Shown here: positions 1-53,351 of the stretch, one piece after another
Layout of the letters: the number at the start of each line of letters is the position of its first letter
Position numbering within the stretch: position 1 is the stretch's first letter
From: a virus
UHGV virus genome: UHGV-0304279
Direction: 5' to 3' (one strand)
Length of the DNA stretch: 53,351 bases
Program-made: the position numbers and the translations under genes
Notes under the pieces: generated by a model
What the model was told of the DNA's origin: nothing
The model's input: the letters and a program-made list of their open reading frames with translations, nothing else
Databases searched by the model: none

Positions 1-56
1 AATCCATTTTGGTATGATTTAGCGTGATGCAGATCACAAAATTACAAGGTGAGAAA

Positions 57-761
57 ATGCGCAATATACCTACAGAAATGATTATTGATTCCGTCGATGC
101 CGGAGTTGGCGCGGTCATTGACTTGTTCGAACTGGACCTATCGCCACTTGGTGGCGAGGTTATCCGCTTCCATTCCGGTGCAAACGGCTATTACGGCCCT
201 GTTATCTGGAAGGACGTGGCTTACAACAGCTACCCGATCGAGGCTACTGGCTTCGAAATGAAAAACGAAGGCGTTTATTCACGTCCTCAAATGGTTGTAG
301 CCAACATCGGCGGCCTCATTACAGGGATGAATAACGATTTCAACGACCTCAGAGGCATGAAGGTAACGCGCCGCCAGGTGGAGGTAAAATATCTTGACGC
401 CGTTAACTTCCCTAACGGAAACCCCGACGCAGATCCATCTATTGAGGCTGTGTCTTTTTACGTAGTGGAGTCCATGAGCGAAGAAACAGCGGATCAGGTT
501 CAGTATGAACTGTCAACGCCAATTGATGCTGATAAAGCCGTTATCCCTGGTCGCACCATCCTTGCTGACGTTTGCCAGTGGCAATACAGGGGCGATGGTT
601 GCATGTATTCTGGCGGCCCGGTAGCAACGGATAAAGATGTACCGACAAGCGATCCAACGTTAGACAAATGCAGCCACAGATTGAGTGGTTGCCGTTTACG
701 TTTCCCGCGCCCGGCAGCACTGCCTATCTCCTGTTTCCCTGGTTCCAGCAAGGTAGGTTAA
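57..761 (+). CDS. minor tail protein L (lambda gpL-like)
   Basis: Translation aligns by eye with lambda gpL over its length (FLDAVNF, PGR..LA..C.W.YRG..C.YSG, SGC motifs); RBS AAGGTGAG before ATG at 57; the track ORF begins at 24 with a GTG. Confidence 0.85.
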   Translation: MRNIPTEMIIDSVDAGVGAVIDLFELDLSPLGGEVIRFHSGANGYYGPVIWKDVAYNSYPIEATGFEMKNEGVYSRPQMVVANIGGLITGMNNDFNDLRGMKVTRRQVEVKYLDAVNFPNGNPDADPSIEAVSFYVVESMSEETADQVQYELSTPIDADKAVIPGRTILADVCQWQYRGDGCMYSGGPVATDKDVPTSDPTLDKCSHRLSGCRLRFPRPAALPISCFPGSSKVG

Positions 762-763
762 TC

Positions 764-1495
764 ATGGGGATGGAAGACAAAATGTCGCGTTATGCCGCCG
801 CGCATCCGTTTGAGGAAGTTTGCGGGCTTGTAATAGATAACGAGTATTTTTACCCGTGCGCTAACGTATCTGAAACGCCTCACAACAGCTTCAAAATTTC
901 GCAGGACGATTACATCAAAGCGGACGAATTAGGCGTTATAACCGCCGTTTTTCACTCTCACGTTGATGATATTCCGGTATTGTCGGCACGGGATCGACAA
1001 CAGCAGGTTATTTCAGGGCTACCCTGGCTTTTGTATTCAGGCGGCAGGATCAGGAAATTCCGTCCGGTGGCGCACCTGTTAGGCCGTAAATTTGTACACG
1101 GAACGACAGATTGTTATGCGCTTTTTCGCGACGCCTATCACCTTTGCGGCGTGGACCTGCCGGACTTCGAGCGCCTTGATGGCTGGTGGCTTCGCGGTGA
1201 AAACCTGTATCTAAAAAACCTTCCATTGAACGGGTTTTATCAGGTTGATGCGCAAAGAATACAGCCTGGTGATGTGATCATTCGCCAGCCGTTTAAAGGT
1301 GCTGATCCATGTCACGCGATGGTTTACCTGGGCGATAACACAGTTTTACATCATGACCATGCCGGACTATTAAGCCGCCGCGAGCAAATGCGGCCCGCGT
1401 ATGTTCGACAGACTCATTCAATATGGAGATCTGATAAATGCTCAAATTTAGATTTACGGGCAATCTTCGAAGATATTACAGCAAAGTGTGTTTAA
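764..1495 (+). CDS. tail tip assembly protein K (lambda gpK-like, JAB/MPN plus NlpC/P60-type)
   Basis: Position after L and the HSH-containing segment typical of gpK; internal ATG at 764 directly follows the L stop, within track ORF 668-1495. Confidence 0.8.
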   Translation: MGMEDKMSRYAAAHPFEEVCGLVIDNEYFYPCANVSETPHNSFKISQDDYIKADELGVITAVFHSHVDDIPVLSARDRQQQVISGLPWLLYSGGRIRKFRPVAHLLGRKFVHGTTDCYALFRDAYHLCGVDLPDFERLDGWWLRGENLYLKNLPLNGFYQVDAQRIQPGDVIIRQPFKGADPCHAMVYLGDNTVLHHDHAGLLSRREQMRPAYVRQTHSIWRSDKCSNLDLRAIFEDITAKCV

Positions 1496-1968
1496 ACGTT
1501 GAAACGCCAGCGCAAGGACTTCGCTTATTGACCGCGCAGAATCAGGAATTCAAGAAGGCGTTTTTAAATACTCCTTTGCGTTTACGAATTGCCGGGAAAG
1601 ATTACAACGAAAAGACAGCGCCAGCGGCGGTTAATAGCAAATATCCAGATGGAACTACGGTAATTATTGCGCCAATAGTGGAAGGTGGTATTGCAGGGAT
1701 CGGTGTGGTCGGCTGGATTATGATTGGACTATCAGTTGTTAGTGTCGCTTTTTCTATTTTTATGTCTCGCAACATGAAAGTAAAAACATCATCAGAAAGC
1801 GCACAGGACAATACAATCACAAATAACACCTATACCAGCGTAGAAAACAAGGTAGGCCAGGGTAGACCAGTGCCGATTCTGCTTGGCGAAATGAAAGTAG
1901 GTTCAAACGTCGGATCGTTAGGCATAGACACGACAAATAATAAAGACGCCTTAGACGTTGTAAGTTAA
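1438..1968 (+). CDS. tail assembly protein I (lambda gpI-like)
   Basis: Position between K and J, overlaps the K 3' end as in lambda; hydrophobic glycine-rich central segment; start uncertain. Confidence 0.65.
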   Translation: MLKFRFTGNLRRYYSKVCLNVETPAQGLRLLTAQNQEFKKAFLNTPLRLRIAGKDYNEKTAPAAVNSKYPDGTTVIIAPIVEGGIAGIGVVGWIMIGLSVVSVAFSIFMSRNMKVKTSSESAQDNTITNNTYTSVENKVGQGRPVPILLGEMKVGSNVGSLGIDTTNNKDALDVVS

Positions 1969-1982
1969 CAGGAGAATTAACC

Positions 1983-4900
1983 ATGAGTAGCGGCGGCGGC
2001 AAAGCAAAAACACCGACTTTAATTAACGATAATCTATATCACAAACAGTTTTATCGTGTACTCGACATTATTTCAGAAGGTCCGATTTATGGTCCTGTTA
2101 ATACCAATGCGCCATTAAACAGCGTAATGCTTAATGACACTCCTGTAACTGACGCGAACGGTAATACCAGCATTCCAGGTGTTAGCGTTGCGTGGCGCAA
2201 TGGTACTGCCGACCAGTCACCGATCAACGGCTTTAATGCCATTGAATCCACGGTGATGGTTAACGCGCAGGTGAAACACGACACGCCACTGGTAAGGACG
2301 GTATCAGATCCGAACGTGACGCGAGTCCGGTTAAATATTGGTGTGGATTCACTGGTGGAAAGCGATAGCCAATCAAACCAGAAAGAAACATCTGTCATTA
2401 TGGCGATCGACGTTAAACCGTCCTCATCTTCCACATGGTCGTCTATCAAGGCCGTGCAAATAGGTCCAGGTAAAATCAGCGGAGAATACCTTGAAGCGCA
2501 TATTATCAATGCGCCAGATGAAAAGCCGTTTGATATTCGCGTTCGCCGTGTAACCGCTGATAGCACAAGCGATCTATTGCAGAATGATACGCGGTGGAAT
2601 AGCTACAGCGAAATAATCGACGATAATTTATCTTATCCTCACACCGCTGTAGCAGGCGCGGTTATTGACCACGATCAGTACACTGACACGCCTACCCGCA
2701 CCTATCACCTGCGTGGGCTTATTGTTGACGTGCCTGATAACTACGACCCGGAAACGCGCACTTATTCCGGTTTATGGCTTGGCGGGATGAAACAGGCGTA
2801 CACAAATAACCCTGCATGGATATTCCGCTACCTGGTTAAAAACGAGCGTTTCGGCCTTGCCCGTCATGCTGGCTACATTGACGTTGACGACGGCGCACTA
2901 TATACGCTATCCCAATACTGCGACCAGTTGGTCGATGATGGTTACGGTGGTCTTGAGCCGCGCGTTACGCTTAATGCTTACATTACGGAGCAAATGAGCG
3001 CACGCGACTTACTGGATAACATCGCCGGGATGTTCCGGGGGATCGCGTTATGGGACGGGCAACGCCTTACCGTGATGATTGATGCACCACAAGATCCAAT
3101 CGCCACCATTACGAATGCAAACGTTGTTGATGGCGCGTTTACTCGTTCAAGTATTTCCCGTGCGGAATGCTACAACGCCGTGATCGTATCCTGGACTGAC
3201 CCGGAAAACGGCTGGGAACAATCAAAAGAGTATGTAGCAGATGATGAATTAATCGCCCGTGACGGTTACAACGAAACCACGATGGAGGCGTTTGGCTGTA
3301 CGTCACGCGGGCAAGCGTACCGCGCTGGCAAATGGCTGATAGAAACAGCAAAACGCGAGCCGTCAAAATTCACATTTAAAATGGCCCGTGACGCGATTCA
3401 CTTTACGCCAGGGGATATTATCGAGATCCTCGACAATAACCGCGCAGGTGCGCGTTTAGGTGGTCGTATCGTGGCGAATAATGGGAACGTGATAACAGTT
3501 GATAAGGTTGACAGCGAGTACATCACGGCAGGCGACACTATCAGCCTGCTTGATAGCGATGGCAAATTTAAAAAACATCAGATCACTGGTATCAGCGGGA
3601 ACAAAATCACACTGGCTGCGGCCCCTGCATGGATTAGAAACGGTACTGTTTTTGCTGTATCAACCGAAGCAGCAAAACCCGTTTTATGCAGAATCACCAG
3701 TGTAGCCGAAACCGAAAATAATAGCGTGTATACCATCGAAGCCGCGCAACATGACCCTAACAAACAAGCAGTAGTCGATGAAGGCGCGATATTTGAAATC
3801 AACAACGACACGCTTAATCACTTCCGTGTACCGAATATTGAAAATCTGAAAGTGGTAAACATCGGATCTGAAACGGTTCAATGCCGCGCAACATGGGAAA
3901 CACAGACAACTACGCATCGCATGACATTCGAGATCCGCATATACAATACCGATGGTGCGGTGGTTAAAAGCTACGAAACAACGAAATACAGTTATGATTT
4001 TTACGGCATTGACGCTGGCGCGTATTCGTTAGGCGTTCGTGGAAGAAACGATACTGGCATGAAAGGTGCTGAAAGTATTGTCGATCTTGTTATTGGTGCT
4101 CCAGCCGCGCCAGTTGGCGTAAATTGGGTTCCCGGCGTATTCCAGGCGACCGTGTACCCGATAAGCAAAACCACGCTTACTACCGATACGTCATATGAAT
4201 TCTACTATGCTGGGGAAAACCAGATCACAGATCCTGCAATAATAACCACATCGGCACAGTTTACCGGGCGCGGGTATCAATGGACGTTCGGCGGCATGAA
4301 TACGGGCCATACTTATTACGTTTATGTGCGCACTCGCAATGCTTTTGGTGTGTCTGATTTCGTCGAGGCATCAGGTAAGCCGACAGAGGATTTTGACGAA
4401 ATTACTGATTACGTTACAAAGGATGTAATGGAGTCAGAGCAATTTAAGGAGATGATTAGCGACATTAAAGATCTTGGCGATCGCACTGACATTGTAGAAG
4501 GAGCTACCGAAGACCTTAAAATAGCTACAGAGGATCTTAAAGCTGACACAGATACACTTAAAAAAGACACCGAAGACCTTTATAAGAAAGTCGAAGAAAA
4601 CGCCGATGAAATAGGCAAACATGAGGTAAGAATAGACTCATTAGAGGTATCAAGCGAAAACGTTAATAACGAACTGGCACAGACAAAAGCAAGTTTACAA
4701 AACGCTTCGCTTGCTCTGATCAACAACTCGCTTGCTCAAACTAACACGCGGGTTACTCTTACCGCTCAATATAAGAAAGGTCGCAACGAAACAAAGGCAC
4801 AGATTGACCGCATTGACAACGTTATCGCAGAGGAGAAAAAAGCGACAGCGGAATCACTGGAAACCATCACAGCCGAAATAAGCACGATGGACTCAAACAT

Positions 4901-6035
4901 CAAAGGAGAGATAGCACGCGTAGACAAAGCAATAGCAACAGAAACGCAGGCAAGAAGCGACGCAATAACAGAAGTTAAAGCTGATCTTACAACGCTTGAA
5001 AGTAATACAAATGCCAGTGTTAGCCGTCTCGATCAGGCCATCGCTGATGAGTCAAGCGCCCGCGCCCAGGCAATATCAGGAATCAGTGCGGAGCTTGGTC
5101 TTGTTGAAAATGAGGTTGATAAAAACAGCGACGAAATAGATCAGGCGAAAGCAAGTCTACAAAACGCTTCACTTGCTCTGATCAACAACTCAATAGCGCA
5201 AAGCAAAATGAGCACTGTTATTGAGGCAAAATACAGGAAAGGCCAGACAAAAACAAAAGCGGAAATAGCAAGGATCGACACCGCAATAGCAGACGAAACC
5301 CAGGCCCGCGCGGAGGCTATAGCATCGCTTGAGGCAAATATTAATGAAAACATTTCAGCAAAAATAACAGATATATCAACGGCGCTTGCAACTCACGAGG
5401 AATCAAGTGCTGAAAAATTTGTTCAAATATCGGCATCTTTCGACGATGTAAACTCAAGCATCACGGAATGGTCACAGGCTATGGCAACGGCAGACGAGGC
5501 ATTATCAACCAAAATTGATCAGCTAACAGTTACCGTTAACGGGAACACAACAGCTATCGAGACGACATCGAAAGCATTAACTGATTTCAAAGGTGACGTT
5601 AACGCATCATATTCAATCAAGATTGCCACTGATAACAACGGCATGAAATATGCCACTGGCATGTCGCTTGGCCTGACTGGTAGCGGGACTAACGTTCAAT
5701 CGCAGTGCATTTTCCTCGTTGACCGCTTCGTGTTAATGACCGCCGCAAACGGCACATATACAACGCCTTTCTATGTCACTGGCGGCGCAATGTATGTACG
5801 TGAAGCGTTTATTAAGGACGCATCAATCACTAACGCGAAAATAGGTTCTTACATCCAATCAAATAACTATGTTTCCGGCAGCACAGGCTGGAAACTTGAT
5901 AAATCCGGTACATTCGAAAACTACGGATCAGTAAGCGGTGAAGGGGCGATGAAGTGGACGAATACAACGATCTCTGTCAGAGATGGAAATAGCGTGTTAC
6001 GCGTCCAGATTGGGCGAATTACCGGATCATGGTAG
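1983..6035 (+). CDS. tail tip / host specificity protein J (central tail fibre), with long C-terminal coiled-coil extension
   Basis: N-terminal two thirds resemble lambda gpJ throughout (N-terminus, NPAW, YCDQ.V.DG.GG.EPR.T.NAY, FGCTSRGQA.RAG.WL motifs); 1350 aa; C-terminal part is heptad-rich with an internal duplication. Confidence 0.9.
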   Translation: MSSGGGKAKTPTLINDNLYHKQFYRVLDIISEGPIYGPVNTNAPLNSVMLNDTPVTDANGNTSIPGVSVAWRNGTADQSPINGFNAIESTVMVNAQVKHDTPLVRTVSDPNVTRVRLNIGVDSLVESDSQSNQKETSVIMAIDVKPSSSSTWSSIKAVQIGPGKISGEYLEAHIINAPDEKPFDIRVRRVTADSTSDLLQNDTRWNSYSEIIDDNLSYPHTAVAGAVIDHDQYTDTPTRTYHLRGLIVDVPDNYDPETRTYSGLWLGGMKQAYTNNPAWIFRYLVKNERFGLARHAGYIDVDDGALYTLSQYCDQLVDDGYGGLEPRVTLNAYITEQMSARDLLDNIAGMFRGIALWDGQRLTVMIDAPQDPIATITNANVVDGAFTRSSISRAECYNAVIVSWTDPENGWEQSKEYVADDELIARDGYNETTMEAFGCTSRGQAYRAGKWLIETAKREPSKFTFKMARDAIHFTPGDIIEILDNNRAGARLGGRIVANNGNVITVDKVDSEYITAGDTISLLDSDGKFKKHQITGISGNKITLAAAPAWIRNGTVFAVSTEAAKPVLCRITSVAETENNSVYTIEAAQHDPNKQAVVDEGAIFEINNDTLNHFRVPNIENLKVVNIGSETVQCRATWETQTTTHRMTFEIRIYNTDGAVVKSYETTKYSYDFYGIDAGAYSLGVRGRNDTGMKGAESIVDLVIGAPAAPVGVNWVPGVFQATVYPISKTTLTTDTSYEFYYAGENQITDPAIITTSAQFTGRGYQWTFGGMNTGHTYYVYVRTRNAFGVSDFVEASGKPTEDFDEITDYVTKDVMESEQFKEMISDIKDLGDRTDIVEGATEDLKIATEDLKADTDTLKKDTEDLYKKVEENADEIGKHEVRIDSLEVSSENVNNELAQTKASLQNASLALINNSLAQTNTRVTLTAQYKKGRNETKAQIDRIDNVIAEEKKATAESLETITAEISTMDSNIKGEIARVDKAIATETQARSDAITEVKADLTTLESNTNASVSRLDQAIADESSARAQAISGISAELGLVENEVDKNSDEIDQAKASLQNASLALINNSIAQSKMSTVIEAKYRKGQTKTKAEIARIDTAIADETQARAEAIASLEANINENISAKITDISTALATHEESSAEKFVQISASFDDVNSSITEWSQAMATADEALSTKIDQLTVTVNGNTTAIETTSKALTDFKGDVNASYSIKIATDNNGMKYATGMSLGLTGSGTNVQSQCIFLVDRFVLMTAANGTYTTPFYVTGGAMYVREAFIKDASITNAKIGSYIQSNNYVSGSTGWKLDKSGTFENYGSVSGEGAMKWTNTTISVRDGNSVLRVQIGRITGSW
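4686..5213 (+). repeat. internal direct duplication inside J coiled-coil region (copies about 4686-4729 and 5170-5213)
   Basis: Near-identical about 44 nt segments encoding KASLQNASLALINNS(L/I)AQ, each followed by a similar about 50 aa block. Confidence 0.7.
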
Positions 6036-6085
6036 AATTAAGGGGCCGACTTGTTCGGCCTCAGTTTTATTATGGAGGTGTAATA

Positions 6086-6397
6086 ATGGCTACTTTCGGC
6101 GTAGCGACCTGGGACGCCAATGGCAATCCTAATAACTACGGTATCAAACCTTCCGTCGTAGTTGGCTATATTTCCTTGTCTTCCGGGCAAGTATCCGGAA
6201 CATATTCTTTTACCGTTCCAACCGGGTGCAAATTATCTTATGGCGTGGCGCTTGATTATGGTACAACATCGTCAACGCGCAGAAAGATCAGCATTTCCGG
6301 CGGCACTGTTTCCATTTCCTCCGCAGGGGATACGGTAGGGGCTGATATATGGCCTGCGTCACAATGTGACCTGATTATTTTTACGGAGATTGCATAA
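6086..6397 (+). CDS. hypothetical protein, MATFG paralogue 1
   Basis: ATG at 6086 with RBS GGAGGT; shares the N-terminal MATFG..(L/W)..NGN motif with the next gene. Confidence 0.5.
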   Translation: MATFGVATWDANGNPNNYGIKPSVVVGYISLSSGQVSGTYSFTVPTGCKLSYGVALDYGTTSSTRRKISISGGTVSISSAGDTVGADIWPASQCDLIIFTEIA

Positions 6398-6996
6398 TGG
6401 CTACTTTTGGCGCTTATTTACGCCTAGATAATGGCAATATTTTTGTAACGCCGGATTCTACCCCGATGTGCTTATATTCGCGGGTGGCATTAAATTCCAG
6501 CCAACAACAAACGATCGCTGTACCCAACGGTAAGCCTGTAATGGTATTCATCAAAAACACCGACGACACCGCTACTGGGCTTGCCTATCGCGCATCATCA
6601 TCTACGGTAGTGATCCCGCCTGGCAACGGGTATGCGTATATATTCAGCATCTTCCCGCCATCGCTGCCGAAATGGGGGATGGCTATCTGGAACGCTTCCG
6701 GGGAACTGGTACTGACCAACGAATCAAAAATATTAACCGACCTTGTTACAGTAGGCACGGCGGGATCGAGCGGGGGGATTTATATCGATCAAACATTATC
6801 AGGATCTTATGCGGTAGTGCCTCAGATATTGGGGGCCGCTGTAGGTATGGGTTCCGCAACAATATATACAGAATCATACTACAACGGCAGCAATACACGA
6901 ATTCGCGGGAAGATGGTTGGTAGCTTGCAACAGATTTACGGTTACATTAATCACGGGAACGCTATCACCGCCATTAAAACCGACGCCTATGATTAA
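6397..6996 (+). CDS. hypothetical protein, MATFG paralogue 2
   Basis: Start overlaps the stop of the previous gene (TAATG); N-terminal paralogy; glycine/serine-rich. Confidence 0.5.
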   Translation: MATFGAYLRLDNGNIFVTPDSTPMCLYSRVALNSSQQQTIAVPNGKPVMVFIKNTDDTATGLAYRASSSTVVIPPGNGYAYIFSIFPPSLPKWGMAIWNASGELVLTNESKILTDLVTVGTAGSSGGIYIDQTLSGSYAVVPQILGAAVGMGSATIYTESYYNGSNTRIRGKMVGSLQQIYGYINHGNAITAIKTDAYD

Positions 6997-7232
6997 TTCA
7001 GTTCCGGGCAATCCGTTTTCTTGAAGTGGTCAACGCTTACCCATTGGAAGTTAAACGGATACCCGGCCTTAACCATTTTATGACCGCCAACATCCGCGAC
7101 ACCGAAGACTGCAACCGCATATTCATTACCTCCAGCCTGATAAGTTGCCGTGCATTCACGTTTCGGCATATCAGCGCAACCAACCATACCAGCGACCATT
7201 GCAGCTATAGCGATATTTTTAAAGCCTTTCAT
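6993..7232 (-). CDS. small lipoprotein (moron), candidate superinfection-exclusion factor
   Basis: Minus-strand ORF inside the tail operon; signal peptide with lipobox-like VGC (MKGFKNIAIAAMVAGMVGCAD); RBS GGAGG upstream. Confidence 0.5.
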   Translation of the reverse strand: MKGFKNIAIAAMVAGMVGCADMPKRECTATYQAGGNEYAVAVFGVADVGGHKMVKAGYPFNFQWVSVDHFKKTDCPELN

Positions 7233-7307
7233 TGTCTTATCCTCCATTGTTCCGTCGGTTGTAGTATCCATAAACATCGTTTTCTCAACATTGATATAAA
7301 TCAATAA

Positions 7308-7362
7308 ATACATTTTGTATAAGCCAGAAATGTAACGCAGATCACAAAATGGTAAAATTACC
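7308..7362 (+). promoter_or_regulatory. restart promoter-like region upstream of the tail fibre gene
   Basis: Contains ATACATTTTGTATA and GATCACAAAATGG motif copies plus extended -10-like TGgTAAAAT at 7350-7358. Confidence 0.4.
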
Positions 7363-7391
7363 AGGTTAATTAACATAATGGAGTCATTGCG

Positions 7392-9170
7392 ATGATTTAC
7401 ACAACAGGCACGATAGCCGTTAGCGGAAACACAGTTACCGGAAAGGGGACTGAATTCAACGCCGCATTATCTCTGATCAGAGTTGGTTGCACTCTTATTG
7501 CCATTAGCGATCCGGTGCAAATTTTTTCAATCACAGAGGTAAAAAGCGCAACAAGTTTGTCGGTAACTCCGGCGGCAAGCCCGTCTATTCCGGCTGGGAC
7601 TAAATTTAGCATCCTGCTTTCAGATTCGATCTCTGTGGATGGTCTTGCTCAGGATGTCGCCGAAACACTACGTTACTATCAGGGCAAGGAATCAGAAATA
7701 GCTGACGCCGTAGAATTTTTTAGCGACAACAAGGATGTAATTTCAGCCTCAAAATTAGCGTCAGAATCGGCTACCACTGCAACTAACGCAGCAACAACAG
7801 CGACAACCGCCGCCAATTCAGCAAAGACATACAGAGACGAGGCCCACGAATACGCCAATCAGACGGCGCAGCCTTACGCGTATGTTTTGCAGCCGCTGCC
7901 GGACGTATGGATACCGTTTAATGATTCACTTGATATGCTCACTGGCTACGGCCCTGGCACTAAAAAAGTAACCATTGATGGTGAAGAAAAAACAATATCA
8001 TCAGATAAGGTTGTTTCTTTCTCACGCGCAAGCACTGCGACCTATATCAATAAATCCGGTGTACTCACCACTGCTGATATTGACGAGCCACGTTTCGAAC
8101 GCGAAGGATTATTAATCGAAGGTACGCGCACGAATTACCTGCGCAATTCTAACAATCCAGCATCGTGGCCTATTCATAGCCAATTAACTAAAGAAACGGG
8201 CGCAGACGAAAACGGGTTTAACTATGCGACAGTAACAGTAAGCGACGATCTTGTAGGGACGACAGGCGGTTACACTGTGCATGGCGTAGTTACAGCTGAT
8301 AGATTTGCATTAGCCGCTGGCGAGAGCCTCACACTTTCCGCTCTTTGCCGTGGTACTAATGCACGCTGCCGGGCGCGTATATCAATTATTGTTGATGGAA
8401 CTGATACATTTTCTGCTGACTCTTATTTAAATTTAAATACAGGTGAAGCGTTAGTGTCTGGTGATACTACGCTAATCACTACGAAATCAGAGCAACGTGG
8501 CGATTGGTATTACTTTGAAACAACATACACAGCAAAGGTTGATATAGATGCTGTTAATTGTTCTTTTTATATATCTAACCTGGTAAATGATAGCTTTTAT
8601 TCCGATTCTTCTATGGCATTAGCAACTCCGCAAATCGAGTTAGGTTCTTGCGCATCATCGTTTATTGTATCAGGTGACACTCCAACCACACGAGCAAGCG
8701 ACATGGTAAGCATACCTACTAAGAATAACCTGTTTAAGCCACCATTCAGTTTTTTACTTGAATTACACAAGGAATGGACAACAGCACCAAACGCAGCGCC
8801 TAGAGTATTTGACATTGCAAACGCAAACACAGGGCAAAGTGTTATAGCTGCTATTAACAGAGGTAGCAGTAAATTTTACGTTTCCTTGTCTAACAGTTCT
8901 GGTACTTACATCAATTCTGCCGCTGATTCCGTATTGCCAAGTAAAGCCATTGTTGGTGCGGTAGTTAAAGGTGATGATACTTTTCACGCGATCATGGATG
9001 GTGTGGCGGTTGCAGATACAACATGTTCCTACGGTGGAGTAACTCAAGACAAAAACATCAGATTCGGCGGCCAGGTAGCAGACGGAGCGCGTCACTTGTT
9101 CGGACATATAAGAAATTTTCGTATCTGGCACAAAGCATTAACTGATTCTCAATTAAGCGAAATTGTTTAA
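7392..9170 (+). CDS. side tail fibre protein with C-terminal lectin-like (LamG/ConA-like) domain
   Basis: 592 aa; Ala/Thr-rich fibre-like segment (SESATTATNAATTATTAANSAKTY); C-terminal domain resembles a concanavalin-like lectin fold. Confidence 0.7.
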   Translation: MIYTTGTIAVSGNTVTGKGTEFNAALSLIRVGCTLIAISDPVQIFSITEVKSATSLSVTPAASPSIPAGTKFSILLSDSISVDGLAQDVAETLRYYQGKESEIADAVEFFSDNKDVISASKLASESATTATNAATTATTAANSAKTYRDEAHEYANQTAQPYAYVLQPLPDVWIPFNDSLDMLTGYGPGTKKVTIDGEEKTISSDKVVSFSRASTATYINKSGVLTTADIDEPRFEREGLLIEGTRTNYLRNSNNPASWPIHSQLTKETGADENGFNYATVTVSDDLVGTTGGYTVHGVVTADRFALAAGESLTLSALCRGTNARCRARISIIVDGTDTFSADSYLNLNTGEALVSGDTTLITTKSEQRGDWYYFETTYTAKVDIDAVNCSFYISNLVNDSFYSDSSMALATPQIELGSCASSFIVSGDTPTTRASDMVSIPTKNNLFKPPFSFLLELHKEWTTAPNAAPRVFDIANANTGQSVIAAINRGSSKFYVSLSNSSGTYINSAADSVLPSKAIVGAVVKGDDTFHAIMDGVAVADTTCSYGGVTQDKNIRFGGQVADGARHLFGHIRNFRIWHKALTDSQLSEIV

Positions 9171-9180
9171 GGTGGTTAGC

Positions 9181-9447
9181 ATGAAAGACGTTAGCTTGCA
9201 ATTTACTGATAAACAGCAATACAACGACATTGTGATTAACAGCGGCTGGCTGGACGAAAATCAGCAAACCGTGTTTATTGATGATATTGGTTTTGTTCTT
9301 GTATTCGATGATCCAGAAAGCGAGACGCCTGTACTGATTGAGAAAAAAGGCTATTACGTCAACATGCGCATTACTGGTGACGATATTGATTTGTCGCCGC
9401 TGGAAAAATTCACCATTCCAGATCCCGGCGTCCGCGCATGGGCTTGA
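9181..9447 (+). CDS. hypothetical protein (possible fibre-associated)
   Basis: ORF coupled to the tail fibre gene; start and function uncertain. Confidence 0.35.
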   Translation: MKDVSLQFTDKQQYNDIVINSGWLDENQQTVFIDDIGFVLVFDDPESETPVLIEKKGYYVNMRITGDDIDLSPLEKFTIPDPGVRAWA

Positions 9448-9490
9448 TGGTGCAATAGTAACAGCATGGTGATGTTAAAGACATCGCCGC

Positions 9491-9520
9491 GAAACGAGGC
9501 TAACGCCTCGTTTCTTTTTG
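9491..9520 (+). terminator. rho-independent terminator ending the tail operon
   Basis: Hairpin GAAACGAGGC-taac-GCCTCGTTTC followed by TTTTTG. Confidence 0.7.
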
Positions 9521-9781
9521 TGTACCAAATAGTGACCAAATATCAAAAACCAAAATCAAAAACAACATAACATTCTGTTTTATAAATGATTATTCGTTAC
9601 GCTAACCATTCCAGACAGGACCAGTGCGCTCTGTTTAAAGGTGTTTAACTCCGTTCAATCACGTCAATAAAATCACTTAAAAATCATACAGTTGCAACCA
9701 AAACCAGGCATCACGTTTCTAATTCAGTACAATACTGTTAATATCCGTACAACAAAAACTGTGTACCAAAACGTGACCAAA
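9519..9781 (+). other. putative attP region flanked by direct repeats (candidate integrase arm-type sites)
   Basis: TGTGTACCAAATAGTGACCAAA at 9519-9540 and TGTGTACCAAAACGTGACCAAA at 9760-9781 bracket an AT-rich stretch immediately upstream of int. Confidence 0.4.
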
Positions 9782-9797
9782 AATGGGGGGGTGCAAC

Positions 9798-10988
9798 ATG
9801 CTTACGGACACCAGGTTAAGGACCATCGCCAACAAGCCATACGACGGCCCAGGCGAGATAGCTGATCGTGATGGCCTGTCAGCCAGGATAAGCCCAAAAG
9901 GGAAAATTACTTTCCAGTACCGTTACAGATTCAACGGTAAGCCAGTGCGAATGAAGATCGGCGAGTACGGGAAAATGAGTCTGAAAGACGCCCGCTACGC
10001 GGTGGCTGAATACAGGGAGTTGCTTACGAAAGGGAAGAATCCGGCACTGTGCGTAAAGCAGGCCATAGCCTTTGAGCAGGGCAAGCGATCTATATCCGAC
10101 GTAGTGGAAGACTATCTATCCCTGCCGAACGTCATTAAGCTGGTGGCATATAAAGAAGTCAAAAGCGCATTGATGCGCCACGTAGTCAACAAGTACGGCG
10201 ACTACATAGCTGACGACGTAACGACAAAACAGTGGATGGATATATTTGGCGAGATCACGAAGGCGGGGCACGCCGTTACGGCAGGTTTGATATTGAAGCG
10301 AATGAAAATCATCGTTAACAGCGCAATCAGGCGCGGGATAATGACTAACACAGCGATAAACAATATCCGTGTAGCTGACGTTGGCGAGCATTATGCTGTG
10401 GGTGAACGTTACCTATCATGCGAGGAAATAGGCCACTTCTGGCGTACTGTAGACAGTTCGCAGATCTATCCGCAGAACAAAATAGCCTTAAAGCTATTGT
10501 TGCTCACCGGGTGCAGGGTGGGAGAATTACAGAAAATGAGAAGGGAACACCTGGACCTGGACAACGGTGTGTGGACCGTTCCGGCGGCGGTGGCGAAGAC
10601 AAGAAGTGAAATCAGGCGGGGATTATCTGACTTGTCGATAAAAATGCTCAGGGAGGTGTTAGCCTCCCATGAGTATGATTATGTGTTCCCGCCAGTGATT
10701 AACGGCGGCAACAGGCCAGTAAACGCATCGGTGATAAAGGTTGCTGCAATCTTCGTGCGTAAAAGGATGGGCGGTAAATCATGGTCCTGTCACGACCTCC
10801 GCAGGACGTGCCGGACACACCTTTCGGCTATAGGTGTCCCAGTACATATTGCAGAAAAGATCTTAGGCCATTCATTAAGGGGAATACTGGCGGTGTACGA
10901 CAAATACGATTATCTTGACGAACAAAAGGAGGCACTAAATAAGTTTGCTGATTATGTATTATCTTTAGCTGACGTTAAACCAATCTGA
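9798..10988 (+). CDS. int: tyrosine integrase (P4-like)
   Basis: Catalytic motifs TGCRVGEL (Arg), HDLRRT (His-x-x-Arg), LGHS (His), AVYDKY (Tyr); N-terminal arm-binding-like domain; RBS GGGGG before ATG 9798. Confidence 0.9.
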   Translation: MLTDTRLRTIANKPYDGPGEIADRDGLSARISPKGKITFQYRYRFNGKPVRMKIGEYGKMSLKDARYAVAEYRELLTKGKNPALCVKQAIAFEQGKRSISDVVEDYLSLPNVIKLVAYKEVKSALMRHVVNKYGDYIADDVTTKQWMDIFGEITKAGHAVTAGLILKRMKIIVNSAIRRGIMTNTAINNIRVADVGEHYAVGERYLSCEEIGHFWRTVDSSQIYPQNKIALKLLLLTGCRVGELQKMRREHLDLDNGVWTVPAAVAKTRSEIRRGLSDLSIKMLREVLASHEYDYVFPPVINGGNRPVNASVIKVAAIFVRKRMGGKSWSCHDLRRTCRTHLSAIGVPVHIAEKILGHSLRGILAVYDKYDYLDEQKEALNKFADYVLSLADVKPI

Positions 10989-11182
10989 TCAAAGAACTGC
11001 ATCACGTCCTGATAGCGGTACATAACGCCACGCCCGGTCCCAAGTGCATCAACAGGGGCCGGAAATGGAGTGCCGTTCCGTTCCCACTTTTTACGCCATA
11101 AGTAAAATGTCCCCCTGCTAATTCCACCAAGCATCCGGCAGATGGCAGGGCGACTAAGAAGTATTGTTCCGGTTTTATCCAT
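10952..11182 (-). CDS. xis: excisionase / AlpA-like DNA-binding protein
   Basis: 76 aa, convergent with and overlapping the int 3' end; HTH-like segment ICRMLGGISRGTFYLWRKK; RBS GGGAGGT. Confidence 0.65.
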   Translation of the reverse strand: MDKTGTILLSRPAICRMLGGISRGTFYLWRKKWERNGTPFPAPVDALGTGRGVMYRYQDVMQFFDQIGLTSAKDNT

Positions 11183-11838
11183 TATTTACCTCCCGTGTAT
11201 TCAACGTGTCCGATACATCCATCAATAATAGCTTGCGCCATATTGCGATAATCGCACGAAAACTCATTGTCGCGGTCAAAGCAAATCTCTTTCGCTGCGT
11301 CTTCACCGATAACCTTAGTAGCCAGTGCGAACGCAATTTCAGCCAGTGCTTTTTCTTTCGGATCAACGTATAAAAAATAATTATAAAAACCCCATTCAAT
11401 AGCATTTTCTTTCAGTATGCTGCCTTTTTCAGTGTATACCCCGTATTTATCACCGATAAATTTAAACATTACAATCCCAATGAGATAGCCATCAGGATAA
11501 TAACACTCCAACCACACGCCGCACGGCGGCTTTTCTCCTGGTTTCCATTCCGTTACTTCCGGTTTATCGCAATCATGCCGCTCATCTTCGATTAATTCAT
11601 CAATGATTTCACTTTCTTTATTCATGCCATCATCATCTTTATTAGATAAATTAGCATATTTATCAAACTTCCAGCTTGCCGCCATAACAGAATAAGTGCC
11701 GCCAGTATCAGCGCGAACGCCAAAAAGGAAAGATGATCCATATTGGTATTCGCTGCGGTATGTAGCAACCTCAAAAGAAGGGTAAATTTCTGGATTTGTA
11801 CGATGGCGAATTATGCCAATTGCTTTAAGTTTGTTCAT
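11182..11838 (-). CDS. hypothetical protein (accessory, unknown function)
   Basis: 218 aa, RBS GAGGT; coupled to xis. Confidence 0.5.
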   Translation of the reverse strand: MNKLKAIGIIRHRTNPEIYPSFEVATYRSEYQYGSSFLFGVRADTGGTYSVMAASWKFDKYANLSNKDDDGMNKESEIIDELIEDERHDCDKPEVTEWKPGEKPPCGVWLECYYPDGYLIGIVMFKFIGDKYGVYTEKGSILKENAIEWGFYNYFLYVDPKEKALAEIAFALATKVIGEDAAKEICFDRDNEFSCDYRNMAQAIIDGCIGHVEYTGGK

Positions 11839-12045
11839 TTATTTTACCTCAATAATATTTCCGTTTTTGGTTGGAATAACTTTCCATTCATTAACAGGAA
11901 TAAAATATTCAGGATTATTTTCAATCTCATGTTTTAAATGTGCGTAACATATTCGCCATTCCATAGCCTTGTCGTTCAGGTAATAAACATCGTCACCATC
12001 AATCTGATACAAAATACCAGTAGGTTTTGCTTTATAAAATTTCAT
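11839..12045 (-). CDS. hypothetical protein
   Basis: 68 aa; start overlaps the ninB stop (TAATG). Confidence 0.4.
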   Translation of the reverse strand: MKFYKAKPTGILYQIDGDDVYYLNDKAMEWRICYAHLKHEIENNPEYFIPVNEWKVIPTKNGNIIEVK

Positions 12046-12476
12046 TATTGACCCCAGCGTTTTATGAATTCATCGTTTAATTTCGTGTCACCAGACCACT
12101 GAACACCATGTTCAGCGCCGAACGAATATATCAATTCGATTAGTTCGCTGAATTCTGATTTACTCATTCGACTGGTGGATGTTCCCAATACAACGAAGCC
12201 TGATTTATCCAGGTTGGGGACGACGCCATATTTCTTAAGCCCGGCAGTAAATACCGCTTTCCAGTCTTCCGGCGACAGCTTCTTGCCGTACCAATTAACC
12301 TGATCGCTAACGTCTGTTAGCAGCGCCCAAAACAATGCATTTTGGCTTAGCGAGCGGGTTTTCTCCTGAATGGTAATTATCAGCGGGCTTTTGCTATCAG
12401 GCTGGATCTCCCTTATCTGCCTGATAGCGTTTTCTTTTACTGCGTCGTTTACTATTTCAAATCTTATTTGCCTCAT
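12045..12476 (-). CDS. ninB: recombination protein NinB
   Basis: Resembles lambda NinB throughout (ITIQE..RSL.QN...WA.L.DVS.QV.W.G..L..E.WK.VFTA.LK...VVPNL...GFVV.G.STSRM). Confidence 0.8.
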   Translation of the reverse strand: MRQIRFEIVNDAVKENAIRQIREIQPDSKSPLIITIQEKTRSLSQNALFWALLTDVSDQVNWYGKKLSPEDWKAVFTAGLKKYGVVPNLDKSGFVVLGTSTSRMSKSEFSELIELIYSFGAEHGVQWSGDTKLNDEFIKRWGQ

Positions 12477-12670
12477 GATACACCATTACTATTTTTCCAT
12501 TGCGCCCGCGCATACATGATCGCCCATAAAGAAATTAGTCTTGAACTAGACATAAAATCGTTTTTAAGTTTTTTCATATCAATGACGACAGGGCGATCAG
12601 GATCATCTCCGCGCATGTATTCCGCAATCGTGCTCAGGTCTTCAACAGTTAAATCAAGTTCTTTATCCAT
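12473..12670 (-). CDS. hypothetical protein
   Basis: 65 aa; RBS GAGGTGAG; stop overlaps the ninB start. Confidence 0.4.
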   Translation of the reverse strand: MDKELDLTVEDLSTIAEYMRGDDPDRPVVIDMKKLKNDFMSSSRLISLWAIMYARAQWKNSNGVS

Positions 12671-12678
12671 AACTCACC

Positions 12679-12885
12679 TCACACAATGCGCATTGTGTTT
12701 CGTAATTCACCGCGCAGCGCCTGTAACGCTTCACGAATTGGAACAAAAACCCGTTTAAATTTTACGTGTCTGTACTTGCGCATAAGTGGAGGTGTATAAA
12801 CCATCGCGCCGCGAGAATCGCACGGGAAACGGAAATGTGATTCATCAATGAATGTTTCAACTGAATAAAAGATTACCCGTCTCAT
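12679..12885 (-). CDS. hypothetical protein
   Basis: 68 aa; coupled to the upstream gene. Confidence 0.35.
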   Translation of the reverse strand: MRRVIFYSVETFIDESHFRFPCDSRGAMVYTPPLMRKYRHVKFKRVFVPIREALQALRGELRNTMRIV

Positions 12886-13439
12886 AATTCTAACCCCGTT
12901 TCGCTGTTAAGTTTTTCGATTTCAAATACTGGTTTATCCGGCAGCAGGCCGTTTTTTCTCCGGTATTCGTTAAGGCGGCTGTCAAAATCAAACGCAAGAT
13001 CATTAGCGTGACCGAAGCGCCCAGGCTTAAACAGTGAGTAAAAATTAAGTCCGTGTTTATTGGTATCAATGCAAAGCGTTTCATCAAGGACCATTAAACG
13101 CAGAGTGCGAGAAAGATAATTCCACGGGATACCAGTTTCAGCGCTAATGTCACGCATACGTTTTTTGACGCTGTAGTCACTAAATAACGCCGCCACACGA
13201 TCACGACGTTGTGCATACAAATATTTAATCCGATACCCAAGCAAGCGGCGGCGCGGTCCGAAATATGTATAGACGCGCTCTACAATACCGCTATCTATTA
13301 AGTGTTTAATTGTCTCAGGCAAGCATCCTGCTTCGTCATATTCCGCTGATAATCCTGTTTTCTGGCGTAACTGCTGCATTGTGTCGATGCCATCCAGTTC
13401 AAGGATGTTGATAATTTTTGTTTCAAGTTCAATGCTCAT
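12882..13439 (-). CDS. hypothetical protein
   Basis: 185 aa from ATG 13439 with RBS GAGG; the track ORF extends to a GTG at 13475. Confidence 0.45.
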   Translation of the reverse strand: MSIELETKIINILELDGIDTMQQLRQKTGLSAEYDEAGCLPETIKHLIDSGIVERVYTYFGPRRRLLGYRIKYLYAQRRDRVAALFSDYSVKKRMRDISAETGIPWNYLSRTLRLMVLDETLCIDTNKHGLNFYSLFKPGRFGHANDLAFDFDSRLNEYRRKNGLLPDKPVFEIEKLNSETGLEL

Positions 13440-13518
13440 TGTTTTTAGCCTCAATTTAAGCGCGAAAACAGCCACCAGAAAGCGGTAAACTTTCCGGTAA
13501 GCCGTTTGCTCAAGTTAA

Positions 13519-14940
13519 TTAAAAAGATGCTTTATTCTGGTTGTTTCGTGGCGAGAATCGGCTTACCGCCGGACGTTGTTGCATTGACTGGATGCAAGCT
13601 GACGCCGCGCGGGCCTGGTCACACGGTAATATGTTGCCGTTGTCGTCAAAACGCTGGTAAACAGTCCCGGTTTTTCCGTGACGGTTTTTTGAAACGATAA
13701 TCTCCATGTATTCGCGTGCAACAGATTGTTCGTTGTAGTAGCCGTCGCGGTATACCATGATGATCCGGTCTGCGTCCTGTTCAAGATTGCCGGAATCGCG
13801 CAGATCAGAATTGTTCGGTCGCTTGTTCGGTCGTTCCTCGACGCGGCGGGATAATTGCGCCAGCGCCGCCACTGGTACGCGCAATTCTTTCGCCATCATT
13901 TTCAACGACCATGATAATTGCCCTACAGCGAGATCATGACGTTCGGCCTTAGCCAGCTTCATTAACCCGATGTAGTCAATCATTACCATACCCAGGTTAG
14001 GGTGATCCTGTTTCATTCGTTCGGCGGTGGCGCGTATTTCCTCGACCGTTAACTGTGATGCGTCAACAATCCATACTTCAAGATCAGCAAGTGCGCTCAT
14101 ACCCTGGGCTACGTGCGCCCATCCTTCATCATCAAGTTTTACCGGGTTACGCAGGCAATCAGTTGATAAGTTCCCAGCGCCAGCTATAGCGCGTTCGGTC
14201 ATTTGATCAAGCGACATTTCAAGCGTAAAGAGCAAAACACCGACCCGCTGGCCTTCGCCGCCAGGGTAGGGGCGTTCAGCCGCCGAGCGGGCTATTGCTA
14301 ACGCTAACGCTGATTTGCCAGACCCAGGACGTCCGGCGATAAGCACAAGATCAGTGGCGTTAATGCCGCCTAACATTTCGTCGAGTGGTTCTATCCCTGT
14401 TTTTATGTTGTCAGAATTGACACCGCATTCCATGCGCTTACTTAAAACTTCCGTGTACTCCTGTACTGCGTCGCGCAACAGTACCGGAAGGATCTTGTCT
14501 TTCGTTACCTTTAATTTTGAATACCGGGAATCAAAATCCTTCATCGTCTCCTTGACAACCTCAAGCGTCCCCGTTTCCAGCTTGTAGCGAACGTCTTCCA
14601 TTAGCTCCAGCATTTGCCGCCGCTGGTGTTCTTCCTGTAGTAGCTGCGCGTACCCTTTCAGGTTGGCAGCAGAAGGACACGATCGCGCCGTTTGCATTAG
14701 CGGTATGAAATTTTCGTTACCGATTTCATCACCAACCAATAACGCGTCGATAAGATTTCTGTTTCTGGCTTGCGCCCTGATGATTTCGAACGCGCGCCTG
14801 TACAGAGGAATAGTGAATACATCAGGATCGAGTGTAGCAAGAACATCTTGCGCGTTAGGAGTAAGCCCGCCTAACAGGAGGCCACCTATAACAGCCGCTT
14901 CGCGCTCCTGCCGCAATGAGTTTACTTGCTCAGTTATCAT
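13519..14940 (-). CDS. replicative DNA helicase (DnaB family)
   Basis: Walker A GRPGSGKS, DnaB-like N-terminal domain, RecA-like core; RBS GAGGT. Confidence 0.9.
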   Translation of the reverse strand: MITEQVNSLRQEREAAVIGGLLLGGLTPNAQDVLATLDPDVFTIPLYRRAFEIIRAQARNRNLIDALLVGDEIGNENFIPLMQTARSCPSAANLKGYAQLLQEEHQRRQMLELMEDVRYKLETGTLEVVKETMKDFDSRYSKLKVTKDKILPVLLRDAVQEYTEVLSKRMECGVNSDNIKTGIEPLDEMLGGINATDLVLIAGRPGSGKSALALAIARSAAERPYPGGEGQRVGVLLFTLEMSLDQMTERAIAGAGNLSTDCLRNPVKLDDEGWAHVAQGMSALADLEVWIVDASQLTVEEIRATAERMKQDHPNLGMVMIDYIGLMKLAKAERHDLAVGQLSWSLKMMAKELRVPVAALAQLSRRVEERPNKRPNNSDLRDSGNLEQDADRIIMVYRDGYYNEQSVAREYMEIIVSKNRHGKTGTVYQRFDDNGNILPCDQARAASACIQSMQQRPAVSRFSPRNNQNKASF

Positions 14941-14958
14941 TATGGCATTACCTCATGT

Positions 14959-16077
14959 TTACAAAATGGAATATTCAGGGTAATAAACAAAGCGCCCAAT
15001 TTCTCCATGAGCCGGGCTGTAAATAATCACCGCCGCCAGCCGCCGTGAACGCCAGCCGCCATTCGTCGAGTAAGCATCTTTGCCAGCTAACGTTCCGTGA
15101 TACTCGACAACGCCTAACGATGATTCAATCAGCCGCTGGTGATGCCAGTGTCCGCAATGAGCGTAAACCGACGACGATTTACCGAAATCCTCCCGCCAGT
15201 CAGAAACACAGGCAGCAAGTAAGGTTTCTGGTTTTTTGATGGTGTGTCCGTGGTGGTAAGCAAGGAATGTTTTTCCGTATTGTGTGTGGTGGACGATAGC
15301 AGGGGACACATCAACCGTTACGCGCGGTTCATCTTCGTAAAAAGCCGCCAGCGCCGCACGTAGCCAAATCATCCCCGACTGATCGTGATTGCCGGATAAC
15401 ACCTGGATCTCGACGCCCTTATGGTTTAACAACATTTTCCCCACCGCACGCCGGACCGACCGGATCGCCACATAAACAAGTTTTGCGTAGCGTGAATCGC
15501 AATCTAAGACGTGATTACTTGATGGCGTCACTGGTAATAGCCCGTCCGTGTGAAGCACATCACCGCCGAGAAGCAATACAGCTTTTTCAGACGTTGGTGC
15601 AGCGCCTACAGCGTAGTCAAAGAAGTCATTTAACACGCGTTCAGCGATCCCGGTGTCGTAGCTTTCTCCGCATTCAGCTTTATGCGCAAGCGCCCCGATA
15701 TGCAGATCGAATACCGGATAAAGGGCCAGGCTTTTCTGAAAATCAATTTCCGGCACTGGCACGGCTTCCGCGCGCGGCATTTCTTCCGTAAATGCGTCAC
15801 AAGCTGCCTGCATTAGCCTTTCCATTTCCTCACGGTCACGGGCCGTTTTAATCCAGCGCATGATTACATTGCCATCTTTATCAACGAGCAATGATTCACC
15901 ATTGACACCAAAACCCGGCGCGCGGCGCGTGGATATTAAACCGCGTTTCGCCAGCCGTGCGCCCAGGCGCTCGACGTTGCGTTTTGCCATGCCGTACTTC
16001 TCAGCGATCTGTTTATACGTCAGGCCGCTGTTATGTTCAGCGATTAATTCCTCATCGCTGATCTTTCTTTGTGACAT
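14959..16077 (-). CDS. HTH domain fused to calcineurin-like metallophosphoesterase (SbcD/Mre11-type motifs)
   Basis: N-terminal LTYKQIAEKYGMAKRNVERL HTH; phosphoesterase motifs DLHIG, GGDVLH, GNHD, GHWHH; ATG at 16077 with RBS GAGGA. Confidence 0.6.
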   Translation of the reverse strand: MSQRKISDEELIAEHNSGLTYKQIAEKYGMAKRNVERLGARLAKRGLISTRRAPGFGVNGESLLVDKDGNVIMRWIKTARDREEMERLMQAACDAFTEEMPRAEAVPVPEIDFQKSLALYPVFDLHIGALAHKAECGESYDTGIAERVLNDFFDYAVGAAPTSEKAVLLLGGDVLHTDGLLPVTPSSNHVLDCDSRYAKLVYVAIRSVRRAVGKMLLNHKGVEIQVLSGNHDQSGMIWLRAALAAFYEDEPRVTVDVSPAIVHHTQYGKTFLAYHHGHTIKKPETLLAACVSDWREDFGKSSSVYAHCGHWHHQRLIESSLGVVEYHGTLAGKDAYSTNGGWRSRRLAAVIIYSPAHGEIGRFVYYPEYSIL

Positions 16078-16206
16078 AACGTTATTCCTCATGTTTACAG
16101 AATGTATATTTATTTTCCGTAAAACGCGCTACAACGCAAAATCCCACCGCGTAACCCACTTGTAAGAGTGCAGTGTCTTTCTTGCGTCAGAGGCGCTATC
16201 AGGTGG

Positions 16207-16440
16207 CTATTTTTTGATTTTTAAGATGACATAAACGTTAGCTTGTTGGCGTCCATGCAATTTACTCCTGCAAATGGCTATTACTCCGGCCTGTTCCAGA
16301 GATCGGATCGCTAGCTTAACACTTTGCCGACTCACTCCCAACCTGTCAGCAAGCATGATAAGTGATATTTGATAACCTCCCGTCCGGCAATGCACAGCCA
16401 GCAGATCGTAAACTTTACGCTCAGTTTTGGTTAATTTCAT
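16207..16440 (-). CDS. small winged-helix DNA-binding protein
   Basis: 77 aa with HTH-like segment LADRLGVSRQSVKLAIRSLEQAGVI. Confidence 0.45.
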   Translation of the reverse strand: MKLTKTERKVYDLLAVHCRTGGYQISLIMLADRLGVSRQSVKLAIRSLEQAGVIAICRSKLHGRQQANVYVILKIKK

Positions 16441-16567
16441 GAAAAGCCCTTAAACGCTCTATAACGAAGAAAACGCATTAAGCCAAGCAAGTCTAGCACT
16501 TGATATGTTTTATCGCGTTAGTGGCGCGTTTAAGTGGGTTATTTGGGGTTTTTGTGAAGCTTGGTAG

Positions 16568-17560
16568 TCAAAGAGCGCCAGCGCGGGTGTCGCGTAGCGT
16601 TTTTGGTTTTAGTAAGAAATCTAGTGTCGCAGTGAAGCCATTGCCGAAGTAAAAATCTGAGGCCGTATTTTTGAACGCTTCGAAGTAGCTGATAAAGCCT
16701 TTGATGCTTTTATCTTTCAGGTAGTCAGAGAACGCATAAATTTTACGTTCCAGATCCCGATCAAGTTCAGCAGGTGGTAACAGGCCATCAAACGTGCTGT
16801 TAAATGCTTCCACTACGTCGGCGGCGTTTACAGTAGCTGATAGCTTGCGCCATTGTTCAGCATCAGCCAGATACCCATCGAATTTAGTTACCCGGCAAAT
16901 GTTAATAGGCTTAGGCACTCCACCACGACTACGCCATTGAGTCAAAGCCCATTCAATTACTAATGTGATCTCATCCTCCGTATATGCCTTACGTGTTTTT
17001 GTTTCTGTCAGTAGTTCGATAAATGGTTTTGCGTCACGACATTTGCATCCTGCCTTGTCGTTGTAGAAGGCTAGGCAACGCAATGCTGCCAAATTAGCCG
17101 CCTGATCTTCTTCGCTAATAGGCCCGTCTTTTTCCAATACACGGAGTGTATTGTTTTTAATGTTCTCTTTACTGGTTATATATGACTGATTAGGGTGTCT
17201 CTCTGACACTACCCCCGGTGTCACAGTGACACTACCCTGGTGTCTCTCTGACACTACCCCCGGTGTCTCTCTGACACTACCCTGTAATGATGGTAAGACG
17301 ATTACATAGAAGTTACTTGTTTGCTCTTTTCCTCCTATTAGATATCGAGGTTGCTTAATCAATAACCCTTTCTCACAAAGAGCATCAATAGCCCGCATAG
17401 CTGTGCTTTTGCCTATTTCGCATTGCTTTGCTATGTGCTGGTAAGAAGGGTAACATTCGCCGTTATCGTTAGCGTTATCAGCCAACTTTAACAGCACAAG
17501 TTTGTGCATTGGGTTGCCGACTTCAGTATGAAAGACTTCAACCATTAGCCGCATACTCAT
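16568..17560 (-). CDS. replication initiator (lambda O-like) with internal origin
   Basis: N-terminal winged-helix segment (YPSYQHIAKQCEIGKSTAMRAIDALCEKGLL); iterons embedded in the coding sequence as in lambda ori; ATG 17560 with RBS GGAGG. Confidence 0.7.
   Translation of the reverse strand: MSMRLMVEVFHTEVGNPMHKLVLLKLADNANDNGECYPSYQHIAKQCEIGKSTAMRAIDALCEKGLLIKQPRYLIGGKEQTSNFYVIVLPSLQGSVRETPGVVSERHQGSVTVTPGVVSERHPNQSYITSKENIKNNTLRVLEKDGPISEEDQAANLAALRCLAFYNDKAGCKCRDAKPFIELLTETKTRKAYTEDEITLVIEWALTQWRSRGGVPKPINICRVTKFDGYLADAEQWRKLSATVNAADVVEAFNSTFDGLLPPAELDRDLERKIYAFSDYLKDKSIKGFISYFEAFKNTASDFYFGNGFTATLDFLLKPKTLRDTRAGAL
17194..17283 (+). repeat. origin of replication iterons (four copies of about 22 bp)
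   Basis: Four tandem copies of GGTGTC(TCTCT/ACAGT)GACACTACCC(C/T), each with inverted repeat GTGTC..GACAC, inside the initiator gene. Confidence 0.75.
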
Positions 17561-17782
17561 AAACATTGGCCTCCTATGGTTAAAATGAACGCGCGGGCGG
17601 GTATCCAATTAGCATTAGATAGCGGTGAGTGACCGCTTAACAGATCCCGCCGTTGCGTGATATTTGTCTTTCGCTTCGCAGCGACACCGGATTTTTAAAG
17701 AGCATGAGGTATGCGCCTTTTTGTGCTATTCCGTTATCTTTTTTCTTGCGTCTTTGCAACTATGGCCTTACCTTGTCTGCAA

Positions 17783-17840
17783 GTTTACAGAATGGAGTTT
17801 TTAGATCAAGACTTGAAAAATACATTTTGTGACTTGTATC
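17783..17840 (+). promoter_or_regulatory. candidate promoter/operator region upstream of the repressor gene
   Basis: Motif copies GTTTACAGAATGG (17783) and TACATTTTGTGAC (17821); -35-like TTGAAA (17811-17816) and -10-like TATCAA (17835-17840). Confidence 0.35.
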
Positions 17841-17868
17841 AAACTTTTTGAGGTTATAGGGTAGCGAC

Positions 17869-18516
17869 ATGAAAACAAAATGGTATGACTTAGCAAAGCA
17901 GCTCATGCGAGCGCAAGGCATGAGCCAGGATTCACTCGCGGATCTCATGGGGATAACTAAAGGCGGCCTGTCACACTGGCTTAACGGTCGCCGCGAGCCA
18001 AATCTTGAAGATATTGCGCGGATTATGCGGGCACTTGGTCGTCGGCAGTTCACTGTTACCCATGATGGAATGGTCATTGATGATTCTGTTTCTAACACGT
18101 TACCGGGAGCGCCGCAGCGTGATTTAGGCAGTTACCCGGTTGTTGACTGGAAGGACACAGTAAACAATATGGAAGATACAAGGCGATCAACATTACCACA
18201 CGTTACGACTAGCGTTATTTGTTCAGATGATAGTTACTGGCTGGTTGCTAAAGGTGAATCAATGAACGCGCCGCAGGGGTTGAGCATCCCTGCCGGGACG
18301 ATGATACTTGTTGACCCACACGCGCCAGCTATCGATGGAAAGCTGGTTATAGCACAGCTTGAGGAAGGGCAAATACCGACGTTTAAACAGTTGATTATTG
18401 ATGGAGGTCAAAGGCTTTTACGTTCGCTTAACCCGCTGTATCCACCAATCCCCATGAATCCTGAATCGAAAATCATAGGCGTGGTGGTGGACGCGAAGAT
18501 CGTAAACCTGCCATAA
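17869..18516 (+). CDS. CI-like repressor (HTH XRE plus S24 LexA-like peptidase domain)
   Basis: N-terminal HTH (SQDSLADLMGITKGGLSHWLNGRR); C-terminal S24-like segment with GESM and a later Lys; 215 aa. Confidence 0.8.
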   Translation: MKTKWYDLAKQLMRAQGMSQDSLADLMGITKGGLSHWLNGRREPNLEDIARIMRALGRRQFTVTHDGMVIDDSVSNTLPGAPQRDLGSYPVVDWKDTVNNMEDTRRSTLPHVTTSVICSDDSYWLVAKGESMNAPQGLSIPAGTMILVDPHAPAIDGKLVIAQLEEGQIPTFKQLIIDGGQRLLRSLNPLYPPIPMNPESKIIGVVVDAKIVNLP

Positions 18517-18522
18517 AAAATT

Positions 18523-18547
18523 AGCCGCCGAATGGCGGCTTTTCTTT
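18523..18547 (+). terminator. rho-independent terminator after the repressor gene
   Basis: AGCCGCC-gaat-GGCGGCT followed by TTTCTTT. Confidence 0.7.
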
Positions 18548-18626
18548 GCCCTGAAAACACCAAAACGTAAACATAAAACGTGTTTTATTATTTAAATATC
18601 AATGACATATAAAATATTTTAAAAAA

Positions 18627-18669
18627 GTATACAAAATGGATTGACTCGGTGTATCACGGGGCGTATATT
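18627..18669 (+). promoter_or_regulatory. candidate sigma70 promoter of the rightward operon with upstream motif copy
   Basis: -35 TTGACT (18641-18646), 17 bp spacer, -10 TATATT (18664-18669); motif GTATACAAAATGG immediately upstream. Confidence 0.5.
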
Positions 18670-18804
18670 TCGAGGCAAAGGAGGTAGCAAGGCAGGGGAA
18701 AGAAGGTTACTTGCTCTTTAACAATCTGGTCAGCCGCTGGAAGTGCGGCAATTAATGAAGATGATTTTTATTAAGTATCATCATGGATATAAGGAGATCA
18801 GATT

Positions 18805-19095
18805 ATGACCGTAACAATTATGTATGGCAAATGTGATAGCAAAATAAATGCCAGGGAACGCAGAAGAATAAAAAGAGAAAACGAAAGAAAATCATCACCT
18901 GCAATCAATAAAACTGACAATGTTGATAAAGCTATTCGTTTTGCAAACGTAGAAAGATGCAAACCGAATGGCATTAAAGAGCATCGCAAAGGTGCGGCAA
19001 AATGGTATGCGGAAAACGAAAGCGGCAATTACTACCACGCAACACAACCGCGTAGTCTAGGGGAAAAACCCCTGGATAAAGTACGCTACAGATAA
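18805..19095 (+). CDS. hypothetical basic protein
   Basis: RBS AAGGAG 8 nt before ATG; first gene of the rightward operon. Confidence 0.45.
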   Translation: MTVTIMYGKCDSKINARERRRIKRENERKSSPAINKTDNVDKAIRFANVERCKPNGIKEHRKGAAKWYAENESGNYYHATQPRSLGEKPLDKVRYR

Positions 19096-19244
19096 TACAA
19101 AATGTAAACTTTCAAAGGTGACATTATGGTTGTTCAGGCGCTTCAATTCAAACTGGCTGTAGCGGAAATGCTTCACGATGCCGAAATGTGGAGCACCGCG
19201 AATAAAGCTTTATATGTAGTGTTAACAGCGAGGGAGATTAAAGG

Positions 19245-19886
19245 GTGAAAACAGAATTACATAAAAAGCTGTGGACTATTCAGCAGACGCTGAATGCGCC
19301 GAAAAGTCAGCGCAATAATTTTGGCGGTTATAATTATCGTTCGGCCGAAGATATTTTAGAGGCAGTTAAACCACTGCTTCAAAATATCACTCTGACGGTA
19401 AGTGATGAAATCGTCTTAATTGGCGAACGCTATTACGTGAAAGCTACGGCGACACTAAGTGACGGTGAGGACGCGATAGCGGTAACTGCTTACGCAAGGG
19501 AGGAAGAGAATAAGAAGGGAATGGATGCAAGCCAGCTAACAGGAGCAACATCAAGTTACGCGCGGAAATATGCTTTGAACGGTTTATTCTGCATAGACGA
19601 TGCAAAAGACGCGGATACTGATGCTTACAGTAAGCAGACAGGCCAGCAGCCTAGACAGCAGAAAAACCAGCCAAAACAACAACAGCAGAAGCAGAAAGCG
19701 CCGCCAAATCCTGATGAAGTGTTAGCGCGTTTCTGTGATGCAGCAGCGAAAGCGCCGGACGCTAACAAGTTGCGTGAAATATTCGGTAAATGCTGGAAAT
19801 TACTGCCGGAAGGATCGGAGCATCGAGTTAAAGCAAAAGATGTTTATGACATCCGGATCGCAGAGCTTAATGGGGAGATGAGCTAA
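19245..19886 (+). CDS. erf: single-strand annealing recombinase Erf (P22 Erf-like)
   Basis: Strong resemblance to P22 Erf (NAPK, Y.YRS.EDILE.VKPLL, ISDEIVLIG.RYYVKATAT, AREEENKKGMDA.Q.TGATSSYARKY.LNGLF.IDDAKDAD); GTG start with RBS GAGGGAG. Confidence 0.85.
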   Translation: MKTELHKKLWTIQQTLNAPKSQRNNFGGYNYRSAEDILEAVKPLLQNITLTVSDEIVLIGERYYVKATATLSDGEDAIAVTAYAREEENKKGMDASQLTGATSSYARKYALNGLFCIDDAKDADTDAYSKQTGQQPRQQKNQPKQQQQKQKAPPNPDEVLARFCDAAAKAPDANKLREIFGKCWKLLPEGSEHRVKAKDVYDIRIAELNGEMS

Positions 19887-20290
19887 TGAGTTTAAATTCA
19901 ATCACGCTTGGCGGGAATATCGGAAACGACATGGAAGTACGCTATACGCAAAACGGGAAGTCGATTGGTAGTTTTCCGTTAGCTGTAACGAATGGCTACG
20001 GCGATAATAAGCGGACGATGTGGATCACTTGCCTGGTATTCGGTGAGCGAGCGGAAAAATTAGCGCCGCATATCCGCAAGGGTGGAAAGATAGTGGTAAG
20101 CGGTCGCCTGGATGTTCGGCAATATGACCGGAACGATGGCACGAAGGGTACGGCGGTAGAAGTGGCGGTTAACGAATTCGAATTCATGAACGTTAACCAG
20201 CAAGGCCAGCAGCAGAAAGCGCCACCGCCGCAGCAGAATAACAACGGGAATAATCCTCCGATGGACTTTGACGACGACATCCCGTTTTGA
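19886..20290 (+). CDS. ssb: single-stranded DNA-binding protein
   Basis: OB-fold-like N-terminus, Gln/Gly-rich linker, acidic C-terminal tail DFDDDIPF. Confidence 0.9.
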   Translation: MSLNSITLGGNIGNDMEVRYTQNGKSIGSFPLAVTNGYGDNKRTMWITCLVFGERAEKLAPHIRKGGKIVVSGRLDVRQYDRNDGTKGTAVEVAVNEFEFMNVNQQGQQQKAPPPQQNNNGNNPPMDFDDDIPF

Positions 20291-20305
20291 ATCAATAGGT
20301 TAGTA

Positions 20306-20584
20306 ATGGGCGATTATTTAAAAGCGCCGCCGCCACCACGAACAAAAGAGCAAGTATTAAAAGAAGCCCGCGATCAAATCGATCGGGGGCTTTTTTTATG
20401 CGGCACGGCAGCGGAACGAATGACGAAAAGATTTAGTGACCTGTACGCGAAGCAAATCTGGTTTGACAACTGGCGAGCGAGTTCTTACCCGCTACAGAAA
20501 ACTGATGATATGCAGTGGCCTGAATATGTTGATCCACGAATGCGCAAATATCGCGGGCGTATGGGCCAGGTTATTAACGATTAA
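20306..20584 (+). CDS. hypothetical protein
   Basis: ORF in operon context. Confidence 0.4.
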   Translation: MGDYLKAPPPPRTKEQVLKEARDQIDRGLFLCGTAAERMTKRFSDLYAKQIWFDNWRASSYPLQKTDDMQWPEYVDPRMRKYRGRMGQVIND

Positions 20585-20596
20585 TGAGGTATTACC

Positions 20597-20848
20597 ATGA
20601 CAGCTACAACATTAAGCGAAAATAACGGGCGCGGTTTTCAGGGGACTGCGGAAACCTCAGACGATGGTGATGTATTTGTCGAATTCGGTGGCGGTAACTA
20701 TGAATTCGAAACGTCGGCGGGCTGGCACGATAAATGGCCTTTCCCGACGCGCAAGGAATTAAGCGATCGAAAAACATTTGGCGAAGATGCCGAACGCCTG
20801 GCGAATAATAAATGGATGGATAAATTTATTGCGGAGGCTGAAAAATGA
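20597..20848 (+). CDS. hypothetical protein
   Basis: ORF in operon context. Confidence 0.4.
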   Translation: MTATTLSENNGRGFQGTAETSDDGDVFVEFGGGNYEFETSAGWHDKWPFPTRKELSDRKTFGEDAERLANNKWMDKFIAEAEK

Positions 20849-20958
20849 GTTTTGCAAAAATTGCAGCATTGGCTGCGGCGGTGGCGATCGCGGCGCTATA
20901 TCTTAGCTTATCGCTTTATATTACGGTGGCGATCATCAAGCTGATTACAACTATGTGA
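20845..20958 (+). CDS. small hydrophobic peptide (37 aa)
   Basis: ATGA overlap with the upstream stop; MSFAKIAALAAAVAIAALYLSLSLYITVAIIKLITTM; below the ORF track size cutoff. Confidence 0.35.
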   Translation: MSFAKIAALAAAVAIAALYLSLSLYITVAIIKLITTM

Positions 20959-20965
20959 GGCAATC

Positions 20966-21088
20966 ATGAGAGTCAGTAAGGATATTGTGACGGTCGCGTT
21001 TTGCGTTATTTGTTTCCTGTTTGCGGTTGTGTTTTGTGGCGCACTTGCGGCGGTGATTAGCTTTATTGGTAAGGGGGTGATGTTATGA
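20966..21088 (+). CDS. small hydrophobic peptide (40 aa)
   Basis: MRVSKDIVTVAFCVICFLFAVVFCGALAAVISFIGKGVML; stop overlaps the next start. Confidence 0.35.
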   Translation: MRVSKDIVTVAFCVICFLFAVVFCGALAAVISFIGKGVML

Positions 21089-21357
21089 CTCTGTGGGATG
21101 CAAAAGAAGGTGATCTCGTTGTCTTGCCAGCATATCGTAGTGATCTCGGGCTGGTCGTACTGAATAAAACATGTAGCGACATTCAACGCCCGATCCTGGT
21201 TAGATACTTAGACGGCACGATGATCGAACCGCGTTTCTTCGACAAAGTTGAACTGAAGGCCCGCAATGTTCGCGTTAAGCCTTTCCGGGCTTATGTTGAA
21301 AATCACTGGCGTAAATTGTTCGCCGGACTGAATGGGATGTTTGGCGTATGGCTATAA
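21085..21357 (+). CDS. hypothetical protein
   Basis: ORF in operon context. Confidence 0.4.
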   Translation: MTLWDAKEGDLVVLPAYRSDLGLVVLNKTCSDIQRPILVRYLDGTMIEPRFFDKVELKARNVRVKPFRAYVENHWRKLFAGLNGMFGVWL

Positions 21358-21539
21358 AATTAGTGAAGGTTAAACACCTGAAAGGCGGTGAAAAATTAAT
21401 GTCATGGTGGGGACATGAATTTATTGCTACTGCCTTTCATTTCGGCCCGGGTGGTCAAGTAACAATATTTGATGAAGATTACGACGAGGTGGGGCAATGG
21501 CATCTTGAGCAATATGTCGAGGTGTTAAATGAAAATTAA
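21348..21539 (+). CDS. hypothetical protein
   Basis: ORF in operon context. Confidence 0.35.
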   Translation: MAIKLVKVKHLKGGEKLMSWWGHEFIATAFHFGPGGQVTIFDEDYDEVGQWHLEQYVEVLNEN

Positions 21540-21861
21540 ATTCCACAAAGCGTATGACGCTAATACAAACAAGCTATCACTATTTATCGAATTCGAACGC
21601 CGGATCGTGGTAGCGCCCTGGTCGCGCCGCTTCAATGACGCTGGCGGGCGGCGAAAATTCGCAGTTGATATGCTGTTACGCGGCTGCGGCCTTATGCGCC
21701 CGCTATCTGACTTAAAACGAATGATGCCGGGGTCATTCGGTCAGATTGATGAAATAGAAATAAGCCCGGAAGAACTGAAACGGGAGCGTGATTTATTCCT
21801 TTCAAGCGAAGGAAACCCGTTTAATTCAGAAACTGAAATGAAATGGCATCATCCACTATAA
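21529..21861 (+). CDS. hypothetical protein
   Basis: ORF in operon context. Confidence 0.4.
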   Translation: MKIKFHKAYDANTNKLSLFIEFERRIVVAPWSRRFNDAGGRRKFAVDMLLRGCGLMRPLSDLKRMMPGSFGQIDEIEISPEELKRERDLFLSSEGNPFNSETEMKWHHPL

Positions 21862-21872
21862 GGGTAAATATT

Positions 21873-22493
21873 ATGAACAATATCAAAACGGCTTATTCAC
21901 TCGGCAGCGAAGGCATGTTAATTACTCGCTACACAGAAGACGCGAGCTTTCACGAAGTGGTAACTAAGGACTATCACGAAGTATTAAAAGATATGAACGC
22001 AGGCGCGTATGACGGTGATTTAAACCTGGCGCTACAGGTTGTTGACATTGTGATGGATGCGTCAATCCGCGATTACGTGTCTCTAAATATGGAAGAAAAA
22101 ACATCGGTAGCGCGTTATGTGTTCTGCCTCACTTTCGTAAGACGCATGGAGGAGGAATTCGGACGTGTACCAGTGCCGGAAGAACTGGACCCGCTTGCGT
22201 ATGGTAGTGCGGTAATGGTCCCGCTGGGCGACGGGGTGATGGGTAGTGCTTCATTGCATACAATCCGTGAACTGATGCGAGATAGCCTTGAAGCTGGAGT
22301 GCTTAAGAAAGCGGTAGAAGAAGGGCGCGACGCGGAAGAAGTGAAAAAATTCATGCCTGTTATTTATGGTGATATGGTCGGCGATAATATGCGGGCTAAT
22401 GATTTTGGCGTCCAGTGTTTTCTGGCGATGCTGAATGATGCCAGAAAACGTGCACAGCCAATGCCGAAACAGGAAAAACGTGTACTACATTAA
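21873..22493 (+). CDS. hypothetical protein
   Basis: ATG 21873 with RBS AAGGG; the track ORF starts at 21843. Confidence 0.45.
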   Translation: MNNIKTAYSLGSEGMLITRYTEDASFHEVVTKDYHEVLKDMNAGAYDGDLNLALQVVDIVMDASIRDYVSLNMEEKTSVARYVFCLTFVRRMEEEFGRVPVPEELDPLAYGSAVMVPLGDGVMGSASLHTIRELMRDSLEAGVLKKAVEEGRDAEEVKKFMPVIYGDMVGDNMRANDFGVQCFLAMLNDARKRAQPMPKQEKRVLH

Positions 22494-22515
22494 CAGGGTG
22501 ATCGCGAACACATAA

Positions 22516-22555
22516 ATATACATTTTGTATTGTGGTCGCATATCCGTTTTGTAAG
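22516..22555 (+). promoter_or_regulatory. intergenic motif pair
   Basis: ATATACATTTTGTAT (22516-22530) and CCGTTTTGTAAG (22544-22555). Confidence 0.35.
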
Positions 22556-22591
22556 AAGAAATCGAAAGGTTTACGGCGCGGAGAAAACAAG

Positions 22592-22810
22592 ATGGAGCGC
22601 GAATTGATGCTCTACTGTGTAGAAGGTGGTGTAGGTCACGATGCCTACGTCGCCGGGAAAAGCTATCCAGCCGATGAAGTGCTTTTTAATATGCACTTGA
22701 GAGAAAACGAATACCAGATATCCGTGTGGAAGCGATGCGTTGATGGTGTTGAAGTTGTTAGCCTTGAAAGATATTTAGGTAAATTCGACTACGGATTAAT
22801 TGAGGCTTAA
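22592..22810 (+). CDS. hypothetical protein
   Basis: ATG 22592 with RBS GGAG. Confidence 0.4.
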   Translation: MERELMLYCVEGGVGHDAYVAGKSYPADEVLFNMHLRENEYQISVWKRCVDGVEVVSLERYLGKFDYGLIEA

Positions 22811-22812
22811 CT

Positions 22813-22905
22813 ATGGACTACACATTGCTATTTATGTGTATTTGCTGGGGGGTTATTGCTTTATGTTTATTTGTCAGATGGTTTATTGAATACCATATGA
22901 GGTGA
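22813..22905 (+). CDS. small hydrophobic peptide (30 aa)
   Basis: MDYTLLFMCICWGVIALCLFVRWFIEYHMR. Confidence 0.3.
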   Translation: MDYTLLFMCICWGVIALCLFVRWFIEYHMR

Positions 22906-22908
22906 TAT

Positions 22909-23103
22909 ATGAAACAAGTTGGAGGGTACAAGTTACCGGATAACGCAAAACTTGCAGGTATAGGTTTTAGTGGTTGTTTTTATTATAACAACATTGGTGA
23001 TATTTATATCGTTAGATATATAGATGGCGAACAACATTTTCGCAAACTGCCAGATGTTGAATTAAACAAACTTATAAGAGAGGTATCATTACATGCGGTT
23101 TAA
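22909..23103 (+). CDS. hypothetical protein
   Basis: ORF in operon context. Confidence 0.4.
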   Translation: MKQVGGYKLPDNAKLAGIGFSGCFYYNNIGDIYIVRYIDGEQHFRKLPDVELNKLIREVSLHAV

Positions 23104-23296
23104 AAATTACAGAGAATGGAAAATTCCAGCAGAAGCAACAAAGGCGGCACCTGGTGATTTTTCTGGTGTTTACTTCTATATGGATGGCAAATGGTATTTC
23201 GGCAGCAGGCCTGAACACTATTACCAGGAAATATGCAAGCCTCACGTGTGGGATATTAAGGAGCGCGTGAGAGACGGAGTAATTGAGGACGTTTAA
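23093..23296 (+). CDS. hypothetical protein
   Basis: ORF in operon context. Confidence 0.4.
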   Translation: MRFKNYREWKIPAEATKAAPGDFSGVYFYMDGKWYFGSRPEHYYQEICKPHVWDIKERVRDGVIEDV

Positions 23297-23297
23297 A

Positions 23298-23534
23298 ATG
23301 TTCAAGAGCTTTTTAAACTGGTTGGGAGCGTGGCTTTTAGCCACGCTTTTTGTTTTCCTGGCGGCAGCGGCTGTTATCGTCGTTATTATGCTGGGGGCGA
23401 TTTTTATTACGTGGTCGCTGCCTGAATTTAACGACATTGGGAATATTCTTTTTGTCGCCCGCGCTTTATTGGCGGTTAGCGCATTTGTCGGGTTTTGCTG
23501 GACTGCCGCGCCAGATTGGGATGATCCGTTTTAG
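23298..23534 (+). CDS. small membrane protein (two predicted TM helices)
   Basis: Hydrophobic segments LGAWLLATLFVFLAAAAVIVVIMLGAIFI and ARALLAVSAFVGF. Confidence 0.4.
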   Translation: MFKSFLNWLGAWLLATLFVFLAAAAVIVVIMLGAIFITWSLPEFNDIGNILFVARALLAVSAFVGFCWTAAPDWDDPF

Positions 23535-23536
23535 TT

Positions 23537-23770
23537 ATGGCTTTATTCAACCTGTCAGAGCCGCAATTTAATGCCGTTAAAACTGCCGCGCGGGCGGCGC
23601 TTTCTGCCTGCAAGACAGAGGTGGAAAGAAACGGATATAGCGATAAAGCCACGCGGCTGATACTCGACAAGCATTATCGCAAGGTCGCCCCGCTAATCAG
23701 CATTGAGCGGTTTGTGTGGTTGGTGGGGTATCTGAATAACCGCTGGGGGACGGAGCAGGATTATTTCTAA
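23537..23770 (+). CDS. hypothetical protein
   Basis: ORF in operon context. Confidence 0.4.
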   Translation: MALFNLSEPQFNAVKTAARAALSACKTEVERNGYSDKATRLILDKHYRKVAPLISIERFVWLVGYLNNRWGTEQDYF

Positions 23771-23779
23771 GGGGGCGCA

Positions 23780-24313
23780 ATGAAAAATGATTACGGCGGC
23801 AGTCATACGCCGAAAGAAATAAAAGACCTATGGCAGACGCCGAAACCTGTTTTTAGAGGAATGGATCGGGAATTCGAATTCGTCGCGGACGTGGCGGCAA
23901 ACAAGGCAAATGCATTAGTTCCGCGATATATAACCGAAGAAATGAACACGCTCCATTATCCGTGGGGAGCGGTGGCGATGCCTGGTGATTATGTCTGGAT
24001 GAATCCACCATATTCTAATCCGGGGCCATTCGTTGATAAGGCGGCGCTTGAACACCACCGAAATCATATTGGCTGTGTAATGTTATTACCCGCCGACACT
24101 TCTGTTAGCTGGTTTATGAATGGCGTGGAAACGGCAAACGAATGTCGTTTAATCACGCGCGGGCGACTGGCGTTTATCAATGCTGCGACTGGTAAGCCAG
24201 TGAGCGGGAATAACAAGGGGAGCTTGTTTCTGATCTGGCATCCACGATGCAGACATGAATGTATTTTCACGCAAATAACACGTAAAGAGCTATATGCAAG
24301 AGGTGCGGAATAA
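23780..24313 (+). CDS. phage-type DNA N6-adenine methyltransferase (Dam-like)
   Basis: Catalytic NPPY motif (VWMNPPYSN) and overall resemblance to small phage N6A methyltransferases. Confidence 0.75.
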   Translation: MKNDYGGSHTPKEIKDLWQTPKPVFRGMDREFEFVADVAANKANALVPRYITEEMNTLHYPWGAVAMPGDYVWMNPPYSNPGPFVDKAALEHHRNHIGCVMLLPADTSVSWFMNGVETANECRLITRGRLAFINAATGKPVSGNNKGSLFLIWHPRCRHECIFTQITRKELYARGAE

Positions 24314-24804
24314 TGACTAAGGCAGCAGATTTATTAAGACTTGCAGCGGAAACCATAGAACAAAGAGGTAAGCAAAACGGCTACGATAAAAAAGAGGAAA
24401 AATCAGCGCCAAAAATAGCCACTATTTACAACGCTAAGAAGGGGGCCGATTTAACCCCGCTTGATGTATGGGATCTGCTAATTTGTCTCAAGGAGGCGCG
24501 TTTAGAGGCCATTTTGAGCAATGGGACAGATCCTACTGACACGCTAGTTGATTTGATTAGCTACAGCGCACTAAAAGCGGAGCAAATACTAACGGAGCGG
24601 GAGGGAGAACAAAGAAAGAAAAAGGCTGTTTTTGATATGCCGTTAAATTGCGGCTGTAAGAATGCCTCAATACCAGGCGACTTGATCGCCAGCAGCAAGG
24701 TGACGCTAAATGGTGTCCTTTCAAAAAGGCTTGATGTGAAGTGCGATAACGAATCACTACTACGCGCGGCGGGGTATCATAAAAATGAAAAGGGTGACGA
24801 TTGA
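24313..24804 (+). CDS. hypothetical protein
   Basis: Translationally coupled (ATG overlaps the upstream stop). Confidence 0.45.
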   Translation: MTKAADLLRLAAETIEQRGKQNGYDKKEEKSAPKIATIYNAKKGADLTPLDVWDLLICLKEARLEAILSNGTDPTDTLVDLISYSALKAEQILTEREGEQRKKKAVFDMPLNCGCKNASIPGDLIASSKVTLNGVLSKRLDVKCDNESLLRAAGYHKNEKGDD

Positions 24805-25288
24805 CAGGTTATTGGCCTGCGTTTATGTCGCCGTTTTCGTGATCATTAATCTTATTGTTAGCCACTGCGGCCCGTGGGTAATTCCAGTCACCACGGTAGC
24901 CGCCGTGTGCGTCAATATGATGATCCGTGACTTCCTGTTATATGACGGCGGCCTGAAATGGTCTGCTACAACATGCGCCGCCGCTGGCGCAATCACGGTG
25001 CTGATAAACTACGATGCCGGGATGGTAGCAATCGCGTCATTCGTCGCGGTTGTTTCCGGTGCGCTTATTTCTGGCGGTGTTTACCGGATTTTACCGGGTG
25101 ATTTCGATTCAAAACGCTGGCCTGCAAATATAGCATCCGCTATTGGCGATGCGTTAATTTTCCCAACGCTATCGTTTATGGCATTCATGCCGGAAATATC
25201 AGCTATGCAATTCATCTCAAAAATGGCGGCGGTAACGGTGATCACTATCATCATGCGCCGCTACTTTACGTTCGAGGGTAGGAAATGA
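24785..25288 (+). CDS. integral membrane protein (multi-pass)
   Basis: Several hydrophobic helices; overlaps neighbours on both sides. Confidence 0.5.
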   Translation: MKRVTIDRLLACVYVAVFVIINLIVSHCGPWVIPVTTVAAVCVNMMIRDFLLYDGGLKWSATTCAAAGAITVLINYDAGMVAIASFVAVVSGALISGGVYRILPGDFDSKRWPANIASAIGDALIFPTLSFMAFMPEISAMQFISKMAAVTVITIIMRRYFTFEGRK

Positions 25289-26049
25289 GTGGGCTTAGAA
25301 ATTGGGTGGTGTGGTCGCTGTACGACGGCAGCGGATACGCCGTTAAAGATTGGGCCGACGCTGGTTATAAATGCTATTGCTTCAACTATGATGGCGCTAA
25401 TCACGGCGATTATGAAGGCGTCAAAATCATTCATCCGAACATTGAGTATGTCAACGTATGGATTGACAGCCATTTCCTGGCAATGTTCTCCCCTGAATTG
25501 TCTGTTTATCCAGATCCTGACATTATCCTGGGCTTTCCTCCGTGCGACGATCTTGCGGTGTCCGGCGCTCGCTGGTTTGCTGATAAGCGGAAAAAAGATC
25601 CTTACTTCCAGCAGAAGGCGGCATACAACGCAAAACTGGTAGAAACGCTTGCTGATATGTACCACGTCCCGTGGATGGTGGAAAATCCGGTGGGCGCACT
25701 GTCAACGTTATGGCGTAAACCGGATTTTATCTTTAATCCGTGCGCTTACGGTGGCTACCTGCCGGAAGATGATAAGCATCCAGCTTTCCCGGAATACATC
25801 GCCGACCGCGACGCCTACACGAAGAAAACTTGTATCTGGTGCGGGAATGGATTTAAGCAGCCGCTATTCCGGCCTGTACCTATGCCGGATGAATGGGAAG
25901 ACAGTAAACAGCACGCGAAGTTAGGCGGAAAGTCGAAGCGCACTAAGATGATCCGCTCACTAACGCCGCGTGGCTTCGCGCGTGCTGTATTCCTGGCTAA
26001 CGACCGGGCAATCACACGAACTACGCTTAACCGCGTTTTGCCGGACTGA
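25285..26049 (+). CDS. C5-methyltransferase-like protein (short, non-canonical PCD motif)
   Basis: Motif I-like LYDGSG, motif IV-like GFPPCDD (PCD in place of PCQ), motif VI ENV (MVENPVG). Confidence 0.5.
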   Translation: MSGLRNWVVWSLYDGSGYAVKDWADAGYKCYCFNYDGANHGDYEGVKIIHPNIEYVNVWIDSHFLAMFSPELSVYPDPDIILGFPPCDDLAVSGARWFADKRKKDPYFQQKAAYNAKLVETLADMYHVPWMVENPVGALSTLWRKPDFIFNPCAYGGYLPEDDKHPAFPEYIADRDAYTKKTCIWCGNGFKQPLFRPVPMPDEWEDSKQHAKLGGKSKRTKMIRSLTPRGFARAVFLANDRAITRTTLNRVLPD

Positions 26050-26050
26050 A

Positions 26051-26131
26051 GTTTACAAAATGGCGTCATTGTGTGATGAGGATCACATAATGGCGCTTTG
26101 CACCTTGTTTGCGTGTATCCGTTTTGTATAC
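26051..26131 (+). promoter_or_regulatory. intergenic regulatory region with motif copies and a CRP-like palindrome
   Basis: GTTTACAAAATGGC (26051-26064); TGTGA-N6-TCACA (26072-26087); CCGTTTTGTATAC (26119-26131) with -35-like TTGTTT and -10-like TATACT. Confidence 0.4.
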
Positions 26132-26208
26132 TTCAAACAAACAAAATGCTCTTTAAAAATCCGGTAACGCTGAAATGCGTAGAAATCACCTGAAAAGGAG
26201 AGAGCATT

Positions 26209-26385
26209 ATGTCTTTTGATAATTACCAATGGCATGACGACTACGAACGGGAAAGCGTCATGCGCGCAATGTGCAATGTATGCAGCACGAAGAAAGGAGA
26301 ATGTAACGAGTGCAACGAATGCGTAGATCGCTTGCTAAGGGCCGGACACGCCGAAAGGCTGAACGAAACAGAGAATCAAAAATAA
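26209..26385 (+). CDS. ninF: NinF-like small cysteine-rich protein
   Basis: 58 aa with CxxC pairs; position just upstream of ninG as in lambda; RBS AAAGGAGAG. Confidence 0.5.
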   Translation: MSFDNYQWHDDYERESVMRAMCNVCSTKKGECNECNECVDRLLRAGHAERLNETENQK

Positions 26386-26399
26386 TCGGGGTGGTTTTT

Positions 26400-27005
26400 A
26401 TGCAAAACCCTAAGAAACCAATAAGACGCCGTTGCAAATGCTGCGGCGTTTTTTTTGAGCCTAAATATCACAATCAGACGTGGTGCAGCGACGAATGTCT
26501 GGAAGAACTGAAATTTGACCAGCTATGCCGCGACCGTGAAAAGGCTATGAAGGCGATGGAACGGAAGAAACGCCGTGACAGCCAGCGTGAGGAACGCAAC
26601 CGGAAACGGAAGCAGTTAAATCCGCGTAGCTACTGGCTGAAACAGGCGCAAGCGGTATTCAATGCCTATATCCGCGAACGTGACGCGCGGTTGCCGTGTA
26701 TATCCTGCGGTACTTACTACGGTGAGCAATGCGGGTGGGATGCGGGCCACTATAGAACGGTTGCCGCCGCCGGACACCTTCGCTTCAACGAGGATAATTG
26801 TCACAAACAATGCAGGCACTGCAACCAGACACTAGACGGCAACATCGGAGGGTACCGCCCGGCGCTGATTCGAAAAATTGGCCTCGCCAGGGTGGTAGCG
26901 CTGGAGAACAACAACGATACACATAAATGGACGATTGCAGAATGTAAGGAGCTAATAGACATCTATCAGGCGAAATTGGACGCCTTAAGGAGAAAGGCAG
27001 CATGA
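26400..27005 (+). CDS. ninG: NinG (Rap) recombination endonuclease
   Basis: Strong resemblance to lambda NinG (RRRCK, W.SDEC, PRSYW.KQAQ.A.NA.IRERD..LPCISCGT, WDAGHYRT.AAA..LRFNE.N.HKQC..CNQ, RWTI.ECK). Confidence 0.8.
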   Translation: MQNPKKPIRRRCKCCGVFFEPKYHNQTWCSDECLEELKFDQLCRDREKAMKAMERKKRRDSQREERNRKRKQLNPRSYWLKQAQAVFNAYIRERDARLPCISCGTYYGEQCGWDAGHYRTVAAAGHLRFNEDNCHKQCRHCNQTLDGNIGGYRPALIRKIGLARVVALENNNDTHKWTIAECKELIDIYQAKLDALRRKAA

Positions 27006-27421
27006 ATGAATATACTTTTAGCCTGCCTTACCCGCCATCGAATAATAGATATTACCGACATTCTCGCGGTTTTCACTATATCAGCAAGGTTGGGAAAGAA
27101 TACCGGGAACAGGTAAGAGACATCATCGAGCTATTAAATTTAAACATCAATCTATCTTGCCGACTGGCAATCATCATTTGTGCTGCGCCGCCTGATAACC
27201 GAACCAGAGATCTTGATAATATCCCGAAATGCCTTTTTGACAGCCTTACTTATGCCGAATTCTGGAATGACGACGGGCAAATCGACTCAATAAAAATTGT
27301 TCGCTGCCGGAAGGTAAAAGGCGGGAGACTATTTATCAAGGTACGCGAACGCGGCGACCTGTTACCAGATATTGATGAATACTCGACTAATATGTGGGGT
27401 GACAATGAAAAACGAAATTAA
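27002..27421 (+). CDS. rusA: Holliday junction resolvase RusA
   Basis: N-terminal LPYPPSNNRYYR motif and size typical of RusA. Confidence 0.8.
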   Translation: MNEYTFSLPYPPSNNRYYRHSRGFHYISKVGKEYREQVRDIIELLNLNINLSCRLAIIICAAPPDNRTRDLDNIPKCLFDSLTYAEFWNDDGQIDSIKIVRCRKVKGGRLFIKVRERGDLLPDIDEYSTNMWGDNEKRN

Positions 27422-27587
27422 AGATCTGCAAATAGATATTCAGCGCGCCGAGCGTGATTTAGAGACAGTCAGACAAATCCAGGCTTTTCACATGCGAGAA
27501 TTACTTGCGCTGAAAGAGCTTGAAAGAAAACTGGTGCAATCAATTTCTGATCGTAAACGACTGGCGGCGCGTTACTGGAGCAAATAA
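27405..27587 (+). CDS. hypothetical coiled-coil protein
   Basis: ATG 27405 with RBS GGGGTGA. Confidence 0.4.
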   Translation: MKNEIKDLQIDIQRAERDLETVRQIQAFHMRELLALKELERKLVQSISDRKRLAARYWSK

Positions 27588-28309
27588 TGAATTTAGAATC
27601 AATTCTAAAATTCCACTTTCCCAAATCACCGCGATTATCAGACGAAAGCCGGGGAACATCACCTGACGCACTTAATACTACGGATGCGCTTACCGCCGCT
27701 GGTATGGCGCAATCGCGCGTAGCGCTTGGTTACAGCGCTTTTTTGGGGAAGATGGAGCTATCGCAAGCAGAAAAACACAGGGCCGTAGTTTTGCTTACAG
27801 AGCGTTTAAGAGCTATGGCAAAAGATTACGAATACGTCATGGAACTGGAGGAGAGCCAGCGCAATGATTTTATTATTCTTGTTGCCGTTTTCGCGTTTCG
27901 GGATTATTGCCAAAGCGCCGCGACGGAAAAAACTTGTATGGAGTGCGGCGGATATAAATTTACGTTTGACGAATACGGAGAAAAACACCTTTGCAAAAAA
28001 TGCAAGGGGCACGGGAAAGTTCGCAATCATTGTAAACAATGCAAGGGGCGCGGCGAGATACCGGATAAAACAGCCAGCAATGCGGCAGAAATGCCAGTCT
28101 TCAAAACGTGCCGGCACTGTGGCGGGCGCGGGTACTCGCGTTTCCCGGTAGATCTCGTCCGGCAGGCTGTTAACCAGCTTGTTTTCCCGGTAAGCCGATC
28201 AACATGGTGGAAGAAATACAGGGTTTTCTATGAGGACGCCATAGCGGAGCTATTCAAAGAAGAAGCCCGCGCAGAAAGCGAAATCAAGCGAGTGACACGG
28301 GGTGAATAA
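27587..28309 (+). CDS. putative antitermination protein Q-like / DnaJ-type zinc-finger protein
   Basis: Four CxxCxGxG repeats (CMECGGYK, CKKCKGHG, CKQCKGRG, CRHCGGRG); follows the nin/rusA genes where lambdoid Q lies. Confidence 0.45.
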   Translation: MNLESILKFHFPKSPRLSDESRGTSPDALNTTDALTAAGMAQSRVALGYSAFLGKMELSQAEKHRAVVLLTERLRAMAKDYEYVMELEESQRNDFIILVAVFAFRDYCQSAATEKTCMECGGYKFTFDEYGEKHLCKKCKGHGKVRNHCKQCKGRGEIPDKTASNAAEMPVFKTCRHCGGRGYSRFPVDLVRQAVNQLVFPVSRSTWWKKYRVFYEDAIAELFKEEARAESEIKRVTRGE

Positions 28310-28509
28310 TGGATAAGCTGGAAATAAACGATCAGTTCGCTGTTATCTTATTTGAAGACAAAACAGGCGGCGCATGGTGTAAGAAAGTTACTGGTGCGGA
28401 AGCGCGTTTAATATTAGGTATGGCAAGCGCGTTAAATGAAGGCGAATTGCCTGCCATTCCTGTTAAGCCAGTGCATATCTATAAGCGGGGCGATGATGAA
28501 AATAATTAA
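28309..28509 (+). CDS. hypothetical protein
   Basis: Coupled ORF. Confidence 0.4.
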   Translation: MDKLEINDQFAVILFEDKTGGAWCKKVTGAEARLILGMASALNEGELPAIPVKPVHIYKRGDDENN

Positions 28510-28843
28510 TATCGGGTGGTTATATTGCGAAAACTGCTACGAAGACGGCATGGTCGTTAAGACTGAAAAAGGTTGTGGCCTCTTTCTGTATCAAGGCGAT
28601 AAGTTTGTTTGTCCGCGATGCGGTGGTAGTGGTGAGATAGAAATTATTGAAGATAACGCCGCCGCGCCAGAACCAGAGCGCATTGTCCTTGACGAAAAAA
28701 TAAAAATTCATCCTGATTTATTACAGCAAATTATCGATCACGTATCGGCAGCAGCAATCTACAGCAATAACAATTATCAGCGTGAAATTAACGTCAAACG
28801 TGCGATTGAGCAGTATTTCGAGGGTGATGATAATGAAGCCTAA
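28493..28843 (+). CDS. hypothetical protein with zinc-ribbon-like CxxC pairs
   Basis: CENC...CPRC. Confidence 0.4.
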   Translation: MMKIINIGWLYCENCYEDGMVVKTEKGCGLFLYQGDKFVCPRCGGSGEIEIIEDNAAAPEPERIVLDEKIKIHPDLLQQIIDHVSAAAIYSNNNYQREINVKRAIEQYFEGDDNEA

Positions 28844-29105
28844 ATTAAAAGAACATATTTACCGCCAGTTGGTTAACGAGCTTGCGGATATAGCACGATA
28901 TTACGCCGGGACACAACAGCTACGCGGGCGGCTATCTTCGGTTGTTAACCGCTATATTGATGCCGGATGCCATCGCAAAGGTGAAATTACGATGGATGAA
29001 GCCATCAAGCGCCGGACGGCTGAATGGTCAGTTAGTAACACCGGATTGACCGGATACATTGAAGGCTATAACGACTGTTTACAGGATCATAGCGATGGCA
29101 AGTAA
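28833..29105 (+). CDS. hypothetical protein
   Basis: RBS GAGGGTG. Confidence 0.4.
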   Translation: MKPKLKEHIYRQLVNELADIARYYAGTQQLRGRLSSVVNRYIDAGCHRKGEITMDEAIKRRTAEWSVSNTGLTGYIEGYNDCLQDHSDGK

Positions 29106-29403
29106 AGATCTACATTTAAACCTGAAAGGAGAATACTTTTACGCTATCCGGGCGGGAAAGAAGGTGGAGGAATACCGACTTTATAATGACTACTGGCGTA
29201 AACGCCTGGAAGGGCGGGAATATGAACGCCTGATCATTAAGCTGGGCTATCCAGCCAGCCACGAAACACACCGGATCATAAACCTGCCTTATTTCGGGTA
29301 TGAAGTGAAAACTATCACACATCCATTGTTCGGCCCTGATCCTGTAAAGGTATTCGCAATTAAGTGTGATGTGAATTGGATGTTAAGGTGGGGTGAGCAA
29401 TGA
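29095..29403 (+). CDS. hypothetical protein (possible ASCH/PUA-like)
   Basis: ORF; weak resemblance only. Confidence 0.35.
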   Translation: MASKDLHLNLKGEYFYAIRAGKKVEEYRLYNDYWRKRLEGREYERLIIKLGYPASHETHRIINLPYFGYEVKTITHPLFGPDPVKVFAIKCDVNWMLRWGEQ

Positions 29404-29615
29404 AAAAAGCTGGCCTGTCAATTAACCGCGTATTGTGCGGCGACGAAAACGAGATCCGCATAGAAATTAAATTTAGCACAGGTAAAGAGATAATCCTTTA
29501 CACGACACCTGAAAACCTGACGCTGGCACTTACTGGTAAATCTGAAACGCCGTGCGACGTCAGGTTACGCAATATTGAAATCAAGGAATTAAGGAAGGGT
29601 AAAAATGAAAAGTAA
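29400..29615 (+). CDS. hypothetical protein
   Basis: RBS GGTGAG. Confidence 0.4.
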   Translation: MKKAGLSINRVLCGDENEIRIEIKFSTGKEIILYTTPENLTLALTGKSETPCDVRLRNIEIKELRKGKNEK

Positions 29616-29823
29616 CCGTAAACGCCTGGTAAGGGCGTACGATAAAGCATTAAAGGCTTTTGACGACCTGCGACACAATAAGCGACAGCGCCGTAAATGG
29701 GCGCGAATGCTTGTTCATGAATGGCATTATCCTGATGCTGCCTTGATAGAAGGCGCACCGCCATTTACACAGGAACAAGCCGACGAAGTAGCTAACGATA
29801 ACGTTTATTACATGATGTGGTGA
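29605..29823 (+). CDS. hypothetical protein
   Basis: RBS AAGGAAGGG. Confidence 0.4.
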   Translation: MKSNRKRLVRAYDKALKAFDDLRHNKRQRRKWARMLVHEWHYPDAALIEGAPPFTQEQADEVANDNVYYMMW

Positions 29824-29827
29824 CAAT

Positions 29828-30193
29828 ATGCAAATTATCATTGATTACCTTTGCCATATATTCAATACGATTTTCGGCTTTTATCAACAACCATTCCTTA
29901 AAGAGTGGGATGATATGCTAAACGACATCCTCGACAGAGGATTAATAATGGAGGTTGACGATCTTACAATCAAATTTAATTACGAAGGTGAAATTTATCT
30001 AATTTGGGTAGGTAATAGATGGTATTCATACGCGAATCTTTATTCGCTAAATGGAAAACTTATCCCTAGCAGACAAGAATTCCGACCGCGCTTCCGCACA
30101 ATGCGCCGACTACATGACCTGCATATGAATCTATTTGAAGACCAGGAAGCACGGGAACTATTCAAGATCTACGGAGATAAATCATGGAGCTAA
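29828..30193 (+). CDS. hypothetical protein
   Basis: ORF in operon context. Confidence 0.4.
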   Translation: MQIIIDYLCHIFNTIFGFYQQPFLKEWDDMLNDILDRGLIMEVDDLTIKFNYEGEIYLIWVGNRWYSYANLYSLNGKLIPSRQEFRPRFRTMRRLHDLHMNLFEDQEARELFKIYGDKSWS

Positions 30194-30414
30194 AGATCTG
30201 GCAGGCTATCGACGTAGTTGATAATGAATTAACAATGTTTGCCACTGATGGAAAGCGCGTGGTGATCGCTACATGGACGCATAACCATGATGATATTGTT
30301 TTTCGTCGTGAAGCTGCGGAGTGGCTTTTCTCTGATGAAGGCTACACGATGAACATCGCCCAGCTTGCCAGAATGAAGGATGAAAAGCTGGTAGATAGTT
30401 ACACGACTGCATAG
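30184..30414 (+). CDS. hypothetical protein
   Basis: RBS GGAG. Confidence 0.4.
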   Translation: MELKIWQAIDVVDNELTMFATDGKRVVIATWTHNHDDIVFRREAAEWLFSDEGYTMNIAQLARMKDEKLVDSYTTA

Positions 30415-30424
30415 CGGGGTAAAT

Positions 30425-30655
30425 ATGCGTATCTATGAACACAAGCGGGATAAAACCCGCTTTTTTGTTCGTGCTGGCGTAGCGTACCAGTATCACGAAT
30501 GCGGATATATTGAGGCGCTTGCTTACGACCTGGATTTCGAACAAGAAAAGGAATGGTTTGACTTTAAGATTTACCGTAAGCGCAAACCGACGCGCGACGA
30601 GCGCCACGCTATACGTGACTTTCTAATCAGCATTGACCGCTGGGAGGCAGAATAA
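30425..30655 (+). CDS. hypothetical protein
   Basis: ORF in operon context. Confidence 0.4.
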   Translation: MRIYEHKRDKTRFFVRAGVAYQYHECGYIEALAYDLDFEQEKEWFDFKIYRKRKPTRDERHAIRDFLISIDRWEAE

Positions 30656-30948
30656 TGAAAGCGAAGAAAAAGGCAGATCAGAAAGCGTTAGTTATCGCCA
30701 CAACGGACGTATCGTTATTCACGAAGGGCGAAGAAATAGATCTTAAATTGCTTTTCGGTATGTTTGAGCCACACGAAAAGCCGTGGTTTGTTCATGAAGA
30801 CAAACAAGGCAATATGCGCGTTGTAGTGCCGGACAAAAACAGCGACATATTTTTTGCTATTCCAGACCCGTTACATGACGGGGAAATGCTGGCGGTATTG
30901 TTGATTGCTGACGCTGTTACTTACAAGGGAAAGAAATATGAAAGTTAA
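30655..30948 (+). CDS. hypothetical protein
   Basis: RBS GGGAGG. Confidence 0.4.
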   Translation: MKAKKKADQKALVIATTDVSLFTKGEEIDLKLLFGMFEPHEKPWFVHEDKQGNMRVVVPDKNSDIFFAIPDPLHDGEMLAVLLIADAVTYKGKKYES

Positions 30949-31165
30949 ATTCTTGCACGATCACGGCTACCCGTCATTAAAACGCGTAGTAGGGGAAGTG
31001 GTAGACGTTGTTCACTCTGATGATGTGACCTGCGTCATTATGGGTAAAGACCTCATTACTCACGGTGCTGACGATCACTACATTAACCCTGCCTGGTCGT
31101 ATACGTTTAGCCTGGGCGATTTTGTAGGGGATAAGGGGCGCGGACTGCAAGTAGTCGAGGGTTAA
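30938..31165 (+). CDS. hypothetical protein
   Basis: RBS AAGGGAAAG. Confidence 0.4.
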   Translation: MKVKFLHDHGYPSLKRVVGEVVDVVHSDDVTCVIMGKDLITHGADDHYINPAWSYTFSLGDFVGDKGRGLQVVEG

Positions 31166-31169
31166 TATC

Positions 31170-31385
31170 ATGGACGTTTACGAGGATTTATACCTCCAGA
31201 CAAATAGCCGCACTTTTTATTTTCTGAAAAACGGCGTCGTATATCGCAGCGACGACGGGGTGATAATGAAGGAGTGGCTATTTAAGCGTAAAGACCTGCT
31301 TGATGATCTGGTTTTCGCCGGGATATTCCGTAAACATCCGGCTAACCTGGAAGAAGAAATGCTGATCGACGAGGTATTGAAATGA
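31170..31385 (+). CDS. hypothetical protein
   Basis: RBS GAGGG. Confidence 0.4.
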   Translation: MDVYEDLYLQTNSRTFYFLKNGVVYRSDDGVIMKEWLFKRKDLLDDLVFAGIFRKHPANLEEEMLIDEVLK

Positions 31386-31633
31386 AAATGAAAGTTAATT
31401 ATTTCAGGGCGAAAGATAAGGTGACAGGAAAGCGTGTGGCTATCCTGGTTAACGATGCGCAATATATGTTTGTCCTCCAGCCGTGGTGCATGGCTGACTA
31501 TAACGATGATTATCGCCGTCACGCTGCGCGGCGGGCGGTTGGGATGAAAGGTTGGCAACCGCGCGACATGCTTAATTATTGCGACTGGAATCTGATAGCA
31601 AAATACACGGTCGATTATAAAGGGGTTTTCTGA
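31382..31633 (+). CDS. hypothetical protein
   Basis: RBS GAGGT. Confidence 0.4.
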   Translation: MKMKVNYFRAKDKVTGKRVAILVNDAQYMFVLQPWCMADYNDDYRRHAARRAVGMKGWQPRDMLNYCDWNLIAKYTVDYKGVF

Positions 31634-31845
31634 TGCAAGTTAAATGTTCATACTCAAGCAACGACAGCGTTTTCACGATTGGACGTATTTATGACATTCA
31701 CATCGTTTATGGCAACGAAAATCACACAATGAATAACTGCCTTGCCTTGATTGACAATCAAGATGAGATCTGGATATTCAGGCCGAGCTACAGTGGCGGT
31801 GAAATATCCGGCGTGGGTTTTGCTGCCAGCTTTGAACGTTATTAA
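31633..31845 (+). CDS. hypothetical protein
   Basis: RBS AAAGGGG. Confidence 0.4.
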   Translation: MQVKCSYSSNDSVFTIGRIYDIHIVYGNENHTMNNCLALIDNQDEIWIFRPSYSGGEISGVGFAASFERY

Positions 31846-31855
31846 AGGGGTAAGC

Positions 31856-32107
31856 ATGAAACATTTATATTTTGAGGTAGTGCAGACGCGTGACCGCGAT
31901 ATATTCGATGAGGGGAAAGTTTATTGCGGCGTTCAACTCCACGGCGCACCGGGCGGTGAGGCGATGGCGATAACTGGTGATGATGATAAGGTTTATTTTG
32001 CTTATGTCACACGCTTTCCACACACTGACGAGGTTTATTATCGCATCGTGTATGACTTCCAGGGCGTAGCTGTATTTTGTGAACGTGAAGGCAGTAAACC
32101 GGAATAG
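31856..32107 (+). CDS. hypothetical protein
   Basis: RBS AAAGGGG. Confidence 0.4.
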   Translation: MKHLYFEVVQTRDRDIFDEGKVYCGVQLHGAPGGEAMAITGDDDKVYFAYVTRFPHTDEVYYRIVYDFQGVAVFCEREGSKPE

Positions 32108-32116
32108 GTGATGGTT

Positions 32117-32356
32117 ATGAGTCGGAAACATAGATACCAGTGCACATACTCACGATGCAGCGCGTTTTTTAAGAATGGCAAGATCTACGAGGTTGGCGCG
32201 GCACTGGTTGACGCAAAGGATCAGGAATATATTCACGCCATTACTGACGACCAGGGCCAGCTATGGCGATTTTATAAGATGGGGTGTGGCACGGCGCTTG
32301 TTTATGCGCGTGCTGGTGGTGGTGCTTTTGCTGCATTTTCGTATGTGGGGGCGTAA
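32117..32356 (+). CDS. hypothetical protein
   Basis: Start uncertain (GTG 32108, ATG 32111 or ATG 32117). Confidence 0.35.
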   Translation: MSRKHRYQCTYSRCSAFFKNGKIYEVGAALVDAKDQEYIHAITDDQGQLWRFYKMGCGTALVYARAGGGAFAAFSYVGA

Positions 32357-32358
32357 AA

Positions 32359-32577
32359 ATGATTTTAACGTGTAACGAGTCGGAATTAGGTTGTTTTGAG
32401 GAAGGCGCACAGTATACGGCTGAAAAACCGATGGGATTGTCGCCTAAGTTTCCGTTTATCGTCGTGACTGACACTTACGGTCACTTATGGTATGCAGAGC
32501 CGCTATGCGGTATTGGTCGTTATGTTATCCGTAGTTCTGACGGGGCGAAGAAGGTAACTCTTACGGAAGAAACATAA
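32359..32577 (+). CDS. hypothetical protein
   Basis: RBS GGGGG. Confidence 0.4.
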   Translation: MILTCNESELGCFEEGAQYTAEKPMGLSPKFPFIVVTDTYGHLWYAEPLCGIGRYVIRSSDGAKKVTLTEET

Positions 32578-32596
32578 ATGTGATCTACTTCTCAAA

Positions 32597-32640
32597 GTAT
32601 ACAAAATGGCATTGTTCCTGCAGTGCCGTTTTGTTATATA
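32597..32640 (+). promoter_or_regulatory. intergenic motif pair with promoter-like hexamers
   Basis: GTATACAAAATGGC (32597-32610), -35-like TTGTTC, CCGTTTTGTTATATA (32626-32640). Confidence 0.4.
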
Positions 32641-32674
32641 TAAGTCGAGGAAAGACGGAAGGGGAGACAAGAAA

Positions 32675-32950
32675 ATGAAACGCTGGATTAAAAAAGAAGT
32701 TGAATCTCGCTTAAACGCATTTTGGGATATGGTGGAAAAAGAAGACCCCGCGCACGCAGCAAGCCCTTATCTGAACAACATTGAATATCACTACATTGCA
32801 GCAAACAACGCGGAGTTCGAGGAAGAAGGTGGAGCAGACAAGTTCGCCCAAAGCAACGCATTCGATAACGCAAACGAAATGATGATGGCAGTAATCGCAC
32901 AGGCAGAGGAAGACTGGAGCGAAAAAACATTGGAATGGGCGCGCAAATAA
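32675..32950 (+). CDS. hypothetical protein
   Basis: RBS AAGGGGAG; an in-frame upstream ATG at 32606 lies in the motif region. Confidence 0.4.
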   Translation: MKRWIKKEVESRLNAFWDMVEKEDPAHAASPYLNNIEYHYIAANNAEFEEEGGADKFAQSNAFDNANEMMMAVIAQAEEDWSEKTLEWARK

Positions 32951-32961
32951 GAGGTGGATTT

Positions 32962-33102
32962 ATGAACGCTAACGCCAAATATCCTGCATGGGTTTTCGAA
33001 CTGTATGCACGCTACTTCGAATTACTGGCACCAGGTGAAGAAGCATTGAGCATTGACGAATACGCGGAGTGTTTAGGATTTAAAGGAGACGAAGAAGAAT
33101 AA
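32962..33102 (+). CDS. hypothetical small protein (46 aa)
   Basis: RBS GAGGTGG; below the ORF track cutoff. Confidence 0.35.
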   Translation: MNANAKYPAWVFELYARYFELLAPGEEALSIDEYAECLGFKGDEEE

Positions 33103-33145
33103 AACATGGGGCCGGATGGCCCCATTAAATCAGAAGGGTTTAATT

Positions 33146-33430
33146 ATGAAAAGTGCTAAATTTATTGCTTGCTGTTTTGTTGAAGTACCTAACGATGATG
33201 TTTTCTGTAACTACGAATTTAAAGACAGTGCCGGAACTGTTCATACCATAGTAGGCAAGCGTGGTGACTGGTTATATATCACTGATAGAGACAGAATATT
33301 GACGGTTAACCAACTTATTTACATTAAACGTGGTTACGATGATTATGATCTTTTAAACAAAATAGCAAATGATGTTTTTAATAGCAGTTGCGTAGAAACG
33401 GCAAGATCTCTACCTGGTGCGGAGTTTTAA
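33146..33430 (+). CDS. hypothetical protein
   Basis: RBS GAAGGG. Confidence 0.4.
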   Translation: MKSAKFIACCFVEVPNDDVFCNYEFKDSAGTVHTIVGKRGDWLYITDRDRILTVNQLIYIKRGYDDYDLLNKIANDVFNSSCVETARSLPGAEF

Positions 33431-33432
33431 TT

Positions 33433-33687
33433 ATGGAAATAATCAAAATATGGCGCGGCAATAGTAAGGCTGATGGTGAGTTTTGCCGCGTCGTTCAATT
33501 CGTCAATTATGGTAGGTTTTATGAGCTACCTTATGACAAAAGGAAGGATGATTTTTATTTAAGCGAATCAATCCCGGTGCACAGAAAAATGAAGGCGCTT
33601 AGAGGATTATTGCGAAGTGGTTTTTATTCTTGCCCTAACCCATTAAACAATCCTGAACTGGTAGCTGTTTTTTACGAAGGAAAATAA
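33433..33687 (+). CDS. hypothetical protein
   Basis: RBS GGAG. Confidence 0.4.
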   Translation: MEIIKIWRGNSKADGEFCRVVQFVNYGRFYELPYDKRKDDFYLSESIPVHRKMKALRGLLRSGFYSCPNPLNNPELVAVFYEGK

Positions 33688-33690
33688 ACA

Positions 33691-34014
33691 ATGTCTAAAT
33701 TTATCAGCGTTAAAGTTTTCCGTGGCACTATTCCAGAAGGTGAGAAATACGGCCAATTCGGTGGAATGCCAGGTGCATGTTTCCGTGTAGCCACGGAAGA
33801 CGACGACCATGTTAAATGCTTCCATGTATCGGAGCCGCCTTTTAATCCAGAGCATCTTGAAAACCCGAATAAAATTAAAATGTTCGTTTTCGCTTTACTG
33901 ATGCTTAATCCTTTCCCTGATGTTGAAATGGAATTAGTTGGCGCGGAAGTGGTCGCGGAATACAAAATAACCCCGGCAGAAAACGGAGATTCTAAAATTG
34001 AGCGCATCAAATAA
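33691..34014 (+). CDS. hypothetical protein
   Basis: ORF in operon context. Confidence 0.4.
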   Translation: MSKFISVKVFRGTIPEGEKYGQFGGMPGACFRVATEDDDHVKCFHVSEPPFNPEHLENPNKIKMFVFALLMLNPFPDVEMELVGAEVVAEYKITPAENGDSKIERIK

Positions 34015-34252
34015 ACCTTACAAGATCCGGTGCAAAGGTGAATACCCTGGATTCACTACTGGACTCGAATACCTGGGCCATATGGGGTATGGCCCGTTCG
34101 GCGAGTTAGGAATGAATACGATTGACGACGACGGCGACAACAGGACGCTTGATCTTGATAGCGATGATTTCGAATACATCCCGCCAGTCACTTACCGCGC
34201 CGTCGATGAATTCCTGGCAGAACAAGAAGACGAGGAAGATGAAGATGATTGA
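33998..34252 (+). CDS. hypothetical acidic protein
   Basis: Probable TTG start with RBS GGAG; acidic C-terminus. Confidence 0.3.
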   Translation: MSASNKPYKIRCKGEYPGFTTGLEYLGHMGYGPFGELGMNTIDDDGDNRTLDLDSDDFEYIPPVTYRAVDEFLAEQEDEEDEDD

Positions 34253-34448
34253 ATTACTTATCCTTGCGGTAGTTCTCCTTTATCTGGCTGGCGTCATTTT
34301 AATGGGCGCTTTCCAACAAGCGGTAGATAGTGACGGCATTGTTTGGTTTGAGCTAGTTTTCTGGCCTTTCATTACAATATACGCTTTCGCTGATGCTATG
34401 CGTATTAACATCATGCGAGCTATCAAGGAGCACAAAAATGGGAAATAG
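34239..34448 (+). CDS. small membrane protein
   Basis: Two hydrophobic helices; RBS GAGGAAG. Confidence 0.4.
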   Translation: MKMIELLILAVVLLYLAGVILMGAFQQAVDSDGIVWFELVFWPFITIYAFADAMRINIMRAIKEHKNGK

Positions 34449-34602
34449 CGACCATGAATATGACGGCGTTTATCAGTCACTGGCTACACGCGCTTATTAC
34501 CGCCTTGAGGGTGAAAACGTTTTGATGCGCCTGGGTAGTCTTGATAAATGGCATGAGCCGTTTTTTACCCATGACAGCAAAAGAGATTATTACGATGGTT
34601 AA
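34438..34602 (+). CDS. hypothetical protein
   Basis: RBS AAGGAG. Confidence 0.4.
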   Translation: MGNSDHEYDGVYQSLATRAYYRLEGENVLMRLGSLDKWHEPFFTHDSKRDYYDG

Positions 34603-34699
34603 CCACGGATACTGGCGCAAGGTTGGTGATTTGTAACCATAATCGCACATAAAAAACAAATAGATTAAAATATTTCCTAACAATGCGAAATTGTAATTA

Positions 34700-34721
34700 C
34701 CCGGCCACGTGCCGGGTTTTT
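34700..34721 (+). terminator. terminator-like hairpin immediately upstream of the lysis cassette (candidate tR'-like element)
   Basis: CCCGGC-cacgt-GCCGGG followed by TTTTT. Confidence 0.55.
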
Positions 34722-34740
34722 GCTTGTTGGAGGTAAATCT

Positions 34741-34941
34741 ATGTTCGACAAAATACGGGAGGCGTGCGCGTATGCAGTAGGGGCCGTAACGGCCTTTTTC
34801 GGTGCGATAACCATCAATGATGTTGCTGTCTTTGTGGGTATCTTATCAACCGCAGGTACATTTGCCGTTAACTATTACTTCAAATCACAGGAGAACAAGC
34901 GAGCGCAAGAGGAACACGACGCGCGAATGGGGAATAAGTAA
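34741..34941 (+). CDS. holin (small, two TM helices; likely pinholin partner of the SAR endolysin)
   Basis: 66 aa with two hydrophobic helices and a charged C-terminus; RBS GGAGGT; directly upstream of the endolysin. Confidence 0.65.
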   Translation: MFDKIREACAYAVGAVTAFFGAITINDVAVFVGILSTAGTFAVNYYFKSQENKRAQEEHDARMGNK

Positions 34942-35433
34942 ATGATTAGCCAATCGCTGAAGAACAAGATTATTGCTGCGGCGGCTGGTGGGGCGATCGC
35001 TATTGCGGCTGTGATGGTTAAACCATTAGAAGGCGTGGAGTACGATCCGTATCGTGATGTTATCGGTGTATGGACTGTATGTTATGGTCATACCGGAAAA
35101 GACATCATGCTTGGTAAGACTTACACGCAATCAGAATGCGATGCTTTGTTAAATAAAGATCTCCACAAAACCGCAAAAGCGATCGACCCCTATATTAAAG
35201 TCGAAATATCAGATTTTACCCGCGCGGCGCTTTATTCATTCGCCTATAACGTAGGCGCTACCAACTTTAAAACATCAACATTATTGAAGCTACTCAATGA
35301 CGGCAAGAAATCGGAAGCGTGCGCACAGCTTAAACGCTGGATCTATGCTGGTGGTAAGCAGTGGCAAGGGTTAATTAACCGTCGTGATATTGAATATGCC
35401 GTTTGCGAATGGGGTGAAACATGGACAAGGTAA
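34942..35433 (+). CDS. SAR endolysin (T4-lysozyme-like, GH24) with N-terminal signal-anchor-release domain
   Basis: Catalytic-region motifs (EG..YDPY.D..G.WT.CYGHTG) preceded by a Gly/Ala-rich weakly hydrophobic N-terminal helix ([18 protein letters not shown]). Confidence 0.8.
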
Positions 35434-36005
35434 AGGCGTTAGTTATTGCCGTTGTTGTTTGCATTATTGCCGGACTAACTGCCGTTACATGTTATTACCA
35501 GGGTGAGGCGGCAAGGTTACAGGAAGAAGTCACGGTGACGCAAGGCGCACTAAAAACAGCAAGTAACACCATTCAGCAGATGAAGGAGCGAAACGCCGAA
35601 CTGTCAAAACTTGATAAGAGGTATCACGATGAGATTAAAGCTATCAGATCTGACATTGCCGATCTGCGCACTGGCATTGATAGCGGCGCTATCAGGTTGC
35701 ACGTCAACGCCGAGCCAGTGCGATTGCTCGACAATACCGGAGCCGCCAGCCGCATTGATGGAGCCACCTGTAGACTCACTCCCGACGCTGAATCGGCTTA
35801 TCTATCCCTCAGAGAACAACTAAAAGAGAAAGACGCGAAGATCACCGGATTGCAGGACTACATCAAAACGCAGTGCTTACGCAAAGAACAACAGCGCGTG
35901 GACGTGTCGCCGTTTCCGCCAGCCAGCCATAACCGGGCCAATCCTTCCCGCGAGCGACGGCGGAATAGTCAAAAACACGTAATGCCGGAACATCCATCCC
36001 ATTAA
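35421..36005 (+). CDS. i-spanin Rz (with unusually long C-terminal extension)
   Basis: N-terminal TM helix followed by coiled coil; contains the embedded Rz1 frame. Confidence 0.65.
35629..35823 (+). CDS. o-spanin Rz1 (lipoprotein, embedded in Rz in the +1 frame)
   Basis: Lipobox LSGC within a signal peptide, Pro-rich mature part; RBS AAGAGG. Confidence 0.65.
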   Translation: MRLKLSDLTLPICALALIAALSGCTSTPSQCDCSTIPEPPAALMEPPVDSLPTLNRLIYPSENN

Positions 36006-36169
36006 CAGGTCCGGCGCTACCTGGGCAGAAGAAAGCGCCATTCTCAAGTTTATAAAATTCTGGAAACGGTACTGATGAAGCGCCGTTCTCAGTGTTTTAT
36101 AGCTGTTTTCACTCCCTGCGGTGTCGAGTTTTGCGGGGGTTATATTTTTCAGGATAGAGGAATATTCTG

Positions 36170-36712
36170 ATGGCTAAGGCTAAAGGCATTAAGTTGCCTC
36201 ACTTCAAGATCCCGCTCTTTGAGCATACCACTGTTTTCTTTTGCCCGACCCGCGAGATGTTCTATGAATTTTGCGAAAAGGCAGGAATTCCAATTGAACC
36301 TGATTTCGAACTGGCAGGCGGCCTGACACTCACTTGCACTGGTGAGAAAGGCGGTAACTTCTACGTGATCGCAGTGTTCGACAATGAGTTAGGAACGCTG
36401 GTGCATGAAGCGGCGCACACTACGTTTCACGTATTAAGTGATGTAGGTGTCGTGGCTACCACGGATCCTACCCATCCGGCGAATGAGACTTACGCTTACA
36501 TGGTAGGCCGTATCTTCGATGTATTTTTCCCTATCCTGACAGAATCAAACGAAGCACAGGTTGCAGAAATGCAGGCAGCAGAAGTCGTCGATCAGGCACT
36601 GGAGCAAACAGAACAGCCGAAGGAAGAAGAAAAACCCGCGAAGAAAGGCAAACGTAAGCCGAAGTCAAAAGAGGCATATGTACCGCGTGTAATGAGCTTT
36701 AAGCGAGGCTGA
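36170..36712 (+). CDS. hypothetical protein with HExxH zinc-metallopeptidase-like motif
   Basis: LVHEAAHTTFH with a downstream Glu (NETYAYM); Lys-rich C-terminal tail. Confidence 0.45.
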   Translation: MAKAKGIKLPHFKIPLFEHTTVFFCPTREMFYEFCEKAGIPIEPDFELAGGLTLTCTGEKGGNFYVIAVFDNELGTLVHEAAHTTFHVLSDVGVVATTDPTHPANETYAYMVGRIFDVFFPILTESNEAQVAEMQAAEVVDQALEQTEQPKEEEKPAKKGKRKPKSKEAYVPRVMSFKRG

Positions 36713-36714
36713 TT

Positions 36715-36810
36715 ATGGATGAATGCATCATCGCCGGATTAATTGGTATTTCTGTATTTCTGGTGAGTTTTATTATTGCCGTGCTGATAACCGTAAAGAG
36801 TAAATTATGA
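36715..36810 (+). CDS. mini-gene 1 of tandem array: hydrophobic peptide (31 aa)
   Basis: MDECIIAGLIGISVFLVSFIIAVLITVKSKL; RBS GAGG. Confidence 0.45.
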   Translation: MDECIIAGLIGISVFLVSFIIAVLITVKSKL

Positions 36811-36881
36811 ACACATACGATCTCATCTGGTTATTGGTGCTCATCGTAGGTATTTGTGTGAACATTTACAGGCTATGGTGA
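36807..36881 (+). CDS. mini-gene 2: hydrophobic peptide (24 aa)
   Basis: MNTYDLIWLLVLIVGICVNIYRLW; ATGA overlap with the upstream stop. Confidence 0.45.
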   Translation: MNTYDLIWLLVLIVGICVNIYRLW

Positions 36882-36885
36882 AAAT

Positions 36886-36960
36886 ATGATTGACCCGCTT
36901 ATTATCCTTTCTGCCTGCGTCGCTGTATGGCTGGCGATCATGATATTCATTGAAAGCTAA
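36886..36960 (+). CDS. mini-gene 3: hydrophobic peptide (24 aa)
   Basis: MIDPLIILSACVAVWLAIMIFIES; RBS GGTGA. Confidence 0.45.
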   Translation: MIDPLIILSACVAVWLAIMIFIES

Positions 36961-36970
36961 AGGCATCAAC

Positions 36971-37045
36971 ATGAATATTTACGATCTCATCTGGTGGTCA
37001 TTGGTCGCCGTCATTATCTATTTCTGGTGGAAGAATGTTGTATAG
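36971..37045 (+). CDS. mini-gene 4: hydrophobic peptide (24 aa)
   Basis: MNIYDLIWWSLVAVIIYFWWKNVV; RBS AAGG. Confidence 0.45.
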   Translation: MNIYDLIWWSLVAVIIYFWWKNVV

Positions 37046-37053
37046 GTGAAAGC

Positions 37054-37134
37054 ATGAACGCATACGAAATGCTATTGCTGGTGGCTGTAGTTGTAGTTAT
37101 TGCCGTGGATGTATACCGGGAGATTAAAAAATGA
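37054..37134 (+). CDS. mini-gene 5: hydrophobic peptide (26 aa)
   Basis: MNAYEMLLLVAVVVVIAVDVYREIKK; RBS GGTGA. Confidence 0.45.
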   Translation: MNAYEMLLLVAVVVVIAVDVYREIKK

Positions 37135-37199
37135 AATGGCTTGATTTCTTTTTCCTGATCGTTGCGATTGTTATTACCATGACTGCGCTAACTCAATAG
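37131..37199 (+). CDS. mini-gene 6: hydrophobic peptide (22 aa)
   Basis: MKWLDFFFLIVAIVITMTALTQ; ATGA overlap. Confidence 0.45.
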   Translation: MKWLDFFFLIVAIVITMTALTQ

Positions 37200-37207
37200 G
37201 TGAGCGA

Positions 37208-37282
37208 ATGAACGCTATTGATATTATGTTGATCGTGTGTACCGTTGCGTTATTTATTGTCGGAGTGATTATCAATGTCTGA
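37208..37282 (+). CDS. mini-gene 7: hydrophobic peptide (24 aa)
   Basis: MNAIDIMLIVCTVALFIVGVIINV; RBS GGTGAG. Confidence 0.45.
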   Translation: MNAIDIMLIVCTVALFIVGVIINV

Positions 37283-37343
37283 CAGCGATTTTTTAATCAT
37301 GGCTACATGCACGTTGTTAGTAGTTATCGTTTTCTTCGCATAA
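37275..37343 (+). CDS. mini-gene 8: hydrophobic peptide (22 aa)
   Basis: MSDSDFLIMATCTLLVVIVFFA; RBS GGAG. Confidence 0.45.
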   Translation: MSDSDFLIMATCTLLVVIVFFA

Positions 37344-37353
37344 AGGTTAAGCA

Positions 37354-37437
37354 ATGAAAGAGCTATTTGACTGGTTGGAAGTATTAACATACTGCGCAAG
37401 TTTTGTTGCTTGCGTATATATCATCAATAAATATTGA
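37354..37437 (+). CDS. mini-gene 9: hydrophobic peptide (27 aa)
   Basis: MKELFDWLEVLTYCASFVACVYIINKY; RBS AAGG. Confidence 0.45.
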   Translation: MKELFDWLEVLTYCASFVACVYIINKY

Positions 37438-37447
37438 GAGGTGAATT

Positions 37448-37933
37448 ATGGCCCGCACTAAAAATGCAAAAGCTGACGACAAAAAGCCAGCCGCTAAAAA
37501 GGTGGGCCGTCCGCATGGTTATACCGAAGAAAAAGCGTTAGAGATCTGCGAACTGGTAGCGGACGGTCAGAGCGTTAATAAAATATCGAAAATGCCCGGT
37601 ATGCCTACCCGCACCACGATCTTAAAATGGTTTCGTGATGTGCCTGAATTTTCTGTCATGTACGCGCGCGCGAAAGAAATCGGCTTTGAGGTATTGGCTG
37701 ATGAAATCATCGACATAGCTGATGATGCTAAAAACGCTGATAAAGACCAATTGCGCCGACACCAACTGATGATTGAAACCCGCAAGTGGCTACTGGCAAA
37801 ACTCCAGCCGCGCAAATACGGCGAACGCGTTACACAGGAGATTGTAGGTAACAAGGAAGAAGCACCAGTACAGGTTGCAGTCACAAAAGAGGAGATTGCT
37901 CGCATCGTCCAGGAAGTAGAAGACGAGGTGTGA
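37448..37933 (+). CDS. terminase small subunit
   Basis: HTH-containing N-terminus (GRPHGYTEEKALEICELVADGQSVNKI), position directly upstream of the large terminase; RBS GAGAGGTG. Confidence 0.75.
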   Translation: MARTKNAKADDKKPAAKKVGRPHGYTEEKALEICELVADGQSVNKISKMPGMPTRTTILKWFRDVPEFSVMYARAKEIGFEVLADEIIDIADDAKNADKDQLRRHQLMIETRKWLLAKLQPRKYGERVTQEIVGNKEEAPVQVAVTKEEIARIVQEVEDEV

Positions 37934-37935
37934 TT

Positions 37936-39414
37936 ATGTTGTCAATCAAAGAAAGGGTTATTCAATCCAAATGCGAAAACGATGGCCTGTTCTTCAACCG
38001 TTATTTCTATAAGCAGGCAAACGGCACGAAGATGCTGATATCGGGCCATCACATAGCCATACGCGATGCGCTACAACGCGTTATCAATGGTGAGATTACC
38101 CGCCTCATCATTAACATTCCCCCAGGGTACGGTAAAACCATGATCGCAACCATCAACATGATGGCCCGGTCCCTCGCAATAAATCCCCGCACACGCTTCC
38201 TTCATGTTTCCTATTCCGACAATCTTGCGTTACTCAATTCCTCGACAGTCAGAAGCATGGTTTGTTCGCAGGAATACCAGAAGCTATGGCCCATGAAGAT
38301 CCGCAACGATGCCAACTCTAAATCAATGTGGTGGACGGAACAGGGCGGCGGGATATATGCCGCGTCGTCACACGGTCAGATTACGGGTTTTCGTGCTGGT
38401 TACATGGAGCCGGGCTTCAACGGCGCGATGATTATCGACGACCCATTAAAGCCCGCTGACGCTTACTCTGATGTGATGCGGGATAAGGTAAAGAACAACT
38501 ACAACGACACGCTTGCTTCACGTCTGGCAGTGCAAACAACGCCAGTGATCGTCATTATGCAGCGTATCCACTACGATGATTTGTCCGGCTATCTGCTACG
38601 CGGTGGCAGTGGTGAGAAATGGTATCACCTTAACCTGCCAGTGAAGATTGATAACAGCATCGACTATTGGGATCTGTACCCGGAAAACGAATTCGCTATC
38701 CCTATTGCTCACAACCTGCCGGACGGCTGGCTATGGCCTAAGAAGCACAATGACAGCCATGAAGCTGGACTAAAGGCACACCGCAGGTCATTTGAAGCCC
38801 AATATATGCAGCGCCCGCGTAAATTCGACGAAGAAGGCGCATTGTGGACGGAAGCGATGATTACCGCCGCGCACCGGATGCAGATAACTCAGGATAAGGT
38901 CCGCACGGTAATAGCCATCGACCCGGCGACAACATCATCTGATGAATCTGACGAAACCGGGATCATGGCATGTTCCGCTTATGGTGGCGGCAAGTACGCA
39001 CAGTATTCAGTAGATGGTGACTACTCAGGCCGAATGTCTCCTAACGATTGGGCGCAAGCCTCAATTAACGCTTACAACATCCATGAAGCTGACGCGATAG
39101 TTATCGAAACCAACCAGGGCGGCGAAATGGCAGAGGCCACGTTGCGTAATGCCGGATTCAAAGGCCGCATTGTTAAGGTGCACGCAAGCAAAGGTAAATT
39201 CGCCCGCGCCGAGCCAATATCGGCACTGTATGCACAGGGAAGAGTAGCCCACACTGGCAGCCTGTACACGCTGGAAAATCAAATGATGGAATACGTGCCA
39301 GCTACCGCTAAAAAATCACCTGACCGCCTCGACGCGATGGTATGGGGTATCACTGAATTAAGCCAGCCACAGGCTGTGGGCCTCATGTTACCTAAGCGCC
39401 TGCGCGGATTTTAA
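37936..39414 (+). CDS. terminase large subunit
   Basis: Walker A-like PPGYGKT, ATPase plus RNaseH-like nuclease architecture; size and position. Confidence 0.85.
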   Translation: MLSIKERVIQSKCENDGLFFNRYFYKQANGTKMLISGHHIAIRDALQRVINGEITRLIINIPPGYGKTMIATINMMARSLAINPRTRFLHVSYSDNLALLNSSTVRSMVCSQEYQKLWPMKIRNDANSKSMWWTEQGGGIYAASSHGQITGFRAGYMEPGFNGAMIIDDPLKPADAYSDVMRDKVKNNYNDTLASRLAVQTTPVIVIMQRIHYDDLSGYLLRGGSGEKWYHLNLPVKIDNSIDYWDLYPENEFAIPIAHNLPDGWLWPKKHNDSHEAGLKAHRRSFEAQYMQRPRKFDEEGALWTEAMITAAHRMQITQDKVRTVIAIDPATTSSDESDETGIMACSAYGGGKYAQYSVDGDYSGRMSPNDWAQASINAYNIHEADAIVIETNQGGEMAEATLRNAGFKGRIVKVHASKGKFARAEPISALYAQGRVAHTGSLYTLENQMMEYVPATAKKSPDRLDAMVWGITELSQPQAVGLMLPKRLRGF

Positions 39415-39492
39415 AAACCATCTCACAATCCCCCATAAGTTTTTCCATTTTTCGCGTAGCAACGCGTAAACATGTATTCAGGAGTAAACATT

Positions 39493-40866
39493 ATGCCATC
39501 CAATTTAGAATTGGCGGTTAATGCTGCCTTGTCACAACGCCAGGCGGCCTTTGCCCGCTATGCAGCCGCTAACCCATTCTCAATGGGTATTGATGCAAAA
39601 CGTGATGCTGCGTGGAGTGAATACGGATTCAAAGAAGAAATCACCTATGACGATTTATACAAACTGTATCGTCGCGGTGGTATCGCTCACGGTGCTATTG
39701 AGAAGATCATCACTACGTGCTGGCGCACCAGGCCAACGCTGATCGAAGGTACGGAAGACGAGAAAGCAGAAAAGGAAACGCCGTGGGAAAGAGAAATCAA
39801 AAAACGATTTGATAATCGTTTCTGGCGCGTCATAGCTGAATGCGATCGCCGCCGCCTCATTGGTCGTTATGCTGGCCTGTTAATTCACGTCAGGGATAAC
39901 CAGTCGTGGGATCAGCCAGTGACGAAAGGTGTAGGCATTGCCAAATTTACCCCTGTATGGGCTGGTGCTCTTACACCGAAGGACTTCGAAGAAAACCCGG
40001 ATAATGAAAACTATGGCCTGCCGACATGGTGGGAATACAAGGAGCGCATTAACAGTAAGACCATAGCAAGAAAGATACATCCCGATCGCATATTTATCTT
40101 CGGTGATTATTCTGATGATGCCATCGCTTTCCTTGAGCCGTCCTATAACGCATTCGTTTCGCTGGAGAAAGTGGAAGGCGGTAGCGGTGAGTCATTCCTG
40201 AAAAACGCCGCGCGTCAACTGGCTATCTCGTTCGATAAAGAAATTGATTTCCGTTCCCTGGCTGCAACATACGGTTGCGACGTTACAGAGCTACGCGAAA
40301 AATTCAATGAGGCGGCAGAGGATATAAACAAGGGCAATGATGTGATGATGGCATTGCAGGGAGCTACCGTTAGCCCGCTGGTCACTGCCGTAGCCGATCC
40401 GTCCGCTACCTATGACGTCAACCTGCAAACCGCCGCCGCTGGCATCGACATTCCAACGCGTATCCTAGTTGGGAATCAGCAGGGTGAGCGTGCATCAACC
40501 GAAGACCTCCGCTACTTCAACAACCGCTGTATGACCCGCCGGGAGGAAATCGGAGGCGAGCTTGAGGAGTTATTCCGCAAGATGGCAGACCTTCGCCTTA
40601 TCAGTATGCCAGTCGATGTGTCGGTACTGTGGGACGACCTTAACGCCATGACGAAAGCCGAGCTACTCGACGCGGCATACAAAATGGCACAAATCAATCA
40701 GGCATGTCTCGCTACTGGTGAACAGGTATTTGACGGTGACGAGATCCGCGAAGCTGCCGGATATGAAGGGCCAACGCAGGAAGTAGAACTGGACGACGAG
40801 GAAAACGATAATGAAGGTGAAGAAAATAATCAGGCGAATACCTCCAGCCGCGATAATGCCATCTAA
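39493..40866 (+). CDS. portal protein
   Basis: About 458 aa directly after the large terminase, acidic C-terminus; RBS AGGAG. Confidence 0.75.
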   Translation: MPSNLELAVNAALSQRQAAFARYAAANPFSMGIDAKRDAAWSEYGFKEEITYDDLYKLYRRGGIAHGAIEKIITTCWRTRPTLIEGTEDEKAEKETPWEREIKKRFDNRFWRVIAECDRRRLIGRYAGLLIHVRDNQSWDQPVTKGVGIAKFTPVWAGALTPKDFEENPDNENYGLPTWWEYKERINSKTIARKIHPDRIFIFGDYSDDAIAFLEPSYNAFVSLEKVEGGSGESFLKNAARQLAISFDKEIDFRSLAATYGCDVTELREKFNEAAEDINKGNDVMMALQGATVSPLVTAVADPSATYDVNLQTAAAGIDIPTRILVGNQQGERASTEDLRYFNNRCMTRREEIGGELEELFRKMADLRLISMPVDVSVLWDDLNAMTKAELLDAAYKMAQINQACLATGEQVFDGDEIREAAGYEGPTQEVELDDEENDNEGEENNQANTSSRDNAI

Positions 40867-41752
40867 CACCGAAGATCCGACCATGACAGGGAAGTTACGA
40901 TCGGGGGCTATTAAGCGTTTCAAATCCTGCCTGAATAAAATAGCCGATCCATATCTCGCCATACTTGACAGAATACAATATAGCCTGGCTGTTAATAAGA
41001 AATACACCTTTCAGATTTACATGGATGAACTGCATGACATGCTGGAGGACGCCAGCGACATGATTGATGAGATATTCGAACTGACAGACCCGGAAAACTT
41101 CTGGTTTTGGCAGAATTACGTGAAGGTGGCTTATCAGCGCGGCACGGCACAGGAATATGCCAACCTCGCTAACCAGTCTGTCACGTACTCAAGCGCCTAT
41201 CCTGATGTGTCTGCCGTGCTATCCAGCACAACTTACCGCACACGCCTTGCCCTTGTCCGTACCCGTGTATTTGAGGAAATGCGCGGGCTGACCGCACAGA
41301 TCAAAAAGGATATGGCCCGGCGATTAACCGAAGGTATGGCCCGTGGTTTAAATCCACTGGAAATAGCGCGCACATTGAATCAGGAAACGCAATTACCTCT
41401 ATACAGATGCAAACGTATTGCCCGAACTGAAATATGCACAGCGTTACGCACAGCGCGTATGGATGAGGCAGAAGCGGCGACAGAGGAATTTAATCTCCGC
41501 ACTATGCAAATGCACATTTCGGCATTATCACCGACTACCAGGCTGTCACACGCTCAGAGGCACGGGAAAACATACACCATAGATGAGCAGCGAGAATGGT
41601 GGAGTAGATCCCCTAATTCTATTAACTGCAAATGCACCACGATTACCGTATTAGTTGACGAAGACGGTAATATATTAAACGAACGAATATTAGATCGGGC
41701 GCAAGAAAACTATAAGGTTGCGCACTCTAAATATGGCGAAGATTGGGAGTAA
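40811..41752 (+). CDS. head morphogenesis protein (Mu F / SPP1 gp7-like minor head protein)
   Basis: Conserved central region typical of the family; start uncertain (40811 with RBS GAGGAA, overlapping the portal 3' end). Confidence 0.65.
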   Translation: MKVKKIIRRIPPAAIMPSNTEDPTMTGKLRSGAIKRFKSCLNKIADPYLAILDRIQYSLAVNKKYTFQIYMDELHDMLEDASDMIDEIFELTDPENFWFWQNYVKVAYQRGTAQEYANLANQSVTYSSAYPDVSAVLSSTTYRTRLALVRTRVFEEMRGLTAQIKKDMARRLTEGMARGLNPLEIARTLNQETQLPLYRCKRIARTEICTALRTARMDEAEAATEEFNLRTMQMHISALSPTTRLSHAQRHGKTYTIDEQREWWSRSPNSINCKCTTITVLVDEDGNILNERILDRAQENYKVAHSKYGEDWE

Positions 41753-41757
41753 AAACC

Positions 41758-43026
41758 GTGAGTAAAGAATTAATTCAGGTTAATACCAAATTAACCGCTA
41801 ATACCATACGCCGGGAAACTTATAACGGACGCGAGCACATTGTTGTGCCATCATATACGCTGCCATTCAATATCGTTATGAATCGTGAGTATTACCCGGA
41901 AGCTGAAATTATTGCTAATTATCAGTCGCTGGAGGGTACACTTGCCCCGCTGGGCCATCCAACCGTAGACGGTAAGTTTGTTTCCGCATTTAGCCCGGAA
42001 GGATTGAACACCGGGTTTTGTGGAGCGTGGAACAGAAACGTTGAATTACGCGGCAATCGTGTTTATGTGGAAAAATGGGTGGATATTGAAACAGCCAGCC
42101 ATTCAGAACAGGGGCGCGAATTATTAACCCGACTGGAAGCACTGGAGAAAGGAGAAAGCAAAGATCCTATCTGGTCGTCCGTCGCTGTATATCGCCAGCG
42201 TATGCCAGCCACCGAAGAAATGAAAGCCCAGGGCGCTGACCATGTAGTGAAAATCATGTCGATCGACCATGATGCTATTTTGCTGCATGAGCCACCAGCC
42301 GCATCACCGGAACAAGGTGTAGGCCTGATGGTTAATACTGATCAGGCCAAGCCGTTAATGGCGGTGGCAATGAAAGAAAACAGCTACCGCACGCTTGAGA
42401 AACAATTAACCGACGCGGCGCGGGAATTATTCCCTGACGCTGATTATGTGTATGTGGTGGACTTCACTGATAAAGAAGTGACGATCGCCACTAATACCGA
42501 AAGTGCTCAAGTTTGCGCATATGAAAAACAGGCTGATAAAATTATTCTCAATAATGGCGAGCTTACAACCAACGAGGAAAGTAAATCCTGGTTTACTCAG
42601 TTCGCTGAACACCTTTCTAATCTTTTCTCACTGAATGAAAAAATTAAGGCCAATAAATCGGAGGACGATCCCATGCCTTTGACCAAAGAAGAACGCGCCG
42701 AACTGGTAAAAGAAATTAACGAAGGCTTATCCGCCAATATCGCTAATGCAGTAGCAGAGGCATTAAAACCAGTGCAGGCAAGCGTGGAAGAATTACAGAC
42801 CAACCAGAAAGCAATTAAAGAAGAAATTGCAGCAAACGCAAATAAAGAAGAAGCAGAAAAACGCGCCGCAGTTGCGAAAGTACACGGCGAAATTGTTGCT
42901 AACGCATTAAGCGGTGATGCGCTCGATGCAATGTTTAAATCCCTGGGCAAAGCAGCGCCGATGGCTACCAACGCAGCAAACGAAGGTAAAAAAGGCGAAG
43001 TCCCGGACTTTAACACCTATTTCTAA
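41758..43026 (+). CDS. putative capsid scaffolding/maturation protein
   Basis: Between morphogenesis and capsid genes; Ala/Glu/Lys-rich helical C-terminal half; GTG start with RBS GGGAG. Confidence 0.5.
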   Translation: MSKELIQVNTKLTANTIRRETYNGREHIVVPSYTLPFNIVMNREYYPEAEIIANYQSLEGTLAPLGHPTVDGKFVSAFSPEGLNTGFCGAWNRNVELRGNRVYVEKWVDIETASHSEQGRELLTRLEALEKGESKDPIWSSVAVYRQRMPATEEMKAQGADHVVKIMSIDHDAILLHEPPAASPEQGVGLMVNTDQAKPLMAVAMKENSYRTLEKQLTDAARELFPDADYVYVVDFTDKEVTIATNTESAQVCAYEKQADKIILNNGELTTNEESKSWFTQFAEHLSNLFSLNEKIKANKSEDDPMPLTKEERAELVKEINEGLSANIANAVAEALKPVQASVEELQTNQKAIKEEIAANANKEEAEKRAAVAKVHGEIVANALSGDALDAMFKSLGKAAPMATNAANEGKKGEVPDFNTYF

Positions 43027-43042
43027 TTAAAAGGGGATCACA

Positions 43043-43423
43043 ATGTTTCGTTTTCGTCGTGTAAATATTGATGGTAAATCCATTACCGAAACCCGCCTCG
43101 CTGGTGCTGAATTAAAACCCGGCGAACTGGTGAAACTGGAAGGTGGCAAGTTTGTGAAGGCGGTGGATGGTGATGCTGGGGTTGCTCGCTTGTATATCGT
43201 TAACCCTGCATTCCATGAAGGCAAAACCATTGCCGATGCAATCGCGCAAGGTGAAACCGTTGTTGCTGACTACGTGGAAGAAGGTCGCGAGTTTGCTTAT
43301 CGCGCGGCGGCGGCTACCTACACCAAAGACCAGGCCATCAAGCTGGGTGAAGTAACCGTTGCATACTGCCAGGAAGATGTAACCCTGGACGCAGAAGACT
43401 TTATTCGCGTTCGCGTCGCTTAA
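43043..43423 (+). CDS. putative head decoration / structural protein
   Basis: 126 aa directly upstream of the major capsid gene; RBS AAAGGGG. Confidence 0.5.
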   Translation: MFRFRRVNIDGKSITETRLAGAELKPGELVKLEGGKFVKAVDGDAGVARLYIVNPAFHEGKTIADAIAQGETVVADYVEEGREFAYRAAAATYTKDQAIKLGEVTVAYCQEDVTLDAEDFIRVRVA

Positions 43424-43440
43424 TTTAAAAGGGGAATAAC

Positions 43441-44493
43441 ATGTACTTTACAAAACAAAATTTAGCCACAAACAGCCGGATGCAGGCGCACTGGAACGAA
43501 CTGTGGGCGCAACGCAACATCTTCAACGATCAGCATGACGCTATGATTGCAGCAAACAAGGCAAACATGACCGCTGAAATGTTGGCCTGTAACGCCGTTG
43601 GCGGCTTCGCAAAAGAATTCTGGAAAGAAATTGATAACCAGATCATCGAACTGAACACCGAAGAAATCGGTATCGAGATCGTAAACGACCTGATGGGTGT
43701 GCAGACCGTATTACCAATCGGTAAAACGCTGAAAATGTACAACGTATCTGGCGACATCAACGATGAGGTCGTAATGTCTATGGATGGTCAAGCGCCACAC
43801 GGCTTTGATCACACCGAATACGGCAGCGATGGCGACCCGATCCCGATGTTCGCGGCTGGTTATGGTGTGAACTGGCGTTTAGCTCAAGGCCTGAACACTG
43901 TAGGCATCGACCTTGCCCTGGATAGCCAGCGCCTGAAACTGAAACAATTCAACAAGGCGCGCGTTAAATTCTATCTGAACGGTAATGAAAACATCGTGGT
44001 AGATGGTCACAAAGCTATGGGTATTAAAAACCATAAAAACACTCAGCAGCTTACCCTCACCACCGACCTGACTACCGCAAAATTTGATGCGCTTATCGAC
44101 TTCTTTACCATTGGTGAGTTCGGCGTACTGGCCCGCAATAACTTCGTTGCAAAATATGATGTTATGTGGGTGTCTCCTGAAATTATGGCTAACCTGGCAC
44201 GTCCGCACATCGTTAACGGTGCTGTGGTTGGTAGCGTACTGCAAACTGTTATGCCGTTCGCCCCGGTTGGTGAAATTCGTCAGACCTTCGCACTGAAAGG
44301 TAATGAAATTATTGCTTATCAGCGCCGCCGTGACGTAATTTCCCCTCTGGTTGGTATGACTACTGGTGTAGTACCTCTGCCGCGCTTCATGCCGACTGAC
44401 AACTACAACTTCCGTATCATGTCCGCAGAAGGTTTACAGATCACCTGCGACATGTTAGGCCGTTCCGGTGTCGTTTACGGTAAAAAATCTTAA
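43441..44493 (+). CDS. major capsid protein
   Basis: 350 aa, position and composition; strong terminator downstream; RBS AAAGGGG. Confidence 0.75.
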   Translation: MYFTKQNLATNSRMQAHWNELWAQRNIFNDQHDAMIAANKANMTAEMLACNAVGGFAKEFWKEIDNQIIELNTEEIGIEIVNDLMGVQTVLPIGKTLKMYNVSGDINDEVVMSMDGQAPHGFDHTEYGSDGDPIPMFAAGYGVNWRLAQGLNTVGIDLALDSQRLKLKQFNKARVKFYLNGNENIVVDGHKAMGIKNHKNTQQLTLTTDLTTAKFDALIDFFTIGEFGVLARNNFVAKYDVMWVSPEIMANLARPHIVNGAVVGSVLQTVMPFAPVGEIRQTFALKGNEIIAYQRRRDVISPLVGMTTGVVPLPRFMPTDNYNFRIMSAEGLQITCDMLGRSGVVYGKKS

Positions 44494-44513
44494 TTAGAAA
44501 ATTTCCTGTAACT

Positions 44514-44541
44514 CCCCGGCGCAATGCCGGGGATTTTTTTT
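44514..44541 (+). terminator. rho-independent terminator after the capsid gene
   Basis: CCCCGGC-gcaat-GCCGGGG followed by a T-run. Confidence 0.8.
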
Positions 44542-44559
44542 GTATGTGGAGCAAACAAA

Positions 44560-44946
44560 ATGGTCACTACAGAACAGGCGCGGGAATATCTTGAAAGCCA
44601 GGGTATTGACCTGCCAGACATTATCTTATCTTTGCTGGTGGAGCAGGCAAACAGCGTTAATGAATGCCTTGATGCCAATTATCCGGCCTCCACTGCAACA
44701 TTAATTCAGCTTTATCTCATTGGCCTGTTAGGGCTAACCCAGGCTGATAAATACATTTCCTCACAGACAGGGCCGAACGGCGCAAGCCAGTCTTACCGCT
44801 ATGTCGATTTTAATAAAAGATGGAAGGCAGCTTGTTCTCTGCTTCGCTCAATTGATAAACATAATTGCACAGCCGAACTAATCCCGGCGGATCCCGAAGC
44901 CACCGCGCACGTCGGGCTGTGGATTGGTAAGAGCAGGAGGATGTAA
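44560..44946 (+). CDS. putative head-tail connector/adaptor protein
   Basis: Position only; RBS GTGGAG. Confidence 0.45.
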   Translation: MVTTEQAREYLESQGIDLPDIILSLLVEQANSVNECLDANYPASTATLIQLYLIGLLGLTQADKYISSQTGPNGASQSYRYVDFNKRWKAACSLLRSIDKHNCTAELIPADPEATAHVGLWIGKSRRM

Positions 44947-44948
44947 CA

Positions 44949-45134
44949 ATGTGGAACGACCTGACACTACCAAATCCAGTATTGCCGAAACTGTTTACCC
45001 GTGTGTGGGTAAAAACGGATACCGGACGCCAGGTGGCGGCCTACCTCAATGATGCTGGTGAATGGGTAATTCTTTGCCCGCGCGTGGCGAAAACACATCC
45101 CAAAATCATTAGCTGGAGTTACGGCTATGAGTAA
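44949..45134 (+). CDS. hypothetical structural protein
   Basis: RBS AGGAGG. Confidence 0.4.
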   Translation: MWNDLTLPNPVLPKLFTRVWVKTDTGRQVAAYLNDAGEWVILCPRVAKTHPKIISWSYGYE

Positions 45135-45495
45135 GATTACGCGATTCAGTTACAAGGCATTAGCCACCATCTACCCCGTAACGCATGACGACTGGACAAA
45201 CGCCGACGTATACGGTGCGCCATACCTGATTAATTGTGCGTGGGAGCGCACCGACGGCACGGCAACAGACACAAACGGCAATGAGGTTAGCAATACAATA
45301 ACCGTATTTACCGAACTGCTTCATAATATGCAGCCAGTGCAGCGCCCGGAAAAAGGTTGGATGATTGCCACTGGCGACACTACTGATATTTCCGACCCGC
45401 TGGCGGCTGGGGCCAACGTTATTATCGGGATCGTTGAATGGGATATGAGCATGTTTAACGACACGCCGGATTATAAGATCGTGACAGGGGGTTAA
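45127..45495 (+). CDS. putative head-tail joining protein
   Basis: Position only. Confidence 0.4.
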   Translation: MSKITRFSYKALATIYPVTHDDWTNADVYGAPYLINCAWERTDGTATDTNGNEVSNTITVFTELLHNMQPVQRPEKGWMIATGDTTDISDPLAAGANVIIGIVEWDMSMFNDTPDYKIVTGG

Positions 45496-45497
45496 TC

Positions 45498-45962
45498 ATG
45501 CCTATCAGGGGAGTTAAACGCGTCCGTGAGAGATTAAAGCAGGAGCTAAAGGAAATCACCGATAAAAAGACGCACGAAGTTTTATGGCGCGTCGGTATGC
45601 TGGCTGGTGGCTTTGCGGCGAACATGACCCCGGTCGATACGGGTTTTTTAATTAACAGTCAATTCCAGTACATAGGAAAGACGGCAGATGGCTTACAATT
45701 ACGCCTGGGATATACGGCCCGCTATGCTGAATGGGTGCACAATATGCCAGGTACATTAAAGGGCCAGCCTCGCGAACATTTCGGCAAAACTAATAACCTG
45801 TCTGAATTCGGCCCTAAACAGGTAATTGAATTCGGCGGCGGTACTGGTAAGGGTAAATATTGGGACCCAAACGCGGAGCCGGAATTCTTGCGCAAGGCAT
45901 TCGAAGACCCTAACCACGCAGATGATATTTACAAAGAAATTGTAGAAGGTTACAAGGTATGA
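45498..45962 (+). CDS. HK97 gp10-like head-tail joining protein
   Basis: Position and weak family resemblance. Confidence 0.5.
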   Translation: MPIRGVKRVRERLKQELKEITDKKTHEVLWRVGMLAGGFAANMTPVDTGFLINSQFQYIGKTADGLQLRLGYTARYAEWVHNMPGTLKGQPREHFGKTNNLSEFGPKQVIEFGGGTGKGKYWDPNAEPEFLRKAFEDPNHADDIYKEIVEGYKV

Positions 45963-46345
45963 AACGCAGCGAAGTTTACGACGAAATAAGGGATTGGATT
46001 CAATCCCACGGATACGATGAAGGCTATATTTTGCAGGCCCGTTTCTGGAATGAGCGAAGCAATTCGAATAATGACAGATACATCGTGATCCAGCAAAACG
46101 GCGGCGCGGCTGGTGAGGAAGCAATAACCCGTGATTATTTCCGCATCCTGGTTATTTCAGCGCGTAATGATGCAAATATCAGTGAGGTGGAAGACCTTGC
46201 CGACGCCATCCGCCAAAGTATGTTAACAGAATATAAAACTGATAAAATTACACACATGAAGCCAGTTGGCGCTATTCCTGCAATGCAAACAAGAGAAGGG
46301 CGCTTTATTTTTACCGTAGCCTTTCAAACCATCATATCAAGATAA
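45959..46345 (+). CDS. tail terminator/completion protein
   Basis: Position immediately upstream of the major tail protein. Confidence 0.5.
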   Translation: MKRSEVYDEIRDWIQSHGYDEGYILQARFWNERSNSNNDRYIVIQQNGGAAGEEAITRDYFRILVISARNDANISEVEDLADAIRQSMLTEYKTDKITHMKPVGAIPAMQTREGRFIFTVAFQTIISR

Positions 46346-46358
46346 GAGGTAAATTAAC

Positions 46359-46835
46359 ATGTCTCAGACTTGCGAAAAGGGCACGTTTACAGGCCGTGAC
46401 GTTGCTGTATTCTTCGCTATCGCTTGTCCAAATGCGAAGCCGGAAGCTGAAGTGTACAAAGCGTTAGGCATGATGCGTGGTAAAACACTTTCCGTTGAAT
46501 GGGAAACCGCTGACGCCACCGCCGATAAATCAGCCGATTACACGAAAGAATCAATGGTTACTTACAAATCCGTTTCTTTCTCCGGCGACGGTGTGTCCCG
46601 CACTGAAGAAATCCATAATCAGAAAGCGCTGAAACGCCACGTAATTACACCAGGTGAAACCACTGGATCACAACCTTATGTATGGCTAAAGATCGTTTCT
46701 CCTGTAGACGTAACCGAAGGCCCATTCCTTTGCACTTCCTTTAAAGAAGAAGATCCGCACGATGATGTTTCTACCTGGTCTATTGAGTGCGAAAGCGCTG
46801 GACAGGTAACGGTAGGCGATATCCCATCGGAATAA
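46359..46835 (+). CDS. major tail protein
   Basis: 158 aa, position upstream of chaperone and tape measure; terminator downstream; RBS AAGAGG. Confidence 0.7.
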   Translation: MSQTCEKGTFTGRDVAVFFAIACPNAKPEAEVYKALGMMRGKTLSVEWETADATADKSADYTKESMVTYKSVSFSGDGVSRTEEIHNQKALKRHVITPGETTGSQPYVWLKIVSPVDVTEGPFLCTSFKEEDPHDDVSTWSIECESAGQVTVGDIPSE

Positions 46836-46853
46836 CAACTCAGATTAACAATC

Positions 46854-46877
46854 GGGGCCATTTGGCCCCTTTCTTTT
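46854..46877 (+). terminator. rho-independent terminator after the major tail gene
   Basis: GGGGCC-attt-GGCCCC followed by TTTCTTTT. Confidence 0.75.
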
Positions 46878-46889
46878 AGGGTGATAACT

Positions 46890-47567
46890 ATGATTCATGT
46901 TCGGACCGGGCAATTTGCGGCGGTGGTAGACGGTAGGCGGTATGTGTTTAATCCCTGCTTCGCCGCGATGGCAAAAATAGGCAGTGACAGAGAACTGGTC
47001 GAATATTTCGCAACAATCCACGGCGGCAAATATCCATCACGCTTGCCAGCAGACCCAGACTTACGCAATCGCATTCTGGCGCGGTGTTATGGTGAAATAG
47101 TGCAGACATCAATGCACATCCTGAAATGTTGCTCAGACGATGAAATAGGCCCGTTATTGGGCGAGTGTAGGTTTACTCCTTCGGGCAAGTTGCGACTAAA
47201 ACCAGGCTTGATGCCTACTGACGACGTTATCACGCTGGCGCAGCATTGCGTGTACCACGGCTTAATCGGTGATGGGCCGGAAGAAGATGCCGGAGAAATC
47301 CCGGAAGGGGAATATAAACCGACTTTTAACGTCCTTGAATTCGTCTATTCTGCCGTTGCTCACCTGGGCTTGTCAGAATCGGAAGCATGGAATATGACAA
47401 TGACCGGATATAGGGCCACTGTACGCGCTAAAACGCCGCCAGACGAAAGAAGCGAAAGAAGTAAGCCAAACGTTCACATAAATAAACGTGCTTATGACGA
47501 GCAAATGGAGGCCGCTAAAAAGGCGCTAAAAAGAATGGAAAATCGCAAGCAAGAAAAAGCCCGGTAG
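46890..47567 (+). CDS. tail assembly chaperone (gpG-like)
   Basis: Position immediately upstream of the tape measure region; acidic segment; Lys-rich C-terminus; no frameshift partner found. Confidence 0.55.
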   Translation: MIHVRTGQFAAVVDGRRYVFNPCFAAMAKIGSDRELVEYFATIHGGKYPSRLPADPDLRNRILARCYGEIVQTSMHILKCCSDDEIGPLLGECRFTPSGKLRLKPGLMPTDDVITLAQHCVYHGLIGDGPEEDAGEIPEGEYKPTFNVLEFVYSAVAHLGLSESEAWNMTMTGYRATVRAKTPPDERSERSKPNVHINKRAYDEQMEAAKKALKRMENRKQEKAR

Positions 47568-47582
47568 ATCCGGGCGTTTGTC

Positions 47583-47996
47583 TTATTTGATTCTAACAAT
47601 ATCAATAAAACCGTTACCTAAATCGACAATTGCGTGATTTTTTGCGCCAGCGCCGCCTTCATTAAAAATTCTTTCAGCGAAAGCAACTTTATTTGCTTTA
47701 CACTCGTTAGCTATCCTGTTTTTTATTTCGCTATTGTTTTCAAAGACTACGCTTACAGCAGCCTCGTTTACAAGGCCATAATTAAACCAACGAGCATAAA
47801 CTGGTTTACCTTCAAAATTTTTATCAATTGCCTTAAAAAGAATTGTGGGTGCGACTGGTTCTTTTTTGATCATGTCGTGATATGCGGCTACATGGTTTGC
47901 CACTTCTTCACAGTTAATGTTTATGGCCTCGTTAGCGTTCGCGTTAAATGCCAGTGCAGCAATCACAGCAAGTACCATTTTTGCTAACCGTTTCAT
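47583..47996 (-). CDS. secreted protein (moron) with N-terminal signal peptide
   Basis: MKRLAKMVLAVIAALAFNANA signal peptide; antisense to the tail operon; bidirectional hairpin at 47555-47582. Confidence 0.55.
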   Translation of the reverse strand: MKRLAKMVLAVIAALAFNANANEAININCEEVANHVAAYHDMIKKEPVAPTILFKAIDKNFEGKPVYARWFNYGLVNEAAVSVVFENNSEIKNRIANECKANKVAFAERIFNEGGAGAKNHAIVDLGNGFIDIVRIK

Positions 47997-48247
47997 AATT
48001 AACCCCTGTAATTATTCTGATTTGCTAAATGCTTCCTTTAACTTAGTTATACACGCATATTGTTTATTTTTTAAGTGCTTTTAACATTTCTTCGATAAGG
48101 TCCGCATAGCGTTCATATTCGTTGGGACGGTAGTTTACGTTTCTCATTTTCTTATCCTCTTTCACTTCCTCCGGGACATCCGGCCTTCCTGCATCTCTTC
48201 TATCTTTCTCTACATCATCTATACAAAACGGTATCGTTAAAATAAAG

Positions 48248-48288
48248 ACATTTTGTATAAAATAGATACATAGATCACATTTTGCATG
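48248..48288 (+). promoter_or_regulatory. restart promoter-like region upstream of the tape measure gene
   Basis: ACATTTTGTATAA with -10-like TATAAA, then GATCACATTTTGCATG; RBS GAGG before ATG 48299. Confidence 0.4.
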
Positions 48289-48298
48289 AGGTTAAATC

Positions 48299-50638
48299 AT
48301 GGCTACCAGTGTAGGTACAATTTATTACGAAGTTGACGCAAAAACAGGACAACTTCTTGTAGCACAACGACAGGCAGACCAAGCCTTTGACCGTATAGAG
48401 CGCGGTGCTAAACAGGCCGATCGCCAGGTAAACACACTGAAAACATCAATCAAAGCACTGACCAGGGTTATCCATCTGCTAATTGCTGCCGAGGCCGTTA
48501 GACAGTTTATGGAAATGGCAGAGCAGGCCAAAATGCTACGCGTCAAAATCAAAATGCTGACAGGCAACGCGGAATCTGCCGGGCGGGTTTTTGATGGTCT
48601 GAAAGAAATATCCAGGGAGACGGGGCAGAGCCTGAAAGATACTGGCGAATTATGGCAAGGCCTGGCTATCTCACTAAAAAACACCTCCGCTACGGAAGGG
48701 CAATTGCTTAACCTGGTTGGCACCATTCAGAAGATGGGCGCGTTAGGGGGCGCGTCAGCAGAGCAAATGTCAAACTCTATGCGCCAGTTCCGACAGTCTA
48801 TTGACGGCGGCGTACTTCGCGCAGAAGAATTCAACAGCTTGCTTGAAAATACGCCGACCATCGTACAAACAATGGCCCGCAAGATGGGATTATCAATGGG
48901 CCAGTTCCGCGCCGAAATGCTGGACGGCAAGATCACGGCAGAGAGGATGGTTAACGCAATCCAGGCGGCTACGCAGGAAACAAACGAGCAGTTCGCACAG
49001 TTGCCGCGCACATCCGGCATGGCTATCAATGAACTAAAAGTCGAGGTAATGGGTCTGGTGGAACAACTGGACGATCTTTTCGGTGTATCAGATGGCGTAG
49101 TCTCAGCTATCGACTTGATCACAAAAGGAGTTAATGGGCTAGGTGAGGGCGCTAAATTCGCTAAAACCTGCTTTGATACGCTCAAAACGGCTGGTAGCGA
49201 ATTCATCGACATGTTTGATGATGTGGCTGTGAAGGCTGGCGAGGTGGCAGAGAAGATCATCGCAATGGTGACGCCAATCAAGGCGCTAATGGATGGCTAT
49301 AAATGGATGAAAGAGATTGTCGATGAACGCAAGGAAGAACTAAACAGCAACAACGAGAAAAAATTTGGCCCTACCATCGGTAAATTCATGACGTTTAAAA
49401 ACGACATTGAAAAGGCGACCGCCGCTTATGACGAGCTTATGCAGAAACAGGCAGAAGCCAACGACGGAGCTATTACCGGATTCGATAAGCCAGTTGATAA
49501 GCCGAAAAAACAGAAAAAAGAGAAGAAATCGGAAGCTGATCGGCTTGGAGACAAGGGCATAAGCGTTTCTGATCAGTACAACAAAGACGCCGCCGCCATG
49601 CGCAAAGCGTTAGAGAACGGCAAGGCCATTGATGCTGCGTTCGCCCAGGGTAAAATCACACTCCTTGAGTACCGCGCCGCGCAAAAAGGGATCGGCAAGG
49701 AACTGAAAGAAGAATTAGCGCAGATCCCGGTAGATGAATTGCGTGATAAATGGTCGCAAATAGTTAGCCCAATGGACCAGCTAAAAGGCGAAGTTGACCC
49801 TATCCAGCAGGCGCAAAATGAATGGGCCGTCCGTAAGCAAATGCTTATCGACCTGGGCGCTACAGAAGCACAACAGAAACAGGAATTATTAGCCTATGAG
49901 CAGCAGATCCGCGATCTGAAGTGGGAACAGTGGCAGGCGCAAAGCCAGACAAACGGCCTGATCGGTGATTGCGTTAATGGCCTTAAAGGTGGCATGAGCA
50001 ATGCGCTTGTTGGCCTGCTTAACGGTACTCAATCATTGAGCGATGTTTTTGCTAACTTAGGCAGCAATATACTTGGGAATATCGGTAACAGACTTTCGGA
50101 CATAGCTGCCAACTGGATAGCAGATCAAATCATGATGGAGACACAAAGCAAAGCCACGCAGGCCAGCACAACGGCAAGCGCGGTTGCCGCTCAGGGAAGC
50201 ATTGCGGCGGCGGCGGCCCCGGCGGCGGCAGCGACAGCGGCATCAACTGGCGGTAGCTGGGCGGCGGCTGGCTCGGCGGCGCTTACTGCGATCATGTCGC
50301 TGGCAACATCCATTTTCGGCGGCGGGCGCTTTAATGGTGGTAGCGTAATTGGTGGCAATATGTACCGCGTCGGGGAACATAACAGGCCGGAGCTATTCCA
50401 GACGTCTAACGGCAACCAATACATGATCCCCGGCGAGAATGGCAGGGTTATCCCGGGGCGTGATATTGGCGGCGGCGGCGGTATCAGTATGCCTGTTTAC
50501 ATCGACATTCAAACCACAAACGGATTTAGTGACGAAGACAGCCGCAGACTTGAACAGACAATGGAACGTGTAGCCATGAAAATGATAACAAGGGAATCGC
50601 AAAGACCTGGCGGGATGTTGCAACCGCGCCGCAAATAA
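48299..50638 (+). CDS. tail tape measure protein
   Basis: 779 aa, helical N-terminal two thirds, Gly/Ala-rich C-terminal region; position. Confidence 0.85.
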   Translation: MATSVGTIYYEVDAKTGQLLVAQRQADQAFDRIERGAKQADRQVNTLKTSIKALTRVIHLLIAAEAVRQFMEMAEQAKMLRVKIKMLTGNAESAGRVFDGLKEISRETGQSLKDTGELWQGLAISLKNTSATEGQLLNLVGTIQKMGALGGASAEQMSNSMRQFRQSIDGGVLRAEEFNSLLENTPTIVQTMARKMGLSMGQFRAEMLDGKITAERMVNAIQAATQETNEQFAQLPRTSGMAINELKVEVMGLVEQLDDLFGVSDGVVSAIDLITKGVNGLGEGAKFAKTCFDTLKTAGSEFIDMFDDVAVKAGEVAEKIIAMVTPIKALMDGYKWMKEIVDERKEELNSNNEKKFGPTIGKFMTFKNDIEKATAAYDELMQKQAEANDGAITGFDKPVDKPKKQKKEKKSEADRLGDKGISVSDQYNKDAAAMRKALENGKAIDAAFAQGKITLLEYRAAQKGIGKELKEELAQIPVDELRDKWSQIVSPMDQLKGEVDPIQQAQNEWAVRKQMLIDLGATEAQQKQELLAYEQQIRDLKWEQWQAQSQTNGLIGDCVNGLKGGMSNALVGLLNGTQSLSDVFANLGSNILGNIGNRLSDIAANWIADQIMMETQSKATQASTTASAVAAQGSIAAAAAPAAAATAASTGGSWAAAGSAALTAIMSLATSIFGGGRFNGGSVIGGNMYRVGEHNRPELFQTSNGNQYMIPGENGRVIPGRDIGGGGGISMPVYIDIQTTNGFSDEDSRRLEQTMERVAMKMITRESQRPGGMLQPRRK

Positions 50639-50644
50639 CACTAA

Positions 50645-50670
50645 GGCCGCTATAAGCGGCCTTTATTTTA
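50645..50670 (+). terminator. bidirectional terminator between the tape measure gene and the antisense cassette
   Basis: GGCCGC-tataa-GCGGCC followed by TTTATTTT. Confidence 0.65.
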
Positions 50671-50955
50671 CATGGTAAGGATATAAATTAAACAGCACAG
50701 GAATGCGGGCGCGGCGAAGTCGCAAACGCTAGCCATATTCCATGCTTTTGGTAAAAAACCACCATACCACGGCATTCTTTCTCGTTTCCCTCCGCAAAAT
50801 TCCGCTATGTAACGATATTCAGCCTGTGTGTGTTCCCGTGCAAAAAAGAATGTACATCCAATCAGGCCGCCAGTGAGATAATCACCAGTAAGCAGGCCGA
50901 TAACAACCTGTATAGTCGCCGCAGCCAGTGCGTGACCAATAACGGTTAAATCCAT
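50668..50955 (-). CDS. small membrane protein (moron)
   Basis: Two or three hydrophobic segments; RBS GGGAGG. Confidence 0.5.
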   Translation of the reverse strand: MDLTVIGHALAAATIQVVIGLLTGDYLTGGLIGCTFFFAREHTQAEYRYIAEFCGGKRERMPWYGGFLPKAWNMASVCDFAAPAFLCCLIYILTM

Positions 50956-50957
50956 CG

Positions 50958-51143
50958 TTAATCCTCCCGATCGTTCTCAAATGTGCCATCTACAAATTTT
51001 TGCAGCCCGGCGATAAGTTGTGTTGCCTGCGATTTTTCAATTACTATGGTTTCAGTCCCCATAAGTTCGGTTATCCACAGCCGACCATCCTCATCAAGAT
51101 CTAACCTAACTCCGTAACATAACTCTGTTTCGTCAATAATCAT
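50958..51143 (-). CDS. hypothetical acidic protein (moron)
   Basis: 61 aa ORF coupled to the downstream membrane protein gene. Confidence 0.4.
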   Translation of the reverse strand: MIIDETELCYGVRLDLDEDGRLWITELMGTETIVIEKSQATQLIAGLQKFVDGTFENDRED

Positions 51144-51253
51144 TTTTCATCCTATAATCTTCCGTTACGTGCGACGTAACCCCCTGCCGAACATCACTAA
51201 CCAGATGTTCCAGATCTCCCGCTAGGTATATTTCTCCTCCTCCATATTCCACC

Positions 51254-51508
51254 TCACTTATGAGCGCCTTTCACTCCGCAATGACGGTTGTATTCCAGGT
51301 GATCGATAATTAACCAAATATTCAAATCTTCACTGAACAGCCGCCAGTCAGGATTGATATCGAATTTAAAGCCATAACCATCACGTAATTTTTTGGGGCG
51401 GGCTTCTTTTTTCAGGAAGGCGTTAAGCAACTTCTTGCCTTTCTTGATTACCCGTTCCTGTGCATTCTTTTGTGCTTTCAGGTTTTTTTCGATAGTTACC
51501 AGTTTCAT
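51254..51508 (-). CDS. hypothetical basic protein (moron), possible toxin-like partner
   Basis: 84 aa, Lys-rich N-terminus; RBS GGGGTGAG; lies 17 nt downstream of a 51 aa ORF. Confidence 0.45.
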   Translation of the reverse strand: MKLVTIEKNLKAQKNAQERVIKKGKKLLNAFLKKEARPKKLRDGYGFKFDINPDWRLFSEDLNIWLIIDHLEYNRHCGVKGAHK

Positions 51509-51525
51509 AACTCACCCCATCGTCC

Positions 51526-51681
51526 TTAGTTAAGCGCCCTCAGGAAGAAATCCCGGTATTCATCATCCTTCGCGTTCATCATGAATTGACCGTATTTGAA
51601 TGCGTCGTCGAAACCCTTAACAATTGCTACTTCCACTTGCTCGAATGCGTTGTTTAGCATCACTACTACATAGCTACTCAT
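51526..51681 (-). CDS. hypothetical small protein (51 aa), first gene of the antisense cassette
   Basis: MSSYVVVMLNNAFEQVEVAIVKGFDDAFKYGQFMMNAKDDEYRDFFLRALN; RBS GTGAGG. Confidence 0.4.
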   Translation of the reverse strand: MSSYVVVMLNNAFEQVEVAIVKGFDDAFKYGQFMMNAKDDEYRDFFLRALN

Positions 51682-51754
51682 TTTTGGGCCTCACTTGCTG
51701 GTACCGCTTTTCTTCTTGCTTCCTGTATACGGCTTGTTGCTTCATGTGTGAATA

Positions 51755-51837
51755 CATATTGTAAACTAGCTATAATTCTTGTGACGAATATCTCATTTTT
51801 CGCGTAGAAGCGCGTAAAGATATATACAAAATGTAAC
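51755..51837 (+). promoter_or_regulatory. restart promoter-like region upstream of the gpM-like gene
   Basis: ATACATATTGTAAAC (51755-51769), perfect -10 TATAAT (51771-51776), ATATACAAAATGTAAC (51822-51837). Confidence 0.45.
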
Positions 51838-51851
51838 TTACAGGAGGGGGT

Positions 51852-52205
51852 ATGCCGGAAGTGTTCAGATGGACACCACAGAGAAGCTACAGCGTAAACA
51901 GTGAGCCTAACGTGTCCGTTATCAAGCTGGGCGATGGCTATGAACAGCGCCAGACAAAAGGGATTAATCCACTACTTGACAGCTATACGCTGGTCTTTAA
52001 AGGTACGAGCGCCGGATGCGGTGACGCCGGAAACGTGGCGCTCCAGGTTGACGCATTTTTAAGAGCACGTTGCGCGGTCGAGGCGTTTTACTGGACGCCA
52101 TCTACAGACGGAGTGAAAAGGCTTTTTGTATGCCGAAAGTGGAGCATGGCGAAAGACGGCCCGGTATGCACTCTGAATGCAACGTTTGAACAAGTTATCA
52201 ATTAA
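51852..52205 (+). CDS. minor tail protein M (lambda gpM-like)
   Basis: Resembles lambda gpM end to end (FRW.P, GDGY.QR, FLWTP, C.KWS, F.AEFEQV.N); RBS AGGAGGGGG. Confidence 0.8.
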   Translation: MPEVFRWTPQRSYSVNSEPNVSVIKLGDGYEQRQTKGINPLLDSYTLVFKGTSAGCGDAGNVALQVDAFLRARCAVEAFYWTPSTDGVKRLFVCRKWSMAKDGPVCTLNATFEQVIN

Positions 52206-52218
52206 TGGAGAAGTCAAT

Positions 52219-52404
52219 ATGTATGCTATTTGTGTAGTTGACCGCACGGGCGCTTTTACATTATTTGACGACTATGAAATCAAAGATCTTACCGTAAAGG
52301 CTGACAATGGCGAGATCTGGTATCTTCATGACGTTGGTGACGGGTATGTTGGGTGCAGGTCGAGAGAGGGAAGGGAAGTTTTATTTTTGGTTGATAGCGT
52401 ATAA
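52219..52404 (+). CDS. hypothetical protein
   Basis: RBS GGAGAAG. Confidence 0.4.
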   Translation: MYAICVVDRTGAFTLFDDYEIKDLTVKADNGEIWYLHDVGDGYVGCRSREGREVLFLVDSV

Positions 52405-52504
52405 ACACGACCCCGCGCGAAGCGGGGTTTATAGTGTCGATAGCAGAATGCATAACAATCCAATAATGATAATAATCATCTCCAGAACGTAATGTTCGCA
52501 CATC

Positions 52505-52753
52505 TCATAACGCCCCCTTCAAATATGTCAATCCCTTATCAGTGACGAATGAATGGTTTACCTGGTTTTCATCCGTCATGATGATGAATAACTTTTCCTG
52601 TAGGTATTTCGCTTTTGGGTACAGCGTTAAACAGACCTGGTACAAAACCCCGCGCTCAATCAGCAAATCAATAAATTCGTGCTCATGATAACCGATAAGG
52701 CGGGCGGCCTGTTTCAACGTGTACACATAGCCACCGTGATTGCGCCGCGTCAT
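52505..52753 (-). CDS. hypothetical protein (moron; possible HTH)
   Basis: RBS AAGGTGG. Confidence 0.45.
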   Translation of the reverse strand: MTRRNHGGYVYTLKQAARLIGYHEHEFIDLLIERGVLYQVCLTLYPKAKYLQEKLFIIMTDENQVNHSFVTDKGLTYLKGAL

Positions 52754-52762
52754 ATTGCCACC

Positions 52763-53113
52763 TTATTTGCCGAACGCTCCCAGGTTGTCGATACAGAAAT
52801 CTTTTGCCGCTTTTTCGTATTCACGTTTTGCTTGCGGATCATCTGCCGGGAAACCTTTTGCGTGTATTTCACCAGGACAAGCCTGATCCATAGAGTTGGC
52901 AAAATTAACATTGAAGTTAACATTAATATCTTTCGGGTTCATATCTTCCACCTCATCTGGTATTTGCACCGGAACAACCACAAAATCACGCGCACTAGAC
53001 CAACAACGCAGCAATTCACGACCATCATCACGCGCGGCGTTGTATGTATCGAATAACCCTATGCGCTCCCATTCGCATTTATCAGTGAACACCTCTAATC
53101 TGTATTTTTGCAT
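52763..53113 (-). CDS. hypothetical protein (moron)
   Basis: ATG 53113 with RBS AAGGGTAG. Confidence 0.4.
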   Translation of the reverse strand: MQKYRLEVFTDKCEWERIGLFDTYNAARDDGRELLRCWSSARDFVVVPVQIPDEVEDMNPKDINVNFNVNFANSMDQACPGEIHAKGFPADDPQAKREYEKAAKDFCIDNLGAFGK

Positions 53114-53117
53114 AATG

Positions 53118-53297
53118 CTACCCTTCATTTATTGGCCTGATCCGGTAGCCGATAATGCGGCTATCTTTCTCCATAAGTTCAAAAGCCGTATCTATAGCAT
53201 CATCAGGATTATCGAAATCAGACGTTATGTTTTCATTTCCAGTCATGAAAACCGTAAGCCTCCATAACTTACCGCCGCCATTGCTGCATCGCGCCAT
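53118..53297 (-). CDS. hypothetical protein (moron)
   Basis: ATG 53297 with RBS GGAGGT. Confidence 0.4.
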   Translation of the reverse strand: MARCSNGGGKLWRLTVFMTGNENITSDFDNPDDAIDTAFELMEKDSRIIGYRIRPINEG

Positions 53298-53351
53298 TTT
53301 GTTTACCTCCATTCGTTTGAGTAAAATATACATATTGTAAAAACCGCGATC
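53293..53351 (+). promoter_or_regulatory. motif-containing region at the window end, continuous with positions 1-56 upstream of the gpL-like gene
   Basis: GCCATTTTGTTTAC and ATATACATATTGTAAAA here; CCATTTTGGTATG and GATCACAAAATT at 4-43. Confidence 0.35.

Follow-up and report, generated by a model that had tools for sequence, protein, structure and literature searches.

What recognises the short palindrome that recurs between the genes of an mEp021-like coliphage? The DNA analysed here (the window, 53,351 nt in full) is the complete, circularly permuted genome UHGV-0304279 of the mEpimmI group, a temperate E. coli phage with a lambda-like CI repressor. One repressor type is common to all known members of this group; Rep021 confers immunity, and the 2025 description of the group leaves the operators undefined (PMC11893012). 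An earlier note had listed 22 copies of the palindrome, all of which proved to be present at their coordinates, and had offered two readings: an operator used genome-wide by some regulator of the phage, or a promoter element peculiar to the phage. It judged the palindrome to be neither a LexA box nor a sigma-54 element. Our analysis of the sequence points to the operator of the window's own lambda-type CI (17869-18516), in a dispersed CI operator network, as the probable answer.

Form and distribution of the dyad

The recurring element is a 17-bp partial dyad, GTWTACA-N3-TGTAWAC. Word counts revealed 10 occurrences of TACAAAATG where 0.80 were expected, a number reached in 0 of 100 shuffles, and the most over-represented 10-mer of the window, ATACAAAATG, was observed 8 times against an expectation of 0.22. 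Allowing up to three mismatches, the dyad GTWTACAWWWTGTAWAC matched 10 times (1.9 expected), with 9 of the 10 matches intergenic. A matrix built exclusively from 21 operators of outside lambdoid phages and prophages, applied with a cut-off of 12 bits, recovered 13 sites in the window compared with 1.47 in random sequence (largest count 5), and 11 of the 13 lie in non-coding DNA, which makes up 7.7% of the window (binomial P = 4e-11); enrichment and bias towards intergenic DNA are both strong. Applied to mEpimmI loci (1.37 Mb), the same matrix detected 13.9 sites per 53 kb; in the tail regions of other phages (831 kb) it detected 0.06 per 53 kb. Across relatives, column identity was 93% in operators versus 80% in other intergenic DNA (Mann-Whitney P = 1e-12). 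Both half-sites score positively in 11 strong sites, while about one third of the sites have one good half-site only and scores in a range where random sequence gives many matches.

As one motif, the 22 listed copies hold together only in part: about 15 are good operators, whereas the GATC-type copies and one copy that is a ribosome-binding site with its start codon are not. Eleven copies are strong (7308, 16093, 17821, 18627, 19094, 22516, 26119, 48248, 51755, 51822 and 53328), three are moderate (14957, 22544 and 32597), and three have one good half-site (4-16, 17783 and 26051). Copies at 48219-48235, 17871-17887 and 18652-18668 were missing from that list. The sub-motif ATCCGTTTTGTA, said to recur three times, is exact at 22542 and 26117, whereas the copy at 32625 differs at 3 bases; it is a promoter-proximal (-16) variant of the operator.

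Operator sites and predicted promoters

All promoters named here are sigma-70 consensus predictions, several of them weak (7-9 bits), and a generic promoter scan found no overall excess of promoter-like sites. Measured from the best predicted promoter, operator centres in seven regions lie between -16 and -18 and either between -41 and -43 or at -50/-51. Where a proximal operator sits at about -16, the -10 hexamer begins at operator position 13 (13-14), and where a distal operator sits at about -42, 24-25 bp upstream of the proximal one, the -35 hexamer begins at operator position 15. The contacts reported earlier with a -35 at 18641 and with -10 hexamers at 26126 and 48255 are present and extend to this fixed register. 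Since proximal and distal sites embed the -10 and the -35, two bound CI dimers would cover the whole core promoter. Pairs spaced 24-25 bp centre to centre occur in the window at 22524/22548, 32605/32630, 48227/48252 and 53334/8, which places them within the roughly 23-26 bp compatible with pairwise cooperativity, and 50 of 108 distinct adjacent pairs in relatives share the 24-25 bp spacing.

In the immunity region, the sites at 17783, 17818 and 18627 flank cI and overlap the predicted pL, pRM and pR; the motif is the sole repeat common to the pL/pRM and pR regions apart from boxA, and conservation across relatives is too high here for a useful footprint. The predicted pR, TTGACT(18641)-17-TATATT(18669) with 15.5 bits, has as its distal site the operator GTATACAAAATGGATTG (18627..18643; 15.9 bits in the external matrix), centred at about -41, the last three bases of which are the TTG of the -35. 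A probable weak proximal operator, TATCACGGGGCGTATAT (18652..18668), is assigned from its position, centred at -16 and 25 bp from the distal site; its right half CGTATAT fits, its total matrix score is about 0, and its spacing and register agree with the operator-promoter unit of relatives. At pR there is a single strong site near -41, which is also a class II activator position, next to a degenerate proximal site. The leftward pL, predicted as TTGATC(17809-17804)-16-TAAACT(17787-17782) with 10.8 bits, is overlapped at its -10 by GTTTACAGAATGGAGTT (17783..17799; 5.0 bits), which is centred at -16 and has one good half and a conserved core. The operator AAATACATTTTGTGACT (17818..17834; 12.3 bits) is centred at -43 for pRM and -51 for pL, an OR2-like position, and the predicted pRM, TTGTAT(17834)-17-TAGGGT(17862), would start at the A of the cI ATG at 17869. 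Within the first cI codons, at +10 of pRM, lies a weak operator-like site, GAAAACAAAATGGTATG (17871..17887; 3.4 bits), a 16-nt repeat that is 88% identical to the distal pR site and whose conservation may stem from the coding sequence.

Three further sites lie within operons: TAATACAAAATGTAAAC (19093..19109; 16.9 bits) in the gap that separates the N-like gene from the one that follows it, its core conserved and its flanks variable; GTTTACAGAATGTATAT (16093..16109; 14.8 bits; minus-strand context TGTAAACATGAGG) in the leftward operon just upstream of the Shine-Dalgarno (SD) sequence of gene 14959-16077; and the moderate GTTTACAAAATGGAATA (14957..14973; 9.7 bits) also in that operon, upstream of the gene for the DnaB-like helicase, nearly invariant among 33 distinct relatives. 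None of the three has a convincing promoter, a poor -35 for a rightward promoter, read from the sequence, being all that 19093..19109 offers. These intra-operon sites may serve as roadblocks or DNA-loop anchors; most other sites overlap predicted promoters. Further rightward, the conserved distal operator ATATACATTTTGTATTG (22516..22532; 19.4 bits) is followed after 24 bp by the proximal ATATCCGTTTTGTAAGA (22540..22556; 9.8 bits), which carries the exact sub-motif. At the nut site nutR2, the operator GTATCCGTTTTGTATAC (26115..26131; 16.5 bits), centred at -16, overlaps the -10 TATACT (26127-26132) of a predicted promoter, TTGTTT-16-TATACT with 10.1 bits, which would start transcription 9 nt ahead of the nutR2 boxA TGCTCTTTAAAAA (26147-26159); a weak, conserved operator-like half-site, GTTTACAAAATGGCGTC (26051..26067), scores 6.6 bits in its left half and 2.9 bits in total. 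The operator GTATACAAAATGGCATT (32597..32613; 8.7 bits) is distal (-42) to the predicted promoter TTGTTC(32612)-17-TATATA(32640), which has an extended -10 TG, and the positional proximal site AGTGCCGTTTTGTTATA (32622..32638, listed at 32626; -17, 25 bp from the distal site) has a matrix score below 0 and owes its place here solely to its spacing, its position relative to the promoter and the CCGTTTTGT core that it shares.

In the tail operon, the motif had been claimed for each restart after an antisense moron, and it was found at four of the four points (48299, 51852, 57 and 7392). Upstream of the tape-measure gene, CTATACAAAACGGTATC (48219..48235; 7.5 bits, core conserved) lies at -43, and the fully conserved AAAGACATTTTGTATAA (48244..48260; 15.6 bits), centred at -18, overlaps the -10 (TATAAA/TAAAAT) of the predicted restart promoter. 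The operator GAATACATATTGTAAAC (51750..51766; 17.4 bits) occupies the spacer of a predicted rightward promoter, GTGAAT(51748)-17-TATAAT(51776) with 11.6 bits, and also covers the -10 of a leftward candidate (9.0 bits), both hexamers being conserved; the conserved ATATACAAAATGTAACT (51822..51838; 15.9 bits) lies in the leader, 14 nt before ATG 51852. Two overlapping, divergent predicted promoters (13.3 and 12.2 bits) share ATATACATATTGTAAAA (53326..53342; 16.4 bits), which is conserved across the window junction and is centred at -16 for the leftward TTGATC-17-TATATT, serving an antirepressor (ANT)-domain operon, and at +1 for the rightward TTGTTT(53299)-17-TAAAAT(53327). At the distal (-41) position for the leftward TTGATC-17-TATATT, 25 bp away from 53326..53342, lies the weak but conserved operator CAATCCATTTTGGTATG (1..16, that is 53351 plus 1-16, centre 8; 3.1 bits, left half 5.0), which in the direction of transcription reads CCAAAATGGATTGATC and parallels ACAAAATGGATTGACT of pR. 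The best score of the window, 20.1 bits, belongs to the conserved AAATACATTTTGTATAA (7306..7322), which lies in the divergent region flanked by the tail gene at 7392 and the minus-strand lipoprotein gene (6993-7232). The copy listed at 53293-53306 (53290..53306, minus strand) was rejected as an operator, with a score of -0.2 bits: it consists of the SD GGAGG and the ATG (53297) of the minus-strand operon's first gene, GGAGG 7 nt upstream and ATG in frame, and also holds the -35 TTGTTT of the predicted rightward promoter. The window also encodes a Q-type antiterminator, and CI-repressed sigma-70 promoters before tail genes are unusual in that setting.

The constant places of the hexamers (the -10 always begins at proximal-site position 13-14, the -35 at distal-site position 15) would also suit a motif that is the core of a duplicated promoter unit, conserved for RNA polymerase contacts and bound by no protein as an operator. 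Such a unit would consist of a T-rich spacer, a TG and the -10, with a UP-element-like A-tract just upstream of the -35, and ACAAAATG adjoining the -35 looks like the proximal UP-element consensus, AAAAAARNR. However, the dyad is conserved in both halves and stands also at +1, +10, +47 and -25 and in promoterless operon positions, while in relatives it forms a three-site OR flanking two divergent promoters, which is operator behaviour. A promoter unit of this kind is improbable, and a phage-specific promoter element alone, the second reading of the earlier note, is unlikely.

The CI repressor and other candidate binders

The presumed binder of the motif is the product of the cI-like gene of the Rep021 family (17869..18516, plus strand), a protein of 215 aa with Pfam domains HTH_3 (E=4.9e-13) and Peptidase_S24 (E=3.6e-19). 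Comparison with the lambda CI structure 3BDN gave E=3e-19 over residues 15-208, and the homology spans both domains, including the C-terminal one, which mediates cooperativity in lambda CI. The repressor is 92-100% identical to those in 44 mEpimmI-like viral contigs, and its gene runs in the same direction as the pR operon, the early lytic operon.

Unrelated lambdoid phages and prophages encode homologues of this CI that are 37-55% identical overall and have almost the same recognition helix, T[KQ]G[GA][LVI][SG]HW[LM]...RREP. The set comprised prophages of Citrobacter (three loci), Enterobacter, Tatumella and Serratia, three viral contigs, Salmonella phage ST64T and Erwinia phage Midgardsormr38. 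The dyad stands at OR, between cI and cro, in at least seven unrelated lambdoid lineages including ST64T; all outside loci have three copies there, spaced 32-34 and 26-27 bp, and on the pL side, where examined (five lineages), two or three copies were found with the promoter-proximal pair 25 bp apart. Matches to the external matrix in these lambdoid relatives fall at OR and OL only. The same dispersed motif also persists in a syntenic phage lineage in which CI identity falls to only 55% but the recognition helix is unchanged. Because the dyad also stands at OR and OL in outside phages whose repressors have a homologous DNA-binding domain, we assign this operator type to CI, which supports the proposed genome-wide operator of a phage regulator and narrows it to one protein; the 17-bp dyad is presumably bound by a CI dimer.

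The sites might instead be bound mainly by another phage regulator, Cro-like or unrecognised, since relatives such as ST64T encode a Cro with a similar recognition helix beside the same operators and the window has many small early ORFs that lack an assigned function. Six-frame searches of the window, however, found no Cro homologue and no second protein of CI's HTH type, and the dyad tracks the CI DNA-binding domain over unrelated phage backbones, which makes a different main binder quite improbable.

The GATC-type copies at 32-43, 7340-7352 and 48273-48288 score poorly as operators and, judged by their letters, are better read as CRP-like boxes: the first two are right halves of such boxes with at most one mismatch, and 48273-48288 has CRP-box likeness in its right half only. 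In all, three to four of the listed copies belong with these CRP-like boxes instead of the operators. TGTGA-N6-TCACA with at most one mismatch was matched 9 times (1.36 expected), 6 of them in control regions that contain operators too. The box TGTAACGCAGATCACA (7331..7346) has one mismatch and an operator score of 1.3 bits, and the listed copy 7340-7352 is its right half together with TGGTAAAAT, the extended -10 of a predicted promoter of 11.3 bits. Conserved half-sites around a variable spacer mark both CGTGATGCAGATCACA (23..38; operator score -8.2 bits), which covers copy 32-43 at about -63 from the leftward antirepressor-operon promoter, and the perfect box TGTGATGAGGATCACA (26072..26087; 0 mismatches), which lies at about -60 from the nutR2-associated promoter and is also the top of a hairpin. 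That the motif as a whole is a host-factor site (CRP, Fis, IHF) or an RNA element (translation enhancer, hairpin) is extremely improbable, for although some copies overlap CRP-like boxes and many lie 10-30 nt upstream of SD sequences, the main dyad mismatches the TGTGA-N6-TCACA, IHF and LexA consensus (as the earlier note had rightly judged for LexA, CTGT-N8-ACAG, the half-site gap being 3 bp rather than 8 and the CTGT/ACAG core absent), asymmetric copies face either way with respect to transcription, which argues for DNA recognition by a symmetric binder, Rfam matches none, the stem has only 5 bp, and 831 kb of other phages are practically free of the motif.

A proposed CI regulon and known systems

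With CI as the probable binder, we infer that CI binds the sites, that the promoters are active, that each site serves repression and not activation, and that sites cooperate, the operator pairs being spaced like lambda-type cooperative pairs. Operator-promoter units or single sites would serve pL, pRM, pR and a third early promoter directly before nutR2, and further units the rightward promoters at about 22560 and 32647, the strong leftward promoter of the operon that includes the ANT-domain gene, and the four tail-operon restarts after antisense morons (48270, 51783, 53334 and 7365). In a lysogen, CI would silence about ten promoters together through sites at about eleven control regions. 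A fuller scheme, which we put forward only tentatively, makes the lambda-type CI of the mEpimmI family a genome-wide silencer of about ten sigma-70 promoters, with an antirepressor in place of Cro, roadblocks and CRP input. The silenced set would include the third early promoter feeding nutR2, the Q-independent tail restart promoters that follow each antisense moron and the strong antirepressor-domain promoter, and the antirepressor-domain operon may replace Cro in a cro-less switch. The intra-operon operators would be roadblocks, required because transcription of cI runs the same way as that of the early lytic operon, and class I CRP boxes at about -61 would bring nutritional input to the same promoters.

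The closest likeness is to the lambda-type OR and OL of phage L and ST64T-type C2 repressors, which have the same 17-bp partial-dyad consensus, pairs 25-26 bp or 33-34 bp apart, -35 and -10 hexamers set within the outer bases of the distal and the proximal site, a homologous repressor with HTH_3 and S24 domains and, probably, a pRM transcript of cI that lacks a leader. Such phages have their sites at OR (three) and OL (two or three) only, whereas the window has about 20 sites in about 11 regions over 53 kb, includes late tail-gene regions, lacks cro and a three-site OR, and has cI co-directional with the pR operon. In coliphage P1, sites of about 17 bp spread over the genome place many operons under one immunity repressor, C1, and the window likewise has dispersed sites of this length, probably under one repressor; the P1 sites, in contrast, lack symmetry and their binder is an unrelated protein that acts as a monomer, while those of the window are dyads presumably bound by a repressor like lambda CI and LexA. 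More than 20 sites genome-wide, mostly in short intergenic gaps, are known as the stoperators of mycobacteriophages L5 and Bxb1 (gp71/gp69) and the conserved inverted repeats of the Streptomyces phage phiC31 repressor, and like these the window has many dispersed sites; three of its sites lie inside operons and lack a convincing promoter. Stoperators, however, are 13-bp asymmetric sites in strict orientation to transcription and belong to unrelated repressors, whereas the window has dyads lying mostly over predicted core promoters. In contrast to that strict orientation, the asymmetric GTTTACAAAATGG has the same plus-strand orientation in leftward and rightward operons.

For the repressor of this coliphage group, recently described and common in the human gut, these results provide the first concrete model of an operator, and the model predicts which promoters the repressor controls. 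As a Rep021 expression plasmid and six phages exist, its predictions are directly testable. A third early promoter, putatively repressor-controlled and 9 nt upstream, offers a possible reason for the third nut site, and the model suggests that regulons dispersed like those of the P1, phiC31 and L5 repressors can also be run by a lambda-type CI.

Enrichment, conservation and genomic setting of the palindrome

All 22 sequences listed in an earlier note as copies of a recurrent palindromic motif were recovered where it had placed them. TACAAAATG occurs in 10 copies in the window against 0.8 expected, the top over-represented 10-mer, ATACAAAATG, in 8 against 0.22 expected, and 13 of the 17 copies of ACAAAATG are non-coding, with non-coding DNA making up roughly 8–10% of the sequence. 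The common form of the motif is a 17-bp partial dyad, GTWTACA-N3-TGTAWAC, which at up to three mismatches yields 10 matches against 1.9 expected, nine of them intergenic; about one site in three has a single good half-site. A low-threshold iterative matrix derived from the window's own sites was dropped because it drifted into start-codon contexts (AAAATGG after Shine-Dalgarno sequences).

The window shares ~85% DNA identity with mEp021, mEp010, MagusPhagus and other coliphages of the mEpimmI group, which are temperate, Nus-dependent, non-lambdoid siphoviruses of human gut source (PMC11893012). The same study names Rep021 as a lambda CI-like repressor and Gp17 as an N-like antiterminator, reports three nut sites, leaves the operators undefined and makes no mention of a recurrent motif. 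Equivalent places in mEp021 carry the same motif words, and in alignments with up to 45 relatives the flanks vary while the motif cores stay constant, operator columns being 93% identical and the remaining intergenic columns 80% (Mann-Whitney P = 1e-12). The immunity region is nearly invariant throughout, so that footprinting it over 37 distinct relatives was uninformative. Since 32 related loci align unbroken from the window's end to its start, the window represents a complete, circularly permuted genome, and 53290–53351 together with 1–56 therefore form a single intergenic region, a divergent control region with two overlapping, strong predicted promoters on opposite strands.

The CI repressor and its probable operator type

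The product of 17869–18516 is an HTH_3 and Peptidase_S24 protein homologous to lambda CI across both domains (PDB 3BDN, E = 3e-19), and the sole window protein with that HTH type; neither a Cro homologue nor another protein of this type was found in a search across the window. In the leftward operon nutL and the replication initiator come first, with no cro-like gene in 17567–17868 or the window as a whole. The mEp021 protein gp14, encoded where Cro would lie, is similar to the N-terminal winged-helix domain of the replication protein in the window, and the deeper-branching relative L130 carries an HTH_3 gene of 75 aa that is divergent to cI.

As CI is 92–100% identical in all close relatives, covariation of protein and site is invisible within the group. 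In a syntenic phage lineage (L130–133), CI is only 55% identical and the recognition helix TKGGLSHWLNGRR is identical; the most enriched word there is the same motif, which is likewise dispersed. Stronger evidence came from CI homologues of 37–55% identity, which were found in unrelated lambdoid prophages of Citrobacter (L134–136), Enterobacter (L137), Tatumella (L138) and Serratia (L139), in three viral contigs (L047–049), in Salmonella phage ST64T (phage L-type c2; L140) and in Erwinia phage Midgardsormr38 (L141). All of these lambdoid relatives carry three dyad copies in the short cI-cro intergenic region, with centre spacings of 32–34 and 26–27 bp (TAATACATTTCGTACTA, TAATACAATATGTGTGT and CAATACATCTCGTAATA in ST64T), and, where the pL side was examined, two or three dyads wrap the promoter, the promoter-proximal pair lying 25 bp apart, with boxA following in the two cases read that far. 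The cI-cro gap and the pL side are the textbook OR and OL positions, and the occurrence of the dyad at both therefore identifies it, by comparative sequence evidence, as the kind of operator that goes with this DNA-binding domain of CI (and Cro). The viral contigs L047–049, whose CI is 37% identical, had been expected to be negative controls, as simple word counts in them are unenriched; the same three-site OR is nevertheless present, so that they were used as positive evidence.

A symmetric matrix trained solely on 21 operators from four outside prophages, with none from the window, detected 13 window sites at ≥12 bits against a random mean of 1.47 (maximum 5 in 100 trials), 11 of which are intergenic (binomial P = 4e-11). 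In 1.37 Mb of mEpimmI loci the same matrix gave 13.9 matches per 53 kb; it gave one match in 831 kb of lambda-like tail regions of other phages and, in the lambdoid relatives, matches at OR and OL only. These results led to the conclusion that the operator type is common to lambdoid phages, while its genome-wide dispersal is specific to the mEpimmI family. Operator-grade matches also lie within the portal gene (39655–39671, 16.7 bits) and the lysozyme gene (35038–35054, 12.1 bits); in mEp021, too, the portal gene contains a similar match, comparably placed (centre 29110).

As a site, the dyad appears as a member of the lambda-type operator class, specifically of the phage L/ST64T-like repressor type. 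The operators of P1 C1, the conserved inverted repeats of phiC31 and the stoperators of L5/Bxb1 are dispersed alike, but the window's system is not a member of any of these, because its site is a dyad, its asymmetric copies face either way with respect to transcription and its repressor is unrelated to theirs. Readings as IHF, Fis, TyrR, LexA or CsrA-type sites did not fit the respective consensus sequences, a full-text literature search with the motif sequence returned unrelated primers only, and an Rfam search gave no match.

Predicted promoters, operator register and CRP-like boxes

Sigma-70 promoters were scored by a weighted promoter score on the circularised sequence; all are predictions, and several are weak. 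This score replaced a generic promoter scan, which found no overall excess of promoter-like sites and recovered pR and none of the other promoters predicted here. With the best promoter taken per motif-bearing region, operator centres fall at recurring positions. On the minus strand, predicted pL (start 17775, TTGATC-16-TAAACT) has centres at -16 and -51, and the promoter at 53318 (TTGATC-17-TATATT) at -16 and -41. On the plus strand, predicted pRM (start 17869, TTGTAT-17-TAGGGT) has centres at -43 and +10, pR (start 18676, TTGACT-17-TATATT) one at -41 and a degenerate site at -16, the promoter at 32647 (TTGTTC-17-TATATA) centres at -42 and -17, and a tape-measure restart promoter (start 48270, -10 only, TAAAAT or TATAAA) operators at -43 and -18. 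Further plus-strand predictions start at 26139 (nutR2-associated, TTGTTT-16-TATACT; centre at -16), 51783 (GTGAAT-17-TATAAT; -25 and +47), 53334 (TTGTTT-17-TAAAAT; +1) and 7365 (extended -10 TGGTAAAAT; operator at -51, with a CRP-like box overlapping the -35 region).

Operators and predicted promoters keep a fixed register: within the proximal operator the -10 hexamer starts at position 13 or, in some cases, 14, and within the distal one the -35 hexamer starts at position 15, so that the 25-bp operator spacing corresponds to the 17-bp promoter spacer. ST64T and the prophages of Enterobacter and Tatumella show the same arrangement at their pL. The frequent TGG half (for TGT) is the half abutting or overlapping the -35 TTG. 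A sub-motif, ATCCGTTTTGTA, for which three copies had been claimed, is exact at 22542 and 26117 only, the remaining copy being inexact; it is the proximal (-16) operator variant, and the equivalent site in a Citrobacter prophage reads AATCCGTTTTGTATTG. The sites at 14957, 16093 and 19093 lie inside operons, just 5' of Shine-Dalgarno sequences, without a convincing promoter.

Predicted pRM (17834–17871) would start on the A of the cI ATG, so that the cI mRNA would be leaderless, as it is in lambda; the relatives from Serratia and Erwinia are arranged alike. The promoter at 53318, the strongest predicted after pR, precedes a three-gene antisense operon (52505–53297, minus strand) whose last product, of 82 aa, carries an antirepressor domain of the ANT/KilAC type (Pfam E=4.5e-6) and may be a CI-controlled antirepressor. 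The long minus-strand ORF 6993–7376 is probably a lipoprotein gene of 79 aa with its start at 7232 (MKGFKNIAIAAMVAGMVGC, GGAGG lying ahead of it), likely an Lpp-type superinfection-exclusion gene; with this probable start, 7233–7391 becomes intergenic. A near-identical stretch, GCAAGTYTACAAAACGCTTC, at 4689–4709 and 5151–5171, 462 bp apart in the 1350-aa tail fibre gene, belongs to a coding repeat and is no operator.

Some listed copies proved to be something else. The GATC-type copies at 32–43, 7340–7352 and 48273–48288 score poorly as operators, as does an unlisted one at 26081–26097, and those at 32–43, 7340–7352 and 26081–26097 are the right halves of CRP-like boxes. The copy at 53293–53306 consists of the GGAGG and the ATG with which the gene at 53297 begins, and it doubles as the -35 of the predicted promoter at 53334. 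TGTGA-N6-TCACA occurs nine times at up to one mismatch against 1.36 expected, and six of the nine boxes lie in operator-bearing control regions (23–38, 7331–7346, 17828–17843, 26072–26087, 32579–32594 and 51780–51795). Relative to predicted starts (pL, 26139, 32647 and 53318), four of the six have their centres at about -60 to -63, placed as in class I CRP activation, and mEp021 shows the same association. A 15-bp hairpin at 26062–26096 (GCGTCATTGTGTGAT / ATCACATAATGGCGC), whose two G-U pairs form on the plus strand only, is the counterpart of terminator t4 predicted in mEp021 and overlaps the perfect CRP-like box.

Proposed silencing by dispersed CI operators

We propose that CI dimers bind the dyads, probably cooperatively at pairs 24–25 bp apart, and that bound CI would occlude the -35 and -10 elements of about ten predicted promoters, so that the prophage would be silenced not at two points but at many. 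The site centred at -43 of pRM occupies the position that lambda CI uses to activate its own promoter and may serve the same role, while the +10 site could provide negative autoregulation. More speculatively, the in-operon sites may act as roadblocks, for which there would be a use in this phage, as cI and the pR operon share one direction of transcription.

Predicted pL leads into nutL (17692–17704) and pR into nutR1 (18712–18724), and the predicted promoter within 26105–26159 (TTGTTT-16-TATACT) would start transcription ~9 nt before the nutR2 boxA (26147–26159). Such a promoter 9 nt 5' of this boxA would explain the three nut sites of this group, as each nut would then follow its own repressor-controlled promoter.

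Follow-up and report, generated by a model that had tools for sequence, protein, structure and literature searches.

The 53,351-bp stretch of DNA analysed here (the window) is very probably one complete unit genome of a temperate siphovirus of E. coli from the mEp021/mEpimmI group, which we predict to package its DNA by the headful. In form the window is an ordinary result, an arbitrarily opened circle cut between two tail genes. Its length compares with 52.2–54.7 kb in its relatives. Searches with Pfam and PHROGs found all of the modules of a temperate tailed phage, as a sequence-only reading of this DNA had proposed. The tail order also wraps over the window ends as described there, with the tape measure gene (48299–50638) and minor tail protein M (51852–52205) at the 3' end and L-K-I-J from base 57 at the 5' end. 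The tail operon is divided in this way because the circle was opened upstream of L.

On the 3' side of the genome, a forward-strand lysis cassette (34741–36005) encodes a holin (34741–34941), an endolysin (34942–35433) and an Rz-like spanin (35421–36005). The head block (39472–44493), on the same strand, contains the portal (39472–40866), a Mu-F/SPP1-gp7-like head protein (40811–41752), a decoration protein (43043–43423) and the major capsid protein (43441–44493), together with a 427-aa protein of PHROG 760 (41743–43026) that is scaffold-like by position only. Forward-strand head-tail and tail genes then occupy 44524–50638 and include a DUF7370 gene, the tail terminator (45959–46345), the tail tube (46359–46835), a DUF6246 gene in the chaperone position (46881–47567) and the tape measure gene; a lone reverse-strand ORF (47583–47996) lies inside this block. 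Between the tape measure gene and M there is a reverse-strand cassette (50668–51681) with ORFs of 95 and 61 aa, a ParE-like toxin (51254–51508) and a 51-aa ORF (51526–51681), and this cassette is kept in all of the near-identical loci compared. M itself matches Phage_min_tail (PF05939, 99 bits) and is followed on the forward strand by a 61-aa ORF (52219–52404). A second reverse-strand cassette, between M and L (52505–53297), encodes a KilAC/ANT-like protein of 82 aa and proteins of 121 and 59 aa.

The tail genes at the start of the window are all on the forward strand. They are minor tail protein L (57–761; Phage_tail_L PF05100, 232 bits), tail protein K (764–1495; NlpC/P60 and JAB domains, with gene calls in near-identical loci), tail assembly protein I (1438–1968; PHROG 32 and synteny with mEp021_77) and the 1350-aa tip attachment/central fibre protein J (1983–6035; five gpJ Pfam domains). 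Accessory genes of the moron type follow J at 6086–7376 (PHROGs 557, 425 and 1119), namely an outer-membrane-protein-like gene (6086–6397) and a membrane-associated one (6397–6996) on the forward strand and a Cor-like superinfection exclusion gene (6993–7376) on the reverse strand. The side tail fibre, of 592 aa with a Laminin_G_3 C-terminus, lies in the forward-strand region 7392–9447, with an 88-aa ORF (9181–9447, forward) downstream of it.

Early functions are divided between two strands. A leftward operon (10952–17608, reverse) encodes an Xis-like HTH protein (10952–11182), NinB (12045–12476), a DnaB helicase (13519–14940), an exonuclease (14959–16092) and an HTH_36 replication protein (16568–17608). 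It is followed by a forward-strand cI-like repressor gene (17869–18516), assigned from matches to HTH_3 and Peptidase_S24, in a region with 90.6% nucleotide identity to mEp021. Rightward early and middle genes (18805–28309, forward) run from an N-like ORF (18805–19095), syntenic with the gene called N-like in MagusPhagus, through Erf (19245–19886), SSB (19886–20290), Dam (23780–24313), NinG (26400–27005) and RusA (27002–27421) to the Q antiterminator (27587–28309). Erf, SSB, Dam, NinG, RusA and Q, with NinB, make up the module for recombination and late control. From Q to the lysis genes, gene calls in an identical contig give a forward-strand block of approximately 28 small genes (46–115 aa) with no assigned function (28309–34700); a 114-aa ORF (32606–32950) lies within this region. 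A scan of the window found no tRNA, and an Rfam search of the window gave nothing at the gathering threshold. One sub-threshold Rfam match, an S15-leader at 37395–37476, was judged to be due to chance. NCBIfam models gave sub-threshold matches only with the packaging and head proteins.

The prediction about packaging comes from the terminase. The small subunit, TerS (37448–37933, forward), is Sf6-gp1-like, since it matches Sf6_terminase (PF20901) at 127 bits against a cut-off of 27 and aligns over residues 17–143 with Sf6 gp1 in PDB entries 3HEF and 4DYC (E = 4e-28). These two matches place it with the pac-type small terminases, and Sf6 is a headful packager (PMC5630979). The large subunit, TerL (37930–39414, forward), is a Terminase_6C protein with an ATPase domain that is 29% identical to that of T1 TerL (E = 1e-39), a similarity confined to this domain. 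Its matches are to terminases, mostly uncharacterised, of T1-like phages, Klebsiella siphophages (presumably Webervirus) and mycobacteriophages such as Rosebush; no Pfam model matched its N-terminal domain. A sequence search of the PDB returned no relative of TerL and thus no detectable similarity to gp2 of Sf6 or P22. As no similarity of TerL to gp2 was detectable, the terminase combines two types, with a TerS like that of Sf6 and a TerL that has a T1-related ATPase domain.

Because of this Sf6-type TerS and T1-related ATPase domain, we infer that this phage uses a pac-initiated headful mechanism. The small terminase would recognise pac, the large terminase, with its T1-related ATPase and Terminase_6C nuclease, would cut after a headful, and the virion DNA would then be both terminally redundant and circularly permuted. 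DNA packaged in this way would give circular assemblies without fixed ends, and GenBank records would be opened at the depositor's choice. Records of this group are opened at three places, those of the mEp phages, mEp021 included, at attP/int, that of MagusPhagus at cI and in the opposite orientation, and the window at L. The sequence-only reading had called the genome circularly permuted. As a description of how the genome is represented, a circle whose intergenic opening point is arbitrary, this is correct, whereas permutation of the packaged DNA is predicted from terminase homology. The paper that describes the mEpimmI group (PMC11893012) does not address packaging, and a headful packager with an Sf6-type TerS and a T1-related TerL ATPase domain would be a combination not reported for these phages.

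We consider it rather unlikely that the genome, complete and circular in assembly, belongs instead to a phage that packages from cos sites or short fixed repeats and has unique ends, so that the apparent permutation is an artefact of linearisation. Self-closing contigs are also obtained from cos phages if the DNA that was sequenced is replicative and circular or concatemeric, so closure cannot discriminate between the two; the self-closing assembly described below and the lack of a terminal repeat in the window are compatible with permuted virion DNA and not diagnostic of it. TerL also has no close relative that is characterised experimentally, and the 0.7-kb stretch upstream of TerS, which lacks conventional genes, is at a frequent place for cos sites. 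However, this stretch is filled by conserved mini-ORFs and is not non-coding, TerS is a clear homologue of Sf6 gp1, T1 is the nearest classical relative of TerL over the ATPase domain, and the SPP1-gp7-like head protein is of a kind typically seen in headful phages. By contrast with lambdoid cos packagers, which have a Nu1/gpA-type terminase with cos upstream, the window encodes an Sf6-type TerS and a Terminase_6C TerL, and Pfam found none of the Terminase_1, Terminase_GpA or Nu1 domains of lambda- and HK97-type cos phages.

Just upstream of TerS, at 36715–37438 on the forward strand, there is a tandem array of nine mini-ORFs of 22–31 aa, each with one hydrophobic helix. These 724 nt contain no CDS in either the mEp021 GenBank record or the RefSeq annotation of KKa019, and a PHROGs search with the nine mini-peptides gave no family. 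The number of copies differs among phages (5, 9, 11 and 11, with micro-proteins of 22–47 aa), MagusPhagus having 11 upstream of its TerS compared with nine in the window. We suggest only tentatively that the array may be a real, expressed gene family of translationally coupled, single-helix membrane micro-proteins, with the headful pairing of TerS and TerL as a lesser point.

Completeness and circularity are supported by a public contig, SRR6787364_19, from what is likely to be the source assembly. This contig has 53,377 nt and was opened 6,656 nt from the window start. Over the 47,512 nt compared (89% of the window) the two are 100% identical with 0 mismatches, with exact placements at 6657–19170, 23691–44014 and 45334–53351 continuing into 1–6682; identity over the remaining 11% is assumed from the exact match in length. 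The first 26 nt of the contig are the same as its last 26 nt, and 53,377 minus 26 is exactly 53,351, the length of the window. The contig therefore closes on itself, and the circularity proposed from the window alone was borne out by this overlap. The 26-nt overlap is an assembler signature and not a biological terminal repeat. No terminal overlap was found between the window's own two ends, and a search for repeats linking its last and first 2.5 kb gave nothing above chance. We explain the record by a self-closing assembly, the circle having been linearised at a point within the 110-nt intergenic region that immediately precedes L. The 3' half of this region (53298–53351) holds a conserved copy of ATACATATTGTAAA at 53328–53341, and the 5' half (1–56), upstream of L, is continuous in MagusPhagus and in SRR6787364_19.

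It is highly improbable that the end-to-start join was produced by an assembly error, as a false circle closed on a repeat or in a contig that is collapsed or chimeric, and that the window is not exactly one genome. Closure does depend on the 26-nt overlap only, but this 26-mer occurs once in the window, as follows from the exact placements, and the join itself lies 6.6 kb from the contig ends, where SRR6787364_19 crosses it at 100% identity without a mismatch. Gene order and total length also match an independent prophage measured from att to att (53,504 nt) and seven phage isolates. When the window ends were joined artificially, the joined sequence aligned in one piece and with 100% coverage to seven independent phage genomes, and in one piece to at least 12 E. 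coli prophages. Compared with MagusPhagus the join is continuous base for base with no indel. An exact 40-mer over the join is internal in nine IMG/VR contigs, and a single 19.6-kb alignment at 98% identity passes through it in E. coli chromosomes. Because the artificial join aligns whole to seven independent phages and is continuous with MagusPhagus, chance is not a viable cause of this continuity. These data show that the window ends abut in the real genome and that nothing was lost or duplicated at the join.

One claim about the junction was not supported. Matching motif architecture had been described on its two sides, and we found no sequence repeat to which this could correspond. The exact 14-mer ATACATATTGTAAA occurs at 51752 and 53328, in the divergent intergenic regions upstream of M and L, and both copies are on the 3' side of the cut. 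Inspection of this 14-mer by hand gave no convincing promoter, and a scan of 50500–53351 for sigma-70 promoters and terminators showed no enrichment over shuffles.

The attachment site lies well inside the window. A three-way alignment of the window and the two FAH prophage ends placed the attP core, TCCAGACAGGAC, at 9610–9621, with host dgcM (ydaM) as the target. It is followed by a forward-strand tyrosine integrase gene (9798–10988) with arm-binding and catalytic domains in Pfam and PHROGs, type I of the mEpimmI scheme. The KKa019 prophage (NZ_CP091664), at dgcM, is flanked by TCCAGACAGGAC cores at a spacing of 53,504 nt. After rotation at attP, the window is colinear with this prophage from attL core to attR core, with 94.6% coverage and 89.9% identity. 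Ten lysogens have the exact integrase, and their homology to the window begins exactly at the core, with up to 99.98% identity, and dgcM/smrA are on the other side; the core is inside dgcM at both prophage ends. At each of the 10 places listed, from 24 contigs in 41 blocks, the exact integrase protein adjoins dgcM. These results show that the phage in the lysogens is the same one, integrated within dgcM at the 12-bp core.

Integrated prophages in dgcM have attL, attR and host flanks, whereas the window has a single intact attP and is therefore the excised or the replicative/virion form, not a prophage cut from a chromosome. Near-identical prophage copies do exist in many E. coli genomes, but the idea that the window was cut in silico from a chromosome as a prophage, or is a host-trimmed fragment, with integration boundaries as its ends and a possibly incomplete genome, is refuted: prophage boundaries are at the att core and not at the window ends, both phage arms are joined at attP within the window, the ends lie inside a tail operon and abut phage to phage in every relative, and neither the window nor the identical contig carries a host gene. 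The sequence-only reading, which saw no host flanking genes, was thus confirmed on this point, including in the likely source assembly.

As judged by similarity, synteny and integration site, the phage belongs to the mEp021/mEpimmI group. This group includes mEp021, mEp010, mEp013, mEp044, mEp515 and mEp554 and was described as non-lambdoid (Negrete-Mendez et al. 2025, PMC11893012), with inclusion at ≥60% coverage and ≥70% identity to mEp021 (section 2.2 of that paper). The window is above both values, since the first 50 kb of mEp021 (MH706966) align with 78% of it at approximately 83% identity. Integrases of the group are of types I–IV, each with a matching att site. Two further traits of the group, immunity group I (the specificity of a cI-lambda-like repressor) and Nus-dependent N-like antitermination, are phenotypes, to which the repressor gene and the N-like ORF of the window would correspond. 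After one rotation the window is colinear with mEp021, MagusPhagus and the KKa019 prophage, and it shares with mEp021 the type I integrase and ydaM/dgcM insertion, the Q, lysis, terminase, head and lambda-like tail-tip modules, and the reverse-strand cassettes inside the tail operon. Identity to mEp021, mEp010/013/044/515/554 and MagusPhagus is 83–88% with shared gene order, which is below the 95% species level. By contrast with mEp021, the window has a different J C-terminus, fibre and set of moron-type genes after J (5074–9736 is unaligned), a different block of small genes between Q and lysis, and neither of the two HNH endonuclease genes (mEp021_10 and mEp021_78).

MagusPhagus (PP925836.1) is the closest isolate in the phage collection, with 87–88% nucleotide identity and a TerL protein 99% identical to that of the window, but it differs in the integrase region, J and the fibre. 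Near-identical prophages exist at dgcM. Those in GCA_054912545.1 and GCA_043011945.1 are 99.98% and 99.95% identical to the window, in both cases over an 11.4-kb segment that begins at the att core, the latter with the exact fibre protein, and that in GCA_964039645.1 is 98% identical over 19.6 kb through the join. The dgcM prophages show mosaic differences, such as an N6/N4 methyltransferase gene that is in some of them and absent from the window. The tail-tip order (H, M, L, K, I, J) is that of lambda, and M, L, K and J fall into the Pfam families of their lambda counterparts. However, H-M and M-L are interrupted by the reverse-strand cassettes in the window, which does not resemble lambda in its terminase, head genes or early-region layout.

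Together, these data indicate that the window can be used as one whole phage genome with arbitrary coordinates, and that features near its ends, such as the M-L cassette and the regulatory region that precedes L, must be read over the join. This finding is of little importance beyond bookkeeping. With the window, the recently described mEpimmI group gains a genome in excised form, for which near-identical prophages are already in public E. coli assemblies. For a group with no reported packaging mode, the terminase analysis provides a testable prediction, that of headful packaging. If the mini-ORFs do form a real gene family, which would immediately precede the packaging genes and be read in the same direction, its products may have a role at the host membrane in late infection.

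Exact-protein look-ups with J, the fibre and a rare 107-aa ORF led to the Logan contig SRR6787364_19 (53,377 nt), the sole contig in the whole Logan index that carries the exact 107-aa protein. All three stretches fetched from this contig matched the window exactly and together covered 47,512 nt (89% of the window). Contig positions 1–12514 corresponded to window positions 6657–19170, 17035–37358 to 23691–44014, and 38678–53377 to 45334–53351 continued by 1–6682. The sequence-only reading had taken the window for a complete, circularly permuted phage genome and had proposed a search for overlapping ends in the source assembly. Results from this search showed that the contig closes on itself: its first 26 nt are the same as its last 26 nt, and without this overlap 53,351 nt are left, which is the length of the window. 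The contig also contained no host gene, in line with the lack of host flanking genes reported earlier. The window is this circle opened 6,656 nt from where the contig is opened, in a 110-nt intergenic gap bounded by a reverse-strand 59-aa ORF ending at 53297 and the tail gene L starting at 57, and therefore no gene is split. The tape measure gene (48299–50638) and M (51852–52205) were found at the 3' end and L (57–761), K (764–1495), I (1438–1968) and J (1983–6035) at the 5' end, as first described. This wrap-around of genes is what ordinarily results when a circular assembly is linearised. Together, these data support the interpretation that the window is a complete phage genome.

To examine the end-to-start join in relatives, the last 700 nt and the first 700 nt of the window were fused and aligned to phages and E. 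coli. The fused ends aligned in one piece over 100% of their length in six phage genomes and over 98% of their length, in two pieces, in phage mEp021, with 81–84% identity across all phage matches; they also aligned to at least 12 E. coli prophages. Compared with phage MagusPhagus, the join, where AAACCGCGATC is followed directly by AATCCATTTTGG, was continuous base by base with no base gained or lost. E. coli chromosomal loci encoding an identical M protein gave a single 19.6-kb alignment of 98% identity that spans the join. An exact 40-mer across the join (53332–53351 plus 1–20) was internal in nine IMG/VR contigs. Elsewhere nearby these contigs are only about 80–93% identical to the window, whereas the 40-nt string is perfectly kept, which suggests constraint on a regulatory element upstream of L. 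The window ends did not overlap, and comparison of the last 2.5 kb with the first 2.5 kb revealed no shared repeat above chance. Thus, we found no sequence repeat corresponding to the "matching motif architecture" that had been claimed for both sides of the junction.

Closure of the assembly on itself is also what would be seen with a cos phage, since its replicative circles yield the same result; a Pfam search of the packaging and head proteins found no lambda- or HK97-type terminase domain. Homology of the small terminase (TerS) to Sf6 gp1 is clear (Pfam, 127 bits; PDB 3HEF/4DYC, E = 4e-28), and headful packaging is established for Sf6 (PMC5630979). The large terminase (TerL) has a Terminase_6C nuclease domain and an ATPase domain that shares 29% identity with the T1 TerL ATPase domain (E = 1e-39); its remaining distant relatives were terminases of T1-like phages, Klebsiella siphophages and mycobacteriophages such as Rosebush. 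Headful packaging is classical for T1, and circular permutation is on record for the genomes of Rosebush-type (cluster B) mycobacteriophages. The window also encodes an SPP1-gp7/Mu-F-like head protein. From these homologies we consider it likely that packaging occurs by a pac-initiated headful mechanism. Headful packaging would give virion DNA with terminal redundancy and circular permutation, and such permutation would explain why the records of related phages open at three unrelated places: attP in the mEp phages, cI in MagusPhagus and L in the window. The paper describing the mEpimmI group of mEp021-like temperate E. coli phages does not address packaging mode (PMC11893012).

When aligned to the window, the two ends of the FAH prophage defined a 12-bp core, TCCAGACAGGAC, at 9610–9621. 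Left of the core, the window matched the fibre end of this prophage, and right of it the integrase end; the host gene outside the core is dgcM (ydaM). E. coli strain KKa019 has two copies of the core, spaced 53,504 nt apart. When rotated at the core, the window was colinear with the KKa019 prophage from the base just after one core to the base just before the other (94.6% coverage, 89.9% identity), and one alignment block crossed the join. In 10 of the 10 compared assemblies that encode the exact integrase, homology to the window started exactly at the core; identity was highest in GCA_054912545.1, at 99.98% over 11.4 kb from the core. In the assemblies with the exact integrase, dgcM and smrA lie on the far side of the core. 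Because these homology boundaries fall at the core, the window holds attP in its joined form and is a complete unit genome. The idea that the window is a prophage cut-out is rejected, as the prophage ends fall at the core, inside the window. The insertion site of mEp021 has been mapped experimentally (PMC11893012). A type I integrase would insert the phage at dgcM, a proposal well supported by the att analysis and the mEp021 mapping.

Profile searches confirmed each module of the temperate tailed phage that had been recognized from sequence. The integration module consists of a tyrosine integrase (9798–10988) and a small HTH (Xis-like) gene (10952–11182, reverse strand), and the immunity module contains an HTH+S24 repressor (17869–18516). 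The leftward early operon encodes NinB, a DnaB helicase, an exonuclease and an HTH_36 replication protein; the rightward early and middle genes are an N-like ORF, Erf, SSB, Dam, NinG, RusA and Q. Lysis genes (holin, endolysin, spanin), packaging and head genes (TerS, TerL, portal, Mu-F-like protein, decoration protein, capsid protein) and the tail terminator, tube and tape measure genes were also present. The window had no tRNA genes by tRNA scan and no Rfam match at the gathering threshold. Between Q and the holin, about 28 successive small forward-strand genes (46–115 aa; 28309–34700) had no family assignment; among the long stretches, this one is the least conserved in comparison with mEp021 and MagusPhagus. 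Downstream of J (6086–7376) are genes of the lysogenic-conversion type: an outer-membrane-protein-like ORF (PHROG 557), a membrane-associated ORF (PHROG 425) and, on the reverse strand, a Cor-like superinfection exclusion protein (PHROG 1119). The gene at 39472–40866 occupies the portal position and matched Phage_portal_3 (65.6 bits) and the PHROG 146 portal (378 bits); no NCBIfam model matched its protein. RefSeq names its KKa019 homologue (locus L024, 24294–25667) "anti-CBASS protein Acb1 family protein", which is probably a misleading annotation.

Two reverse-strand cassettes, both conserved across the group, break the tail operon. The cassette between the tape measure gene and M (50668–51681), kept in all related loci examined, encodes a 95-aa protein (PHROG 1443), a 61-aa ORF, an 84-aa ParE-like toxin (51254–51508, reverse strand; PF24732) and, upstream of the toxin, a 51-aa ORF that could be its antitoxin. 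The cassette between M and L (52505–53297) encodes a KilAC/ANT-like 82-aa protein, a 121-aa ORF and the 59-aa ORF. A divergent intergenic region follows each cassette and carries an exact 14-mer, ATACATATTGTAAA, upstream of M (51752–51765) and of L (53328–53341); 0.76 matches are expected with up to two mismatches. The copy upstream of L is kept in mEp021 and, over at least its 12-nt core (ATACATATTGTA), in MagusPhagus, and a related sequence, ATACACGCATATTGT, is present at 48049–48063, upstream of the tape measure gene. The 14-mer is possibly a shared operator or a -10 element (TACAAT on the reverse strand), and no convincing promoter could be assigned at it. The window is cut 10 nt past one copy, splitting the upstream regulatory region of the M–L cassette, which therefore needs to be read across the join.

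An apparent 0.7-kb gene-free gap between a 180-aa ORF and TerS (36715–37438, forward strand) is filled by a tandem array of nine mini-ORFs of 22–31 aa, each with one hydrophobic helix; most of them have an RBS-like GGTG/GGAG and a stop that overlaps the next start. They cover 81% of the stretch on this strand compared with 10% on average and at most 51% in 1000 shuffles, and this is the genome-wide maximum of the statistic. There are five copies in mEp021 and 11 each in MagusPhagus and KKa019, and their frames and lengths are preserved. Synonymous codon changes equalled or exceeded non-synonymous changes in about half of the pairs, and one peptide was identical in three genomes with one to three synonymous and zero non-synonymous changes. 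Neither the mEp021 record nor the RefSeq annotation of KKa019 has a CDS in this stretch, and a PHROGs search with the nine peptides matched no family.

In a megablast comparison of the window with GenBank phages, extended similarity was limited to one group, consisting of Enterobacteria phage mEp021, Escherichia phages mEp010, mEp013, mEp044, mEp515 and mEp554, and Escherichia phage MagusPhagus (52.9–54.7 kb; 83–88% identity to the window). These are the mEpimmI phages, described in 2025 as Nus-dependent, non-lambdoid temperate E. coli siphoviruses whose repressor is cI-like and whose integrases are of four types (PMC11893012). The window falls within the inclusion thresholds of this group and shares its synteny and integrase/att features. 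Unlike mEp021, which has two HNH endonuclease genes, mEp021_78 between I and J and mEp021_10 beside the helicase, the window lacks both (1968–1983 and 14940–14959); these differences look like mobile-endonuclease presence/absence polymorphisms among the phages of the group. Six prophages (L027–L029, L032, L035 and L036) carry an extra 0.8-kb N6/N4 DNA methyltransferase gene at window positions 11567–12246, which the window lacks; they are otherwise 99.0–99.7% identical to it in this region, and the difference is a clean mosaic indel. Identity of the window to every described isolate is below the species level, and to the KKa019 prophage it is about 85% as coverage × identity. Near-identical prophages are present in public E. 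coli assemblies, and therefore the window represents a new and as yet undescribed phage of a known kind.

Follow-up and report, generated by a model that had tools for sequence, protein, structure and literature searches.

Gene organization of the A–B locus

In a 53,351-nt viral sequence, UHGV-0304279, hereafter called the window, two small genes (A and B) are located immediately downstream of a J-type central tail-fiber gene and are followed by cor, a tail-fiber module and an integrase gene (Table 1). A GGAGG sequence lies 8 nt 5' of the start of gene A, and the stop codon of A (TAA, 6395-6397) shares one base with the start codon of B (ATG, 6397-6399), forming TAATG. The N-termini of the two proteins, MATFGVATWDANGN in A and MATFGAYLRLDNGN in B, both follow the pattern MATFG...NGN. 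The resemblance is also present in the DNA, where the first 16 nt match at 15 positions and the NGN-coding AATGGCAAT is the same in both genes. A preliminary description of this DNA had reported adjacent genes with a common MATFG..NGN start, the second starting on the stop codon of the first, and this was confirmed by the coordinates and by the TAATG junction. The length of 199 aa that it gave for B holds, and the 104 aa that it gave for A counted the stop codon, the true length being 103 aa.

Table 1 Features at and around the A–B locus in the window.
Feature	Position	Strand	Description
J-type central tail-fiber/tail-tip gene	1983-6035	+	1350 aa; Pfam FNIII-A_GpJ, Phage-tail_3, Ig_J, Phage_Tail_Tip
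Last 60 residues of J	5853-6032	+	Proposed A/B docking site
GC-rich hairpin (6042-6062) followed by U-rich tract	6042-6072	+	Between J and A (50-nt gap); terminator scan
Gene A	6086-6397	+	103 aa plus stop; all-beta; PHROG 557, N15/phi80 gp22 family
Gene B	6397-6996	+	199 aa; two-part all-beta; PHROG 425, N15/phi80 gp23 family; predicted receptor-binding protein
Third motif copy, inside B	6664-6711	+	Residues 90-105, LPKWGMAIWNASGELV; start of B second half
cor, phage exclusion lipoprotein	6993-7232	-	79 aa from ATG at 7232; lipobox-like MVGC
Tail-fiber gene	7392-9170		After cor; tail-fiber N-terminus, 'head spike fiber' domain (NCBIfam NF048003), Laminin_G_3/ConA-like C-terminus
Small gene, phrog_1361	9163-9447		94 aa; overlaps fiber gene end
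Integrase	9783-10988		Directly after fiber module

Profile searches placed A in phrog_557 (E 3.6e-28, residues 3-101) and B in phrog_425 (E 6.4e-49, full length). Neither protein had a match in a Pfam scan at E <= 0.1, and an NCBIfam scan returned nothing usable. A sequence search of all PDB chains gave no match for B and only matches with E > 1 for A. No signal peptide or transmembrane helix was predicted in either protein, the N-termini are not hydrophobic, and the Kyte-Doolittle hydropathy over 19 residues peaks at 0.87 in A and 1.34 in B. [quoted passage not shown] The gene upstream of the pair is of the J type by its Pfam domains, in agreement with the place directly after J that the preliminary description had proposed. 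That description had also noted that this is where lambdoid phages carry lom. The position is indeed the same as in lambda, but lambda Lom is a signal-peptide-bearing beta-barrel outer-membrane protein, and A and B are unrelated to it, since they have no signal peptide, Pfam match or transmembrane helix.

The gene downstream of B was identified as cor by the NCBIfam equivalog NF047972 (lamb_exclu_cor, 55.8 bits against a cutoff of 31) and by phrog_1119 (E 1.4e-22). A 127-aa open reading frame is listed for cor; its probable start codon is the ATG inside it at 7232, with GGAGG upstream. This start would leave about 160 nt before the fiber gene for a cor promoter (7232-7376 region). B and cor are convergent and their stop codons overlap (TTAA, 6993-6996), so that there is no space for a terminator between them. 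Between J and A, the fold energy of the hairpin is -17.8 to -23.3 kcal/mol. Hairpins of different sequence were found at the same position in T1-like and Dhillonvirus loci (L001, L007-L009, L034, L035, L073), and none in lambdoid relatives, in which the J stop overlaps the A start. The hairpin may be a leaky terminator or attenuator that cuts read-through from J into A and B, or it may mark the end of an antisense cor transcript.

Beyond cor, the 94-aa gene that overlaps the end of the tail-fiber gene could encode a helper of that fiber. The 3' end of the integrase gene overlaps a convergent small-protein gene (10952-11182, minus strand), the product of which looks, as judged by eye, like an AlpA/excisionase-type regulator. 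ARAGORN found no tRNA gene in the whole window, and the attachment site is thus not at a tRNA within the window.

A and B form a widespread and conserved gene pair

Among phage records searched by tblastn, B was found in 348 and A in 345, and the carriers of the pair included T1, phi80 (gp22/gp23), N15 (gp22/gp23), HK022-like phages, ES18, Dhillonvirus and Klebsiella T1-like phages. In all 80 of 80 IMG/VR loci, A was located directly upstream of B with a coupled junction. The junction in 48 other distinct loci was mostly a 1-nt overlap and otherwise 0 or +1 nt; the gene order J-A-B was constant, and a cor homologue followed B in 42 of the 48. In many lambdoid relatives the J stop overlaps the A start (gap -4 to +1), so that J, A and B are read jointly.

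A is 44% identical to phi80 gp22, and B is 45% identical to phi80 gp23, N15 gp23 and the T1 protein. Across the group formed by N15/phi80 gp22-gp23, T1, HK022-like phages, ES18 and Dhillonvirus JLBYU60, identities to the window are 45-50% for B and about 44-51% for A. The window shares with the N15/phi80 type the J-A-B-cor order, the coupled junction and the conserved J tip. Unlike that type, it carries a short variant of B (197-199 aa in this variant, 199 aa in the window, vs 212-226 aa) with deletions in variable regions, and the receptor could for this reason differ from FhuA. The orientation of cor is convergent in the clade of the window, in T1-like phages and in Dhillonvirus, unlike the lambdoid relatives, in which cor is co-oriented. 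The nearest relatives of the window copy are E. coli prophages with 89% nucleotide identity, in which the genes are annotated as hypothetical proteins plus cor; other closest relatives are Warwickvirus-type T1-like phages, and the closest characterized phage is PeterMerian (62% identity for A and 61% for B). Judged from these comparisons, the pair in the window is an ordinary copy of a widespread, putative two-protein unit.

T1, phi80, N15, HK022 and ES18 are cited as FhuA users (PMC13164509), and every characterized carrier of the N15/phi80 type that is named in the cited sources uses FhuA; this type is regarded as the FhuA-type 'RBP locus' located after gpJ. As cited in PMC13164509, Wietzorrek et al. 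2006 (phage Rtp) were the first to list the locus across FhuA phages. A literature search on gp22/gp23 of phi80 and N15 returned nothing relevant.

The J protein lacks a receptor-binding domain and has a conserved tip

In the window, Phage_Tail_Tip covers residues 1191-1329 of the 1350 residues of J, which ends 21 aa after this domain, and a Pfam scan of J detected no Ig_GpJ_C receptor-binding domain. The J proteins of PeterMerian and Oekolampad end in the same way after Phage_Tail_Tip and likewise have no receptor-binding domain. In lambda J, by contrast, Phage_Tail_Tip (845-972) is followed by a fused Ig_GpJ_C domain (1001-1132), and receptor recognition is by residues 1001-1132.

In comparisons of J between loci, the tip was conserved together with A and B. 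Over the last 60 residues, each of the 47 comparable A-B loci had 58-100% identity to the window; in distant loci, identity fell to 29-48% over the preceding 100 residues and to 18-32% over the 240 residues further upstream. The last 60 residues of FritzSarasin J (BtuB-type) are 67% identical to those of the window, and those of Oekolampad J (LptD-type) are 30% identical.

A coiled-coil-like stretch within J of the window, at about 4686-5600 (residues about 900-1200), holds a tandem duplication, and the repeat KASLQNASLALINNS(L/I)AQ is found there at residues 902 and 1056, similarly flanked in both places. This duplication contributes to the length of 1350 aa, compared with 1132-1192 aa in lambda, PeterMerian and Oekolampad.

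Structure models of A and B

AlphaFold2 models of both proteins were all beta, with a pLDDT of 86.5 and pTM of 0.83 for B and a pLDDT of 83.4 and pTM of 0.70 for A. The first ~20 residues were the part of lowest confidence in both models (block means 51-66). The strands of A (23-31, 38-41, 48-56, 65-71 and 74-81) are placed similarly to those in the first half of B (25-34, 38-41, 48-54, 64-73 and 76-84). The modeled fold of A is a generic beta sandwich; A had no match to Pfam Ig_GpJ_C (PF12421) and no clear fold match to lambda J.

The B model has the fold of the Oekolampad receptor-binding protein, which was solved on LptDE (PDB 9RPT). The Oekolampad protein, bas18_0025, is a single 321-aa chain with Pfam DUF6453, its receptor is LptD, and it has no small partner gene. 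Its gene lies directly after a J gene without a receptor-binding domain and adjoins an exclusion lipoprotein gene. On LptDE the protein is monomeric, and the map shows disorder in the part nearest to the tail (PDB 9RPT). At the sequence level, B had no match to DUF6453 (PF20051), and hhalign comparisons with the DUF6453 alignment were not significant for the B family (E 0.033, 1.5% probability) or for the A family. The link between B and the Oekolampad protein, which differ in having no significant sequence similarity (E 0.03-0.27), thus rests on the predicted model and is made at the level of the fold.

A short motif is repeated three times in A and B

To what extent A and B resemble each other was examined by pairwise and profile comparisons. 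BLASTP of A against B gave just two short matches, A 1-14 with B 1-14 (8/14 identical) and A 1-14 with B 90-103 (LPKWGMAIWNASGE). Alignment of the family profiles with hhalign paired A 1-15 with B 90-104, and phrog_557 weakly matches B 92-119. The motif is thus found in three copies, opening each of the two proteins and recurring where the second half of B begins. The most conserved positions of the A family, among 45 diverse representatives, are G5, W9, G13, N17 and G19.

Enlarged profiles of 54 A and 87 B sequences were scored against column-shuffled controls (150 shuffles). A scored 32.2 against B(89-199) (shuffle null 12.2 +/- 2.5) and 20.6 against B(1-88) (null 11.2 +/- 2.1), and 0 of 150 shuffles reached the score in either comparison. 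The signal was gone or marginal after the first 16 residues of each were removed, the scores being 12.5 for A(17-103) against B(106-199) (null 11.4 +/- 3.0, null maximum 32.6) and 17.0 for A(17-103) against B(17-88) (null 11.0 +/- 2.7, null maximum 23.3). A broader A profile, built from 45 representatives of 22-49% identity, paired A 3-43 with B 92-141 over 40 columns (70.6% probability, E 3.8e-5), and a second common element, GQxSGSY in A and DQTLSGSY in B, was found in this alignment. By profile, A is matched best by the second half of B and not by the N-terminus.

Because the signal vanishes or turns marginal without the first 16 residues, the firm likeness between A and B, as far as profiles can tell, is a motif of ~15 residues, possibly ~40, of the form aromatic-G-x-x-x-W/x-D/N-x-x-G in three copies. 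Descent of whole A and B domains from a common ancestor is plausible from these alignments. The proposal in the preliminary description that the pair had duplicated and diverged is therefore weakly supported: profile alignment extends the similarity past the first five residues, but full-length paralogy did not follow from it, only the ~15-residue motif being significant. With the A profile as an HMM, 88 matches were retrieved from 1.84 billion proteins, none of them a B-like protein; ~60 were stand-alone proteins of ~100 aa, and the long matches with several matching stretches were repeat- or low-complexity-like. Foldseek comparison of the A model with BFVD, in which close homologues are possibly missing or poorly modeled, found no B-like target (all E > 1e-3, TM about 0.4-0.56).

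In the 48 other distinct loci, M-x(1-2)-aromatic-G...[ND]G heads both families; the motif common to A and B is no chance feature of the window. In two separate clades, A and B start with the same five residues, MATFG/MATFG for the clade of the window and MAEYG/MAEYG for a T1-like one, and in most other loci the two starts differ, for example MAYG and MAEFG. The matching starts could have arisen by short gene conversion or by a common constraint on both starts.

A natural receptor switch follows the A–B cassette

PeterMerian and FritzSarasin are of one genus, and between them J is 87% identical as a whole and 97% identical over the first 800 aa. In the BASEL table, FhuA is the receptor of PeterMerian and JulesPiccard, and BtuB is the receptor of FritzSarasin. 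Between PeterMerian and FritzSarasin, A is 27% and B 26% identical. The FritzSarasin locus (4882-6046, L086) carries the lipoprotein gene and the pair on the opposite strand, as an inverted and strongly diverged A-B-lipoprotein cassette. Its small protein (bas04_0024, 92 aa) starts with MAQYGYAIYDDRG, and its larger protein (bas04_0023, 204 aa) starts with MYGMSIKKPDG and contains HGIAFYNAHG internally.

As in the window, the small FritzSarasin protein opens with the motif and the larger one contains it internally; a looser version is recognizable by eye at the N-terminus of the larger protein. The FritzSarasin pair differs from that of the window in its strand, in its receptor and in sequence, the identity to window A and B being 24-27%. 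Profile comparison by hhalign linked the FhuA-type and BtuB-type proteins with 95.4% probability for A (E 1.8e-8) and 96% for B (E 4.4e-9). By these profile matches, the FhuA-type and BtuB-type pairs are distant homologues. In a 2026 preprint, the FhuA-, BtuB- and LptD-type locus families were called unrelated. Since A and B have both diverged between the FhuA and BtuB users, whereas J and its tip have remained similar, A and B change together with the receptor.

The aromatic residue at motif position 6 is W in A and in the copy inside B in the FhuA type, and Y in both copies in the BtuB type. In this comparison of two alleles, the motif of A and the internal motif of B seem to co-vary.

Proposed function of A and B

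Taken together, sequence comparison and modeling suggest that A and B probably act as a trans-acting receptor-recognition unit of the prophage, most likely at the tail tip. B would be a trans-acting receptor-binding protein, most probably with FhuA as its receptor, and A its putative co-evolving partner. The conserved N-terminal segments of A and B and the J tip are likely to form the docking interface, and Cor appears to be the exclusion lipoprotein that matches the receptor of A and B. The preliminary description had guessed at distal tail or receptor-binding accessory proteins. This guess agrees with all the comparative and fold evidence, namely a J protein that has no receptor-binding domain, the co-conserved J tip, the modeled fold of B, the adjacent cor gene and the use of FhuA by the characterized carriers in the cited sources. 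The same assignment was made in published in-silico work (PMC8594841, PMC12309495 and bioRxiv 10.64898/2026.04.02.716166). The modeling study of 2025 among these (PMC12309495) dealt with the JLBYU60 pair, in which an Ig-like small protein is accompanied by a 'hand-like' one of 23 kDa; by its AlphaFold-Multimer scores, the 23-kDa protein was the better candidate for capping the J trimer and for binding FhuA.

A more elaborate form of this reading, which we consider unlikely, is that A and B cap the trimeric J tip as a pseudo-threefold assembly of three domains. A, B 1-89 and B 90-199 would be beta-sandwich units that each start with the hairpin motif and set it on a different one of the identical J C-termini. 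Such a cap would resolve the symmetry mismatch between a trimeric fiber and a single asymmetric receptor-binding head. It would also make the 321-aa single chain of the Oekolampad type a fused equivalent of the pair (A + B = 302 aa) and unite the FhuA-, BtuB- and LptD-type loci in one superfamily.

Small genes beside fiber genes often encode chaperones. A and B might on this ground be assembly chaperones for the J tip or the side fiber that are absent from the virion, the receptor being bound by J or by the fiber encoded downstream of cor. The generic beta-sandwich fold of A would fit such a role, and a chaperone-like function was also raised in PMC12309495. We nevertheless consider this doubtful. 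J lacks a receptor-binding domain, B has the fold of a protein shown to bind its receptor directly, and the receptor switch between PeterMerian and FritzSarasin follows the A/B cassette and not J. In T1-like phages, A and B adjoin J and the lateral fiber genes are found on the other strand at a distance of several kb. Service to the side fiber at 7392-9170 in particular was rejected, because in T1-like phages A and B stay with J while the side-fiber genes lie elsewhere.

The divergence of A between FhuA-type and BtuB-type phages (27% identity) could also be read as a sign that A itself recognizes the receptor, as a trimer equivalent to a split-off Ig-like receptor-binding domain of lambda J, with B as a cap or helper. 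[quoted passage not shown] This arrangement is improbable in our view, as A lacks a Pfam Ig_GpJ_C match, the LptD-type locus has no small A-like gene, and the multimer and FhuA-complex scores in PMC12309495 were better for the B-type protein.

In the KanT1 paper (PMC13164509, 2026), which found no structural matches for the pair and whose proposal thus rested on annotation labels, a role in superinfection exclusion was proposed. Although the strict linkage with cor and the PHROG labels would suit membrane or outer-membrane proteins that act with Cor in exclusion, this is highly improbable for proteins that have no signal peptide or predicted transmembrane helix, are encoded on the late tail strand with cor opposite in the window, start at an overlapping J stop in many relatives, are co-conserved with the J tip and include, in B, a receptor-binding protein fold.

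We therefore return to receptor recognition by A and B at the tail tip, for which the following course may be envisaged. A, B, the last ~60 residues of J and cor would constitute a receptor-specificity cassette. J would form a trimeric central fiber without a receptor-binding domain of its own, and A and B would be expressed from the late tail transcript, with translational coupling through TAATG. Both proteins would dock on the conserved J tip by their conserved N-terminal segments. B, as a monomer built of two beta-sandwich parts and folded like the Oekolampad receptor-binding protein, would then attach to an outer-membrane transporter, most probably FhuA, on its extracellular face, and binding would lead to commitment to DNA ejection. 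A may be a small beta-sandwich partner that varies along with B on a switch of receptor, either as a tip adaptor or co-receptor element or as a helper in mounting B. Cor, encoded on the opposite strand, would block the same receptor from inside lysogens. In this scheme we infer the presence of A and B in the virion, their docking on J, the binding to FhuA and the role of A. A comparable division of labor is described for T5 (PMC9586334, as cited in PMC13164509), with pb5 as a separate monomeric FhuA-binding protein at the end of a trimeric central fiber and Llp as a paired lipoprotein that blocks FhuA from the periplasmic side.

For the window, these results mean an improved annotation and not a new kind of system. 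They go beyond the cited papers in the fold link between B and the Oekolampad protein, in the homology of the FhuA and BtuB pairs, and in locating the conserved parts in the N-terminal motif of A and B and in the last 60 residues of J. Hundreds of genomes of phages and prophages still have A and B labeled as 'hypothetical', 'outer membrane protein' or 'membrane associated protein', yet the two genes probably decide the choice of the outer-membrane transporter for a large group of lambda-like and T1-like phages. If confirmed, this would aid the prediction of receptors from prophage sequences and the design of cassette swaps for the retargeting of phages.

Follow-up and report, generated by a model that had tools for sequence, protein, structure and literature searches.

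The 53,351-nucleotide stretch of the UHGV virus genome UHGV-0304279, called the window here, carries a short minus-strand gene, cor, next to its tail genes. The gene belongs, as an unremarkable member, to the well-known Cor lipoproteins of phages, which shut off the outer-membrane receptor FhuA and so protect a cell that carries the phage from a second infection; E. coli genomes already have it annotated as such. We put the probability at about 0.87 that it encodes a Cor-family superinfection-exclusion lipoprotein; this figure covers the whole of the best explanation, including the blocking of the TonB-dependent transporter FhuA. In NCBI, an identical protein of 79 aa is already on record from 16 contigs of E. 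coli, and PGAP gives the name 'phage exclusion lipoprotein Cor' to variants that depart from it at one or two positions. The same gene, with 89–98% identical DNA, is annotated as cor by PGAP at the same position in the prophages of E. coli M15, Ecol_244, UMNK88 and MFDS1019527. The Cor proteins of these four mEpimmI-type prophages (WP_078235164.1 in Ecol_244) are 94–97% identical to that of the window. There are few substitutions between them, such as M16 in the window for L16 and T30 for I30. The four prophages also share with the window the 159-nt intergenic region and the order J – pA – pB – cor (antisense) – fibre, whereas the C-termini of the fibres and the integration sites differ. The features of the locus are collected in Table 1.

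Table 1. Features of the cor locus, in positions of the window.
Feature	Positions	Strand	Remarks
J, tail tip protein, 1350 aa	1983..6035	plus	Pfam Phage_Tail_Tip, FNIII-A_GpJ, Ig_J, Phage-tail_3; PHROG 31; directly upstream of the cassette
pA, 103 aa	6086..6397	plus	PHROG 557 'outer membrane protein', E = 6.5e-28
pB, 199 aa	6397..6996	plus	PHROG 425 'membrane associated protein', E = 6.4e-49; gene directly before cor
cor, predicted Cor-family superinfection-exclusion lipoprotein precursor	6993..7232	minus	79 codons; stop codon 6993-6995
Lipidated Cys19 codon (predicted)	7176-7178	minus	lipobox M16-V17-G18-C19
Signal peptide, residues 1-18 (predicted)	7179..7232	minus	PS51257 rule
Intergenic region, cor to fibre gene	7233..7391		159 nt; AT-rich
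Shine-Dalgarno GGAGGA	7240..7245	minus	7 nt upstream of ATG 7232; read from sequence
Side tail fibre, 592 aa	7392..9170	plus	PHROG 1419, E = 1e-166; NCBIfam GTA_spike_fiber domain; Laminin_G_3

Extent of the gene and its lipoprotein signal

The translation of cor (6993–7232, minus strand) has 79 residues followed by a stop codon and reads MKGFKNIAIAAMVAGMVGCADMPKRECTATYQAGGNEYAVAVFGVADVGGHKMVKAGYPFNFQWVSVDHFKKTDCPELN. The mechanical list of open reading frames gave a longer frame of 127 aa for the gene, starting from an ATG at 7376. This start was rejected; one relative carries an in-frame stop in the extension, and the extension is without a family match. It is also disfavoured by the internal ATG at 7232, which is preceded by a strong and conserved Shine-Dalgarno sequence. 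In the alignment of cor alleles, GGAGG is kept in all six and the start codon is conserved as well. In the related prophages, PGAP calls a 79-aa cor product. The spacing of the Shine-Dalgarno sequence, the in-frame stop of the relative and the 79-aa calls of PGAP place the true start at 7232.

The product satisfies the PROSITE lipoprotein rule PS51257, with lysines at positions 2 and 5, a hydrophobic core, the lipobox MVGC, Cys19 and an alanine at +2. The same rule is passed by 69 of the 71 Cor family members. The −3 position of the lipobox, usually Leu, is Met in the window protein; PS51257 permits Met, and six of the 69 rule-passing members have it. The preliminary description had proposed a 79-aa minus-strand frame with a signal peptide and a lipobox-like VGC, lying between the tail-tip genes and the tail fibre gene and antisense to both. 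Translation and the neighbouring genes confirm the frame, its start and its location, and the lipoprotein signal is present on prediction.

Cleavage before Cys19 would leave a mature protein of 61 residues, lipidated at Cys1 and with Ala at +2. Among the 69 rule-passing members, the +2 residue is A in 40, S in 26 and T, V and G in one each; Asp occurs in none of them, and the window product is likewise without the Asp 'Lol-avoidance' signal at this position. By the Lol sorting rule, a lipoprotein without Asp at +2 goes to the outer membrane. The rule would place Cor in the periplasmic leaflet of that membrane.

Family membership, selection and predicted fold

Two curated models recognize the protein. 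The NCBIfam equivalog NF047972, 'phage exclusion lipoprotein Cor', matched with 55.8 bits (cut-off 31) over model positions 8–76 of 78. PHROG 1119, 'Cor superinfection exclusion protein', matched with E = 4.9e-23 over positions 4–75 of 78. A Pfam search of the product gave zero matches; the family is modelled in NCBIfam and PHROGs only. By tblastn, cor homologues were found in 226 phage records, most of which bear the name Cor or super-infection exclusion protein. A profile search of a large protein collection returned 355 clusters, widely named Cor, from across Enterobacterales. The profile for this search was built from eight Cor proteins, and a single-sequence search had given only six near-identical clusters, owing to the word index.

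The window protein is nearest to the Cor of lytic Drexlerviridae and Dhillonvirus (60–65% identity), followed by that of T1 (45–47%) and those of N15 and HK75 (35–38%). The Cor proteins that have been studied, namely those of phi80, N15, HK022, mEp167 and T1, resemble it in size (72–80 aa), signal peptide, cysteine pair and AGYPF motif. They also resemble it in their position after J – pA – pB and in their tie to FhuA-dependent phages. However, they share only 35–47% identity with it (36% for N15) and differ from it at lipobox −3. In an alignment of 71 sequences, C19, C27, G57, Y58, P59 and C75 are invariant, and G18, A56 and F60 are at least 90% conserved; in the other family alignment (A1), both G18 and C19 are invariant. 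The window Cor carries all invariant residues and the AGYPF motif.

Selection was measured on alleles taken from the window, from four E. coli prophages and from two metagenome or run assemblies. All 15 pairwise comparisons of the six cor alleles gave dN/dS between 0.02 and 0.26, which indicates purifying selection. Dozens of chance frames of at least 40 aa occur on both strands of the window, and together with the lack of a Pfam match this might suggest that cor is also a chance or decayed frame without function. We regard that reading as effectively refuted by the NF047972 and PHROG 1119 matches and by dN/dS values well below 1. The conserved Shine-Dalgarno sequence and start codon, the intact lipobox and the full set of invariant residues argue in the same direction. 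Thus, cor is a real gene and not a chance frame.

An AlphaFold2 model built with the 71 family members has five β-strands, with pLDDT values of 81–91 over the mature domain. When this model was compared with the PDB by Foldseek, the lipoprotein Llp of phage T5 in its complex with FhuA (8a60_B) ranked second (E = 0.046, target-normalised TM 0.57). The two superpose with an rmsd of 2.8 Å over 51 columns at 25% identity; Tudor/chromo-like small barrels score similarly, so that in this PDB search Llp was not statistically separable from generic barrels of that kind. The Cor sequence profile also gave 8a60_B as its top match in the PDB, with E = 0.032, mostly over the signal peptide and the first strand. 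In BFVD, the best match was a Dhillonvirus Cor (E = 1.5e-8), and matches 2–6 were lipoproteins of T5-like phages (E = 3e-3 to 2e-2), one of which is named 'receptor-blocking protein'. Among solved structures of comparable size, the predicted fold of Cor appears closest to FhuA-bound T5 Llp, with links of fold and of sequence that are individually marginal. A shared fold, or a single superfamily, has been proposed for Cor and Llp (bioRxiv 10.64898/2026.03.26.714494; the fold also in PMC13164509), and the marginal links are consistent with the proposed fold.

Other properties of the two proteins can be compared directly. The target of Llp is FhuA, and the crystal structure of the Llp–FhuA complex has been solved (PMC9586334). 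Mature Llp (PDB 8A60, chain B) has 61 residues, as has the predicted mature Cor of the window, and both are lipidated at Cys1, by prediction in the case of Cor. The Cys11–Cys58 pair of Llp and the cysteines of mature Cor (Cys9 and Cys57) both lie near the two ends of the chain. Both proteins are encoded beside receptor-recognition genes. The partner receptor-binding protein of T5 is pb5, which is unrelated to pA and pB of the window; a pb5-type gene was not found beside cor, where the neighbours are pA and pB (PHROG 557 and 425). T5 Llp also falls below the curated thresholds of the Cor family models.

The J – pA – pB – cor cassette and the predicted receptor

Two small genes, pA and pB, separate J from cor. 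For pA, the list of open reading frames gave a 122-aa frame from 6029. Its homologues are 100–103 aa long and align from residue 20 of that frame, and the start is most likely the ATG at 6086. The stop codons of pB and cor overlap convergently at 6993–6996. T1, N15, ES18, HK75 and the BASEL phages Bas03, Bas05 and Bas15 also have homologues of both pA and pB in the interval from J to cor. In all of these, and in the four E. coli prophages, cor directly follows two small genes after J. The order J – pA – pB – cor (antisense) – fibre, with attP and int next, matches that of Salmonella phage ES18 exactly; in the window, the integrase gene lies at 9783–10988. The orientation of cor varies among phages, being antisense in T1, ES18 and Dhillonvirus, and the same as that of the tail genes in N15 and HK75. 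By BLAST, window pA is 45–62% identical to its counterparts in Bas05, N15 and T1, and window pB is 61% identical to that of Bas05 (PeterMerian) and 45–46% identical to those of N15 and T1. When the locus was compared with phage genomes by megablast, the cassette was without a close relative, and only the N-terminal part of the fibre and the intergenic block beside it matched, in mEp021-like phages.

Loci downstream of gpJ have been described as 'bona fide RBP loci', each specific for a receptor and accompanied by cognate exclusion genes (PMC8594841). FhuA dependence has been established by experiment for Bas03, Bas05, Bas15 and Bas16 (S5 Table, PMC8594841). The full cassette is present in 10 BASEL phages, all of them FhuA users, and is also cited for T1, HK022, N15, ES18 and phi80 (PMC13164509). 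Because cor travels with the J – pA – pB cassette associated with FhuA phages, we predict that the terminal receptor of the window phage is FhuA. The prediction is drawn from pA and pB since distant Cor-like proteins also occur in phages that use BtuB (PMC13164509), and family resemblance by itself is insufficient.

We compared FhuA phages with phages of other receptors using the Cor profile and pA/pB. The FhuA phages scored 96–139 bits with the profile. Homologues of pA and pB were not detected in the whole genome of Bas02 (LptD), nor in the 16–18 kb around J in Bas14 (LptD) and Bas06 (BtuB). Among the loci examined, pA and pB are thus present only in those of FhuA phages, in agreement with the published surveys. 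The only Cor-like match in the three controls was an 89-aa lipoprotein of Bas06, and it was weak (26 bits).

This match from a BtuB-dependent phage could suggest that the window protein is a Cor-like lipoprotein that jams another TonB-dependent transporter or outer-membrane protein, such as BtuB, FepA or YncD. The reports of Cor-like proteins in BtuB users (PMC13164509) and the lipoproteins of the same fold in T5-like phages with other receptors would fit such a reading. We consider it very improbable. The window Cor scores 101 bits against 26 for the BtuB-type protein, although the value of 101 is inflated as the window protein is itself part of the profile. It is also 60–65% identical to the Cor of experimentally FhuA-dependent phages. 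Furthermore, pA and pB are 61–62% identical to those of the FhuA phage Bas05 and went undetected in the LptD and BtuB loci. FhuA thus stays the predicted receptor. The preliminary description had proposed an exclusion factor of the Cor or Llp type, from which the class of receptor might also be read. The curated models, the conserved residues and the gene context support such a lipoprotein, with an exclusion activity predicted by homology, and it is the accompanying pA/pB cassette that points to FhuA.

Proposed mode of action and the exchangeable slot

The mechanism we propose is derived from homology to the studied Cor proteins (phi80, N15, HK022, mEp167 and T1) and from the solved complex of T5 Llp with FhuA. 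The small β-rich domain of Cor is probably clamped by a Cys27–Cys75 disulfide, equivalent to Cys11–Cys58 of Llp. By analogy, Cor would bind FhuA at its periplasmic face and plug. FhuA would then be locked with its plug in a non-native conformation, and its extracellular loops would fold inward over the site for the phage receptor-binding protein. FhuA-dependent phages, including the phage's own progeny, could then neither adsorb irreversibly nor inject. Reduced ferrichrome uptake and a lower sensitivity to colicin M are predicted side effects. Protection of lysogens against FhuA-dependent phages and a lower ferrichrome uptake have been reported for the Cor of HK022, N15 and phi80 (PMC3594210). 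From the literature, exclusion of FhuA-dependent phages and inactivation of FhuA functions (ferrichrome uptake and colicin M sensitivity) are known for the Cor of mEp167 as well as for these three. For Cor, as distinct from Llp, the molecular mode of action is still called unsettled (bioRxiv 10.64898/2026.03.26.714494).

Because it lies on the strand opposite to the late tail genes, cor would need a promoter of its own. Such an arrangement would allow expression from the prophage, expression early in infection, or both. A standard scan of positions 6600–7700 found neither a consensus sigma-70 promoter nor a terminator. With relaxed settings, a weak 8/12 candidate was found on the minus strand (TTTACC-16-TACATT, 7356–7329), together with a weak extended −10 candidate on the plus strand (TGgTAAAAT, 7350–7358) that would serve the fibre gene. 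Inspection of the intergenic region by eye also turned up a Fur-box-like sequence and small palindromes, which were dropped as they are not conserved among the alleles.

The activity could be the same and its main role still be 'lytic conversion', in which Cor is expressed only in the lytic cycle and saves new virions from FhuA in cell debris. Such a role has been discussed for Cor (PMC13164509). In strictly lytic phages (T1, Drexlerviridae, Dhillonvirus and T5), cor or llp is likewise antisense, and the standard scan gave no clear constitutive promoter. We hold this to be possible but clearly the less probable account of the main role. The Cor proteins reported to protect lysogens belong to temperate phages (PMC3594210), and the window phage is itself temperate, as its integrase gene indicates. 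In addition, the antisense orientation uncouples cor from the late operon. A role in lysis and one in the prophage can coexist. More remotely, this cor allele, together with pA and pB, may have a target or a role beyond the blocking of FhuA.

For the proposed FhuA-blocking Cor, the practical value lies in prediction. The gene would be a cheap and fairly reliable predictor of the terminal receptor of its phage. It also predicts resistance of the lysogen to T1, T5, phi80 and many Drexlerviridae and Dhillonvirus, which is of use in host-range prediction and in the design of phage cocktails. Otherwise, the gene is one more copy of a well-described and automatically annotated family, in an arrangement that is precedented in detail.

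Over its 25-kb late region, the window shows 84–87% identity to Escherichia phage MagusPhagus and to mEp010, mEp044, mEp554, mEp021, mEp515 and mEp013; the window phage is one of the temperate mEp021-like (mEpimmI) coliphages. The closest prophages are those of Ecol_244 and UMNK88, and both have been assigned to the mEpimmI group (PMC11893012). Four types of lipoprotein have been described in the structural gene cluster of this group, two of which were tested, and the receptors tested were OmpA, LamB and OmpC only; Cor is mentioned in that paper only in its reference list (PMC11893012). Placing a FhuA-type cassette in the mEpimmI group, in which receptor diversity is partly mapped, is the sole modest addition made here. 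We think it improbable that no FhuA-type receptor/exclusion cassette had been recognised before in mEp021-like temperate coliphages. Under the same reading, if cor were expressed from the prophage, gut E. coli carrying this phage would also be altered in ferrichrome uptake and in sensitivity to colicin M, albomycin and phages.

Other small antisense lipoprotein genes are found in the same slot after J. Those of the Rtp45 type (Rtp, Bas01, Bas02, Bas14 and gp81 of mEp021) are likewise paired with a receptor-binding gene, and this type of lipoprotein blocks the outer-membrane receptor that its own phage uses (PMC12685063). In contrast to the predicted target of the window Cor, the target of the Rtp45 type is LptDE and not a TonB-dependent transporter, and its partner is a receptor-binding protein of 311 aa encoded on the same antisense strand. 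The list of open reading frames and the PHROG search revealed no homologue of this 311-aa Rtp44-type protein in the slot of the window. The mature sequences of the Rtp45-type proteins and the window Cor are unrelated; the match between them covers 32 residues of the signal peptide only.

In mEp021 and MagusPhagus, the slot holds antisense lipoprotein genes that differ from cor. The approximately 100 nt beside the fibre gene (about 7290–7391) are common to mEpimmI phages with other lipoprotein cassettes. Because the lipoprotein genes differ while this fibre-side segment is shared, the slot is, as judged from the alignments, a receptor/exclusion module exchangeable by recombination, of which the window has the FhuA/Cor version. 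In these alignments, divergence from mEp021 and MagusPhagus begins at approximately 7285–7290, and the E. coli matches are limited to positions 298–399 of the query.

Reading frames and lipobox of the cor cassette

Two plus-strand genes, pA and pB, lie between the tail tip gene J and the antisense exclusion lipoprotein gene cor. The first is listed as a 122-aa ORF (window 6029-6397). Since the pA homologues are all 100-103 aa long and their alignment begins at residue 20 of this ORF, the true start is most likely the internal ATG at 6086, which gives a product of 103 aa. The pA of the E. coli prophage Ecol_244 is also called as 103 aa by PGAP.

The pB and cor genes converge, and their stop codons overlap at 6993-6996 (pB TAA at 6994-6996, plus strand; cor TAA at 6993-6995, minus strand), so a terminator would not fit between the two genes. 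By annotated coordinates, the identical 4-nt overlap is present in all four related loci examined: the prophages Ecol_244, MFDS1019527 and UMNK88, and the assembly locus ERR4221016. In T1-like phages, by contrast, the equivalents of pB and cor are approximately 20-30 nt apart.

The residue at lipobox position -3 is Met in the window allele of cor (MVGC) and Leu in its nearest relatives (LVGC). The lipoprotein pattern used in the mEpimmI paper (PMC11893012) is the strict [LVI][ASTVI][GAS]C, which this allele would escape because of the Met. It passes the broader PS51257 rule.

Features in and around the cassette
Feature	Position	Strand	Remark
cor codon 16	7185-7187	minus	Met at lipobox -3
Extended -10, TGgTAAAAT	7350-7358	plus	candidate promoter
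94-aa ORF	9163-9447		between fibre and integrase genes
Tyrosine integrase gene	9783-10988		domains Arm-DNA-bind_3 and Phage_integrase
gp80 and gp81 slot	L016 (mEp021 locus) 2802-3955 = MH706966.1 51741-52894	antisense	compared with L012 19730-20895 and L013 6410-7575 (loci of Bas02 and Bas14)
89-aa lipoprotein downstream of J	L014 (locus of BASEL phage Bas06 KarlJaspers, BtuB-dependent) 6546-6815		weak Cor-profile match

Exchange points towards the side tail fibre

The intergenic region between cor and the side tail fibre gene (7233-7391) measures 159 nt in all five relatives with this cor allele whose sequence was to hand. Its fibre-proximal ~100 nt are also kept in mEpimmI phages with unrelated lipoprotein cassettes, as well as in 22 E. 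coli genomes without this cor allele. This sharing marks the junction near 7285-7290 as a module-exchange boundary. The extended -10 in this region could serve the fibre gene as a dedicated promoter.

Within the fibre gene itself (7392-9170), only the first ~130 codons, together with the upstream leader, are common to mEp021-like phages. The remainder is 70% identical to the fibre of Ecol_244, and the C-terminal end is a Laminin_G_3/'head spike fibre' domain. This pattern indicates that host-range determinants are also exchanged at a second point, independent of the first. The fibre gene is followed by the 94-aa ORF and then by the integrase gene, an order that probably places attP at about 9450-9780. 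The window as a whole has the look of a temperate phage genome of the mEp021-like group, complete and circularly permuted.

Lipoproteins downstream of J in other phages

In mEp021, from the phage group of the window, the slot equivalent to that of cor contains gp80 in antisense orientation (311 aa) together with a 72-aa lipoprotein, gp81. Over its full length, gp80 is 61-62% identical to the proteins, likewise of 311 aa, that are encoded downstream of J in Bas02 and Bas14, two LptD-dependent BASEL phages. The Rtp45-type exclusion lipoproteins of these two phages share 49-52% identity with gp81. OmpA has been described as a partial receptor for mEp021 (PMC11893012). The homology of gp80 and gp81 instead predicts LptD/LptE as the terminal receptor.

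The Bas06 lipoprotein matches the Cor profile weakly (26 bits), and no pA or pB homologues were found beside it in the Bas06 locus. This match in a BtuB-dependent phage suggests a broader Cor/Llp-like superfamily targeting different TonB-dependent transporters, as PMC13164509 likewise notes.

Follow-up and report, generated by a model that had tools for sequence, protein, structure and literature searches.

A probable attP of an mEp021-like coliphage with a 12-bp core identical to dgcM between paired putative integrase arm sites

The DNA analysed here, a stretch of 53,351 nucleotides from virus genome UHGV-0304279 that we call the window, carries an intergenic region between its tail-fibre genes and the gene int for a tyrosine integrase, in which the features of Table 1 are arranged. 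Upstream of this region lie a tail-fibre-like gene (7392-9170) and then a small ORF (9181-9447; phrog_1361, function unknown). The region opens with an intrinsic terminator, which forms the left boundary of the proposed attP and within whose T-run the distal of two direct repeats begins; the terminator is kept in all relatives aligned, and is annotated as a terminator in the records of mEp010 and mEp554. An Rfam scan of 9300-9950 with E-values up to 1 gave zero matches to RNA elements. Farther upstream, among the tail genes, the translation of a small ORF on the minus strand (6993-7376) carries a lipoprotein-like signal (…AAMVAGMVGC…), and this ORF sits where MagusPhagus has an annotated "lipoprotein" and where the Lpp superinfection-exclusion proteins of mEpimmI phages are encoded.

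The integrase (Int) is matched by two Pfam families, Arm-DNA-bind_3 with an E-value of 1e-19 (70.8 bits, cut-off 27) and Phage_integrase with an E-value of 5e-21, and its N-terminal domain matches PDB entry 3jtz, the solved N-domain of a CP4-like integrase (E 3e-8). A run of G residues at 9785-9791 constitutes the ribosome-binding site of int. The first ATG of the open reading frame, at 9783, was rejected as the int start because the length of the G-run varies in close relatives, shifting the frame, and the conserved start is ATG 9798. The run itself counts 7 G in the window and 5-7 G in near-identical relatives, and may be a slippage-prone tract or a homopolymer sequencing error. At the other end of the gene, the window's int stops at a TGA (10986-10988) where relatives read CGA (KPI* versus KPIRSKNCITS*), leaving the window's Int 8 residues shorter than close relatives at 98% identity, with the catalytic region intact. 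The convergent gene that overlaps this 3' end encodes a small helix-turn-helix (HTH) protein matched by Pfam HTH_23, by phrog_4745 (DNA binding protein) and, below the cut-off, by Xis_Gifsy_1 (E 0.06); searches against Pfam, PHROGs, NCBIfam and PDB sequences returned generic HTH families and this sub-threshold Xis_Gifsy_1 match only. Position and the Xis_Gifsy_1 match make the HTH protein a candidate excision factor.

Table 1. Features in and around the proposed attP (positions in the window; Int, integrase; RDF, recombination directionality factor or excisionase).
Feature	Position	Strand	Remarks
Intrinsic terminator	9491-9519	+	10-bp stem GAAACGAGGC/GCCTCGTTTC, then T-run; ends the tail-fibre operon
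Distal (P-arm, tail-side) putative arm-type Int site pair	9519-9540	+	GTGTACCAAA at 9520-9529, GTGACCAAA at 9532-9540
Common core TCCAGACAGGAC	9610-9621		Only sequence identical in attP and attB
Three GTTYAA boxes	9633-9658 (starts 9633, 9643, 9653)	+	Exact 10-bp phase; 12 bp right of the core
Promoter-like TTAACT-17-TAAAAT	9645-9673	+	9/12 matches; candidate int promoter
IHF-like site AATCATACAGTTG	9682-9694	+	1 mismatch to WATCAANNNNTTR; weak; partly conserved in type Ib
Extended -10-like TGtTAATAT	9736-9744	+	15 nt upstream of the proximal repeat; candidate int promoter
Proximal (P'-arm, int-side) putative arm-type Int site pair	9760-9781	+	GTGTACCAAA at 9761-9770, GTGACCAAA at 9773-9781
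int, tyrosine integrase, 396 aa	9798-10988	+	Arm-DNA-bind_3 residues 2-84, Phage_integrase 207-367 (Pfam)
Small helix-turn-helix protein, 76 aa	10952-11182	-	Convergent, overlaps the int 3' end; candidate RDF

The preliminary description of this DNA had pointed to two near-identical 22-bp repeats, bracketing about 220 bp of AT-rich DNA just upstream of the integrase start, as a candidate attP. The repeats are indeed present, agreeing at 20 of 22 positions with two differing central bases, and the 219 bp between them contain 33% G+C, compared with 46% in the whole window. The right-hand repeat ends 16 nt 5' of ATG 9798 and 1 nt before ATG 9783. A repeat search extended the two copies to 9519-9543 (TGTGTACCAAATAGTGACCAAATAT) and 9760-9784 (TGTGTACCAAAACGTGACCAAAAAT), which are direct repeats with 22 of 25 positions in agreement and 241 bp from start to start. 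Within each 22-bp repeat a finer structure can be recognized, namely a tandem pair of half-sites, GTGTACCAAA followed by GTGACCAAA, spaced 11-12 bp apart. With up to 3 mismatches allowed, the pattern TGTGTACCAAANNGTGACCAAA occurs exactly twice on both strands of the window (0.02 occurrences expected), a count that was reached in none of 100 shuffles; similarly, the best match between 25-mers in 200 shuffles of the intergenic DNA (9448-9797) never exceeded 20 positions, compared with the 22 observed.

That a crossover core lies between the repeats, as had been suggested, is confirmed by the junctions of E. coli prophages. A megablast search of complete E. coli genomes with region 9100-10100 as the query found no genome carrying this region uninterrupted. 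Instead, 10 E. coli genomes among the matches listed align with it in two places each, one match covering the window up to 9621 and the other covering it from 9610. A further 12 records among the matches listed align with the tail-side arm only, and 10 of these 12 stop at the same boundary. The matches at the junctions have a DNA identity of ~90-96%; the prophages supplying the junctions are 96% identical to the window and distinct from its own phage. On the int side the junction adjoins dgcM (strain LP-26-E1-261) and on the tail side it adjoins ynaN and zntB (strain FAH); in K-12, dgcM and ynaN/zntB are neighbors with nothing in between. Both junctions are found in one chromosome in strain FAH, ~54.7 kb apart, and the longest string common to the two is the 12-mer TCCAGACAGGAC. 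In the lysogens the distal half-site pair goes with the tail|ynaN junction, and the proximal pair goes with the dgcM|int junction.

Four-way alignment of attP, attB (from K-12), attL and attR revealed a single common block, TCCAGACAGGAC, which occurs once in the window, and each junction is an exact attP x attB recombinant. The comparison with host genomes that the preliminary description had proposed, in search of an identical core of 10-30 bp within 9541-9759, accordingly yields a 12-bp match, 9610-9621, which is dgcM sequence. These data show recombination of the 12-bp core with its identical counterpart in dgcM by the P4-type integrase encoded at 9798-10988, leaving the prophage flanked by the 12-mer, and strand exchange must take place inside 9610-9621. 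A tRNA gene was discarded as integration target, since the window lacks a tRNA and attB lies inside the dgcM coding sequence; a tRNA search of the whole window was empty, returning neither a gene nor a fragment, and the target being other than a tRNA fits the earlier reading, in which no tRNA fragment had been recognized.

The attB site corresponds approximately to codons 13-17 of dgcM (…TSPVWIV…). On the dgcM side of the lysogen, the arriving phage arm brings stop codons and no in-frame start, and dgcM therefore loses its first 14 codons together with its promoter. The RefSeq DgcM proteins have 393 amino acids in lysogens versus 410 in K-12. In the RefSeq annotation the truncated dgcM of the lysogens LP-26-E1-261 (L001:1820-3001) and FAH (L076:6471-7652) is labeled as a normal 393-residue "diguanylate cyclase DgcM", which hides the gene disruption; by the LP-26-E1-261 coordinates, translation would begin at a non-canonical ATC that coincides with the phage junction.

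Comparison of the window with mEp021, mEp515, mEp010 and MagusPhagus gave 83-88% DNA identity over 29-57% of its first 25 kb, and its Int is 90% identical to that of mEp021 and 98% identical to that of the prophage inserted in dgcM of LP-26-E1-261. Judged by these similarities, the window is an mEp021-like (mEpimmI) phage with an integrase of type Ia, directed to the 5' end of ydaM/dgcM. The mEpimmI group has been defined with four integrase types (Front Microbiol 2025, PMC11893012), of which types Ia and Ib direct integration to the 5' region of ydaM (= dgcM), type II to abgT, at its 3' end, and type III to mppA; for mEp021 the insertion at the ydaM 5' end was validated by PCR, and the lysogens FAH, PAR, MS21-1, Ecol_244, KKa019 and M1/5 were assigned to integrase type Ia (PMC11893012). 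All six are among the junction matches found here, and the insertion point of types Ia and Ib in the ydaM/dgcM 5' end is the same as that of the window. Since the dgcM insertion site is thus already published for the group, the added value of the present analysis is the anatomy of the attP: in the text of PMC11893012 the term "attP" occurs 0 times, "repeat" is used only of protein J, and no arm repeats are described. Searched for in the literature, the motif GTGTACCAA, which the half-sites of the window share with those of relatives, turned up in unrelated primer sequences only.

In GenBank, the mEp phage genomes have been linearized exactly at the left edge of the core. In mEp021, a type Ib phage, the attP has 9 bp (TCCAGACAG) in common with attB, compared with 12 bp in the window (type Ia). 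This 3-bp difference runs in the opposite direction to the published wording, by which type Ib has the 3 extra base pairs (PMC11893012). If types Ia and Ib use the same overlap region, this region lies within 9610-9618, and strand exchange would then probably occur within TCCAGACAG, the part of the core that is common also to type Ib phages.

With the core in place, the four half-sites are disposed as two tandem pairs, 69 bp to its left and 138 bp to its right, and they differ from the core in sequence. We aligned the attP of the window with those of two type Ib and four type II phages, and found a small number of invariant or nearly invariant blocks, namely the terminator, the left repeat, a few bases of the core, the -10-like element and the right repeat. 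The remainder of the attP diverges strongly between integrase types, and type II phages have another core (CCATTCAAAAGATAAG) and another host target. The half-sites are nearly invariant in both arms of types Ia, Ib and II, with one differing base in the distal pair of mEp021; type I phages have their pairs 241 bp apart, and type II phages 231 bp. Two further candidate sites within the attP were rejected. A search for additional half-sites, which also covered inverted copies at the start of int of the kind present in P4, yielded just a degenerate GCAACCAAA at 9694-9702, which is not conserved in type Ib, and a second direct repeat, AACCAAAATCA/AACCAAAACCA (at 9548 and 9696), lacks conservation in type Ib.

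The conservation of Int follows a corresponding pattern, the Arm-DNA-bind_3 N-domain being the best conserved part of the protein. Between types I and II, Int identity is 73% over residues 1-70, 33% over residues 71-200 and 54% over residues 201-396. More generally, residues 1-70 are 66-73% identical in relatives keeping GTGTACCAA pairs, and the rest of the protein is 28-46% identical. Relatives whose Int is 41-47% identical overall retain both an N-domain with 66-71% identity and the GTGTACCAA tandem pairs, one pair located just 5' of int and the second ~220-235 bp further up where the attP is intact. In two groups with an N-domain (residues 1-70) of 54-59% identity the pairs read GTGTACATA, and similar tandem pairs are found upstream of integrases of 35-47% identity, including those of HK544 and Stx2 phage 1717.

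Two observations on distant loci may be recorded alongside these. In the relatives with 41-47% Int identity (L032, L036, L059, L064 and L072), a central block, TTTGTATGTGATCTTnCGTGTAAG, recurs between the arm pairs at ~190-165 nt upstream of int; it is probably a common core for some host target. A very distant integrase locus (23% identity; L075:1180-1500) has an exact direct repeat of 50 bp, 282 bp apart, upstream of int.

Conserved pairs together with a conserved Arm-DNA-bind_3 N-domain in Int indicate that the repeats are most likely arm-type integrase sites. The suggestion to this effect in the preliminary description thus gains support from comparative sequence evidence of three kinds, the conserved repeats around a diverged interior, the arm-binding N-domain of Int and the layout of P4 (see below). 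We consider it highly probable that the stretch 9519-9781 makes up the whole attP of a temperate coliphage of the mEp021-like (mEpimmI) kind, with the dgcM core in its interior and the repeats as the arm-site pairs of Int. In the mechanism that we propose, the N-terminal Arm-DNA-bind_3 domain of Int would bind both tandem pairs while its C-terminal domains hold the core, so that the ~260 bp of AT-rich DNA would fold up as an intasome, in the manner of lambda and P4.

An alternative that we regard as quite unlikely accepts the attP and its core at 9610-9621 and has the 22-bp repeats bound by the HTH protein or another regulator, with the arm sites of Int located elsewhere, for example at the GTTYAA boxes. 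Homologues of the HTH protein (45-51% identity) are found with int in distant loci as far as an Int identity of 41%, and in the group with 34-35% Int identity (L068, L069 and L074) none was matched; such co-occurrence cannot assign motifs to proteins, and the proximal pair is well positioned as an operator. However, the repeats are symmetric on both arms, like the annotated arm repeats of P4, whereas the GTTYAA boxes are confined to the int-proximal arm, an asymmetry that a directionality factor would be expected to show. Moreover, the Int N-domain is conserved at 66-73%, whereas comparing types I and II gives only 45% identity for the HTH protein despite identical repeats. Even less probable, in our estimate, is that the repeats serve transcription alone, as an operator or promoter element of int with a copy of it after the terminator of the late operon, and have no role in recombination. 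The location of the proximal copy, abutting the ribosome-binding site of int, and of the distal copy directly after the terminator would suit such signals, but transcription has no need of a second copy beyond the core at a conserved distance of 231-241 bp, and each of the intact attP regions examined, HK544 and P4-like layouts among them, has the two-sided arrangement. Finally, a functionless chance or relic duplication, such as a target-site duplication around a small inserted element, is extremely improbable, for direct repeats around an AT-rich segment look insertion-like only superficially, and although one lineage (L027 and L062) lacks the segment exactly between the repeats, the repeats match far above chance and are nearly invariant around 219-231 bp that differ strongly between integrase types and contain an experimentally supported crossover core.

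The lineage just mentioned consists of two type-II-like IMG/VR contigs, 3300045988_076816 (L027:1170-1520) and 3300045988_064823 (L062:1170-1520), which are 99.8% identical and carry a single copy of the 22-bp repeat. Here the terminator is followed by one repeat and then by the ATG of int, and the 231 bp holding the core, promoter and phased boxes are precisely missing. Either the direct repeats recombined with each other and attP was deleted, or the assembly collapsed at this point.

Returning to the attP with its putative arm pairs, the int-proximal arm contains further sequence elements that may participate in recombination. Three GTTYAA boxes are observed where 0.087 are expected, and none of 2000 shuffles reached three. 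Phased counterparts exist in type Ib and, as boxes of GTTTCA type, in distant relatives, and the boxes occur in the int-proximal arm only. They are likely the seat of the HTH protein in its putative role as excision factor. A second, looser cluster of GTTYAA-like boxes is seen at approximately 9713-9752, where it overlaps the -10-like element. Scanning the attP for the consensus of IHF gave the one weak site with 1 mismatch that is listed in Table 1, and no clear consensus site.

The same arm would also have to supply the promoter of int. In a lysogen, 176 bp of phage DNA (9622-9797) precede int, beyond which lies dgcM in antisense orientation; because only this much phage DNA is available, the int promoter must lie in the int-proximal arm. 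A promoter scan of the region gave a density of hits not above the shuffle background. Amid diverged sequence the -10-like element is kept, reading TGTTAATAT in type Ib and TG(T/A)TACTAT in type II. The three different candidate int promoters, two of which are listed in Table 1, all have the proximal pair between themselves and the int start codon, and with the promoter located within this arm every int transcript would start at or cross the proximal pair. Since this pair lies 16-38 nt before the start codon, bound Int should repress its own gene, and on this argument the int-proximal pair probably also functions in repression of int. A precedent exists in KplE1, where IntS and TorI repress intS, and a similar situation has been reported for P4 (PMC2951348).

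The practical significance of these findings is threefold. Exact coordinates for the core, the arms, int and the likely excision factor can be used in annotation and in the construction of dgcM-targeting integration vectors. Lysogeny by a common group of gut coliphages truncates a diguanylate cyclase that controls curli expression, and the biofilm behavior of lysogens may change as a result. The GTGTACCAA tandem pair can serve as a practical signature of attP arms next to integrases of this Arm-DNA-bind_3 clade, Stx-converting phages included. Nothing in these findings alters how site-specific recombination is currently understood.

A wider reading, which we put forward as speculation and hold to be unlikely in its entirety, would combine integration and excision at dgcM as a reversible switch ("active lysogeny") with a portable module of GTGTACCAA arms and N-domain and with the occasional loss of attP. 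If it were true, lysogens would be curli-off through the DgcM-MlrA-CsgD pathway (curli, biofilm), and precise excision would restore an intact dgcM; the arm/N-domain module, joined to different core-binding and catalytic domains, would retarget phages, for example to dgcM, abgT and mppA within the group and to other sites in HK544 and the Stx phages; and recombination between the direct repeats would occasionally delete the attP, as in the two contigs with a single repeat copy.

Comparison with characterized integration systems places the proposed attP among known designs. The lambda attP, with the arm sites P1, P2 and P'1-P'3 and with IHF, Xis and Fis, follows the same principle, in that a heterobivalent integrase connects arm-type with core-type sites across ~240 bp of AT-rich DNA, and between lambda and HK022 arm recognition is conserved and core specificity changed. 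The N-domain of lambda Int, however, belongs to another Pfam family than that of the window, and the lambda int gene is transcribed towards attP, with the Xis sites in the int-distal arm, whereas the int of the window runs away from the core. In this last respect the window resembles KplE1 (CPS-53), in which attL overlaps the intS promoter and int is likewise transcribed away from the core; in both, int is not co-transcribed with the RDF gene, which in the window is a candidate. KplE1 differs in being located next to a tRNA gene, argW, and its sites have been mapped experimentally, whereas those of the window are read from sequence. The IntS of Sf6 is 23% identical to the Int of the window.

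Closer to the window is HK544, whose Int is 35% identical and falls in the same clade. Here (L078:260-570) GTGTACCAA tandem pairs flank the attP core annotated by the depositors and abut the int start, with a core that differs from that of the window (13 bp, NC_019767.1 21144-21156). The Stx2-converting phage 1717 has GTGTACCAA pairs in its int-proximal arm (L079:820-880), and their occurrence in both phages indicates that the motif marks a wide clade of enterobacterial phage integrases. Unlike the window, HK544 and Stx2 phage 1717 ("type 2851" attP) have a third half-site before int and a lambdoid backbone.

The closest parallel in layout is the satellite phage P4 (X51522.1), whose Int likewise has an arm-binding N-domain and in whose record four "attP arm sequence repeats" are annotated, grouped in two tandem 12-bp pairs with the core between them. 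The repeat sequence (GGGGGCAT) is unrelated to that of the window, the two integrases are 23% identical, and P4 has an extra inverted arm copy over the int start of which none is seen in the window. The target of P4 is the 3' end of a tRNA-Leu gene, in contrast to the 5' coding region of a protein gene that is targeted by the phage of the window. Followed in the direction of int, however, the order of elements is the same in both, with a tandem pair of 11-12-bp arm repeats, a short arm, the core, a long arm, a pair in the same orientation and, after ~15 nt, the start of int. In P4 a 20-bp core lies 53 bp from the first pair and 112 bp from the second, which ends 15 bp before int; in the window the core has 12 bp, and the corresponding distances are 69, 138 and 16 bp.
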